Shown here one piece after another: positions 1 through 32,000 of a stretch of 32,000 nt of DNA. Source of the DNA: Candidatus Nanosynbacter lyticus (GTDB lineage: Bacteria; Patescibacteriota; Saccharimonadia; Saccharimonadales; Saccharimonadaceae); contig NZ_CP124549.1 of assembly GCF_030253515.1 (NCBI RefSeq), forward strand, positions 1-32,000, in the 5' to 3' direction. The notes under the pieces were generated by a model. The model had not been told where the DNA came from. It worked only from the letters and a program-made list of their open reading frames with translations, and did not search any database. Every line of letters begins with the position of its first letter. Within the stretch, counting starts at the first letter, position 1. The position numbers and the translations under genes are program-made.

Positions 1-1347
1 GTGAATAGTCAAGCTATTTGGCAGGGAGTGCTGGGTGAAATTGAGGTTTCAATTCCGCCATCGTCATTTTCGACCTGGTTTAAGTCGACCGAGCTTGACA
101 TTATATCTGCTAATGAGGTGGCCGTCCTATCACCCAACCCCTTCGTGTTGACACAGCTGGAAAAACGCTACTATCAGCGCATCGCTGACGGCTTGAAGCG
201 AAGCGGCCTTGCGGTCTCGACGATTCATTTTCGACCCAAAAAAACAGCTGCTCGAAAGCAGCGCCTCAGCCGTGATGAACCAAATTCAGCGGCCGCCACC
301 CAACCGATCATCAAGCAGTCTAAAAAATCAGCAACCAACCTCAACCCGCGCTATACCTTTGACAACTTCATCGTTGGCTCGAGTAATGACTTGGCGCACG
401 CCGCCTGTCAAGCAATTGCCGCTAGTCCTGGCACCAAATATAACCCGCTTTATCTCTATGGCGGTTCGGGGCTTGGCAAGACCCATTTAATGCAGGCCGT
501 TGGTAACGAGATTATTAAGCGCCAACCCTCCGCCCGCGTGCTATATACCACCACCGAGACCTTTGTTAGTGAATTTCTCGACTCGATTCGCTTCAAGAAA
601 AAAGGATTTTCCGACAAATATCGTAACGTCGATGTCCTGATCGTTGACGATATGCAGTTTATCGCCAATAAGGAAAAAACTCAGGACGAGTTCTTTCACA
701 CCTTTAACGACCTACACCAAAACGACAAGCAAATTATCATCAGCTCTGACAAGCCGCCCAAAAGCATCCCTACCCTGACCGACCGCCTGCGCAGTCGCTT
801 TGAGTGGGGCATGACGATTGACGTGCAGATGCCGGATTATGAAACTCGCTGCGCTATCGTTACTGCCAAGGCCGGCCTGAGCAATGTCGAATTATCCGCC
901 GATGTCGTCGAATATCTCGCCACCAATTTCAAGACCAATATTCGCGAACTTGAGGGGGCGCTCAATCAACTCCTAGCCTACGCCGAGATGCAGAACATCA
1001 CGCCCGATACCGAAACCGCCGAGGGGCTACTTGGTAATATCAAGCGCTCTCGCCCGCAACATATCACCGCCAAGCAAATTATCGACAAAACTGCTCGCCA
1101 CTTTGGCGTTGAGGTCAAGGATGTGTGTTCACCAAAGCGCGATAAATACATCATGCAGCCACGCCAAATTGCCATGTACCTGCTGCGCAGCGAGCTCAAG
1201 ATGAGCTTTCCAAAAATTGCCCAAGAGCTTGGCCGCAAAGACCACACCACCGCCATTCATTCGGTTGACAAAATTAGCAAGGAGATGCTCATTAGCGTCA
1301 ACATTCGTGAACAAATTAACGACATCCGGGACAAGCTCTATGTGTAA
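1..1347 (+). CDS. dnaA: Chromosomal replication initiator protein DnaA
   Basis: The ORF starts with GTG at nt 1, so the window opens on the gene. AAA+ motifs are visible in the translation: Walker A GGSGLGKTHL, Walker B VLIVDDMQF, and the RSRFEWG arginine/sensor region. The C-terminal DnaA signature LGRKDHTTAIHSV (DNA-binding domain IV) is also present. Confidence 0.97.
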   Translation: MNSQAIWQGVLGEIEVSIPPSSFSTWFKSTELDIISANEVAVLSPNPFVLTQLEKRYYQRIADGLKRSGLAVSTIHFRPKKTAARKQRLSRDEPNSAAATQPIIKQSKKSATNLNPRYTFDNFIVGSSNDLAHAACQAIAASPGTKYNPLYLYGGSGLGKTHLMQAVGNEIIKRQPSARVLYTTTETFVSEFLDSIRFKKKGFSDKYRNVDVLIVDDMQFIANKEKTQDEFFHTFNDLHQNDKQIIISSDKPPKSIPTLTDRLRSRFEWGMTIDVQMPDYETRCAIVTAKAGLSNVELSADVVEYLATNFKTNIRELEGALNQLLAYAEMQNITPDTETAEGLLGNIKRSRPQHITAKQIIDKTARHFGVEVKDVCSPKRDKYIMQPRQIAMYLLRSELKMSFPKIAQELGRKDHTTAIHSVDKISKEMLISVNIREQINDIRDKLYV

Positions 1348-1393
1348 AACCTGGGTAAAACGTGCGCGTAACCAGCGACAAACTTGTGAACGA

Positions 1394-1608
1394 CTATCCA
1401 CTAATCTGGTTATCATCAAATGGGCTAAGCAGCATCACGTGGATAATCGGCGTCTTGTCCACGACACCATACCCAGCAAATCCACTATCTTTTCCACTGA
1501 CACAATACCACTACTACCCCTGTCCAAACACGATCTTTACCCAGTTTCCACAGTACCTATTATTACTAACTACTGAATAAAGATAAGAAAAAGGATTATA
1601 ATAAGAAT
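1394..1608. promoter_or_regulatory. Candidate oriC segment: DnaA-box cluster plus AT-rich stretch in the dnaA-dnaN spacer
   Basis: There is one 8/9 match to TGTGGATAA (CGTGGATAA, 1438-1446). There are six 6-7/9 matches to TTATCCACA, all in one orientation: CTATCCACT 1394-1402, TTATCATCA 1410-1418, TTGTCCACG 1455-1463, AAATCCACT 1478-1486, TTTTCCACT 1490-1498, GTTTCCACA 1544-1552. A roughly 79% AT stretch follows (1556-1608). These could equally be dnaA autoregulation or dnaN promoter boxes. Confidence 0.45.
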
Positions 1609-2709
1609 ATGAAGCTCACCGTCACCCAAGAAAACCTCGCCAGAGCCCTCGCTAATGTCGGGCGCATCGCCGCTAGTCGTAACGAACTGGCGATACTGAA
1701 TAACATTTTATTACGAACCGATGGCTCTCGGCTGGTCGTAGCGGCGACGAATCTGGAGATCGCCTCTACCCAGTATGTTGGCGCCAAGGTCGAGAGGCCC
1801 GGCTCGATAACTATCCCAGCCCGACTAGTGAGCGAGTTTGTCGCCAGCCTGCCAAGTGGTACGGTCGAGTTGGAGGTTAAGGACGAGCATCTACATCTGA
1901 CCGCAGACAAGTTTTCATCCGTTATTAATGGTGTCGTGGCGGATGAGTTTCCGGAGCTACCGACAGTGGATGAGCAGACGGCGGTGCGACTGGATATGAG
2001 TGCCGATGAGCTAAAAAAGGCAGTTTCGCAAACCATTATCGCGACGTCTAGTGATGCCACGCGGGCGGTGTTAACTGGTGTGTACTGGCATACCTATAAT
2101 GGTGAGTTGTGTCTAGCGGCCACGGACGGTTATCGGTTGGCGGAGAAACGGCTGATGAGATTTGACGGTGAAATTACCGCCATCGTGCCAGCATCGACAC
2201 TCCAGGAGGTGCTGCGGAGTCTCGATACCGAAACAAGTGACGTAAGTTTGTTTTTTGATGAAACACAGGTCGGGTTTCGGACGGATCACTTAGAGATCGT
2301 GAGTCGGCTAATCGATGGTAAATTTCCCGACTATCGTCAACTGATTCCTAAACTCGCCGAGACCGAGGTGGTAATTAGAAAAGCCGATTTCCTGCGCATC
2401 ACCAAGGTTGCCAGTCTCTTTGCGCGCGAATCGGGTGGCGGCATTACCCTCAAGGCTAGTCACGAGCAAGCGCTACTATCAATCCATTCAATTGCTTCGG
2501 AGCTCGGTGAGAATACCTCTGAGGCTAGTGCCGAGGTGTCGAGCGACGGCGAGATTACGCTCAATTCTCGTTATCTGATCGAGTCACTTGGCGCCACTGA
2601 TGGCGAGACTGTCACCTTCTCGTTTAACGGCAAACTGTCGCCATGCGTCATCCGCGAGCAGACCCCCACGCCAGATTGTATGCATATTGTTATGCCGTTG
2701 AAGCGCTAG
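1609..2709 (+). CDS. dnaN: DNA polymerase III beta sliding clamp
   Basis: A 366-aa ORF lies directly after dnaA, with AAGGA 13 nt upstream of the ATG. It has a clamp-like N-terminus (MKLTVTQENLARAL), a conserved ATDGYRLAEK motif, and a length consistent with three domains. Confidence 0.95.
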   Translation: MKLTVTQENLARALANVGRIAASRNELAILNNILLRTDGSRLVVAATNLEIASTQYVGAKVERPGSITIPARLVSEFVASLPSGTVELEVKDEHLHLTADKFSSVINGVVADEFPELPTVDEQTAVRLDMSADELKKAVSQTIIATSSDATRAVLTGVYWHTYNGELCLAATDGYRLAEKRLMRFDGEITAIVPASTLQEVLRSLDTETSDVSLFFDETQVGFRTDHLEIVSRLIDGKFPDYRQLIPKLAETEVVIRKADFLRITKVASLFARESGGGITLKASHEQALLSIHSIASELGENTSEASAEVSSDGEITLNSRYLIESLGATDGETVTFSFNGKLSPCVIREQTPTPDCMHIVMPLKR

Positions 2710-2710
2710 G

Positions 2711-3520
2711 CTAGTTGAGTGATCGACCGTCTTGAGTAATGGCAATTCGTCGACTATTATCGTAATCAATAGTGATATTGTAGGCTAATTTATCCTCAAC
2801 AGTAATAGTAAATGATAGCGTATTTTTTCCTGATGATGTATCACGTACGATATCTTTTATCGTTGTTTGTGTAGCGATACGTGATAGTTTGTGGTCATAA
2901 GAATAATCGCTCATGATTAGCTTCTCAATGTAGTCAGTGTCATTGCCGGTTAGTTGGTTAGATAATGAATTGCCGTACTGATCATTTTGGCCGCTCCAGT
3001 TGACAACTAGATACGGGCTTCGTAGTCCACGCATTCGTGAAAAGTCATCATTACAGCCAAAATAACCGTATATTAGCTGATCAGTTGGTAGGCATGAAAC
3101 GGTTGTACCATATTGATACTGGGCATCCTCGTCAAGATTGGTTTTTTGTGACCACGTATATTCGACAAGATACGATTGCTGTAGGCTTTTAATATCAACA
3201 ATGAAGTTAACGGTGTGGATGTCTTTCGCTTGATCATGAGTTTGCTTGAACGACCCGTCGCGGACAAGGATGTCTTTAATAGAGTTGTCCGGCAAATTGC
3301 CAGCGTAATTGTTACGGATGGCGGTATATAATGCGTGACGGATTGTTTCGAGGGTTTTAGCGTCGGTCGGTTTACCATTTGTATATGTACTGAGATTTTC
3401 GATATGCATTTCTCCACCAAGAGGGTTGCGTAGCAGTAGTATATAGGCAACCGTAGTGATAATAACAACACCAATAAACCCCAAGATAATGAAAATTAGT
3501 TTTTTATTATAGTGCAACAT
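2711..3520 (-). CDS. Bitopic membrane protein of unknown function (last gene of the T4SS-like block; candidate VirB8/TcpC-like)
   Basis: The ORF track gives 2711..3553. I prefer the ATG at 3520 (MLHYNKKLIFIILGFIGVVIITTVAYILLL), which overlaps the upstream gene by 14 nt. There is one N-terminal TM helix followed by about 240 aa containing two internally similar segments. GC is about 35% against about 50% for the window. The stop lies 1 nt from the dnaN stop (convergent). Confidence 0.7.
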   Translation of the reverse strand: MLHYNKKLIFIILGFIGVVIITTVAYILLLRNPLGGEMHIENLSTYTNGKPTDAKTLETIRHALYTAIRNNYAGNLPDNSIKDILVRDGSFKQTHDQAKDIHTVNFIVDIKSLQQSYLVEYTWSQKTNLDEDAQYQYGTTVSCLPTDQLIYGYFGCNDDFSRMRGLRSPYLVVNWSGQNDQYGNSLSNQLTGNDTDYIEKLIMSDYSYDHKLSRIATQTTIKDIVRDTSSGKNTLSFTITVEDKLAYNITIDYDNSRRIAITQDGRSLN

Positions 3521-4853
3521 TACCACCACCTCCACCTGTGCTTGCTCCAACATAACTTGCTACTGCCGACATGTCAACTTCTGGGTAGGCAAACTCATCT
3601 GGTAGGCGACCGAGCCACGCCTTTGTCTCGTTGATCTTACCTACGCGAATGAAACCAGATCCACCACCCGATTGTGTACCATCACCGCGCCCCTTACCGG
3701 GACCACTACAGCTCGCTTGGCCAACGATAACAGTATCACCGTGAATGCCGAGGACGACACCAGTATGTCCATACCGCCCACCGTTCCAGCTAAATATTGC
3801 TCCAACCTTTGGTGTTTTGCCGGTTGGCACGCGCCTATTGCTCCTTAAGTATGACACAACCGCCTCTCCATTTCCGGGTGTATAGACGCCTTTTGTAGAA
3901 GTGAACTTGTTTAAAAAGAATACAGAGAACGACACACAATTCGAGCCGCCACCATTACAATTATTCCACAGATAACCACCCATAGCCTTCTGGCTTTCAT
4001 TGTTCTTATTTTCGCCGTAATTCATCATGAATTTCTTTGCCTGCTCTTCGTTGAGGCCGCCTTCGGAGATGGTGCCGCCTCCACCTCCACTACCATCACT
4101 GCAGTTAGTAGCGGCACCAGAAGCTGCTGCGGCTGCGATAGAAGGATCTGGCTCCCAGCTCATGGCTTTGTTAGCATAAGCTGCGCGAATATCGGTTCGT
4201 GGGATACCAGCACCAAAGAACTTCTTTACCATAATAGAGGTTGCCTCGTTTACGTTGCCCGAGGCCGTCATTTCGGCAAGAACGTTTTTACGCGAGGTCG
4301 GTGCAAGATTCTGGAGCTGCCACCAGACGATAGCTAGTTGCACCTCGAGGCTGGTAACATCACCCTGGACGCCAGCCTGCTGTTGCCAATAAAGGACGGC
4401 TACGCCCGGGTCCCACTGGGCGATTCCCCAGGCATCACCCATACCAGCCGGTTTACTCGGGTTCCATGGGTGGTACTTACCGCCGGCCTTGAGCGGATTT
4501 GGCTCGGAGCCTTTATTTTGACGAAGAATTGGGTTACCTTTTGACTCCTGATATAAATTACCAACGATTGCTGCTGCAACAAACTTTGGCGCACCTTTGG
4601 ATATAAAGTAATTAAATGCTTTCTTTAGATTATCTTCGCCGACTAGCTCGCCTGCTGCCCCACTCGCTGACTGTGCAGCATTTGGTGAACAGTTTGTATC
4701 TTCAGAATTATTACTAAAAAGGATACTATTGTCTTCAAATGTCGCGCGCAGTTGATCGGTATTTAGTTCGGCAAATACCGGTGAGCTCCCAAAAAGCAGC
4801 GAAATAATTGATATAATAATAGCGACTCTTTGAAAGGCTAATTTTCGTTCCAT
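3507..4853 (-). CDS. Secreted two-domain peptidoglycan hydrolase (lysozyme-like N-domain + C-terminal CHAP-type cysteine peptidase/amidase); VirB1/CwlT analogue
   Basis: GAGGA lies 5 nt upstream of the ATG. The signal peptide is MERKLAFQRVAIIISIISLLFGSSPVFA. The N-domain motif AAAIVGNLYQESKGNP...GDAWGIAQWDPG resembles phage-tail-lysozyme-type muramidases. A Gly-rich linker follows. The C-domain has a Cys...His pattern (SNCVSFSVFFL ... GRYGHTGVVLG) typical of CHAP. Confidence 0.85.
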   Translation of the reverse strand: MERKLAFQRVAIIISIISLLFGSSPVFAELNTDQLRATFEDNSILFSNNSEDTNCSPNAAQSASGAAGELVGEDNLKKAFNYFISKGAPKFVAAAIVGNLYQESKGNPILRQNKGSEPNPLKAGGKYHPWNPSKPAGMGDAWGIAQWDPGVAVLYWQQQAGVQGDVTSLEVQLAIVWWQLQNLAPTSRKNVLAEMTASGNVNEATSIMVKKFFGAGIPRTDIRAAYANKAMSWEPDPSIAAAAASGAATNCSDGSGGGGGTISEGGLNEEQAKKFMMNYGENKNNESQKAMGGYLWNNCNGGGSNCVSFSVFFLNKFTSTKGVYTPGNGEAVVSYLRSNRRVPTGKTPKVGAIFSWNGGRYGHTGVVLGIHGDTVIVGQASCSGPGKGRGDGTQSGGGSGFIRVGKINETKAWLGRLPDEFAYPEVDMSAVASYVGASTGGGGGNVAL

Positions 4854-5317
4854 AATTTCCTCGCTCGCTCTCTCGCGTTATCCGGTAGTATGTTACCACC
4901 AGCTGCCCGCCACGCCTCCCTGCCGGTTGAATATGCGATGAGCTGTAAATTGCCGTGATCATCTTTCTTTAATATGACATATAATGTGCGCGATGGATTG
5001 GTAGTCGTAACATTGGCAGCAATTGCTTTCAGAAAAATCCACTCACTTTCGAAGTCAATTTTTTCGAGAAATGTTTGTCGCGGTGTTGTCGTAACTTGTA
5101 GGTTGGTAAAAGCAGCGGAAGCCGATTCGCGCAATGTTTTTTCTGGGATTGTAAGATTTTTAGTTGGTCCTGGGTTTAATGGAGTGTTGTTGCGGATAAC
5201 AACTAGAATAATGACGATTATCAGCGCAATCGCCGCGACGCACAGTCCGGCTATAATCGCCAACGATCGCCTATCGTCACGTGGCTGCTGGGAGTAATAA
5301 CTCATGTTATCTATCAT
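4838..5317 (-). CDS. Bitopic membrane protein, unknown function (T4SS-like block)
   Basis: The ATG at 5317 forms an ATGA overlap with the upstream stop, and GGGGAG lies 12 nt upstream. There is a single TM helix (LAIIAGLCVAAIALIIVIILVVI) followed by a domain of about 110 aa. The 3' end overlaps the next gene by 16 nt. Confidence 0.65.
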   Translation of the reverse strand: MIDNMSYYSQQPRDDRRSLAIIAGLCVAAIALIIVIILVVIRNNTPLNPGPTKNLTIPEKTLRESASAAFTNLQVTTTPRQTFLEKIDFESEWIFLKAIAANVTTTNPSRTLYVILKKDDHGNLQLIAYSTGREAWRAAGGNILPDNARERARKLWNEN

Positions 5318-5808
5318 AACGCTACTGGCTCCCCACTTGCGGTTCGAATGGTGATGGTGTTATCCGCGATAGTAAACTGCACGACATACGCGGTGGTGTT
5401 CTTAACGGTCACGGTGAATGATATTACCCTTTCATCAAAAACTACATTAGTGATCGCTCCAGACACAAGGGTATCAGAGGTCGCATGTTTACTTACGTAG
5501 TGGCGAAGAATCGCTGCAACGAGTGAATTTTGAGTGTCATCATTGATGAATGCGGCCAGTGTTTTATTGGCGCTATTCTTCGTATCCCACCCGCTGAGGA
5601 TCAACTGCTGTGTTGTTGGCTGGCCACTGCCGCCGGTTGGTCCCTCGTACTGTTTACCCTCTGATTGGTTGTTATTAGGCGATTGCGATGGGGCCGATGG
5701 GTTGGTGGGTGGTAGCAGTAGAATGACGACAACGACTGAGGCGGAGAGTATGATGAATGATAACGTAGCAATAATTGCTGTTTTGTGTGCTAAAAGGAAC
5801 TCTCTCAC
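5314..5808 (-). CDS. Bitopic membrane protein, unknown function (T4SS-like block)
   Basis: The ORF track start is the GTG at 5850. I prefer the GTG at 5808, which forms a GTGA overlap with the upstream stop and has GGAGGG 8 nt upstream. There is one TM helix (AIIATLSFIILSASVVVVILLL) and a P/Q/G-rich linker. The C-terminal domain ends ISFTVTVKNTTAYVVQFTIADNTITI, which is similar to the C-terminus of the 2711-3520 product. Confidence 0.65.
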   Translation of the reverse strand: MREFLLAHKTAIIATLSFIILSASVVVVILLLPPTNPSAPSQSPNNNQSEGKQYEGPTGGSGQPTTQQLILSGWDTKNSANKTLAAFINDDTQNSLVAAILRHYVSKHATSDTLVSGAITNVVFDERVISFTVTVKNTTAYVVQFTIADNTITIRTASGEPVAL

Positions 5809-8800
5809 GATGACCGCCCTCCAACTTTTTTCGGTCCAGTGATCACCCACATACCTGTTGTGCCATCATTCTCTTCATTTTTACCCTTGTCTGCCTTTTC
5901 ACCAAAGTGAAATTCGCTCGCCGCAAAGCCGGCTTTGTTTTCGGTGTTGGAGCGCTTATTCGGATCACCAACGAGGAACTTACCGTCAGCAGTTTTTCCG
6001 CGAATAAACATAATGTGACCACCCTGGATAAACGGTGTTTTCCCGCCAACTGATATAAGAACTAGGCCACCTTCGGACAGACCTCTTGAGGCATTCTCGG
6101 CGCTTGGCTGTACTTTCTTGATCGTAATACCGAACTTATCCTTAAATAGCTGAGCTTTACTTTCCCATATCCAATTCGAACCACAATGCTCACCACCCCT
6201 CTGGCCATCGTTTTGATAGAAAAACTCAGCCATTTTTTCTGGATCAACGGTTGTATTGCCGACAGTCGAGATGATAGCAGCCATAGAGGTTGGCGCACAG
6301 CCACAATCACCAATATTACCAATGCCGTATTTTTTATTCTTCCATGGCTCTTCTGACTGATAGTACATCTTAATTTGATCGAGATTTTCGCCGGTTTGGG
6401 AGTTTGAGGCGCCATTAGACTGATTACTGCCGACAAGCTCTTCGTCGTCTTCGCCGTTAATGGAATTTTGGATCTGATAATCCATTAAAAAGACGGAGAT
6501 GGCGGCGAGGGTTCTGCTGTCGGCGGTGTCAATTGAGCCAAAGTCGGTGTCGGCGCTTGTTTTGCCATTTTCGCTTTCGACAACAGGACGATAACCGCCG
6601 CTGGAGAGTTTGCCAGTAGTTTGCCTGGTACTAGATTCATCGAGAACGCAGCCGGTCATATTGGTCGAGTATTCTGCTGAGCTGACATCGCTACAAGATT
6701 CAATAAACGATTTTAGCGGCGTATTGTCTTTTATATATCCTTTACTGACCAATGCCTCAATGTCGTCTTCTTTTTCTATATCAACACTTTCATCAATCCA
6801 CCCAGCCTTTGCCAGGATCTCTCGTGCCTCCTCAACACCCATATCGTCCTGCTGTTTAGTGAAGCCCGTACACCCAGCGCCGGCAAAGTTCACTGCCGGG
6901 GTAACGTCGCGGCCATTAACCTCGGACTTTAAGCCAAAGTCTTCGGCATAACCACAGTAATTTGCCGAGTAGTTATCGCTCGCGTTGGCGGCGGTTCCAA
7001 ATGAAAGCGCCATTGCTGGGAGGTGGATGATATTAGAGAAGATTGATGCGAATGAATTATTATAACTACCAGACTGGAGCATCATCTGACGCAGGTTAAA
7101 GGTGAGGCTGCCGAGGAATGTGTGGCGACTAGAGGTGTCGAATGGGCTGAGTGAGGCGATGTCGTATTCACGTTGTTGTCGCTCGTTAGCGAGACGAACT
7201 TGATTAAAACTAGAGAGGCCTTTTTTAGACAATACCGGCAGATGTTTTGCTGAGTTTGCTGCTGCAAAAAATGCACCAGCCGATGTTCCGAGCATATCAC
7301 CAAACTCTTTACCCTTAGCATTTGCAATGTCATTATCGCCAACGATGGCTTTGAATATCGCCTGAACAGCTGCACTTGTGGCCGCTTTGGTTATTTCGCC
7401 TATAATGACAGAGGTAATCTGAGAGATTGCGAAATCACCCACTGCCTTGACAATACCGCCGATAAGTGTTGGCGCTGCTAGGGCTGTCGCTGCTGCATCG
7501 ACGGCCATGGCTGTGTACATAGCCTGGTCGCTCATGATGACGTTACAGGCGCCCTTGGTGGCATCTTTATATTGATACATCGCTTGGATGGCTGGATGAC
7601 GACGAACTTTAAGTCCGGGTGCAAATTTTTCAGATAGCGGAACTTTATTTTTATTGACACCCATAGCAGAGAGCAGGAGTGGTGAATCAAGGGCTGACTC
7701 GGCTTTGCCATTACTGCCTTTGTGGCGAGAGGTTAACATTGTGCCAACAAACTCCATACCAGCAGCAGTCATTGCGAAGCGCGGATCAAGGCCTGAAGCC
7801 TTTTGTTGTGATCCTGGTGAGAGAACGATATTAGCTATCGGTGGGATAAGTGCCGCCATTTGCGCTCCAGCGACACCGCCAACGATAAAGTCGGGCACAT
7901 GTCCAGCGATACAGGCACCTGTTGCGAGGGTATAGGCTGAGCCAGCACGCCGCGCACGCTTCAGTTTTTTGTCGGCATGCGTTTTGGCTTTGTTACCAGA
8001 CTCTTCGATGTCTGCTTGGTTTACTTTATCGTCAGCACGATATTCTTCAGATGGGGTCTTCTTTTTTTCACCGTCAGAACCGGTTGGGCTTTGATTTTGT
8101 CGGTTATTCTTTTTGTTTTCTTCGGCCCACGTGGCCGCTCCCCCGTTTCGCTTTATGCGCTTAAACTTACTAAAGAACTTTTTGGCGAGATATTTACTTG
8201 ACCAAACGCGAAATCGCATGTTAAATGCACCGGATCGACCAAGGACTTTGGCGGCAAGACCACGGTTTTCTTTAGCACTTAAAAAACCGGGCAAGTCTTG
8301 AGCCTTGATATGTTTACCGTCAACGATGAACTTTTCTGGGTTACCACTGGGGTAGCCAAGCCTTTTTAGATTAAGCGGTTTGCCTTTAGCATCGGCCGCC
8401 ACGACACCGTGCTTTGCGAGACGGCGTAAACCTTTATTTGAAATCGTGCCGGCCTTGCACTTCATCTTTTTACTATTGCAAACGCCGGGCTTTGTGATCA
8501 TATTCGCCAAGTTTTTTGCGAGACGTCGTTCAGAGACAACTGAACTAGAATCGTTGCCAAGAGTTAGGTTTTCCATGAGATTGATGAGCATTGATGCCGG
8601 ACCAAACACCGAAGCCAGTAGACCACCACCAACACCAAATAATATCATTAAACCAGCGATACCGCCGCGTTTTTTAGCAAGAGCGATGAGCTTAGCGGCT
8701 TGACTTTTGGGCATAGTTCGATTAGATTTTTCTGGTTGATAAAAACCACTTTGTGGTCCTTGATTTGCAGTACCATTCTCTTTGTCTGTTATTTTTTGTG

Positions 8801-9020
8801 CAGCACCCTCGATGTTGGCATCTCGATTCGCCTGGTAGCCGAACTGATCATTATCAAGGCCATCATCTCGTAGACTAGCCTCTATCTGGTCGAGCGCTGC
8901 TTGCTCACCAGCATTCAGTTGCTCCGATGAATCATCATGTAGCTCAAACGGGTTTGCTCGCCCATCAGCATCAGGATCGGTCGTGGTGTCAAATCGCGGC
9001 GGTTTTGTTGCTGTTGCCAT
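5805..9020 (-). CDS. Large (1071 aa) membrane protein with C-terminal papain-like (C39-like) cysteine peptidase domain; T4SS-associated
   Basis: GGAGG lies immediately upstream of the ATG at 9020. The N-terminus is acidic and cytoplasmic. The first TM is GGIAGLMILFGVGGGLLASVFG, followed by several Ala/Gly-rich hydrophobic segments. In the C-terminal approximately 135 aa (about 5961-6368), the motif NIGDCGCAPTSMAAII ... QGGHIMFIRG fits a Cys/His papain-fold peptidase. It sits directly downstream of VirB4, the position held by ConG/Orf15-type proteins in Gram-positive systems. Confidence 0.8.
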   Translation of the reverse strand: MATATKPPRFDTTTDPDADGRANPFELHDDSSEQLNAGEQAALDQIEASLRDDGLDNDQFGYQANRDANIEGAAQKITDKENGTANQGPQSGFYQPEKSNRTMPKSQAAKLIALAKKRGGIAGLMILFGVGGGLLASVFGPASMLINLMENLTLGNDSSSVVSERRLAKNLANMITKPGVCNSKKMKCKAGTISNKGLRRLAKHGVVAADAKGKPLNLKRLGYPSGNPEKFIVDGKHIKAQDLPGFLSAKENRGLAAKVLGRSGAFNMRFRVWSSKYLAKKFFSKFKRIKRNGGAATWAEENKKNNRQNQSPTGSDGEKKKTPSEEYRADDKVNQADIEESGNKAKTHADKKLKRARRAGSAYTLATGACIAGHVPDFIVGGVAGAQMAALIPPIANIVLSPGSQQKASGLDPRFAMTAAGMEFVGTMLTSRHKGSNGKAESALDSPLLLSAMGVNKNKVPLSEKFAPGLKVRRHPAIQAMYQYKDATKGACNVIMSDQAMYTAMAVDAAATALAAPTLIGGIVKAVGDFAISQITSVIIGEITKAATSAAVQAIFKAIVGDNDIANAKGKEFGDMLGTSAGAFFAAANSAKHLPVLSKKGLSSFNQVRLANERQQREYDIASLSPFDTSSRHTFLGSLTFNLRQMMLQSGSYNNSFASIFSNIIHLPAMALSFGTAANASDNYSANYCGYAEDFGLKSEVNGRDVTPAVNFAGAGCTGFTKQQDDMGVEEAREILAKAGWIDESVDIEKEDDIEALVSKGYIKDNTPLKSFIESCSDVSSAEYSTNMTGCVLDESSTRQTTGKLSSGGYRPVVESENGKTSADTDFGSIDTADSRTLAAISVFLMDYQIQNSINGEDDEELVGSNQSNGASNSQTGENLDQIKMYYQSEEPWKNKKYGIGNIGDCGCAPTSMAAIISTVGNTTVDPEKMAEFFYQNDGQRGGEHCGSNWIWESKAQLFKDKFGITIKKVQPSAENASRGLSEGGLVLISVGGKTPFIQGGHIMFIRGKTADGKFLVGDPNKRSNTENKAGFAASEFHFGEKADKGKNEENDGTTGMWVITGPKKVGGRSS

Positions 9021-9035
9021 ATGCCTCCAATTATA

Positions 9036-10898
9036 CTACACTGCCCCGTACCCGCCGAGCGGTGTTTCTGATGGTAGTTGGTGTCGAGAGATCGGCGAGG
9101 TGTTGATGAGTTCGTATTCGGTGTCGCTAGCCTGGATCTGAATGTGGACGTGGTTTTGTCCGGCAAAGAATAACCCCTGCCCCACGGGGAAATTGGCAAG
9201 GCGTTTTTGCTCTTCCTCGGTTAGCTTAAAGACGCTGGAAAGGACATCAACGGCGCTGGTTGACTGCTTGAGTAGCAGCTGCATCGATGAGTTGGCGACA
9301 ATGGCACGGCCCATCTTGCTGCCCATAAAGTCCTCGACGTCCTGGGTGATGGTCGTGAGGCCGAGCTGGTATTTGCGGGCACGCTTGGCGAGAGAAAACA
9401 GGAAGTTGGCCGAGTCGTCGTAGCGCATCAGCTGCCACGCCTCATCGACGATGAGCATGCGTCGTTTTTGGTCGGTACGTGTAATGTTCCAGATGTGATT
9501 GAGCACAATATACATAGCGATCGGCCGCAGCTCGTCCTCGAGGTCGCGGATATTAAAGACCACCATGGTGTTATTGATATCAATATTTGACTGCTGGCTA
9601 AAGATACCAGCGAAAGTACCGGAGGTAAATTTGCGCAGCCGCTGAGCGAGGCTTGGCCCGGTGCCACCCATATGAAGCAGTGTATCGTAGAGATCGGCAA
9701 TGGTTGGTGGTGTCGAATGGTGGGTCAATGGGTCAGCGGTGATGCCGACGCGGGCGTACGTATCAATCAGTGCCTGGTCAATATCAGCCTCCTCGGCAGC
9801 CGTCAGTCCAGCGATAATCTGCCCGCCCGCCGTCGTCTGTGAGCCACCCAGCATCTGCCGCAGCAACCCGTGCAGCGTCACTAAATTCGCCCTCAGTGCA
9901 TCGTCTGCCTCATCGGTATCAATCACCCGCGGCAGATCAAACGGATTGATGCGGGTATCGCTGTTGAGGCTGAGTCGAATGTAGCTACCGCCAACGGCGT
10001 CGGACAATTTCTGGTATTCGTTTTCTGGGTCGATGATCACGATGTCCGAGCCAAGCATCATGCTGCGCAGCGCCTCGAGCTTGACCGTGAACGACTTACC
10101 GGCACCAGATTTCGCGAACACTACCATATTAGCATTCTCGAGGGAAAAGCGGTCAAAAATTACCAAGCCGTTGTTGTGCATATTGATACCATAGAGCACG
10201 CCCTTGCCGTCGGTCAGGTCGGCCGAGGTAAACGGAAAGCTGGTGGAAATAGCGCCGGTATTCATGTTGCGGCGAACCTGGAGCTGGTCGGTCAGCTGTG
10301 GAATAGTGCTATTGAGGCCCTGCTCCTGTTGAGCTGAGGCAACCTTAGAAAACACCAGCTGCTGGCCAAAAATTGTCTCGATCTTGTGTTGGATAAAGTT
10401 GAGCTCATCAATGCTGTCGGCATAAATCGTGATGTAAAGGCCAAAGCGGAAGAACTTTTCCGAGCCGATCTGTAGCTGATTGCGTAGTTCCTCGGCGTCC
10501 TGCAATGCCGCTTCCATGGCTGGGTCGCGCACCTTGCCCTTCTCGGAATTGATGCTAAGGCTGGCCTCGAGCTGAGTCACTTTCTTACGTAGGTTGTTGA
10601 GCACCACCTGGGTATCAACCGGGTAAATGAACATACTGATATCCAGCACCTCGTCGATGTTGATCACCGAGCTGAGCCAACCGGTGTATAGCTCGCGCGG
10701 ATACCCGTAGACGTACATGGTGCGGCCGTATTTTGAGCCGAGGCGGAAGTGGTCAGACTTGAGCTCGAGGCTGCTCGGAGCGATAAAGTCGCGCAAGGTT
10801 CTCACGCCAGTGAGAAAGGCCTGCTCAACCTCGGCCTGCTCGCGGGCCCGCTGTTGGGCGGCGATATCAATGGCGTCTAGCTTCTTTTTCCTAGCCAT
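9036..10898 (-). CDS. virB4: VirB4/TrsE-type T4SS ATPase (core and ATPase part)
   Basis: Walker A is FAKSGAGKSFTVK and Walker B is RRMLIVDEAWQLM. The middle region is typical of Gram-positive VirB4 (FIAPSSLELKSDHFRLGSKYGRTMYVYGYPRELYTGWL). The preferred start is the ATG at 10898 (MARKKKLD), with GGAGGAG 8 nt upstream. The frame stays open up to 10979, which is the ORF track start. Confidence 0.9.
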   Translation of the reverse strand: MARKKKLDAIDIAAQQRAREQAEVEQAFLTGVRTLRDFIAPSSLELKSDHFRLGSKYGRTMYVYGYPRELYTGWLSSVINIDEVLDISMFIYPVDTQVVLNNLRKKVTQLEASLSINSEKGKVRDPAMEAALQDAEELRNQLQIGSEKFFRFGLYITIYADSIDELNFIQHKIETIFGQQLVFSKVASAQQEQGLNSTIPQLTDQLQVRRNMNTGAISTSFPFTSADLTDGKGVLYGINMHNNGLVIFDRFSLENANMVVFAKSGAGKSFTVKLEALRSMMLGSDIVIIDPENEYQKLSDAVGGSYIRLSLNSDTRINPFDLPRVIDTDEADDALRANLVTLHGLLRQMLGGSQTTAGGQIIAGLTAAEEADIDQALIDTYARVGITADPLTHHSTPPTIADLYDTLLHMGGTGPSLAQRLRKFTSGTFAGIFSQQSNIDINNTMVVFNIRDLEDELRPIAMYIVLNHIWNITRTDQKRRMLIVDEAWQLMRYDDSANFLFSLAKRARKYQLGLTTITQDVEDFMGSKMGRAIVANSSMQLLLKQSTSAVDVLSSVFKLTEEEQKRLANFPVGQGLFFAGQNHVHIQIQASDTEYELINTSPISRHQLPSETPLGGYGAV

Positions 10899-11970
10899 GT
10901 CGTGCTCCTCCATATCCATGTGGCGACTCGCCCTGCCCCTTGCGGACATAGGTTGTCGCCAGTTCATCGGCACCAACACTGAGTGGCTGCTGTGGCGCCA
11001 CGTCGGGGTTGTATGAACTATAGAATAATTCGCCCAGCTGTTTGGTATTAAGCTGCGCGCTCTTTACGCCCATCTGAAACAGCCCGCTCATTACCGAATC
11101 AACTCGGTTCTTAATTTCATCCTTGGCCTTTTCGTAGGCGGTTTGTTCAATCTTGGTGACGGTGTTGTCTTTCTTGCCGCCGAAGAAGCTATCGAATAGA
11201 CCCTTGGCCTGCTGCTTGATAACTTGCATGTCGCCACTCTGATAATACGGCACAACGATATAAAAATCCTTATCCATAATATTGGCTTCTTGGGCGAGGA
11301 CATCGATGAAGTTGATGTAGTCATCCATCAGCACGTTCAGGAGCATATTGTCTTGGTTGCGGCGAATGTCAATCAGGCGGTCGATGTACGGCCCGATGTC
11401 AACGCGCCGTGAGCGAATGAGTACTTGAACCGGAAAATATAACGAGTTAAGGAAGTTTTGGTAGCTAAATTCGATTCCCTCACGCTCGCGGCCACTCATC
11501 AGGTCGAAGTTGATTGACTGACACTGAACAATCGCCCGAAAGCTGCCGTCATTCATGATGATCATGTTCTCGCGCATCTCAGAAAATAGCAGTGTGTTCT
11601 GGGTGCTGGTCGGGCCTTTTTGTTGAGGCTTTGCCTGGCCAGTCGGCTGCTTGGCGGGTTGTTGCGGGGTTTGCTGTGGTTGGTTGGGCTCGGGTGCGGA
11701 CGGTGGGTTGGGGGCTGGTTGTGCCACGGGTTGTGCGCTTGGCATCGGCTGTGGCTGGGCTGGCGCCTGCGGTAATTGCTGTGGCAGCGGGCTGAACTGA
11801 TCAGGGTACTGAGCGTACAGTGAGGTTGGTTCTGCGGAGACTGGGTCAGGCCCAGAGGCAATAACCCCCGGCATGGTTGGTGGATTTGACGCTGCACCAA
11901 ACGGTGGTGCAGCGGCTGCATCTGGTGGATAGTGATATGGTTGCTGTTGCTGATTTGGTTGCATAGACAT
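10891..11970 (-). CDS. P/Q-rich protein whose C-terminal ~230 aa resemble the N-terminal domain of long Gram-positive VirB4 ATPases (putative split-off VirB4 N-domain)
   Basis: AGGTGGG lies directly upstream of the ATG at 11970. Residues 1-125 are low-complexity P/Q/A. Residues from about 126 read MIIMNDGSFRAIVQCQSINFDLMSGREREGIEFSYQNFLNSLYFPVQVLIRSRRVDI...DYINFI...KDFYIVVPYY. The gene sits between the VirB3-like and VirB4 genes and overlaps virB4 by 8 nt. Confidence 0.6.
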   Translation of the reverse strand: MSMQPNQQQQPYHYPPDAAAAPPFGAASNPPTMPGVIASGPDPVSAEPTSLYAQYPDQFSPLPQQLPQAPAQPQPMPSAQPVAQPAPNPPSAPEPNQPQQTPQQPAKQPTGQAKPQQKGPTSTQNTLLFSEMRENMIIMNDGSFRAIVQCQSINFDLMSGREREGIEFSYQNFLNSLYFPVQVLIRSRRVDIGPYIDRLIDIRRNQDNMLLNVLMDDYINFIDVLAQEANIMDKDFYIVVPYYQSGDMQVIKQQAKGLFDSFFGGKKDNTVTKIEQTAYEKAKDEIKNRVDSVMSGLFQMGVKSAQLNTKQLGELFYSSYNPDVAPQQPLSVGADELATTYVRKGQGESPHGYGGARHG

Positions 11971-11975
11971 CCCAC

Positions 11976-12875
11976 CTAGTGAAGCGAAATCACGACTTCC
12001 TTATCATGTTCTTTTTGGATACGACCGGCCTCTCGTTGCAGTGAGGCGACCGACAGATCGCTGTGATTACGCGCTAGATCCATTATAGCAGGCGAGACGG
12101 GTGCTGTGCTAGGGGGCGCCTGGTCGGTGTGAGTCGTCGCGGTCGTCTGCTCGCTGATGGGCGTGATGATAGACTGCTGCATAGTTGGATAGGGGTTGAA
12201 GGTCGAGGTTTGTAGCGAGTAGGCTTGGTCGTCTTGGCTGTCTTGGGTGGTCTGGGTGGTTGGGGTAGTTTGGGCTCGCTGCATTTGCTGGACAATTTTA
12301 TCATGGCGTCTTTCGTCGGCTCGCTCAATGAGTGTTTCAAAGGCGCGGGCTGTCTTGCTACTTGGGTCGAGCGGGTCTTGGGCGGTTTGGGCCTCGTTGT
12401 ACCAATCCGCCTGCATCGAACTATTCATCACCGAGCTGTTTGGATTATCGACACCGCGCACCGACCAGCCGTGCGTGTCCACCAGCGTTGCCAGATACGA
12501 CAGCCGGCGATTGACCTCGGCCTGGTCATACCCCTTGCCGTATTGCTTTTCCTCAATCCGCGGGGCGATCACCTCGACCATTCGCTCAATGCCATCGGCT
12601 CGCCACAGTCGCTGCTTGGGCTTGAGGATGAACGAAATAACCGCTGCGAGGTACACCTCCATCGGCTGATCCTTGCGCAGCGGCAAGGCTAACGCTCCGA
12701 AAAACAGTGCAACCGGCACCGGGATAATCGCCAGCGGCGGCAGCACCGAGAACAGCCCCCACGCCAGCGCAATCATGCCGATCGCGACGATCAAGAAAAT
12801 AAACTGCTTGAAACTAAACGGCCCGAGCAGCTTGTCTTCAGCTTCCACATCCTGGGGAACTTTGTAGACAGCCAT
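11976..12875 (-). CDS. PrgI-family / VirB3-like small-TM protein with long C-terminal extension
   Basis: The N-terminus MAVYKVPQDVEAEDKLLGPFSFKQFIFLIVAIGMIALAWGLF plus a second TM helix and ...PMEVYLAAVISFILKPKQRLW match the PrgI-family pattern as I remember it. The gene is immediately upstream of VirB4-related genes. An additional approximately 190 aa includes a T/Q-rich tract. Confidence 0.72.
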   Translation of the reverse strand: MAVYKVPQDVEAEDKLLGPFSFKQFIFLIVAIGMIALAWGLFSVLPPLAIIPVPVALFFGALALPLRKDQPMEVYLAAVISFILKPKQRLWRADGIERMVEVIAPRIEEKQYGKGYDQAEVNRRLSYLATLVDTHGWSVRGVDNPNSSVMNSSMQADWYNEAQTAQDPLDPSSKTARAFETLIERADERRHDKIVQQMQRAQTTPTTQTTQDSQDDQAYSLQTSTFNPYPTMQQSIITPISEQTTATTHTDQAPPSTAPVSPAIMDLARNHSDLSVASLQREAGRIQKEHDKEVVISLH

Positions 12876-12884
12876 TGAGTATTA

Positions 12885-15518
12885 TTATAGCAGACTCTGA
12901 ATGCCTTTGAGGGCGTCTCCTTGCTCACGAGTATATCGACCCTTATAGAGCTCGTCTGTTAGGACGGTTTCAATACTCTCATTGAGGAATTCCTTTGTAT
13001 CAGGGGTTAATTGCGCAGCAATATTGTACTTTTGCATCATATCAAGCGTATCCTCAAGGAATACCGCGTCACTTGCCAGGGCTTTGTCGGCACTCAACTT
13101 ACCCTTCTCAAAAGCCTTTATCATATTGCGCACCTTGAAGGCGTCACCGGTATCCTTGATAGCATTGGCCTGTATATCAACACACTCCGATCCACCTAGC
13201 CACCATGGTCGTGCACTATTGTTTTTCAATGCTACACCAAGTTCTTGGGCGAGGTCGTCTGTCAAATTATTCATCTGTACCTTGCTGAGCATATCGAGTA
13301 GCGGTTTAGCACCACGACTGCTTGCGATCTTGCGACCAGCCGCATTCCTGATGTCGTCGGTTGCTGGGATATTGCCAACAGCATTGCCACCGATGAGACT
13401 TACTGTGTCGGCATCGCTCACGTTGCTGCCGTTGAGGATAGCGGTGGCATTCTTGACCGATTCTTCGTAGGCGGCACTCACCGTTTGAGCGGCAGCAGCG
13501 GCGGCGCGTCGCGACCCAAGATCATCACTCATACCTGGAATTGATGCGTAGTAAGCGTCCTCGATACCACCAGCGGCCGATCGAAGCTCTGCGCCGGTAT
13601 TGTCATCACGCATGGCACGAGCGAACTGATCGTTGAGGACACGATCGATACCGCTCTTGCGCAAACCTTGAACCGCGAGAGTTTGATGTGAATCACGTGC
13701 TCGTTGTACAGCCTCTTGGACTGCGGTGTTATTGGCAACATTTTCTGGCAATTCCCCGTGTCCAGTCTGAAGCGCCGTAAAGCGATTGTCGAGCACCTGC
13801 TTCTCAGCATCAACCATCTGACGAATGGACCGTGATTGGAAATCCTGAACGATAGCCGCCTTGTCAGTACTTTGATGCGCATTCCATGCTGACTGCAGCT
13901 TCCCTTCGGCGATATTTTTATCTTCTTCAACAGAGCGCCTAAACTGGTCAAGCTTTCTGTAGCTGGCGGTTTCGGTGCGCTGTACGTTTGACTGATTACG
14001 CAGCCCCTCTAGCCTATCCTTACGGTTTTGTGATGACTGCGCCAGTCTGCGTCGCCATGCCGTTGGGGTAAATTTGCTATTTGGACGTTTGTTGAGTTTT
14101 TTATGTTTAGTAATCTCGCTCTGCTCTTTTGCCCAGTTCTTAGATCGGTCGAATAATCCCTTACTGCGGTCGTTGACGAGACCAGTGAATTTGCCGAGGA
14201 GCCCGCCACCCAACTTAATCATCAACGGCGTCAGGGCGAGTGGCGCGATCTGGACTGCCATACCGAGGATATACATCACTGCCCCGTTCGGGCCTGCGGC
14301 GTTTTGCATAATGACTGAGCCTGCCAGCTGCGCTCCACCAAAGGCTGCCGCAAACCCCGGGAAGAATATCAGCATCGTCAAGAAGACGTCCTTCCACTTG
14401 TCAAACCACTTCTCCGTACCCGGCAACAAGTAAGCCACAAAAGCCAACGGCGAAATGATAATCAAAATAACGATCAACGCCTGACGGGCGGCCATAATGA
14501 TAACAACGAGAAGAATAACAAGTCCAATACCACACAAAAGCGGCACAACAAAAGGAAGTAGCTCGGCTCGCATATGGAGCCCCGCAGCCAACGCCGCACC
14601 GCCAGCGGCACCTCCCAAAATCTGGAAGGTGACCTCTTGCCAGGTCATGGGTTCAGACGCTGGCGCCGATCCGCCCAGGGTGGCGACTGTGTTACGAATA
14701 TTCATGAACATGTCCTGGAGCGCACTTCCGGCGATGTTTGACAGGTCGAGGAGGATGGCGCAGACGTGGAATGACAAATTAACCAGTATCGCCGCGACAA
14801 TTAACCGAGGCAGCATCTTTTTGATGCCATAATTGGAGATGCCCATAGAAGTAACTTGTGAATAAATAATGACTATGAACATGATGATAAAGATACCGTT
14901 GGCGATGTTGCGAACGATATTCCAAGCCAGAAAGATACCGCTAGTCTGATTACCCGTCTGAAGCGGCGGCACCACGAGGAAGCTTTTGAGCACCCCAAAC
15001 ATCCAGTCGATGGAGCTAGCTAACCACGCCGAAACGGGACAAAGGATCCAGCCGATACCGCCAGCAACCTCGCACGAAGATGCAGAGTTTTGGCTCGGTG
15101 GGTCAATTGATAGTGTGGTCGATTCTTTCTTTGTGTAGGTGTTTGGCGCAGTATACGTGAATGTCGTTAGGGACACCGAGGTCATTGATCCGAGGTCGCC
15201 TGTTGACGGAAAATGAATGACGCGGACGTCTTGATTATTGGCTACAGTTTTCTTTGACATGTAGACCACTTGGTCAGACCCTAAGTTAAGGGCCTTTAGT
15301 TTGTCGACGTCGGAAACTCGCTCAAAGGTTTCGTTGTCGTAGGATATTTTGCTACTATCCCACTTCGCGTCCGCCGCCAGCGCCTGGCCCGAGGTTACGA
15401 CCGTACTCAAAAAAATACTGACTAGGAGGCCCACCGCCAGCAATATAAACCACTGCAACCATCGCATCGACGATCGCCCTTGTGAACGTAACCACTCCAT
15501 TACCGACAATGGTAGCAT
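12885..15518 (-). CDS. VirB6/TrbL-like polytopic membrane protein, paralogue B (877 aa)
   Basis: The signal-like N-terminus has an alternative start at the ATG at 15467 (MRWLQWFILLAVGLLVSIFLSTVVTSGQALA), with AAGGG 9 nt upstream. The architecture is an exodomain of about 110 aa, 6-7 TM helices, and a cytoplasmic tail of about 400 aa. The TM core is clearly paralogous to 15544-18684 (GISNYGIKKMLPRLI.AAILVN, ISPLAFVA.LLP.TEK.F.KW). Confidence 0.7.
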   Translation of the reverse strand: MLPLSVMEWLRSQGRSSMRWLQWFILLAVGLLVSIFLSTVVTSGQALAADAKWDSSKISYDNETFERVSDVDKLKALNLGSDQVVYMSKKTVANNQDVRVIHFPSTGDLGSMTSVSLTTFTYTAPNTYTKKESTTLSIDPPSQNSASSCEVAGGIGWILCPVSAWLASSIDWMFGVLKSFLVVPPLQTGNQTSGIFLAWNIVRNIANGIFIIMFIVIIYSQVTSMGISNYGIKKMLPRLIVAAILVNLSFHVCAILLDLSNIAGSALQDMFMNIRNTVATLGGSAPASEPMTWQEVTFQILGGAAGGAALAAGLHMRAELLPFVVPLLCGIGLVILLVVIIMAARQALIVILIIISPLAFVAYLLPGTEKWFDKWKDVFLTMLIFFPGFAAAFGGAQLAGSVIMQNAAGPNGAVMYILGMAVQIAPLALTPLMIKLGGGLLGKFTGLVNDRSKGLFDRSKNWAKEQSEITKHKKLNKRPNSKFTPTAWRRRLAQSSQNRKDRLEGLRNQSNVQRTETASYRKLDQFRRSVEEDKNIAEGKLQSAWNAHQSTDKAAIVQDFQSRSIRQMVDAEKQVLDNRFTALQTGHGELPENVANNTAVQEAVQRARDSHQTLAVQGLRKSGIDRVLNDQFARAMRDDNTGAELRSAAGGIEDAYYASIPGMSDDLGSRRAAAAAAQTVSAAYEESVKNATAILNGSNVSDADTVSLIGGNAVGNIPATDDIRNAAGRKIASSRGAKPLLDMLSKVQMNNLTDDLAQELGVALKNNSARPWWLGGSECVDIQANAIKDTGDAFKVRNMIKAFEKGKLSADKALASDAVFLEDTLDMMQKYNIAAQLTPDTKEFLNESIETVLTDELYKGRYTREQGDALKGIQSLL

Positions 15519-15543
15519 TTTTACAGAGAAAAGTCAATAGTTT

Positions 15544-18500
15544 TTAGCTGGCGGTAGGTGGATTGCTGTTTCGATTATTGCGATTATTTTGATTATTTGG
15601 CGGTGCTGAAGGTGGGGATTGCGGTGGAGCTGGCCCTCTGCCTGTTCCGGCGACGAATGTTCGCCCCGTTGGGGTGTCTGATGGGACTGCCTCGGTGATA
15701 TTGTTAATTTCTACCGTAGAATTAATCGCATTTTTGACGTCATCTGCTGTTACGCCGCTCATGTCATGCGGTACTCGCAGCTCCTGAGGTTCGGCTACTC
15801 TATCGCTGTTTCGTATATTTTCAAGCTCTTTGCGCGCACTACCCGATATCGAGGTATTAATACGTTTATTGTCAAGCACTGAGGCTGCCCTCTCGGCGGA
15901 GACACCGACCATTTTCTGGCCACCCTTAGTGAATTCAGTTTCACCAGCGACCTTGATGGCACTTGATGTCTGTCGTGCCAATTTTTCATCACTTAATCCG
16001 CTGACCCCCTTGGCGGTCAGTTCGGCCATTTGTTGCTGGCTAAAGCTGACCGAGGTTGCTCCGTCCTGTTCCATCTGGTCGATAGCCGTTCTACCCATTT
16101 CAAACAGACCGGCATGGTCATCTTTCATTCTGGTAAGGGTTTCTGCCATGCGGCGGTTGCTGATGGTTCCACCACCCTGGAGATACTCGTACATTTGTTC
16201 GGCACCGCGCTTACCAGTTGACTCTAATTTCTTAAAGGCAATGTGTTTAAGTATCTCGTTGTCTCCAGCGCCTCTCAGTGCAGCGGCCGCATCGCCGTTG
16301 TACCGATAATCAAGCATACGCTCTGCTGTCTTGCGCTCTTCGTCATCAACCGCATCCTGACCTTCGGCAGCACTGCGAATACCATAATCTCCTCCGAGGA
16401 AGCGGTTATTTGCTAAGGCGCTCTCGTTAAATCTTTTGCTGAACCGAGATTTTCGATTTCTCCAGAATTTATCTAGGGCTCCGGTGCCCTCCCATGCCCC
16501 GGCCCGCATGAGGGCCTTGCGGCGCTGTCGTCGCTGCTTGCGGAATTTTTGCATCTCGCCAAGCCGTGAACTATCATACCTATCTTTTGCCCAGTTTCTG
16601 GCGCTGCCACCGAGACTACCGCCAGCGTTGTTGATGTGCTGACCGATCGCCCCGGCAACGTCGATAGCTTTCTTGAGGACACTCCACACGGCGATGAGTG
16701 GCAGGACTTTGATTAGCTCACCGACAATCTGCATGATCGTGTCATTTCCACCCCCGGCCTTAACGACAGCCCCCGCCAGTATGCCGCCACCGAACAGTAG
16801 GCCGATTGTCGGAAAGACCATGAGTAGTCCCACAAAGATTGAGCGCCATTTACTAAATAATTTTTCGGTATTTGGCAGCAGAAAGGCAACAAAAGCCAGC
16901 GGTGAGATGACGATGAGGATGATGATGAGCGCTTTGCGGGCGATTAACAGCACAGCGACGGTCGCCATAACAACTAGCCCAGAAACAAGCGCCCCAATCA
17001 AGACTGCGAGGGCGAGAATCCCGGCGGTGCCTGCGGCAAGGATGGTTAAGGCAAAGCCCCCCCATGTACCACGTCCTTGACCTGATTGAAAAATTTCATT
17101 TGCTCGGGTAATCTCGTCGCCAATGCCGCCAATGCCAGCACGCAGGCTATAGCCGAGGATGTTAGACAGGTCAACGGCAATTTGACAGATGTAAATTGAT
17201 ACGTTCACGAGGATTGCAGCGATGATAAGGCGAGGCAGCATCTTTTTAATGCCGTAGTTTGAGATACCAAAGCCAGTGAGCTGAGAGATAATGATCGCTA
17301 AGAACATAATAATGAACGCACCATTGGCAATATTGCGCATAATTCCCCAGGCTGCTTGCACCTCACCTCCAGAGGCGAGGCCCGGCTCAATCTTTAGGAA
17401 GTTATCGGCGATCATGGCAAAAGCCGCGTCTGAAATATCAGCCAAGAAATTAACGACTGGACAAATGAGCCAACCGAGGTCTTTGACGGCACACTCTGGC
17501 TTTTTCTCGTCGCCCCCGCTCTGGCCAGAGGGGGTGTCGGCGGAGATACCAGAGAGGGCGCTTTTTAGCTCACCATCGGAATAATTTGACTGTTTGGCGA
17601 TACACTTTATATATTCATCAGAACTCGCCACGGCACCACTTGACGGCATCTTATCCTTACAAGCGTTCATCCAGCTGTCAACTTGTTGTTTACATATTTG
17701 CTCCGCTGGCCCTCCGACGCCTCCGCCGTTTTTCTCGATACATTTTTTTAGGAGAGTGTCATAAACGGCCTTGCGGGTATTATCGGCGGCTTCGGTTTTT
17801 GCTGATTTTGCGGCTGCTTCAGCGTTGTCTGATGCCCACTGTGCAATCTCCGCACATGACATCTCTGTTTTTGCACCACCAGAAGGACCATAAGGCGAGT
17901 CAGCTCCATGAAACATACGAACCCTTTTACCTGCATCCGGGAGATAAAAATATCCATAAGCTGCCGTACTGTCAGTTAAAGCAACCGCTGTTTTTTTATT
18001 GCGCTGATCGGCCTTTATGTCATTACTTGCGGCGTCATCCCCGCTATCATATCCTCGCCACTCGGCCTTACAACCAGCGTTTTGGGCCGACAAGAGTGCC
18101 GCCATCGCCGTGGAATAATTAACCAATGCCGAGTCGAACTTTAGGCTTTTACCAGCCTTTTTTTCAAGAACCTGAATTGCGTACGTGCCCCTGTCCCTTG
18201 GTATATTCCACCTACCACCGCTGTACTCACCCTTGGTAATATTGCTAATACAGTCAAGGCCGGCGTTATCTCGCCACTCACCCTTTAGCGCGCAGAACAT
18301 GTCGGTAAAAGAACTGTAGCCAAATGTATCTCGTGTGGCGGACACTAGTTCTTTACAGCTAAACTGCCCATCGTCACCGTCGGCAACTGGACCGACGGTA
18401 GTAATAGTGGTGAAGCTGCCGCCCCAATCACCGCTGGCAATTCTTGCTGGGGTGAGTCCACTATCAAATCCTTGACGATGACTAATACAGTTGCTCATGG

Positions 18501-18684
18501 CCAACGCGAGAGAGCGCTGTTTGACTTGGGCGAGATATGGCGAATAATCAAGCCGCGCCCGAGCCGCGTTAGCGGTTGGCGACAGCGCAAAAAACGTCAT
18601 GAGCATCGGAACGACTAATAGTGCGGCCAGCCCAACCAAGGTAATGCGAATACGTCGATGCGGGGTCTTTTTTTGCGTAAGCAT
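15544..18684 (-). CDS. VirB6/TrbL-like polytopic membrane protein, paralogue A (1046 aa) with Cys-rich N-terminal exodomain
   Basis: The signal peptide is KKTPHRRIRITLVGLAALLVVPMLMTFFALSPTANA. An exodomain of about 400 aa carries about 14 Cys. The conserved element PECAVKDLGWLICPV precedes the TM core shared with paralogue B. The cytoplasmic tail of about 370 aa ends in a P/N-rich tract. Confidence 0.7.
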   Translation of the reverse strand: MLTQKKTPHRRIRITLVGLAALLVVPMLMTFFALSPTANAARARLDYSPYLAQVKQRSLALAMSNCISHRQGFDSGLTPARIASGDWGGSFTTITTVGPVADGDDGQFSCKELVSATRDTFGYSSFTDMFCALKGEWRDNAGLDCISNITKGEYSGGRWNIPRDRGTYAIQVLEKKAGKSLKFDSALVNYSTAMAALLSAQNAGCKAEWRGYDSGDDAASNDIKADQRNKKTAVALTDSTAAYGYFYLPDAGKRVRMFHGADSPYGPSGGAKTEMSCAEIAQWASDNAEAAAKSAKTEAADNTRKAVYDTLLKKCIEKNGGGVGGPAEQICKQQVDSWMNACKDKMPSSGAVASSDEYIKCIAKQSNYSDGELKSALSGISADTPSGQSGGDEKKPECAVKDLGWLICPVVNFLADISDAAFAMIADNFLKIEPGLASGGEVQAAWGIMRNIANGAFIIMFLAIIISQLTGFGISNYGIKKMLPRLIIAAILVNVSIYICQIAVDLSNILGYSLRAGIGGIGDEITRANEIFQSGQGRGTWGGFALTILAAGTAGILALAVLIGALVSGLVVMATVAVLLIARKALIIILIVISPLAFVAFLLPNTEKLFSKWRSIFVGLLMVFPTIGLLFGGGILAGAVVKAGGGNDTIMQIVGELIKVLPLIAVWSVLKKAIDVAGAIGQHINNAGGSLGGSARNWAKDRYDSSRLGEMQKFRKQRRQRRKALMRAGAWEGTGALDKFWRNRKSRFSKRFNESALANNRFLGGDYGIRSAAEGQDAVDDEERKTAERMLDYRYNGDAAAALRGAGDNEILKHIAFKKLESTGKRGAEQMYEYLQGGGTISNRRMAETLTRMKDDHAGLFEMGRTAIDQMEQDGATSVSFSQQQMAELTAKGVSGLSDEKLARQTSSAIKVAGETEFTKGGQKMVGVSAERAASVLDNKRINTSISGSARKELENIRNSDRVAEPQELRVPHDMSGVTADDVKNAINSTVEINNITEAVPSDTPTGRTFVAGTGRGPAPPQSPPSAPPNNQNNRNNRNSNPPTAS

Positions 18685-18693
18685 TATGAGAAT

Positions 18694-18722
18694 ATATTAC
18701 CACGCTTATGCTAGTAATTCAA
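18694..18722 (-). promoter_or_regulatory. Putative promoter of the T4SS-like operon (TTGAAT-17-TAATAT, TG-extended)
   Basis: The minus strand reads TTGAAT (18722-18717), a 17-nt spacer ending TGG, then TAATAT (18699-18694). Only 9 nt separate the -10 from the ATG at 18684, and no SD is present. This is the geometry of a leaderless or near-leaderless transcript. Confidence 0.35.
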
Positions 18723-18747
18723 AAAGAGGGGCTCATCCCCTCTTTTT
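18721..18747 (-). terminator. Rho-independent terminator after the lipoprotein gene
   Basis: The sequence is AAAAAGAGGGG-CTCAT-CCCCTCTTTTT: a perfect 6-7 bp GC-rich stem and 5-nt loop flanked by A5 and T5. It could work in both directions. It lies 35 nt downstream of the 18782 stop. Confidence 0.7.
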
Positions 18748-18781
18748 GGTATGTTGCTATGCTGAGTGCGACCAGCTCACT

Positions 18782-19759
18782 TTAGGAGTCGACACCGCTG
18801 TAGCCAGTAACCTCGTCGTCGACAATTTGCCACAGATCACCGTTCTTAACCACCCTGAAAAGAGAACCGGTAGTTACACCATTGGTAATCGTTGATTCAT
18901 AAACAAGCTGGAGGCCTTGCGTCGGTAGTGTTTCGCCAGTCTTTGGGTCCACATAGGGCTTGGCTTCTGCAAACCTTACCTTTAGTACCTTAAACATTTC
19001 GGAGCCGGGTACATTTTTTTGATAGCCGCTCTCTTCCTTCTTATCCTTAGCATCCAGGAGTGCCACAATAGTCTTTCTGGCGGCATATTCTGAAGTTGAT
19101 ATCTTCCCGCTCCGCAGCATATCATCTAGAGCAGACTTCCTTAGCTCAGGATTCCCATAAAATGCCGCAGATGTAACCATTCTTGCAAAGTCAGGATCCC
19201 ACGGACCAGTGTCAAAACCTGCAACCACGGGACCGAGTATTTTGGCTGCAACTTCTTCGGCGGAGTCTGTTTCCGATGCGGGCTCTGTGCAGTATTTGCC
19301 AGGCTTAACGGCCGCCCCCGACGGATTATATAAGTCATTATTTGGGCTTTTGGTTCTTCCCCATATCGTGTCCTTCTTAAGTGTCTCCCTATACGGCACT
19401 AAGCGCTTTTCTAGTGGAAGGTTGGCAAACCTCTCTGGGGTTATGTCCTTGAACTCCTCCCTGACTTGATCGTATTTCTCCTCGGCTAGATCCTTTGGAT
19501 CAACAGTCTCAGACGGTGATGGTGAGGCAGATGGTGACTCTGATGGGTCTAATGAAGCGCTTGATGATGGGCTTTTCTCTGGTACTGCTAAGCGATCACC
19601 CCCACCACAGCCCGCAAGGCCCACTACAACTGTAGCGCCGAGAGTAACCCCGGCTAAAGCCTTTTTAAGCTTATCCTTAGCCCTCTCAAGAAGAGACGGC
19701 TTGTCAAGAGACGGACCGTCATTTAATGAACTACTTGGGTCATGGTTGTATCCTTCCAT
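18782..19759 (-). CDS. Lipoprotein, unknown function
   Basis: The lipobox is VVVGLAG-C (LAGC) after a hydrophobic stretch. An S/P-rich linker (SPSSSASLDPSESPSASPSPSE) follows, then a globular domain of about 220 aa. The 30-aa N-terminal region before the signal is unusually long, so the start is uncertain. Confidence 0.72.
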   Translation of the reverse strand: MEGYNHDPSSSLNDGPSLDKPSLLERAKDKLKKALAGVTLGATVVVGLAGCGGGDRLAVPEKSPSSSASLDPSESPSASPSPSETVDPKDLAEEKYDQVREEFKDITPERFANLPLEKRLVPYRETLKKDTIWGRTKSPNNDLYNPSGAAVKPGKYCTEPASETDSAEEVAAKILGPVVAGFDTGPWDPDFARMVTSAAFYGNPELRKSALDDMLRSGKISTSEYAARKTIVALLDAKDKKEESGYQKNVPGSEMFKVLKVRFAEAKPYVDPKTGETLPTQGLQLVYESTITNGVTTGSLFRVVKNGDLWQIVDDEVTGYSGVDS

Positions 19760-19955
19760 AACGCTTGGAGTCCTTTCTCTGGCCGGTGGCCAGTCATAGT
19801 GTAGTTTTAACCCACCTCAGAGTAGATAATTGGAACTCTGAATAACATCATTGTAACACATTATGAATATTTAGCAATACCCCGCGGCAACAAAATAAAC
19901 AAAACAACCCTTATGCTTTAGAAAAACGGGTTGTTGGATAACGAAAATCTAATTC

Positions 19956-20033
19956 TGGCGCGCCCGACCGGATTCGAACCGGCGATCTCCTCCGTGACAG
20001 GGAGGCGTGATAGGCCAACTTCACTACGGGCGC
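19956..20033 (-). tRNA. tRNA-Asp(GUC): tRNA-Asp (anticodon GUC), CCA encoded
   Basis: The reverse complement is GCGCCCGTAGTGAAGTTGGCCTATCACGCCTCCCTGTCACGGAGGAGATCGCCGGTTCGAATCCGGTCGGGCGCGCCA. The acceptor stem is 7 bp. The anticodon stem is CCTCC/GGAGG with loop CTGTCAC. The T-arm is GCCGG-TTCGAAT-CCGGT. Confidence 0.95.
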
Positions 20034-20082
20034 ATAACTTTCCGTATGATAGCAAACTTTTATGGCTTTTTCAAGAAATCGT

Positions 20083-20111
20083 TTGCATTTTTCCCGCCAC
20101 TATTTTACAAT
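20083..20111 (+). promoter_or_regulatory. Putative promoter of the pilin operon (TTGCAT-17-TACAAT)
   Basis: TTGCAT lies at 20083-20088, followed by a 17-nt spacer and TACAAT at 20106-20111. The ATG of the first pilin gene is 19 nt downstream. Confidence 0.45.
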
Positions 20112-20130
20112 TTAGGGTAAGAGATCCGTT

Positions 20131-20508
20131 ATGACAAAAAGAAATATTTTCATCACCGCTATCTTTCTCGCAACCATTATCTGCGGCGTCGTGCTGTCTG
20201 GTATGCCTGCGTTCGCTGATACTGAATGCGGCGGCGCAAAGACCTCGATCATTAATTGTAGCGGTGCGACTGGTGATGCTGCTATTCTCGGTATCATCAA
20301 AATGGTTATCCAGATCATGACTGCTGGTATCGGCATCTTGGCGGTCGGTACGGTGATATACGGCGGTATTCTCTATTCTGCGTCTGGCGGTAGTCCAGAC
20401 AATATCAAAAAGGCCAAAGAGCTCTGGGTTAACACTGCCATCGGTCTTCTTATCTTTGCATTTTTTGTAGCCATCACTAATTTCCTGATTCCTGGGGGGG
20501 TGTTCTGA
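20131..20508 (+). CDS. VirB2/TrbC-like T4SS pilin paralogue P1
   Basis: The 125-aa product has a signal peptide ending PAFA-DT and a Cys pair (TECGG...INCSG). Two hydrophobic helices flank the loop YGGILYSASGGSPDNIKKAKELW. Confidence 0.8.
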   Translation: MTKRNIFITAIFLATIICGVVLSGMPAFADTECGGAKTSIINCSGATGDAAILGIIKMVIQIMTAGIGILAVGTVIYGGILYSASGGSPDNIKKAKELWVNTAIGLLIFAFFVAITNFLIPGGVF

Positions 20509-20966
20509 TGAAGCATATTGTGATCGCGCTGGGGCTGATGATCGCGGGGTCACTGATGCTGTCGGTGATTCAAGCAACGCCGGCCAGCGCGGCCTGTGGC
20601 GGCAACATCTTGACGCTCAAGCCGTGGTACGACGGGCTGACCAAGTCGGATTGTAATCTCAAAGCGATTGTCGACAATAACGATAAGCGCGCCCAAAACG
20701 ATCCGGACAATTACGCCACGCTCAATGGCTTTATCTGGCGGGCGATACTGAATGTTGTCGAGGATTTGTTGCAGCTGGCGGGCTTTGTGACGGTCGGCTT
20801 TGTGATATACGGCGGCTTTTTGTACTTGACGAGCAATGGTGAGCCGGGACAGATGGCCAATGGCATGAAAACGGTGATTAATGCGGCGATCGGCCTGGTG
20901 ATTGCTATCGCCTCGGTGGCGCTGGTGAATGTCGTGGCTGACGGATTGGGGTTGCCACGATCATGA
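20508..20966 (+). CDS. VirB2/TrbC-like T4SS pilin paralogue P2 (longest variable region)
   Basis: The start overlaps the P1 stop (TGATG). The 152-aa product has a signal peptide ending ASA-AC, a Cys pair, and a variable segment of about 65 aa. The conserved core is VIYGGFLYLTSNGEPGQMANGMKTVINAAIGLVIAI. Confidence 0.78.
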   Translation: MKHIVIALGLMIAGSLMLSVIQATPASAACGGNILTLKPWYDGLTKSDCNLKAIVDNNDKRAQNDPDNYATLNGFIWRAILNVVEDLLQLAGFVTVGFVIYGGFLYLTSNGEPGQMANGMKTVINAAIGLVIAIASVALVNVVADGLGLPRS

Positions 20967-21262
20967 TGCGATTTGTAGCCGGTGTATTGGGGTCGCCAGA
21001 TTCGCTGGGCATTCCGACGAACGGTGCTTCGGCGGATGCACTGGGCAACATCCTCAATACGGTGTATTTCTTTGCCGGGGCGATCGCGATTTTGATGTTG
21101 GTGCTGGCCGGTATCAATTACGCCAATTCGGGCGGCGACACCAACAAGCTCACCAAGGCGAAAAACACCATCCTTGGTACCGTTATCGGCATTATTATCA
21201 TCCTCTCCGCATTTCTCATTACTAACTTTGTCATTAGTGGCATGAAAGGATCGGCAATATGA
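20963..21262 (+). CDS. VirB2/TrbC-like pilin paralogue P3 (no obvious signal peptide)
   Basis: There is an ATGA overlap with P2. The 99-aa product has the core LAGINYANSGGDTNKLTKAKNTILGTVIGIIIIL. Its N-terminus (MMRFVAGVLGSPDSLGIPTNGAS) lacks a clear hydrophobic signal. Confidence 0.7.
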   Translation: MMRFVAGVLGSPDSLGIPTNGASADALGNILNTVYFFAGAIAILMLVLAGINYANSGGDTNKLTKAKNTILGTVIGIIIILSAFLITNFVISGMKGSAI

Positions 21263-21624
21263 AAAAACTCGTAGTCATTATCGGCGTGATAGCGGCGCTC
21301 ATTGCCCCGTTGGTAGTCACCTCAAATGTATCCGCCCAGAGTGTCGACATTTACGGCGCCTGCTCGGGCTCCAGTGGTGAAGTCTGTAAAAACCGTGGCG
21401 CGACGGTACAGCCACTGTTTAGGAACCTCATCAATGCTATCTTGCTCATCCTCGGCGCCATTTCTGTCATCATGATCATCATTGGCGGCTTTCAGTATGT
21501 GACCTCGGCCGGCGACTCTAATAAGGTTAAAACTGCCAAGTCGACCATTATGTACGCGGTGATCGGTGTCGCCGTAGCGCTTCTATCGTATGCCATTGTT
21601 GATTTTGTGTTTGGCAAAATATAA
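21259..21624 (+). CDS. VirB2/TrbC-like T4SS pilin paralogue P4
   Basis: There is an ATGA overlap with P3. The 121-aa product has a signal peptide ending VSA-QS and a Cys pair (GACSGSSGEVCKN). The core is IGGFQYVTSAGDSNKVKTAKSTIMYAVIGV. Confidence 0.82.
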   Translation: MKKLVVIIGVIAALIAPLVVTSNVSAQSVDIYGACSGSSGEVCKNRGATVQPLFRNLINAILLILGAISVIMIIIGGFQYVTSAGDSNKVKTAKSTIMYAVIGVAVALLSYAIVDFVFGKI

Positions 21625-21641
21625 GAAAAAAGGAGAAATGT

Positions 21642-22016
21642 ATGAAACGATATAGAAAAACCCTCGTAGCCGCCGTTTTGTCATTAGCGGTTGCTGTCGT
21701 GGCCGTCGTCATGCCGATCGCCCTGCCGTCCGCGTCGGCCCAATTTAAGAGCGGTTTGGATGCAGCTCGAACGGATGAGATGAGCACGAAGCCTATTGGC
21801 ACCACCATTGGCGAGGTGGTTAATATCTTTCTCTACTTCGTCGGTGCGGTGGCAGTTATCGTTGTGATCTGGGGCGGTTTTCAGTACATTACCTCGTCAG
21901 GCGATAGCCAGAAAGCGACCACTGCTAAAAACACCATCATGTACGCGGTGATCGGTATCGTTGTGGTGGTCATGTCGTACGCTATCGTTAACTGGGTCTT
22001 TGGCTTGTTTAAGTAG
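21642..22016 (+). CDS. VirB2/TrbC-like T4SS pilin paralogue P5
   Basis: An AGGAG SD is present. The 124-aa product has a signal peptide ending ASA-QF and no Cys. The core is WGGFQYITSSGDSQKATTAKNTIMYAVIGI. Confidence 0.82.
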   Translation: MKRYRKTLVAAVLSLAVAVVAVVMPIALPSASAQFKSGLDAARTDEMSTKPIGTTIGEVVNIFLYFVGAVAVIVVIWGGFQYITSSGDSQKATTAKNTIMYAVIGIVVVVMSYAIVNWVFGLFK

Positions 22017-22074
22017 CTAAATGATGATAGAATAACAGCTGAAACCATATCAAATAATAAACGAGGAATAAAGA

Positions 22075-22455
22075 ATGAACAAGTTAAAACTCATTGTTGT
22101 CGGCGTTGTGGCCACTCTGGCATTGGCATTTGCAACGGTCCCAGTAGCTCATGCAGACTACAACCTGGATAAGGGTATCAGTGACTCAAAGGGTGACCGG
22201 GTTGCCGAGAAGGTCGATGATCCACAGCAACTGGTCAAGGGTATCGTCAACGGTATTCTCTACTTCGTCGGTATCTTGTCAGTGATTATGTTGATCTGGG
22301 GCGGTATCCTTTACACGACTTCATCTGGTGACTCGAATAAGGTGACTACTGCTAAAAACACCATCATGTACGCAGTAATTGGTTTAGTGGTGGCGATCTT
22401 TGCCTATGCGATCGTTAACTTTGTTCTCACAACATCGCGCGGTGTAAGTTCATAA
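22075..22455 (+). CDS. VirB2/TrbC-like T4SS pilin paralogue P6
   Basis: A GAGGA SD is present. The 126-aa product has a signal peptide ending AHA-DY and no Cys. The core is WGGILYTTSSGDSNKVTTAKNTIMYAVIGL. Confidence 0.82.
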   Translation: MNKLKLIVVGVVATLALAFATVPVAHADYNLDKGISDSKGDRVAEKVDDPQQLVKGIVNGILYFVGILSVIMLIWGGILYTTSSGDSNKVTTAKNTIMYAVIGLVVAIFAYAIVNFVLTTSRGVSS

Positions 22456-22479
22456 ACCGCATCTTGTCTATGACAAATT

Positions 22480-22509
22480 CACCCCCGTTTATGGCGAGGG
22501 TGTTTTATT
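22480..22509 (+). terminator. Rho-independent terminator of the pilin operon
   Basis: The hairpin is CACCCCCG-TTTATGG-CGAGGGTG, an 8-bp stem with one C:A mismatch, followed by TTTTATT. It starts 25 nt after the P6 stop. Confidence 0.55.
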
Positions 22510-22567
22510 CTGGTTGTCTGGCGGCGTCAAATACGACGACTACGACACTAACGGATTTGACGAAGGA

Positions 22568-23056
22568 CTACAAGACCTGGATTTTCTTGGCGCGTTCTTG
22601 CTTGATCTTTTCAAACGTGATGGTGAGCACGCCGTCTTTGAGTTCGGCCTTGACGCCTTCTTCGTTGACCGCGACGGGTAGCGCCAGGGTGCGGCTAAAC
22701 TCACCCCAGTAGCATTCTTGGATGTGCCAGTTCTTGACGTCGGTCTCGTCGCCGCTTGATAGGGTGCCGCTGATCGTGAGGATGCCGTCGGAGATGCTGA
22801 CGTCTAGGTCGTTACGATCAACGCCGGCGGTCCGGGCCTTGATAATAAGTTCGGTTTCTGATTCAAATACATCGACCGCTAGCTGCCCCATCAAATCATC
22901 GGCCTCATCCTCCCAGTCATCCTCAGGAGTGGGCGCTGCGGTAGCCGGTGCTGCTGCGGGTGCGGCTGGTTGCGGCGCGTCATTAGCCAGATCATCATTC
23001 AAGAAAGCTGCGGTTAGCTCATCTTCGATTAACAAATCGTCGTTTCTGCGTGCCAT
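22568..23056 (-). CDS. hsp20: Small heat-shock protein, Hsp20/alpha-crystallin family
   Basis: A GGAGG SD is present. The alpha-crystallin domain pattern reads LAVDVFESETELIIKARTAGVDRNDLDVSISDGILTISG...GEFSRTLALPVAVNEEGVKAELKDGVLTITFEK. The N-terminal arm is acidic and Ala/Pro-rich. Confidence 0.9.
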   Translation of the reverse strand: MARRNDDLLIEDELTAAFLNDDLANDAPQPAAPAAAPATAAPTPEDDWEDEADDLMGQLAVDVFESETELIIKARTAGVDRNDLDVSISDGILTISGTLSSGDETDVKNWHIQECYWGEFSRTLALPVAVNEEGVKAELKDGVLTITFEKIKQERAKKIQVL

Positions 23057-23098
23057 GTTTCCTCCGCCTTTATAGGCTGATTGACAATATCATCTATT

Positions 23099-23127
23099 AG
23101 TATAACGGTTATGTGCGCTATAATCAA
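23099..23127 (-). promoter_or_regulatory. Putative hsp20 promoter (TTGATT-17-TATACT)
   Basis: The minus strand reads TTGATT (23127-23122), a 17-nt spacer, then TATACT (23104-23099), about 42 nt upstream of the ATG. No CIRCE-like inverted repeat was seen. A plus-strand TATAAT (23119-23124) for comF overlaps the same region. Confidence 0.45.
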
Positions 23128-23151
23128 GAGTGAAAGGCGAAAAAGCGAAAA

Positions 23152-23916
23152 ATGCCTATTGATACGTTATTATCATATATCGCGCCGCATTATTGTTATG
23201 GTTGCGATGCGACTGGCTCGCTTTTGTGTCGGTCGTGTCTTGCGGCAGAAAAGCGGAGCCGCTATCAGGTCTGTGTGATTTGTGGACAGCCGTGCGCTAA
23301 TGGCAATGCGTGTCGGCGACATGCCCTGCCCTACGAGGCGCTCGACTGTGTGCTGTGGCGGCGAGGTGCGGTGGCGCGGCTGATTGATGGTTATAAGTTT
23401 CACCGCGTGCGTGCCGCCAGTGGGGTGTTGGCTCAGTTCCTAGACGAACTGCTCCCAGAATACGACACCTCGACGGTGGTTGTGCCGGTGCCGACGGCTC
23501 CTGCCAATATTCGTAAGCGCGGCTATGATCATATGTTGCTGGTTGCTCGGCAATTTGCCCGGCGGCGGGGACTGAGGGTCGAACGGCCACTGGTCAGACA
23601 GACGAATGTGACGCAGCATTATGCCCGCTCGGCGGCTGAGCGGCGAAAGCAGGCGCAGCAGTTTTTCCGCGCGCGTGGCGTTCGGGCCGATGTTCCCTAT
23701 CTGATTTTGGATGATATTTTCACCACTGGCTCAACGATTGCAGCGGCAGCCCAAATGCTACGAGCGGCTGGTGCGCGGGACATTCGCGTGGGGATTATCG
23801 CTCGCCAGGGGAACGATAAAAAGGCTACTGTAAAGACACCGCCACATCCTAGTCGTGATGATACGAACCACCCCGAGCGATCTCTTGGGCGCGGTACAGC
23901 TGCTCGGCGAGAATGA
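23152..23916 (+). CDS. comF: ComF-family protein (ComFC-like phosphoribosyltransferase-fold, N-terminal Cys4 zinc-finger)
   Basis: The N-terminal Cys clusters are CYGCDATGSLLCRSC and CVICGQPC. The PRTase motif is PYLILDDIFTTGSTIAAA. The last approximately 22 codons overlap the 3' end of rlmH on the other strand. Confidence 0.8.
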   Translation: MPIDTLLSYIAPHYCYGCDATGSLLCRSCLAAEKRSRYQVCVICGQPCANGNACRRHALPYEALDCVLWRRGAVARLIDGYKFHRVRAASGVLAQFLDELLPEYDTSTVVVPVPTAPANIRKRGYDHMLLVARQFARRRGLRVERPLVRQTNVTQHYARSAAERRKQAQQFFRARGVRADVPYLILDDIFTTGSTIAAAAQMLRAAGARDIRVGIIARQGNDKKATVKTPPHPSRDDTNHPERSLGRGTAARRE

Positions 23917-24301
23917 GCCGCACTAGCTGGTGCGGAAACACCAGGCGTGATAGCGACCAAACGATGTCGGCTCGCCGGTGAAGTGTCTCGGTAACGCCAT
24001 AGGCCCCGCCAATGATGATGACGATGTGCTGATCGGTATGATCGAGGACGAGCCGCGATAGTTCTGGCGAGCTCAGGTTGCGGCCGCGCTCGTCGAGGAG
24101 GATGACGAAGTCGTGCGGCTTGAGGCGAGACATCAGGCGCTCTGACTCGTCCTGGCGTGCTCTGTCGCCGATTTGGCCGGAATGTGGGATGATGATCATT
24201 TCTGCGGCGAATGGCGCTCTGAGGCGCTCTAAAAAGCGCTTAATGCCTGGTTCCACCCAGGGCTCGTGCCGCTTGCCGATGGTGAGAATAGTAATTTTCA
24301 T
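23849..24301 (-). CDS. rlmH: 23S rRNA (pseudouridine1915-N3)-methyltransferase RlmH (SPOUT)
   Basis: The 150-aa product begins [10 protein letters not shown] and contains IIIGGAYGV. The C-terminal [33 protein letters not shown] is a typical RlmH signature. There is an ATGA overlap with the upstream SGNH gene. Confidence 0.9.
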   Translation of the reverse strand: [150 protein letters not shown]

Positions 24302-25170
24302 GTGCGGGCTTTCGGTGGGGCGTTATTATCATGCAAGATGGCTTCGGCGGTTGCCTTGGCGATTTGGTGATGGATATAAGCGGTCGGATGACCGACGTCA
24401 TCACCCGTGGCTACCACACCAAGACCAAACGTGGCGCAAGCATCAACGTTCTTTGGCGGCTCGACCAAGGTGATCCGCGGTTCATGCATACTGGCCACAA
24501 CGTCGCGGATAGCTTGATTGACCGTCTCGATAAAGCTGGCGACAAAGTGGTCGGTATCGTTATTGATAATCGTTGGACAGATGTCGCGTGGCTGAATGGG
24601 CGTGGTGTAGAGATTGATGTATAGCTGGGCGTTGGGGGCATGTTCAAGAATGGCGCGGTAGGCTTGCTCGAGCGACTGACGATATTCGTCTGAGTACAGT
24701 CGGCGAAAGACATCGATATACATCTCGCTGCGCGTACCACATCGTCCGTGCAGACAGGCGTCGAACACTACGTTGAGATCAACCATATTGGCGCCAAGCG
24801 ACAGTGTGACGATATCGGTTTCGGGGCTAAGGGCGTTGATTTGCGGTGGCTGGTCGTCAAACTGCTGGTTAGAGATATGCTCTGGCCCGGCGCCACGACA
24901 GGCCACGAGGGTGATGTTACCCGAGGGAATGCCGAATGCTTCGAGTCGCCGCGCGTAAGCTTCGGGTGAGCGCCGGCACTCTTTTGTTGTGTCGTCGTAA
25001 CCCCCCAGCCCTGCCCCGCTGGCGACTGAATCACCCATGCCGACGACGTAGGTGTGCTTCGCCTGCTCGGGCGAGATGCTCGGGCGGCTGGACGCTGATA
25101 GCGCTAATGAAGCGAGGGCCGCTATCGTAGCGACCCCCCGTTTGGCTAATGTTTCTAATCTTTCTTTCAT
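24298..25170 (-). CDS. Secreted SGNH/GDSL-family hydrolase (lipase/esterase-like)
   Basis: The ORF track (to 25368) reads through two tRNA genes. I prefer the ATG at 25170 (MKERLETLAKRGVATIAALASLALSA, a signal peptide). The SGNH blocks are I VVGMGDSVASG, II ACRGAG, III SLGANM and V GDDVGHPT. Confidence 0.8.
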   Translation of the reverse strand: MKERLETLAKRGVATIAALASLALSASSRPSISPEQAKHTYVVGMGDSVASGAGLGGYDDTTKECRRSPEAYARRLEAFGIPSGNITLVACRGAGPEHISNQQFDDQPPQINALSPETDIVTLSLGANMVDLNVVFDACLHGRCGTRSEMYIDVFRRLYSDEYRQSLEQAYRAILEHAPNAQLYINLYTTPIQPRDICPTIINNDTDHFVASFIETVNQAIRDVVASMHEPRITLVEPPKNVDACATFGLGVVATGDDVGHPTAYIHHQIAKATAEAILHDNNAPPKART

Positions 25171-25181
25171 GATGTCGTATC

Positions 25182-25271
25182 TGGCGGAAGGGGAGGGATT
25201 CGAACCCTCGGTACGTGTTACCGCACGCCGGTTTTCAAGACCGGTACCTTCAACCACTCGGTCACCCTTCC
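25182..25271 (-). tRNA. tRNA-Ser(UGA): tRNA-Ser (anticodon UGA), CCA encoded
   Basis: The reverse complement is GGAAGGGTGACCGAGTGGTTGAAGGTACCGGTCTTGAAAACCGGCGTGCGGTAACACGTACCGAGGGTTCGAATCCCTCCCCTTCCGCCA. It has a long variable arm. The anticodon stem is CCGGT/ACCGG with loop CTTGAAA. Confidence 0.93.
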
Positions 25272-25294
25272 AATTAATCGTAGCGACTGGATTC

Positions 25295-25382
25295 TGGCGG
25301 AGAGAGAGGGATTCGAACCCTCGATGGGTTGCCCCATACCGCTTTTCGAGAGCGGCCAGTTCAACCACTCCTGCACCTCTCC
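25295..25382 (-). tRNA. tRNA-Ser(CGA): tRNA-Ser (anticodon CGA), CCA encoded
   Basis: The reverse complement is GGAGAGGTGCAGGAGTGGTTGAACTGGCCGCTCTCGAAAAGCGGTATGGGGCAACCCATCGAGGGTTCGAATCCCTCTCTCTCCGCCA. It has a long variable arm. The anticodon stem is CCGCT/AGCGG with loop CTCGAAA. Confidence 0.93.
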
Positions 25383-25391
25383 AAATAAAAA

Positions 25392-25468
25392 TGGTACACC
25401 CGGCACGATTCGAACGTACGACCTTTGGCTCCGCAAGCCAACGCTCTATCCAGCTGAGCTACGGGTGC
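25392..25468 (-). tRNA. tRNA-Arg(GCG): tRNA-Arg (anticodon GCG), CCA encoded
   Basis: The reverse complement is GCACCCGTAGCTCAGCTGGATAGAGCGTTGGCTTGCGGAGCCAAAGGTCGTACGTTCGAATCGTGCCGGGTGTACCA. The anticodon stem is TTGGC/GCCAA with loop TTGCGGA, so positions 34-36 are GCG. The acceptor stem has a G1:U72 wobble. Confidence 0.9.
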
Positions 25469-25545
25469 ATACAGCCTTTCGGAAATCCGATTGGCTATAA
25501 CAAAAATATAAAGAACTTTCAATGCCAGCGGCAATGAACTTTTGT

Positions 25546-25574
25546 ATTCTAGCACACCTGTTAACTCGGGGCAA
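25546..25574 (-). promoter_or_regulatory. Putative promoter of the tRNA cluster (TTGCCC-17-TAGAAT with TG extension)
   Basis: The minus strand reads TTGCCC (25574-25569), a 17-nt spacer ending GTGTGC, then TAGAAT (25551-25546). This lies about 75 nt upstream of tRNA-Arg. Confidence 0.35.
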
Positions 25575-25575
25575 G

Positions 25576-26106
25576 CTATAGCCTGATGATCCGAATGAGC
25601 TTCTCCAGTGCATCTGGCGCGATTTCTTGCATCGGTAGTCGTGCCCCCAGCATGTCGACGATGGTCTCGCCCTCGGCCTCAGAAAAATAGATGGTCAGTG
25701 CCGGTGAGAACCGCTTGACCGGCAGTAAAATTGCCGAGTGCTGATCGCCGTCTTGCCCCAGCCCAAAGGCTCGAAATTCACTAAAATCATACAAGCGGTC
25801 GGCGACGTAAACCCCCTTGGGACTGATGGCGTAATTGACCATCACTGATGGCTTGGATCGAAGTAGTACGAGCGCCACCGCCATAATCGGCAGCAAAATC
25901 GCGAATGTCCAGCTATTAAAAACAAAGATCGCCAGCGCCATCAGGGCAAGCACTACGAAACCAACAGCAATATACCAGCCAGTCGTGCGGTGGGCCTGCA
26001 CGCCCTCAGGAGCTTGCCAGGCGATGGGCTGCGATAAGTCAGTCATCGGCTGGGCCGCGTCTTGTTGGGTGTTTTCGGTGTCGGTTGCGTGTGGCTGCTC
26101 TTCCAT
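25576..26106 (-). CDS. Membrane protein with two TM helices and a PH-like C-terminal domain, unknown function
   Basis: The ORF track start (26169) would overlap the pilin P7 gene, so I prefer the ATG at 26106 (MEEQPHATD). The hydrophobic hairpin is WYIAVGFVVLALMALAIFVF / WTFAILLPIMAVALVLL. It is followed by YAISPKGVYVADRLYDFSEFRAF, a pattern reminiscent of bacterial PH-domain membrane proteins. Confidence 0.6.
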   Translation of the reverse strand: MEEQPHATDTENTQQDAAQPMTDLSQPIAWQAPEGVQAHRTTGWYIAVGFVVLALMALAIFVFNSWTFAILLPIMAVALVLLRSKPSVMVNYAISPKGVYVADRLYDFSEFRAFGLGQDGDQHSAILLPVKRFSPALTIYFSEAEGETIVDMLGARLPMQEIAPDALEKLIRIIRL

Positions 26107-26137
26107 ATGTCTAGTATACCACGAGCGGTATGATCTG

Positions 26138-26545
26138 CTATACGTCGGTAGAATTACCGCCAAGACCAATTACGGTATTGAGGACAAATTGAATGATGGC
26201 GTAAGCAAATAGGGCGACGAGCAGACCAATGACGGCATAGAGAATGGTGTTCTTTGCCGAGGTGACGGCGTCTTTGTTGCCGCTAGAAACAACGTAGCGA
26301 AAACCACCAAAAATCAGCATCACCACAGCGAGGATACCGATAAAATAGAGCATGATGTTGATAATTTTTTTCACCAACGAGCTGTCACCGTTAGTTAAGT
26401 TGGTTGGCACGCCGTCGCCACGCGCATCATTGATGCCACGAGTGACGCCGCCCTCGCCGAGCGCGAACGCTGGAGTGCTCAAAACTACCGTGCCGACACC
26501 GATGGTCAGCATGATGCTAACGATACCTGCGAAAAACCTCTTCAT
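26138..26545 (-). CDS. VirB2/TrbC-like T4SS pilin paralogue P7 (unlinked copy)
   Basis: The preferred start is the ATG at 26545 (MKRFFAGIVSIMLTIGVGTVVLSTPAFA-LG); the ORF track starts at 26623. The core FGGFRYVVSSGNKDAVTSAKNTILYAVIGLLVALFAYAI is closest to P4-P6. Confidence 0.8.
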   Translation of the reverse strand: MKRFFAGIVSIMLTIGVGTVVLSTPAFALGEGGVTRGINDARGDGVPTNLTNGDSSLVKKIINIMLYFIGILAVVMLIFGGFRYVVSSGNKDAVTSAKNTILYAVIGLLVALFAYAIIQFVLNTVIGLGGNSTDV

Positions 26546-26552
26546 GCGCGTT

Positions 26553-26581
26553 ATTATCCTCTCTCTTAGGTTTATTGTCAA
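26553..26581 (-). promoter_or_regulatory. Putative promoter of P7 (TTGACA-17-GATAAT)
   Basis: The minus strand reads a perfect TTGACA (26581-26576), a 17-nt spacer, then GATAAT (26558-26553). Only 7 nt separate the -10 from the ATG, which is leaderless geometry. Confidence 0.5.
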
Positions 26582-26653
26582 GTTTTGCGGCCCGCCTGCT
26601 AGCCGCGGGGCTAGCCAGACCATTGCTTCTATGATACACTATTTTTGGCTCAT

Positions 26654-26746
26654 GGAGGAGTACCCAAGTGGCTGAAGGGGACGGTTTGCTAAATCGTTAG
26701 TACGGGGAGACCTGTAGCGGGAGTTCGAATCTCCCCTCCTCCGCCA
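26654..26746 (+). tRNA. tRNA-Ser(GCU): tRNA-Ser (anticodon GCU), CCA encoded
   Basis: The sequence is GGAGGAGTACCCAAGTGGCTGAAGGGGACGGTTTGCTAAATCGTTAGTACGGGGAGACCTGTAGCGGGAGTTCGAATCTCCCCTCCTCCGCCA. The anticodon loop is TTGCTAA. It has a long variable arm. The T-arm is GGGAG-TTCGAAT-CTCCC. Confidence 0.93.
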
Positions 26747-26865
26747 GAGTTATGCCGCTCCCGTCTCGGTTTATCCGGGACTTATTTTATTGTTTTGTTT
26801 AGTACGCGGAGTGGGTATCGAATAGAATTTTGGGCCGACGGCACCATCTAAATCAGGAAATATTA

Positions 26866-26894
26866 TTGACAAATTAAAAACCTTATGCTATTAT
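26866..26894 (+). promoter_or_regulatory. Near-consensus sigma70-type promoter (TTGACA-17-TATTAT)
   Basis: TTGACA lies at 26866-26871, followed by a 17-nt spacer and TATTAT at 26889-26894. This is 47 nt upstream of the ATG at 26942, in an AT-rich spacer after tRNA-Ser(GCU). Confidence 0.5.
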
Positions 26895-26941
26895 CCTAAC
26901 ATTGCTATGGCCAGATCCATACAGATAAACATAAAAAGAAT

Positions 26942-27295
26942 ATGAAATATTTATCACACATTATTACTACTACCACGATGGCACTGGGCCTGTCGACCAG
27001 CCTCGGCGTGTTTCTACACGATACGAATATTGATAAAGCGATTGTTTCTGCTTGGCAACTCATGAGTGATGCGCGCCAGGTTGATGACGACCATCACAGC
27101 AAGCCGCATTCCTCACCGCACACTCACTCTGACCATCATGATTTTTCAGGGGTGCTAAAGGACGGACAAACTCATCCGCGGACGACGCCGCGCAGCGCTG
27201 ATCGCAAACACCTACACACCAAGCTTGTCAGTCGTGGTGGCGATGGTGACATTGATGGGCATCGACTGATAGTCGATCCGATTAGCGTGAGCTGA
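26942..27295 (+). CDS. Small His-rich hypothetical protein (117 aa)
   Basis: The ORF lies behind a good promoter but has no clear SD. The N-terminus is hydrophobic (ITTTTMALGLSTSLGVFL). 13 His are concentrated in DDDHHSKPHSSPHTHSDHHD. The 3' end overlaps the valS stop by 14 nt (convergent). Coding status is uncertain. Confidence 0.4.
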   Translation: MKYLSHIITTTTMALGLSTSLGVFLHDTNIDKAIVSAWQLMSDARQVDDDHHSKPHSSPHTHSDHHDFSGVLKDGQTHPRTTPRSADRKHLHTKLVSRGGDGDIDGHRLIVDPISVS

Positions 27296-29837
27296 TGACT
27301 TCGAGCTCGCCGATGAAGCGCTGGATGAGCTTTTCTTGCTCGGCCAGCTGCTGGCGAGTTTCCTCGACGAGATGGGCTGGCGCCTTTTCAACATAAGTTG
27401 GATTATCCAGCCGTGCTTGGAGGCTTGACAGGGTTCGCCGCGCTTCACTTAGCCGCACTTCCAGATCGGTCTGGTGCTGATAGAGTGTCTCCTCGTCAAT
27501 ATCCAACCACGCTTCCCTGTTTGCCGCCGCCAACCTAAGGCCTCGCGGTTGATCGGTGTGTGCAATTGACTCCAGGCGCATGAGGTGTTTGATGGTGTCT
27601 TGATTATCGGCGATGAGGCTGTCATTACCGTATAACAAGCGGTATTTTTTATTGCCCGGCAACTCAGCGATTACCCAGCGGCCTTCCGCGACCAGTGTTT
27701 TCAGCTGTTCAAACTGCTCGGCGGCGATGGGGTCAAACTTTTCTGGGGTTGGCCAGTGGTCGCGCATCAAGATACCGTCGGTGTAATTAAGCGTCTGCCA
27801 AATCGTCTCGGTGACGAATGGCGCGAACGGATGAGCGATTTTCAGGCTGGTCGCCAGCGCCCATGACAGTAATGGGCGATTGATAGCGGTTTTCGACGAT
27901 TCGATGTACCAATCAGCTAGGTCGTCCCAAATAGCGTGATAAACCGTGTCTGCAGCTTCAGAAAAGCGGTACTGCTCCAGACGGACGGCGACATTGTTGG
28001 CGGCGTCGTTCAGCTGGCGGATAATCCAGTGGTCGGCCGGCGTCTGCGGCTCCAGGTCAACGATTTGGTGTTCATCGCCGATTTGCGCCTCGACGAAACG
28101 AGCGATATTCCACAGCTTATTACAGAAGTTGCGAGCAGCGATGACCGCGCCCTTGTTAAAGGCTTGGTGCTGGGCTGGCGCGCGGCCAGCGATGATGCCC
28201 ATGCGAGTGGCGTCCGAGCCAAATTCTGAGACTAATTCCATTGGGTTGATGACATTACCCTTGGATTTGGACATTTTTTGATTATGTTCGTCGTTGACCA
28301 TACCGTGCAGATAAACATCCTTGAACGGTAGTTTGCCGGTGCGGTACAGGCTAAGCATAATCATGCGTGCTACCCACGCCCGCATAATGTCCATACCAGT
28401 TTCCATCAGGCTGGTTGGGAAATACTTGGCCAGTTCCCCGCCGTTTAGGTAATCGGTAACGATGTACGGCCACTGTCCAGACGAGAACCAGGTGTCAAAG
28501 GTGTCTTCTTCTCTGATATATGTTGTGCCATTTACAACTATCTTTCGTTCGTCAGTGCGGATGTTGAATATCCAATCGCGCGGGTCGCTTTCATTGACGA
28601 ATGCGGGAATCGGGATTCCCCACGGGATTTGCCGAGAGATATTCCAATCTTTCAGCTGCTTGAGATAAGCGATGAGCTCTTTGCGCTTGGCGGCCGGATA
28701 AAAGGTAATCTCTTCCCTTTCTAAGGCTTCGATGGCTGGCTGAGCTAGCGGCTGCATTTTAATAAACCACTGCTCTTTAACCATCGGCTCAATGACGCTG
28801 CCGCATTTGTAACAATGTCCGACGGCATGTTCAATGTCTGTTTCGCCGCGGCGCAGCTCTAGCGATTCCAAGGCCGCCAACACGCGAGTGCGGGCTTCTG
28901 CCGGCGTCAGGCCTAGGAATTGCGGCGGTACGTTGACCATCTTGCCTTCTTGGCTAATGATTTGTTTGAGCGGCAGATGGTGGCGCTCGGCCATTTCGAA
29001 GTCGTTTGGGTCGTGCGCCGGCGTAATTTTCACCGCGCCAGTACCGTAGTTCATGTCGACGTACTCGTCGGCGATAATCGGGATTTCCTCGTCGGTGATT
29101 GGCAATAAAATTCGCGTGCCGATGAGGTGTTTGTAACGCTCGTCATCCGGGTGAACAGCTACTGCCACGTCGCCCAGCATAGTCTCCGGCCGCGTGGTGG
29201 CGATGACGATTTCGCCGATTTTATCCAGCGTCGGGTAAGCGATTTGCCACAGCTTCCCTTTTTCATTTTTATGTTCAACCTCGATGTCGGCGAAGCTGGT
29301 TTGGTGTTTGGTACAATAATTGACAATCCGCTCACCGCGGTAAACTAGCCCGTCATCCCACATTTTTTTGAACGTCTCATACACGGTGGCGATGACTTTA
29401 TCGTCCAGCGTAAAGGTCAAATGCTGCCAAGAAGCGCTGACGCCCAGAGCGCGCAGCTGCAACTCCATGTTGCCGCGTTTTTCTTCAACAAATTGCCAAA
29501 CCTGGTCATACAGCTGTTCACGTGAAAAGTCAAAGCGGCTTTTTCCCTGTTTTGCTAGTTCTTTTTCATAAACCACCCAGGTCTCGAAGCCAGCATGATC
29601 TGCCCCAGGAATAAATACTGCATCATCGCCCTTCATGCGGTGATAGCGAATCATAATATCCTTCAAATTCATGTCCAGGGCATGGCCAATGTGCAAGTTA
29701 CCATTGGCGTTGGGCGGCGGCATGACGATGGAATATGGTTTACCGGTGCCGGTCGGCTCTAATGCGCCGCTGGTTTCCCACATGGCGTAAATGTTTGGTT
29801 CGTAATCGTTTGGGGTGTATTGTTTGGCTAGTTGCAT
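27282..29837 (-). CDS. valS: Valine--tRNA ligase
   Basis: The 851-aa product has the class I HIGH motif (PPPNANGNLHIGHAL) and the KMSKS motif (QKMSKSKGN). It has a ValRS-type editing/CP1 region and a C-terminal coiled coil. Confidence 0.97.
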   Translation of the reverse strand: MQLAKQYTPNDYEPNIYAMWETSGALEPTGTGKPYSIVMPPPNANGNLHIGHALDMNLKDIMIRYHRMKGDDAVFIPGADHAGFETWVVYEKELAKQGKSRFDFSREQLYDQVWQFVEEKRGNMELQLRALGVSASWQHLTFTLDDKVIATVYETFKKMWDDGLVYRGERIVNYCTKHQTSFADIEVEHKNEKGKLWQIAYPTLDKIGEIVIATTRPETMLGDVAVAVHPDDERYKHLIGTRILLPITDEEIPIIADEYVDMNYGTGAVKITPAHDPNDFEMAERHHLPLKQIISQEGKMVNVPPQFLGLTPAEARTRVLAALESLELRRGETDIEHAVGHCYKCGSVIEPMVKEQWFIKMQPLAQPAIEALEREEITFYPAAKRKELIAYLKQLKDWNISRQIPWGIPIPAFVNESDPRDWIFNIRTDERKIVVNGTTYIREEDTFDTWFSSGQWPYIVTDYLNGGELAKYFPTSLMETGMDIMRAWVARMIMLSLYRTGKLPFKDVYLHGMVNDEHNQKMSKSKGNVINPMELVSEFGSDATRMGIIAGRAPAQHQAFNKGAVIAARNFCNKLWNIARFVEAQIGDEHQIVDLEPQTPADHWIIRQLNDAANNVAVRLEQYRFSEAADTVYHAIWDDLADWYIESSKTAINRPLLSWALATSLKIAHPFAPFVTETIWQTLNYTDGILMRDHWPTPEKFDPIAAEQFEQLKTLVAEGRWVIAELPGNKKYRLLYGNDSLIADNQDTIKHLMRLESIAHTDQPRGLRLAAANREAWLDIDEETLYQHQTDLEVRLSEARRTLSSLQARLDNPTYVEKAPAHLVEETRQQLAEQEKLIQRFIGELEVISSR

Positions 29838-29849
29838 GAATAATTCCTA

Positions 29850-29901
29850 CTTTTCACGTGAAAAGCGAGCATCGCCACTGTCAAGATTTTTCACGTGAAA
29901 A
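29850..29901. promoter_or_regulatory. Two copies of a perfect palindrome TTTTCACGTGAAAA upstream of valS (candidate operator pair or RNA element)
   Basis: Copy 1 is cTTTTCACGTGAAAAg at 29850-29865 (16-bp perfect palindrome). Copy 2 is TTTTCACGTGAAAA at 29888-29901. The centres are 37 bp apart. Copy 1 ends 12 nt upstream of the valS ATG, abutting the AGGA SD. Confidence 0.5.
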
Positions 29902-29952
29902 CTCGGACAATAGGCGTAAATAGTCTTTCCACGCGGTTATATTACCAAGCCA

Positions 29953-29963
29953 ATTATACCACA
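29953..29963 (-). promoter_or_regulatory. Putative extended -10 promoter for valS (TGTGGTATAAT)
   Basis: The minus strand reads TGTGGTATAAT, i.e. TGnTATAAT. This would give a leader of about 110 nt containing both palindromes. The -35 (TTTTGC) is poor. Confidence 0.4.
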
Positions 29964-30007
29964 GAAAAAGGGGCGGCAAAACCGCGGACGATGCCTGGCT
30001 GGGGGTG

Positions 30008-30931
30008 TTAACGCAGCGCTTGGTAGGCGCGGTACAGCCAGTAGCGGCTGCGCTGTAATGGCAAATCCCAAGCCCCAGCAAAAGTAACGTCGTGCCCGCC
30101 AAATGAGCGTTTGAACTTGGTGAAGCCGGCCCAAGGATGGTTCTTGTCGGCACCGTCGGGGGCGATGCCGTAGAGGTCAGCTTTGGCTAATCCGCGCTGC
30201 TGAGCGTCAATGATCGCCTCGGCCAGTAGGGCAGTGCTGGCATTAAGTTTGCGGTGAGCTGGATCTGATGAGGCACCAGCGTGGGCGTAATATAGTGTGT
30301 TGCTGCTGTGATAAAACAAGGCGGCGGCGATAGGCTGATTATCAAGCGCGGCGTAATACAGTGTGGCCGCGCCAAGAGGGAAGAGGGTAGCGGCTTGCTG
30401 GCGGAAATAACTATCAGAGTGCGGCGTAATGCCACGGTGCCGAGCGACTTGGTGGACGAATTTCAGTAAGATATCAATGTCATGCGGGTCGGTCGAGCGG
30501 TGGACAGAGACGCCTTTTTTATGATAATTGCGGTACACATTACGAACCGGCTGCGCCATATAGGCGATCAGCTGGTCTTGCGGCTGGGTCAGGTCGATGA
30601 CGTGCGAATGCTCGGGCTGGAGCTTTTGGTAGGTGACCTTTTTCCAGTCGTGAGATTTGAGATGCGTGGTAAAGTTAGGGTTGGTTGGCTCAACGCGCAG
30701 GAAAGTGACATGATGTTTTTTGCCAAGCTGAGCTAGAGAGTCAAGAGCTGCTGCTAGCGAATGTTCGTCATCGGCAGTCGGGCCGTACGGGCAGTACAGA
30801 CGGGAATTACCGGTGCTGCGCTCCAGGATAGCCAAGTATTCCCAGCCCGGGCCGCTATCGCGAAAGGCGGTGCGCCCGAGTGATTCTTGAAAGGCTTGCC
30901 AGGCGGTTGATTGTAAAAAATGTTGATTCAT
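30008..30931 (-). CDS. FemAB-family peptidoglycan interpeptide-bridge aminoacyltransferase-like protein
   Basis: GAGGA lies 7 nt upstream of the ATG. The 307-aa product begins MNQHFLQSTAWQAFQ. Later motifs (LRVEP...KVRNVYRNYHKKG-like region, LYYAHAGAS...KLNASTALLAEAI, FKRSFGG) match FemX/FemAB-type proteins as I remember them. Confidence 0.78.
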   Translation of the reverse strand: MNQHFLQSTAWQAFQESLGRTAFRDSGPGWEYLAILERSTGNSRLYCPYGPTADDEHSLAAALDSLAQLGKKHHVTFLRVEPTNPNFTTHLKSHDWKKVTYQKLQPEHSHVIDLTQPQDQLIAYMAQPVRNVYRNYHKKGVSVHRSTDPHDIDILLKFVHQVARHRGITPHSDSYFRQQAATLFPLGAATLYYAALDNQPIAAALFYHSSNTLYYAHAGASSDPAHRKLNASTALLAEAIIDAQQRGLAKADLYGIAPDGADKNHPWAGFTKFKRSFGGHDVTFAGAWDLPLQRSRYWLYRAYQALR

Positions 30932-30949
30932 GTTGTAATCCTCACAACG

Positions 30950-32000
30950 TTAGATTGCTGTCATTGATAAACTTGGTTGGACCTCCAGGTCGTACGGGTC
31001 GGCGGGCTGGTCTATGTGGGCGCGGAAATAGCCGAGTGCGGCGATCATGGCGGCGTTGTCGGTGCAGAGCTGGATGGGTGCGTAATCGATGTCGATAGGC
31101 AAGACCTCACGCAGTTGGCGGCGTAATTCTTGATTGGCGGCGACGCCGCCGGCGATGACGACGGAGGCAGGCTGGAAATTGTCATAGGCTTTTTTAGTCT
31201 TATCGACCAGGGTTTTAACGGCGGTGTACTGGAAACTGGCTGCCATATTATGCCTCAGTTCATCGTTTACTAGGGCAGGGAGCTCGTGCGACGGGAAGGT
31301 GAAGTCTTTGCCCACCTCGCGCTGAACAGCTCTCAGAACGGCTGTCTTGAGACCGGAGAAGGAAAAATCGTACTCGCCGGCGAGCTTGGCGATGGGTAAG
31401 TGAAAGGCGCGGGGATCGCCGAGTTCGGCGGCTTTGGCGATGGCGGGGCCACCGGGGTAGGGTAGGCCAATGATTTTAGCGACCTTGTCAAACGCCTCGC
31501 CAACGGCGTCGTCTTGGGTTTGGCCGATGAGCTGGTAGTTGCCGTGATTTTGAAACAGGACGAGCTGCGAATGTCCGCCAGAGACGATGAGGGCGAGGAG
31601 GGGGAAGGTGGGTTGATGATGTGGTAAAGACAGCTCCAAATCGCTAGAATTAACAACGGCTTCCGCACGCCGAGATGCTTTTTCGTCAGATTCTTTGGCG
31701 ACTGCGGGACTCGCTTTACTCAAACAGTCCTCGTCTCGCAAGGAATCTGACAAGCTCGCCTCTCGGGTTTGTGCAGATGTTGTTAATTCCAGCAATTTAG
31801 CATGTTTTGCGCCTCTCTTTCTCTGTTCGGTGATGAAATTAGCATACACATGCGCCTCGACATGGTGTATCTTGTAAAGCGGCTTATCGTGAATGATGGC
31901 GAGGGTGCGGGCGGCGAGAGTGCCGATGAGCAGTGAGCCGATCAGGCCGGGCGCATAGGTGACGGCGACGGCGTCGATATCATCCCAAGTACAATCGGCG
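30950..32000 (-). CDS. tsaD: tRNA N6-adenosine threonylcarbamoyltransferase TsaD (5' end outside window), with lineage-specific in-frame insertion
   Basis: The frame stays open from the ORF track ATG (31849) to nt 32000 (...DIDAVAVTYAPGLIGSLLIGTLAARTLAIIHDKPLYKIHHVEAHVYANFI...). The metal-binding HHVEAH motif is present, as are LIVSGGHSQL and DDAVGEAFDKVAKIIGLPYPGGPAI. About 65 extra residues lie between the HxxxH motif and the SGGH motif. Confidence 0.92.
   Translation of the reverse strand, partial: ADCTWDDIDAVAVTYAPGLIGSLLIGTLAARTLAIIHDKPLYKIHHVEAHVYANFITEQRKRGAKHAKLLELTTSAQTREASLSDSLRDEDCLSKASPAVAKESDEKASRRAEAVVNSSDLELSLPHHQPTFPLLALIVSGGHSQLVLFQNHGNYQLIGQTQDDAVGEAFDKVAKIIGLPYPGGPAIAKAAELGDPRAFHLPIAKLAGEYDFSFSGLKTAVLRAVQREVGKDFTFPSHELPALVNDELRHNMAASFQYTAVKTLVDKTKKAYDNFQPASVVIAGGVAANQELRRQLREVLPIDIDYAPIQLCTDNAAMIAALGYFRAHIDQPADPYDLEVQPSLSMTAI
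31635..31800. repeat. 166-bp imperfect palindromic element embedded in-frame in tsaD
   Basis: The terminal arms are 31635-31656 (CCAAATCGCTAGAATTAACAAC) and 31779-31800, whose reverse complement is CTAAATTGCTGGAATTAACAAC; they match 19/22. Nested inner arms GTCAGATTC (31685-31693) and GAATCTGAC (31744-31752) match 9/9. Further partial symmetry (GCAC, CCGAGA, GGACT/AGTCC) runs to the centre near 31718. Confidence 0.55.

Follow-up and report, generated by a model that had tools for sequence, protein, structure and literature searches.

Gene content of the locus

The window (the whole 32-kb stretch of DNA that was analysed) starts with dnaA (1-1347, plus strand; Pfam Bac_DnaA, E 3.7e-69) and dnaN (1609-2709, plus strand; DNA_pol3_beta domains), the left neighbours of a locus that comprises eleven minus-strand ORFs in a row (2711-19759) and a divergent array of pilin genes (20131-22455, plus strand). 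A preceding interpretation, made from the letters of the DNA (the sequence-only reading), had described the eleven genes as mostly overlapping or less than 30 nt apart. After start correction the intergenic spacings are -14, -16, -4, -4, +15, -8, +5, +9, +25 and +97 nt, and the claim of tight packing therefore stands, except at the lipoprotein gene, which is preceded by a gap of 97 nt. The proposed distance of 1 nt between dnaN and the last stop of the block is also correct (dnaN ends at 2709 and the final minus-strand stop begins at 2711). A tRNA-Asp (GTC) gene (19956-20033, minus strand; ARAGORN and Rfam) sits between the divergent operons, and it has the same place in 14/14 of the closer loci scanned and is missing from 6/6 more distant ones. 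The pilin array is followed by hsp20 and comF genes, here as in Southlakia epibionticum ML1.

In profile-HMM scans the VirB4, PrgI and pilin assignments reached or exceeded the thresholds, while the VirB6 and TrsD assignments are profile matches below curated thresholds. The VirB4 ATPase (620 aa; 9036-10898, minus strand) matches the Pfam TraG P-loop domain (E 1.5e-27), NCBIfam conju_CD1110 (E 8.7e-116; 388 bits, cutoff 325) and PDB 4ag5 (E 1.9e-49), and has intact Walker A (AKSGAGKS) and Walker B (MLIVDE) motifs. Its start is most likely the ATG at 10898, which has a GGAGGA Shine-Dalgarno sequence upstream, and relative to a full-length VirB4 the protein is short of ~145 positions at its N-terminal end. 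The adjacent 359-aa ORF (10891-11970, minus strand) encodes a TrsD-like protein with a P/Q-rich N-terminus and a domain equivalent to the N-terminal segment of VirB4. It matches NCBIfam TrsD (E 6.6e-5), VirB4_CagE positions 19-176 (E 0.0057) and conju_CD1110 positions 1-121, all under the curated cutoffs, and the ATPase ORF spans conju_CD1110 positions 145-751. These complementary and colinear segments support the suggested two-piece VirB4, and the two genes adjoin each other in 56/56 related loci whose contig extends there.

Upstream lies the gene for a PrgI/VirB3-like membrane protein that is extended by 200 aa at its C-terminus (11976-12875, minus strand), as predicted (Pfam PrgI, E 5.5e-12; 46.5 bits, cutoff 27). 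It is preceded by the genes for two extended VirB6-like proteins, B (877 aa; 12885-15518, minus strand), assigned by paralogy to A and by the family profile, and A (1046 aa; 15544-18684, minus strand), which matches Pfam TrbL with E 0.002 for the full protein and 2.4e-4 for the membrane core. The two are paralogues (33% identity across the membrane core, E 9e-66), and 20 of the 52 family members match TrbL (best E 3e-6). The sole PDB match of the family profile at E<1 is TrwI, the VirB6 of R388 (E 0.013), which gives remote support to the two VirB6/TrbL-like giants that had been proposed. For the C-terminal third of B (12895-14010) no DNA homology was found in 3/5 close relatives. The first gene of the core operon encodes a hypervariable 325-aa lipoprotein (18782-19759, minus strand), likewise foreseen, with a lipobox (LAGC) whose Cys51 is invariant across homologues; only 24 of these were found. 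Its AF2 model has pLDDT >90 over residues ~90-320, and Foldseek ranks NTF2-like or PrgL-VirB8 proteins highest for it, at non-significant E-values of 0.08-1.4; judged from the model the lipoprotein is possibly NTF2/VirB8-like.

The six pilin genes (pil1 to pil6; 20131-20508, 20508-20966, 20963-21262, 21259-21624, 21642-22016 and 22075-22455, all plus strand) encode VirB2/TrbC-type proteins, in agreement with the sequence-only reading; all reach the PF18895 threshold (E 6.5e-6 to 4e-15), pil1 exactly. Their pairwise identity is 19-46%, and five of the six have a signal peptide and two hydrophobic helices; no recognisable signal peptide was seen in pil3. Outside the range 2711-22455 covered by that reading, an unlinked gene (26138-26623, minus strand; PF18895, E 7e-9) encodes a seventh VirB2-type pilin that is 46% identical to pil6. 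The combination of a Gram-positive-type core with VirB2-type pilins was thus correctly recognised and agrees with published Patescibacteria T4SSs (PMC10633639, PMC12102498, PMC12857230).

The distal module

The five genes between virB4 and dnaN encode two large enzymes and three small proteins, each of the latter with a single N-terminal membrane helix, i.e. bitopic as had been proposed. The 1071-aa protein (5805-9020, minus strand) begins with a disordered cytoplasmic segment, crosses the membrane with a helix at ~121-139 and continues with a conserved, helical and cysteine-rich core (~140-800) and a conserved motif, AISVFLMDYQIQNSINGEDDEE, at ~840-861. C-terminal of this motif lies a replaceable enzyme domain, here Peptidase_C39_2 (Pfam, residues 882-1021, E 2.7e-9), corresponding to the papain-like end inferred earlier. 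The AF2 model of the core is confident, and it has no structural relative in PDB or BFVD. The second enzyme (3507-4853, minus strand) is a predicted secreted, two-domain cell-wall hydrolase, a VirB1/TraG/CwlT analogue, with a signal-like N-terminal helix; its lysozyme-like and CHAP domains, both noted before, are Phage_lysozyme2 (Pfam, E 3e-23) and CHAP (E 2.1e-8). The bitopic proteins, all encoded on the minus strand, have 164 aa (5314-5808; 178 aa from the longest ORF, the shorter length following homologue calls in Nanosynbacter lyticus and oral taxon 488 genomes, locus tags *_00030), 159 aa (4838-5317; helix at residues 21-39, flanked by arginines on its N-terminal side) and 269 aa (2711-3520; 280 aa from the longest ORF, the start being taken from the L081 gene call), the last being encoded by the final gene of the module. 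For the 159-aa and 269-aa proteins no family match was obtained in Pfam, NCBIfam or PADLOC.

This 6-kb module is a replaceable cassette. In comparison with three relatives (L001, L002 and L004), DNA homology breaks off precisely with the dnaN stop (2709). It is found again from 8854 or 8989, within the 5' end of the 1071-aa gene or a little upstream of it. The GC content is 0.469 in the cassette and 0.526 in the core. Both large enzymes have a constant part combined with exchangeable envelope-degrading domains (VanY, M23, C39_2, NlpC/P60, CHAP, EEP, GH43 and GDSL across the two). Specifically, the core of the 1071-aa protein is common to 86 homologues (35-46% identity), the C-termini of which carry VanY, M23, C39_2, EEP or no recognised domain, and the lysozyme module is retained in 25 of 39 relatives of the hydrolase while its partners, including GH43, GDSL, EEP and Amidase_3, are shuffled. 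We found no description of such replacement in the Patescibacteria T4SS literature compared. The flanks of the genomes compared are 87-93% identical in DNA, which makes these related species instead of strains; the walls that they build themselves may therefore not be alike.

Conservation, function and alternative explanations

We compared 80 Saccharimonadia loci, which were chosen by VirB4 similarity (VirB4 identity 82-100%), a choice that could make VirB4 look more conserved than it is. The order dnaA-dnaN-[distal module]-VirB4-TrsD-like-PrgI-VirB6 recurs, with dnaA, dnaN, VirB4, TrsD-like and PrgI all present in 56 of the 80, and virB4 lies 5.0-8.7 kb from dnaN where dnaN falls within the retrieved flank. 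In 56/56 loci VirB4 is more identical than both DnaA and DnaN (median 90.4% vs 73.7% and 68.5%), for which no description was found in the Patescibacteria T4SS literature compared. The recurrent gene order supports vertical inheritance, and the locus is almost certainly a vertically inherited chromosomal "Patescibacteria-clade" T4SS of an oral Nanosynbacter-like Saccharibacterium, orthologous to SEML1_0004-0019 of S. epibionticum.

On the basis of its genes, we lean towards a non-conjugative, host-directed conduit. The core operon would build a cytoplasmic-membrane translocon from the PrgI/VirB3-like protein, the split VirB4 (TrsD-like protein and ATPase) and the two extended VirB6 paralogues, and the divergent operon would provide Sec-exported VirB2-type pilins. 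From these the translocon would polymerise a filament or tube that crosses the wall of the epibiont itself. Two surface-exposed enzymes that cut cell-wall polymers would come from the module downstream of virB4: the ~1000-aa protein, anchored by its conserved core, and the multidomain hydrolase built on the lysozyme module. The catalytic ends of both are exchanged between related lineages. In some relatives these include GH43, GDSL esterase and EEP nuclease/phosphatase-type domains without an evident Saccharibacterium substrate, from which we infer that the enzymes may act at least partly on the actinobacterial host envelope. Powered by VirB4, the resulting conduit would lie where epibiont and host touch and would carry macromolecules, most probably proteins in the outward direction; it would not be a conjugation system. 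Gram-positive conjugative T4SSs need their own peptidoglycan hydrolases (PrgK, TraG, CwlT) to cross the donor wall, and the hydrolases here could therefore act on the epibiont wall alone; moreover, shuffled domains are a common feature of cell-wall hydrolases at large and are not necessarily a sign of host specificity. A pilus conduit has been proposed earlier (PMC12857230).

The apparatus might instead run inward and draw from the host nucleotides, DNA, lipids or further building blocks for which the reduced genome lacks synthesis, in a manner that might be likened to H. pylori ComB or archaeal Ced DNA import, which we consider fairly unlikely. T4SSs are not known to import small molecules, and ComB7-10-like or Ced-specific components are not present. 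Matches of VirB4 to CedB/CedD were rejected as generic P-loop similarity, far under their cutoffs. Import would suit a class from which de novo nucleotide, amino-acid and fatty-acid synthesis is absent and for which the T4SS has been proposed as uptake route (PMC11665869, PMC12857230); the comF gene after the pilin array, here and in ML1, is consistent with it, and envelope-degrading enzymes would be just as useful for extraction. However, comF (SEML1_0021) is non-essential in ML1, in which the T4SS is essential but cells survive the deletion of comEC (PMC12857230); ComEC-linked DNA uptake therefore does not account for the essential role. Of the contact, secretion or ComB-like import machine envisaged by the sequence-only reading, a T4SS-derived apparatus that is not an ICE is upheld, while ComB-like DNA import is weakened.

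It is quite improbable that the core moves no substrate and, wall remodelling apart, only assembles a VirB2-type filament by which the epibiont adheres to or recognises its host. The seven divergent pilin paralogues and the lack of a T4CP in the locus would fit such a machine, as would the pilin arrays common in the phylum, which have been interpreted as a fit to different host surfaces (PMC12102498), but type IV pili already serve adhesion and motility in Saccharibacteria (PMC11665869), and the extreme VirB4 conservation and two large VirB6 paralogues suggest an active channel, although they would fit pilus biogenesis as well.

No relaxase, T4CP, VirB7/9/10/11 or integrase was detected in any ORF of the 32-kb window, and no att-like flanking repeats were found around the block, all as claimed beforehand; the lack of relaxase and coupling protein is shown for these 32 kb. 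An ordinary or decaying ICE with relaxase, T4CP and integrase outside the window, as might be suggested by a VirB4 of the Gram-positive conjugative ATPase family (conju_CD1110), a tRNA gene inside the locus and VirD4-like genes elsewhere, which are common at a distance from virB4 in Patescibacteria (ML1 carries a non-essential one), is close to refuted by the constant place of the locus on the chromosome, together with dnaA and dnaN, in 56 related loci of the class, VirB4 conservation above that of DnaA, the missing integrase and repeats, the fixed tRNA-Asp position in the oral clade and the finding of only 109 relaxases across thousands of Patescibacteria genomes (PMC12102498). The earlier view of a chromosomally fixed machine is upheld.

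Comparison with known systems

The locus itself is already published, and T4SSs next to replication genes are known from Saccharibacteria, very small epibionts of other bacteria. In ML1, SEML1_0004-0021 is gene-for-gene syntenic with the locus, hsp20 and comF included, and Tn-seq showed SEML1_0004-0011 and 0013-0019, i.e. every T4SS gene of the syntenic locus but one, to be essential (Wang 2023, PMC10633639); calling the components essentially uncharacterised, as had been done, overlooked this. ML1 and Nanosynbacter lyticus TM7x (McLean et al. 2020, PMC7427843) have the system in the same slot after dnaA-dnaN and in the same order: small exported proteins, lysozyme hydrolase, ~1100-aa protein, VirB4, small TrsD-like ORF, PrgI, two VirB6-like giants, six pilins, hsp20 and comF. 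ML1 differs in having recF after dnaN, which the window lacks, and a non-essential gene for a TAT-signal NTF2-like (TraM/VirB8-like) protein between its two VirB6 genes, whereas here the VirB6 genes are adjacent with the hypervariable lipoprotein upstream instead; the domain content of the hydrolase also differs, and the tRNA-Asp in the divergent promoter region is a feature of the window.

Patescibacteria T4SSs have been described as relaxase-poor and near dnaA/dnaN (Quinonero-Coronel 2025, PMC12102498), and that survey already covers the Gram-positive-type VirB4, TrsD, PrgI, VirB6, pilin arrays, relaxase absence and dnaA/dnaN proximity of the sequence-only reading. Shared hallmarks are the MPF_FATA-related VirB4, TrsD, PrgI/VirB3, VirB6, VirB2 arrays (~25% mean identity), no nearby relaxase and the proximity to dnaA/dnaN. 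The survey regards VirB1-like hydrolases as sparsely associated with virB4, and contains neither the conserved ~1000-aa family nor the cassette and domain replacement found here.

With MPF_FATA systems (pCF10 prgH-I-J-K-L; pGO1/pIP501 trsC-D-E / traC-D-E; CTn2 CD1110; ICEBs1 CwlT) the locus shares the order VirB6, VirB3-like, (TrsD), VirB4, large hydrolase and small bitopic protein, with CD1110 as the best VirB4 model, as well as a two-domain glycosidase-plus-peptidase hydrolase and the absence of VirB7/9/10/11. The 164-aa protein is, by its position, a candidate counterpart of PrgL (VirB8-like) of pCF10. In contrast to these systems the locus lacks relaxase, T4CP, oriT and adhesin (PrgB), is chromosomally fixed and not mobile, has a duplicated and extended VirB6, and carries VirB2-type pilins, which are absent from them (PMC12857230).

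Finally, Bordetella Ptl functions without a coupling protein (PMC12102498). The Ptl and Xanthomonas systems are diderm VirB/D4-type with an outer-membrane core complex, unlike the locus here. The bacteria-killing T4SS of Xanthomonas, for which PMC7427843 cites Souza et al. 2015, reportedly has peptidoglycan hydrolases and lipases as effectors. Its function depends on VirD4 and on effectors marked by a recognisable signal at the C-terminus. The likeness to these systems lies in the association with polymorphic envelope-degrading enzymes and in the action on or against another cell, rather than DNA transfer, that we propose here.

Gene content of the locus

The window opens with dnaA (1-1347), and dnaN (1609-2709) is the left neighbour of the T4SS block, whose eleven minus-strand genes (19759 down to 2711) begin 1 nt past dnaN. 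In transcription order these encode a 325-aa lipoprotein (lipobox LAGC, with Cys51 invariant among homologues), two large VirB6-like paralogues (1046 and 877 aa), a protein of the PrgI family (Pfam E 5.5e-12, 46.5 bits vs. a cutoff of 27), a 359-aa TrsD-like ORF assigned with NCBIfam profiles, the VirB4 ATPase (9036-10898), a 1071-aa protein (5805-9020) with a C-terminal Peptidase_C39_2 domain (Pfam E 2.7e-9), two small single-helix proteins, a hydrolase combining Phage_lysozyme2 and CHAP domains (Pfam E 3e-23 and 2e-8, respectively) and, last in the block, a third single-helix protein. The tRNA-Asp gene (19956-20033, minus strand) is positioned in the divergent promoter region between the core and pilin operons and has a promoter-like site of its own. 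Six tandem VirB2-type pilin genes occupy 20131-22455 on the plus strand; all reach the Pfam T4SS_pilin threshold and several also match TrbC/VirB2. Including an unlinked seventh copy (26138-26623, minus strand; 46% identical to pil6), the VirB2-like pilins (PF18895/PF04956) show pairwise identities between 19 and 46%. The seventh gene is situated 3.7 kb outside the array, beside a tRNA-Ser gene, and overlaps a 197-aa single-helix ORF (25576-26169, minus strand).

Convergent with the pilins is hsp20 (22568-23056, minus strand; E 2.6e-18), followed by a comF-type gene (23152-23916), i.e. the same order as SEML1_0020-0021 in Southlakia epibionticum ML1. Two S/T-rich plus-strand ORFs (22464-22712 and 22722-23075) were rejected as antisense artefacts of the real hsp20 gene. 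Downstream of comF we find rlmH, a GDSL esterase, three tRNA genes, the seventh pilin, valS, a FemAB-type gene and tsaD. For the GDSL esterase, the longest ORF (24298-25368, minus strand) crosses two tRNA-Ser genes (25182-25271 and 25295-25382), and hence its true start must be below 25182. Moreover, a palindromic motif, CTTTTCACGTGAAAAG, is present in three copies (29513-29530, 29845-29866 and 29887-29907), two of them in the short stretch preceding the valS start and the third within valS, and may be a regulator binding site. None of the unassigned proteins matched the PADLOC defence models.

The gene content that the sequence-only reading had described for 2711-22455 was confirmed, with Pfam scans covering the ORFs of the window and NCBIfam scans covering the T4SS genes. 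The VirB4 ATPase ORF matches the NCBIfam profile conju_CD1110 with 388 bits against a curated cutoff of 325 (E 8.7e-116), covering profile positions 145-751 only. The 359-aa ORF has hits to positions 1-121 of conju_CD1110, to VirB4_CagE (positions 19-176) and to the TrsD/TraD family (E 6.6e-5), each below the curated cutoff, with support coming from colinearity and from complementarity to the ATPase ORF, such that "two-piece VirB4", as first proposed, is a fair description. The TrsD-like ORF gave no match to the PDB by sequence and its link to VirB4 comes from the NCBIfam profiles only. The ATPase domain, which hits the PDB entry 4ag5 (VirB4 of Thermoanaerobacter; E 1.9e-49), has intact Walker A and B motifs. 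Translation of VirB4 most likely starts with the ATG at 10898, preceded by GGAGGA; the protein then has 620 aa and its gene overlaps the one upstream by 8 nt. The alignments of its relatives begin at this start residue.

The VirB6-like paralogues are 33% identical over approximately 520 residues (E 9e-66), and each has an N-terminal helix, an extracytoplasmic domain, a membrane core of five to six helices and a long hydrophilic tail. As single proteins, only the 1046-aa paralogue matches TrbL (E 0.002); among 52 non-redundant membrane cores, with both paralogues aligned, 20 match TrbL (best E 3e-6), and the sole PDB chain found at E<1 with the family profile is TrwI, the VirB6 of R388 (E 0.013). 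These data give remote support to the VirB6 assignment of the sequence-only reading, and the PrgI and T4SS_pilin matches bear out its PrgI and pilin assignments. For the 325-aa lipoprotein the predicted structure is confident, and Foldseek matches to NTF2-like/PrgL folds were non-significant (E 0.08-1.4, TM ≤0.46). Three of five close relatives lack DNA homology over 12895-14010, which encodes the C-terminal third of the 877-aa paralogue, and for the lipoprotein gene segment 18725-19723 homology is wholly or partly missing in all close relatives except one (L004). These two segments give a mosaic pattern that suggests recombination.

Conservation and chromosomal position

In a collection of species-representative genomes we identified 573 VirB4 relatives. 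Among the best 80, almost every label reads Saccharibacteria, Nanosynbacter or Saccharimonadales, oral metagenomes are a frequent source, and VirB4 identity to the window's protein ranges between 82 and 100%. Complete genomes of "Saccharibacteria oral taxon 488" and Nanosynbacter lyticus (0.82-0.86 Mb) contain exact or near-exact homologues of one small gene of the locus under the tags GWK76_00030 and FBF28_00030, which place it as the sixth gene after dnaA.

Wherever the loci carried enough flanking sequence the gene order is uniform, i.e. dnaA, dnaN, a distal module of 5.0-8.7 kb, VirB4, the TrsD-like ORF, PrgI and two VirB6-like genes, and the pilins come next wherever the flank extended further. 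VirB4 identity exceeds that of DnaA and DnaN in all 56 loci compared (medians 90.4%, 73.7% and 68.5%, respectively), an excess that may be inflated by the use of VirB4 similarity to choose these loci. Of the loci scanned for tRNA-Asp, the 14 closer ones have the gene at the same position and the six more distant ones lack it.

No relaxase or VirD4/TcpA-type coupling protein was detected among the ORFs of the 32-kb window (Pfam, and for the T4SS genes also NCBIfam), and Pfam likewise gave no integrase. The sequence-only description of the system as relaxase-less and coupling-protein-less holds for the window, with "coupling-protein-less" to be limited to the locus. Its statement that VirB7/VirB9/VirB10 and VirB11 are lacking also agrees with the Pfam and NCBIfam scans of the window genes, which in addition gave no VirB5. 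Direct or inverted repeats of the att type were sought, and only pilin paralogy, tRNA T-arms and chance-level 16-mers came up. A plasmid origin was considered and rejected; when the virB4-prgI DNA was compared with plasmids in a distant search, the single match was a trivial 174-nt P-loop stretch. Judged from its sequence and surroundings, the locus is a vertically inherited, fixed chromosomal T4SS and not an ICE, and the chromosomal, non-ICE interpretation first offered is essentially right.

The segment between virB4 and dnaN

DNA homology between the window and three close relatives (L001, L002 and L004) stops exactly at the dnaN stop codon (2709) and resumes at 8854 (L001 and L002) or 8989 (L004), near the 5' end of the gene for the 1071-aa protein (approximately 55 or 10 codons in). 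In these three loci, in which VirB4 protein identity is 98-99% and dnaA-dnaN DNA identity 87-93%, the module (window 2710-8853) is replaced by unrelated DNA. The alternative cassette encodes a 1023-aa protein with a C-terminal Peptidase_M23, a lysozyme plus M23 protein and two unrelated ORFs. Two further loci, L003 and L006, carry the same segment as the window. In L033 (Nanosynbacter TM7-053) the big protein has a VanY end and the second enzyme combines SLT with CHAP/NlpC; the last gene of the segment shows no similarity to the PEGA-like protein at the matching position in L033. The GC content of the segment (0.469) is lower than that of the core (0.526). On this sequence comparison the virB4-dnaN segment behaves as a cassette.

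Across 66 loci the N-terminus of the big protein is kept and its central region occurs in two variants, followed by a conserved motif of the type AAxSVLLxDFQxAQSxNGEDEE (AISVFLMDYQIQNSINGEDDEE in the window), from which an acidic linker leads to the variable end. The C-terminal ends in these loci are VanY (approximately 33), M23 (approximately 18), C39_2 (four), NlpC/P60 (four), Exo_endo_phos (three to four) and CHAP (two), with two unassigned. Homologues identified by alignment include L001:11957-15028 and L033:11872-14859, as well as those in L070, L072, L079 and L060. Searching a database with only the core as query yielded 86 homologues (35-46% identity), whose C-terminal Pfam domains show the same spread. 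AlphaFold gives a confident, mostly helical model for the core (residues ~140-800), the family has many invariant cysteines, and no structural relative of the core model was found in the PDB or BFVD; tape-measure names among the BFVD matches were discarded as noise (E >0.3, TM <0.1). With the sequence profile of the 1071-aa protein, PDB matches were restricted to the swapped VanY/M23 ends.

For the second hydrolase, Phage_lysozyme2 is retained in 25 of 39 non-redundant versions, and its partners vary among CHAP, C39_2, M23, C70, NlpC/P60, M15/VanY, Amidase_3, Exo_endo_phos and GDSL, with GH43 (plus CHAP) in one version. Lineage-specific forms to which GH43+CHAP, GDSL, Exo_endo_phos or Amidase_3 have been added are located at L080:15738-17933, L022:15425-17218, L060:15797-18730, L076:11611-13686 and L058:8671-10569. 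For GH43, GDSL and EEP, judging from the domain assignments, the Saccharibacterium itself offers no evident substrate. Since, in addition, the peptidase types change between related lineages, we think that the host envelope is at least part of what the enzymes act on.

Possible function and comparison with known systems

Our analysis establishes the parts list of the locus, its chromosomal fixation, the extreme conservation of the motor, the variability of exposed parts and the absence of conjugation genes at the locus. With respect to mechanism, a VirB3/VirB4/VirB6 translocon would polymerise the VirB2-type pilins through the epibiont wall, the two surface enzymes would cut open cell-wall polymers, and the assembly would constitute a conduit to the host. 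We tentatively favour outward delivery of proteins over import. Import of host macromolecules by the same T4SS is the main rival; in the form of ComB-type DNA uptake, an option raised by the sequence-only reading, it is opposed by the finding that in ML1 a comEC deletion is viable and the T4SS essential (PMC12857230), and by the lack of VirB7-10 homologues. A pilus with an adhesive role only is possible. An ICE, expected to be patchily distributed and mobile, is nearly excluded by the fixed position common to 56 related loci.

We also tentatively raise the idea, which we regard as rather unlikely, that the 6-kb module is a swappable host-range cassette in which a scaffold with interchangeable enzymes and the lysozyme hydrolase breach the lineage-specific envelope of the actinobacterial host, with recombination retargeting the epibiont. 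The ~1000-aa family would then be a previously undescribed T4SS-associated scaffold presenting VanY, M23, C39_2, NlpC/P60, CHAP or EEP domains, and the lysozyme hydrolase, with partners including GH43, GDSL, Amidase_3 and EEP, would work alongside it. Few machines have been shown to be essential for an epibiotic, host-dependent way of life, and the Saccharibacteria T4SS is one of them. The comparison suggests a concrete handle on it: the cytoplasmic motor is almost frozen in sequence, and surface parts and envelope-degrading enzymes differ between related lineages by cassette replacement. If the enzymes do act on the host wall they would be candidate determinants of which Actinobacteria each Saccharibacterium parasitises, an idea that is now testable because genetic tools exist for Saccharibacteria.

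The window adds no new kind of system but rediscovers a published T4SS, and every element of the argument in the sequence-only reading is already in print. A T4SS region that comprises VirB4, VirB6, VirB2 and arrayed small secreted proteins has been reported for TM7x and most Saccharibacteria (McLean et al. 2020, PMC7427843). In ML1, SEML1_0006-0019 was described as an unusual T4SS resembling Gram-positive conjugation systems, with pilins present and essential and coupling/relaxase proteins not recognisable (Wang et al. 2023, PMC10633639). The ML1 order is dnaN, recF, 0004, 0005 (PEGA), 0006 (phage-tail lysozyme), 0007 (1113 aa), 0008 (VirB4), 0009, 0010 (PrgI), 0011, 0012 (NTF2-like, non-essential), 0013 (TrbL/VirB6), 0014-0019 (pilins), 0020 (Hsp20) and 0021 (ComF), and every listed gene except 0012 and the flanking 0021 is scored as essential for epibiotic growth by Tn-seq, evidence that comes from ML1 only (PMC10633639). 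The synteny check that had been suggested shows a gene-for-gene correspondence between this table and the window locus. A 2024 perspective called the role of the T4SS "completely unknown" (PMC11665869), and a 2025 review referred to such systems as "the most exciting newcomers" and speculated about a pilus conduit (PMC12857230); our literature search returned no later functional, structural or cryo-ET work on the Saccharibacteria T4SS. The cassette and domain replacement was not found in the published accounts consulted, and the new content is modest: the hydrolase module behaves as a cassette, and the ~1000-aa scaffold proteins form a conserved family.

Finally, a survey of the phylum described an MPF_FATA-related VirB4 clade with TrsD, PrgI/VirB3 and VirB6, VirB2 arrays of 2-11 genes (~25% identity), proximity to dnaA/dnaN, near absence of relaxases, and T4CP homologues mostly far from virB4 (Quinonero-Coronel et al. 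2025, PMC12102498). The window locus belongs with these Patescibacteria systems: it has, by profile match, an MPF_FATA-related VirB4 with an adjacent TrsD-like ORF, PrgI/VirB3-like and VirB6-like proteins and a pilin array, it lies near dnaA/dnaN with no relaxase nearby, and it is syntenic with ML1. It differs from ComB-type DNA uptake, which needs ComB7-10, and from MPF_T (diderm VirB/D4-type) systems, of which the VirB2 pilin is the sole diderm-type part present. The TrsD-plus-VirB4 arrangement of pGO1-type systems is the same as the two-piece VirB4 of the window.

Follow-up and report, generated by a model that had tools for sequence, protein, structure and literature searches.

At positions 20131 to 22455 of the window (the whole stretch of 32,000 nucleotides that was analysed), six adjacent pilin-like open reading frames are present on the plus strand, and the list of open reading frames bears out the coordinates given for them in the initial annotation. 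These genes are called P1 to P6 here. They are closely packed: P1 and P2 are joined by a TGATG, the P2/P3 and P3/P4 junctions are ATGA overlaps, and the spacers in front of P5 and P6 measure 17 nt (with AGGAG) and 58 nt (with GAGGA), all as read earlier. A lone seventh pilin gene (P7) follows further downstream, and a monoderm-type T4SS (VirB4, PrgI/VirB3, a VirB6-like protein and lysozyme/CHAP), starting just after dnaA/dnaN, is located near the array. The features are:

9036-10979, minus strand: VirB4-type ATPase, part of the T4SS core (9036-12875), the genes of which match PF19044, PF12846 and PF12666
10891-11970, minus strand: TraC-like open reading frame, T4SS core
11976-12875, minus strand: PrgI/VirB3-like gene, T4SS core
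15544-18684, minus strand: VirB6/TrbL-like polytopic protein of 1046 aa (PF04610, E=0.002), divergent from the pilin operon
20082-20111, plus strand: promoter-like site TTTGCA-18-TACAAT, a pattern match from a consensus scan, 20 nt upstream of the P1 start
20131-20508, plus strand: P1, 125 aa (378 nt); leader ending in AFA, then CGGAKTSIINC with a Cys pair
20508-20966, plus strand: P2, 152 aa (459 nt); leader ending in ASA, 47-aa N-terminal segment, two-helix core
20963-21262, plus strand: P3, 99 aa (300 nt); short N-terminal tail and two-helix core, without signal peptide
21259-21624, plus strand: P4, 121 aa (366 nt); leader ending in VSA, Cys pair CSGSSGEVC, D-class core
21642-22016, plus strand: P5, 124 aa (375 nt); leader ending in ASA, no Cys, D-class core, own AGGAG Shine-Dalgarno site
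22075-22455, plus strand: P6, 126 aa (381 nt); leader ending in AHA, no Cys, D-class core, own GAGGA Shine-Dalgarno site
22480-22509, no strand assigned: GC-rich hairpin followed by TTTTATT, from a pattern scan and folding, 25 nt past the P6 stop
26141-26545, minus strand: P7, 135 aa from the second ATG, D-class, 3.7 kb downstream of the array

The promoter-like site lies in a divergent intergenic region after tRNA-Asp. P6 and hsp20 converge on the hairpin, which is likely a terminator shared by both; the pattern scan placed it on the minus strand, and on the plus strand it folds into a stem of 5+4 bp with UUUUAUU behind it, the z-score falling short of significance.

The VirB6-like gene, which is mosaic and hypervariable between strains, lies 1.4 kb from the array, and virB4/prgI are about 9 kb away, with six open reading frames and one tRNA gene separating virB4 from the array. 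With at least two tandem PF18895/PF04956 genes within about 20 genes of virB4, the locus falls under the definition of a patescibacterial VirB2 array. The core genes are collinear with SEML1_0008-0010 of Southlakia epibionticum, and for related loci the precomputed assignments are PF26593 for the core genes and PF19590 TrbL_3 for the VirB6-like gene.

The architecture that was initially proposed for the array proteins holds in its outline, i.e. a leader in P1, P2 and P4-P6 followed by two hydrophobic stretches, and the proposed loop motif fits only roughly: GG is replaced by AG in P3 and D/E by S in P1, and AK is absent from P2. The leaders are hydrophobic and, as read by eye from the sequence, all end in an AxA-type site; hydropathy indicates that every array protein is essentially composed of two transmembrane helices. 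Just 7 columns are invariant in an alignment of P1-P6, and any two of these proteins share 24-49% identity. As was noted before, P3 lacks a signal peptide: it possesses just two hydrophobic stretches, its reading frame cannot be extended upstream, and its N-terminal tail bears a conserved D.(L/I)G(I/V)P motif. The distribution of cysteines was also described correctly, with a pair in the mature N-terminal part of P1, P2 and P4 and none in P3, P5 and P6; P1 holds a third Cys within its leader. After the Cys pair, P1 continues with two hydrophobic helices and a C-terminal NFLIPGGVF motif, and the pair of P2 forms part of a conserved C..LTLKPWYDGL..C motif in its N-terminal segment. The AF2 model of P5 is a two-helix hairpin (helices 52-83 and 89-123, pLDDT 83-88). 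A hairpin of two helices is in itself a low-information fold.

Relationship to pilin families

All six array proteins reach the gathering threshold of PF18895 T4SS_pilin (26.6 bits), P1 exactly at the threshold with 26.6 bits and P2 to P6 with 38.0, 40.2, 42.0, 56.1 and 49.8 bits, respectively; P7 scores 37.0 bits. The Pfam search thus provides the HMM similarity to T4SS pilins on which the initial annotation had let its family call depend. With TrbC/VirB2 (PF04956, threshold 27.9 bits), P5 passes at 31.1 bits, P6 (26.7), P3 (23.5), P4 (19.3) and P2 (11.0) stay below the threshold, and P1 gives no match. P5 (42.9) and P6 (45.8) also exceed the 40-bit cut-off of NCBIfam NF045849, with P4 (36.6), P7 (33.8), P2 (28.6) and P3 (28.0) below it and no match for P1; NF045849 is an 'equivalog' model for ICE proteins, and membership of P5 and P6 is not claimed. 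Since all six proteins are at or above the PF18895 threshold and the same six-gene layout is found in dozens of genomes, the array cannot be attributed to chance.

The array proteins resemble the TrbC/VirB2 pilins of diderms (PF04956; T-pilus, RP4, pKM101) in having a leader, two hydrophobic helices and a short polar, Lys-containing loop, and in being encoded alongside homologues of VirB3, VirB4 and VirB6. They differ in belonging to a monoderm, in the number of paralogues, six to seven as against one, and in that no VirB5 was found. Neither sequence profiles nor fold searches could demonstrate a similarity to T4SS pilins of solved structure (VirB2 8cue/8exh and others): a profile of 40 pilins searched against all PDB sequences gave only spurious matches to transmembrane helices (MacB transmembrane helices, designed coiled coils), hhalign of this profile with VirB2 of A. 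tumefaciens returned a probability of 0.2 over 5 aligned columns, and for the P5 model Foldseek found no PDB entry with an E-value below 1.7. A tblastn search of P6 against 72,556 plasmids yielded no match. Two other kinds of surface filament were considered and rejected. Type IV pilus pilins carry a class III leader (G|F/M-T-L-x-E), which is absent here, the leaders ending in AxA, and the Pfam search matched no array protein to a type IV pilin family; Pam pili are a separate Ig-fold system.

In view of the two transmembrane helices that make up most of each protein, the hairpins might remain in the cytoplasmic membrane or cell wall zone, lining a channel or stabilising VirB6/VirB3. Monoderm T4SSs normally lack pili, according to the passages of Quinonero-Coronel (2025; PMC12102498) that deal with them, and no VirB5-like tip protein was detected within the window. 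Furthermore, a VirB2-type filament has not been reported in Saccharibacteria, nor does the literature describe an extracellular filament of array proteins; the filaments of a Saccharibacterium whose structure has been solved are Pam pili, and others that have been described are type IV pili. Nevertheless, we consider a purely membrane-resident role unlikely. The HMM relationship is to the pilus-forming TrbC/VirB2 family, the conserved secreted Cys-pair segments of P1 and P2 and the strain-variable segment of P6 suggest exposure to the outside, and a tube-like structure, of whatever composition, has been reported from cryo-ET of Mycosynbacter at the parasite-host interface.

Array order, strain variation and selection

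The array locus has already been published and is not a discovery. It was described in Nanosynbacter lyticus TM7x (McLean 2020; PMC7427843), and its products were later named pilins by Wang (2023, Cell; PMC10633639), in whose Tn-seq study of S. epibionticum ML1 the genes SEML1_0014-0019 all received essential scores (GD/ES/ES) and the lone pilin gene SEML1_0024 was scored non-essential (NE). Transposon insertions in an operon may be polar, and essentiality is unambiguous just for the last gene. From the VirB6-like gene onward, SEML1_0013-0024 match the window gene for gene, in the order VirB6-like (minus), six plus-strand pilin genes with a short third one, Hsp20 (minus), ComFC and a lone pilin (minus). 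The pilin genes measure 399/558/312/381/384/417 nt in Southlakia and 378/459/300/366/375/381 nt here, the 312-nt gene SEML1_0016 being the counterpart of P3. Both organisms belong to the same class and have PF18895 genes at the same oriC-proximal T4SS. Southlakia is of another genus-level lineage, whereas the window is from an oral HMT-488-like organism, the relative CM010 of which was grown on Arachnia propionica; the evidence for essentiality comes from Southlakia alone.

In a survey by Quinonero-Coronel (2025, Microb Genom; PMC12102498), 441 patescibacterial VirB2 arrays of 2-11 genes were collected from 383 assemblies. As far as the relevant passages go, these arrays are likewise tandem PF18895/PF04956 genes near virB4 and dnaA, with a mean within-array identity of 25% and a maximum of 54%, and the copies are treated as variable paralogues that may serve adaptation to the host strain. 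The array grammar described below, the leaderless third gene, the fusions of the second and third gene and the restriction of variability to P6 do not appear in the matching passages of that paper.

In 80 species-level loci, genes of the P1, P2 and P3 type occur once each and in fixed order, followed by 2-6 genes of the P4-6 class and usually by one lone pilin downstream, here P7, which has an equivalent relative position in most related loci. Subfamily HMMs, which were trained on the very loci that they then classified, gave the order A-B-C-D-D-D...d in 25 of 60 distant loci, and most other array-holding loci deviate just by the number of D-class genes or by a B-C fusion. P1 (subfamily A), P2 (subfamily B) and P3 (subfamily C) are single-copy and always first, second and third; P4 was assigned to the D class by the same HMMs. 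P1 and P2 of the window found their best match at their own array position in 38/38 distant arrays. For P3-P6 such best-hit orthology is confounded by the P6 class, which attracts all matches, and it was replaced by a neighbour-joining tree and the subfamily HMMs. The first three array positions come out as almost pure clades in this tree (F1 1.00, 0.97 and 0.94), that of P1 being pure in 39 arrays, and the P4, P5 and P6 clades are not cleanly separated (F1 0.56-0.66). A protein identical to P5 is encoded in CP039997.1 of strain CM010, and a genome scan with a P4-P7 alignment found relatives of P5 in other species at about 35-50% identity.

The N-terminal segments that differ so strongly between the paralogues are conserved between orthologues of different species and are not fast-evolving. 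The Cys pair and C-terminal motif of P1 recur in most of 24 aligned orthologues, and the Cys-pair motif of P2 is kept across species, again in most of the aligned orthologues. Orthologues of P3 are 87-107 aa long and all leaderless. The idea that P3 is a truncated or mis-started gene was rejected, as a leaderless third gene of about 95 aa is retained in at least 36 species. In five loci P2 and P3 are fused in frame to a protein with two pilin domains. A programmed P2/P3 frameshift in the present genome was rejected as well: evidence for it was not found, and the fusions of the other lineages are simple in-frame open reading frames.

The N-terminal segments, in which the initial annotation saw divergence concentrated, always had a dN/dS below 1 in a comparison per region. 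Whole-gene values are 0.02-0.18 (0.04-0.14 for P4), and the highest values, 0.30-0.66, were obtained for the N-terminal segment of P6. The turnover between strains that had been suggested as a point of comparison was found for P6 only. This gene shares 72-77% nucleotide identity with its counterparts in three close strains, within flanks of 91-97%, and its dS is 1.5-2.1 as compared to 0.1-0.4 for neighbouring genes, which indicates allele replacement. Divergence of P1-P5 between strains equals the genomic background rate.

Tandem, diverged virB2 copies beside a T4SS are also known from Bartonella and Anaplasma phagocytophilum, and an interpretation as alternative major pilins for antigenic variation or host-strain matching, which was proposed for those organisms, is suggested for Patescibacteria in the passages cited above (PMC12102498). 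The low identity between paralogues, the P6 allele replacement, the elevated dN/dS of its N-terminal segment and the variation in D-class gene number from 2 to 6 among species would all fit with it. Nevertheless, this interpretation seems quite improbable for the array as a whole. The Bartonella and Anaplasma arrays are read in this way together with strain-specific turnover and diversifying selection, a combination that the present array does not display; here, three subfamilies are ancient, monophyletic across species, single-copy and under purifying selection, and the supposedly variable segments of P1-P3 are conserved. Every dN/dS is well below 1, P1-P5 diverge no faster than the genome, neither repeats nor silent cassettes are present, all the genes belong to one operon with translational coupling, and the essential scores of all six Southlakia orthologues are at odds with redundancy. 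Among the functional options of the initial annotation, antigenic or host-range diversification finds no support for P1-P5 and is plausible only for P6, and major/minor specialisation or a heteropolymeric fibre fits the conserved positional orthology, the purifying selection and the published Tn-seq scores.

The original interpretation of McLean (2020; PMC7427843), i.e. a secreted complex of small Sec-signal proteins that are T4SS substrates, assemble in the manner of pertussis toxin and pass into the host, is in line with a ptx/ptl-like arrangement in which T4SS genes flank four to six small genes for proteins with signal peptides. It can hardly be upheld, with all six proteins dominated by two hydrophobic helices and matching pilin HMMs, no toxin or ADP-ribosyltransferase family (S1-like ones included) found by Pfam at E<=1, only 11% identity behind the cited similarity to pertussis S1, and P3 being without a signal peptide.

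A proposed heteromeric structure with specialised subunits

We read the array as the operon for the VirB2-like pilins of the T4SS of Saccharibacteria, a chromosomal system of monoderm type close to oriC, and its products are most likely fixed, non-redundant subunits of a single heteromeric structure associated with this T4SS. We prefer fixed heteromeric subunits to an antigenic-variation cassette because of the fixed grammar, the low dN/dS and the limitation of allele replacement to P6. The structure could take the form of a short pilus, or of a conduit through the cell wall, at the site where the actinobacterial host is touched. Transcription of the operon would start from a single promoter in front of P1, with translational coupling of P1-P4 and separate strong Shine-Dalgarno sites for P5 and P6. 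Judging from their leaders, P1, P2 and P4-P6 would enter the membrane via Sec and be cut at the AxA sites, and P3, which has no leader, may insert as a hairpin whose N-terminus faces outward, since its place behind P2 in the fusion proteins of other lineages requires this topology. The VirB4/VirB3/VirB6 machinery might then pull the hairpins from the membrane and assemble them. For the single-copy proteins P1, P2 and P3, a specialised role as initiator, tip or adaptor is proposed, and two of them, P1 and P2, carry conserved N-terminal caps that are potentially stabilised by disulfides. Proteins of the P4-P6 class would make up the bulk of the structure, with P6 as the strain-variable and probably most exposed subunit.

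Few envelope machines have been shown to be necessary for the epibiotic life of Saccharibacteria, and the T4SS with its pilin array belongs to them; this T4SS has been singled out in reviews as a striking newcomer to the field (PMC12857230, PMC11665869). The comparative results sharpen the question around this system, as they point to fixed specialised subunits of which one, P6, varies between strains.

A more detailed picture is possible, although we regard it as tentative and rather doubtful. It envisages a heteromeric conjugative-type pilus or conduit in which P1-P3 nucleate, cap or anchor the assembly, P2 and P3 are physical neighbours, as suggested by their fusion in some lineages, P4-P6 form the shaft, P6 faces the host, and the pilins share ancestry with a pilin-like protein from Mycoplasma ICEs. 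We know of no T4SS for which such a division of labour has been described. The Mycoplasma ICE protein (Mbov_0395/MMCAP2_0565, covered by NF045849) has a similar 80-residue two-helix core and also belongs to a conjugative element of monoderms (Mollicutes), but is encoded by a single gene on a mobile element instead of a chromosomal six-gene array; a literature search on the function of Mbov_0395 gave nothing relevant. If the ancestry is indeed shared, VirB2-like pilins would be native to monoderm MPF-FATA systems and not borrowed from diderms. In the published VirB4 phylogeny, the patescibacterial system adjoins the MPF-FATA class, which includes Tenericutes.

The pilin operon and its surroundings

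The six adjacent plus-strand genes which the initial annotation had read as a tandem array of VirB2/TrbC-like pilin genes were all recovered at the same positions in the ORF listing. Direct reading of the DNA confirmed the proposed junctions: P1 and P2 meet in TGATG, P2/P3 and P3/P4 overlap by ATGA, and P5 and P6 are preceded by spacers of 17 nt (with AGGAG) and 58 nt (with GAGGA), respectively. Among the six, the Shine-Dalgarno sites are strongest for P5 and P6.

Pilin genes and flanking signals
20082–20111, upstream of P1: promoter-like site (pattern match only)
20131–20508, plus: P1, 125 aa (ORF call)
20508–20966, plus: P2, 152 aa (ORF call)
20963–21262, plus: P3, 99 aa (ORF call)
21259–21624, plus: P4, 121 aa (ORF call)
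21642–22016, plus: P5, 124 aa (ORF call)
22075–22455, plus: P6, 126 aa (ORF call)
3' of P6: hairpin with T-run (pattern match only)
26141–26545, minus: P7, lone PF18895 pilin of the same class as P4–P6, 3.7 kb downstream of the array on the opposite strand
25576–26169, minus: 197-aa ORF without family match, its start overlapped by the 3' end of P7

Hydropathy and the sequences bear out the architecture that had been described: P1, P2, P4, P5 and P6 have a hydrophobic N-terminal leader that ends in an AxA-type site, then two long hydrophobic stretches, and P3 has the two stretches only, without a leader. A cysteine pair is indeed present in the mature N-terminal part of P1, P2 and P4 and missing from P3, P5 and P6; an extra, third cysteine of P1 sits within the leader. 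The conserved loop survived alignment as an approximate resemblance and not as a strict motif, seven columns being invariant in all six proteins. Pairwise identity between array members is 24–49%.

[quoted passage not shown] A minus-strand T4SS cluster of monoderm type comes after dnaA and dnaN; the pilin operon is divergent from it and is followed by hsp20, a ComF-type phosphoribosyltransferase gene and rlmH.

T4SS cluster and the two features that follow it
3507–4853, minus: lysozyme and CHAP hydrolase
5805–9020, minus: 1071-aa protein with C39-like domain
9036–10979, minus: VirB4-type ATPase with P-loop, 647 aa
10891–11970, minus: 359-aa ORF, TraC-like (PF26593) in the precomputed annotation of related loci
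11976–12875, minus: PrgI/VirB3-like
12885–15518, minus: 877-aa protein without family match
15544–18684, minus: VirB6/TrbL-like, 1046 aa
18782–19759, minus: lipoprotein-like ORF, contains LAGC
19956–20033, minus: tRNA-Asp, between the lipoprotein-like ORF and the pilin operon

VirB4 function is apparently divided over two ORFs (10891–11970 and 9036–10979, overlapping by 89 nt as listed), and an equal two-gene arrangement occurs in Southlakia epibionticum ML1 (SEML1_0009 and SEML1_0008). The ORF at 19931–20134 (plus) overlies the minus-strand tRNA-Asp and is not a gene. The longest ORF for a GDSL lipase (24298–25368, minus, 356 aa, GTG start) crosses two same-strand tRNA-Ser genes, with tRNAs at 25182–25468 (minus) in this region; its true start probably lies downstream of this GTG, as suggested by the 290-aa product called in some related genomes. 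Oral-metagenome contigs carry a gene for a protein identical to P5, as does the complete 839.6-kb genome CP039997.1 of Saccharibacteria HMT-488 strain CM010, a strain grown in co-culture with Arachnia propionica.

Family membership and published accounts

Assignment of the genes to a pilin family is supported by Pfam HMMs, with which all six reach at least the gathering threshold of PF18895 (T4SS_pilin), P1 scoring exactly at it; the TrbC/VirB2 threshold (PF04956) is passed by P5, and P6, P3 and P4 stay below it. The cut-off of NCBIfam model NF045849 is exceeded by P5 and P6, and P2–P4 and P7 score 28–37 bits. This model, an unexpected relative by HMM score, describes a protein from Mycoplasma ICEs, the 'Mbov_0395 family pilin-like conjugal transfer protein'. 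The match hints that VirB2-like pilins may be present in monoderm MPF-FATA-type systems, which would fit awkwardly with the statement that monoderm T4SS classes are without VirB2 homologues (PMC12102498).

An AlphaFold2 model of P5, made from 40 sequences, consists of two long helices (52–83 and 89–123, pLDDT 83–88) with a five-residue loop between them. A profile search of PDB sequences for solved T4SS pilins gave spurious transmembrane matches only, the hhalign comparison of the pilin profile with Agrobacterium tumefaciens VirB2 (sequence checked against 8cue) was insignificant, and the best Foldseek match of the P5 model in the PDB had E=1.7. With no likeness to solved T4SS pilins demonstrable in these searches, the VirB2 link rests on HMMs and gene context and not on structure comparison.

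The pilin array itself is already known, having been described by McLean 2020 (PMC7427843). The tables of Wang 2023 (PMC10633639) list for Southlakia a VirB6-like gene (SEML1_0013) and then six plus-strand genes, SEML1_0014–0019 (399, 558, 312, 381, 384 and 417 nt); the five whose Table S2 entries were covered are annotated as PF18895, and each of the six is scored GD/ES/ES in Tn-seq. Next come Hsp20, ComFC and, alone on the minus strand, the pilin SEML1_0024; gene order is identical to that of the window from the VirB6-like gene onward. SEML1_0024, the counterpart of P7, is non-essential and in this differs from the six genes of the array (PMC10633639). For Patescibacteria, 441 VirB2 arrays of 2–11 genes each were reported in 383 assemblies, with a mean within-array identity of 25% (PMC12102498). 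The published passages on these arrays do not appear to describe four of the present results, namely the subfamily grammar shared across loci, a third gene that lacks a leader and is in places fused to the second, the restriction of allele replacement to P6, and the HMM link to a pilin-like family of Mollicutes ICEs.

Array order and gene fusions across related loci

The comparison set comprised 80 species-level loci from a genome scan, the ORFs of which were then HMM-scanned. A six-gene tandem run was present in 52 of 87 sequences, with recurring sizes of about 125, 145, 95, 125, 125 and 130 aa, and most related loci hold a lone downstream pilin, usually a few kb away and on the opposite strand. 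In all 38 distant arrays, the gene that best matched P1 of the window stood at array position 1 and the one that best matched P2 at position 2. Positions 1, 2 and 3 formed near-pure clades in a label-free neighbour-joining tree of 234 pilins (F1 1.00, 0.97 and 0.94), and positions 4–6 were without resolution (F1 0.56–0.66). With A, B and C for the P1-, P2- and P3-type subfamilies, D for the P4–P6 class and d for the lone downstream D-class pilin, subfamily HMMs gave precisely A-B-C-D-D-D...d for 25 of 60 loci that were distant and complete. These HMMs were trained on the loci that they classified, so that independent support comes from the tree. Most of the remaining array-holding loci deviate solely in the number of D-class genes (2–6) or in a B-C fusion.

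The N-terminal segments differ among paralogues, yet are kept between species. Orthologues of P1 share CGGxxTSIIxC and a C-terminal NFLIPGGVF, those of P2 share C..LT(L/F)(K/P)(P/A)WYxGL..C, and those of P3 are always about 95 aa long and leaderless, with D.(L/I)G(V/I)P in a short tail.

Six environmental Saccharibacteria loci have as their second gene an in-frame ORF of 229–249 aa with two pilin domains, collinear with P2 plus P3 of the window; by the subfamily HMMs, five of the six second domains are P3-type.

P2-P3 fusion ORFs (locus handles from the genome scan) and class of the second domain
L025, 9252–10001: D-class
L034, 8815–9519: P3-type
L037, 8899–9606: P3-type
L043, 8878–9603: P3-type
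L061, 5188–5877: P3-type
L069, 8821–9522: P3-type

Such a fusion would explain how the leaderless P3 can have a topology like that of its neighbours, and it also argues that P2 adjoins P3 in the assembled structure.

Strain variation and a proposed assembled structure

Whole-gene dN/dS between the window and close relatives is 0.02–0.18, and it is below 1 in every case for the N-terminal segments. In a sliding-window comparison with ten close genomes, background nucleotide identity is 91–100%, and three places fall below it: the VirB6-like gene, the ORF at 18782–19759 and P6. Identity of P6 drops to 72–77% in three genomes, with flanks at 91–97%, and its dS is 1.5–2.1 as compared to 0.1–0.4 for neighbouring genes. 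P6, alone among the pilins, shows allele replacement between close strains; since P1–P5 are not hot spots, strain-level diversification is limited to P6.

The best-supported interpretation is that the six pilins build a single heteromeric structure associated with the T4SS and are not redundant in it; P1–P3 would be specialised, single-copy parts, the P4–P6 class would supply the bulk component, and P6, the strain-variable member, is probably exposed. By analogy with VirB2 and TraA pilins, the proteins may be inserted by Sec, cleaved at the AxA site, with P3 adopting an N-out topology, and subsequently extracted by VirB4 and polymerised. It is rather unlikely that the pilins are membrane-resident channel parts. 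The literature reports no VirB2-type filament in any Saccharibacterium. Pam pili, which have an Ig fold and are unrelated, account for the filaments solved from Mycosynbacter, and a tube-like structure has been reported where that parasite meets its host. Still less probable is an antigenic or host-range cassette, a role plausible for P6 and the D class only; adaptation to host strains has been proposed for patescibacterial VirB2 arrays (PMC12102498). A secreted complex like pertussis toxin, to the locus of which McLean 2020 (PMC7427843) likened this one, is very hard to credit.

Two further products are candidates for host-facing components, namely the VirB6-like protein, whose gene is mosaic (64–100% nucleotide identity among the ten close genomes), and the product of the lipoprotein-like ORF (0–69%). 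Together (15544–19759, minus) these are the most strain-variable stretches of the 20 kb compared. Another strain-variable part of the cluster is the segment 12801–14000 (minus), in the last third (3', C-terminal) of the gene for the 877-aa protein, where one close genome (L009) has no detectable nucleotide match and the other nine are 84–99% identical.
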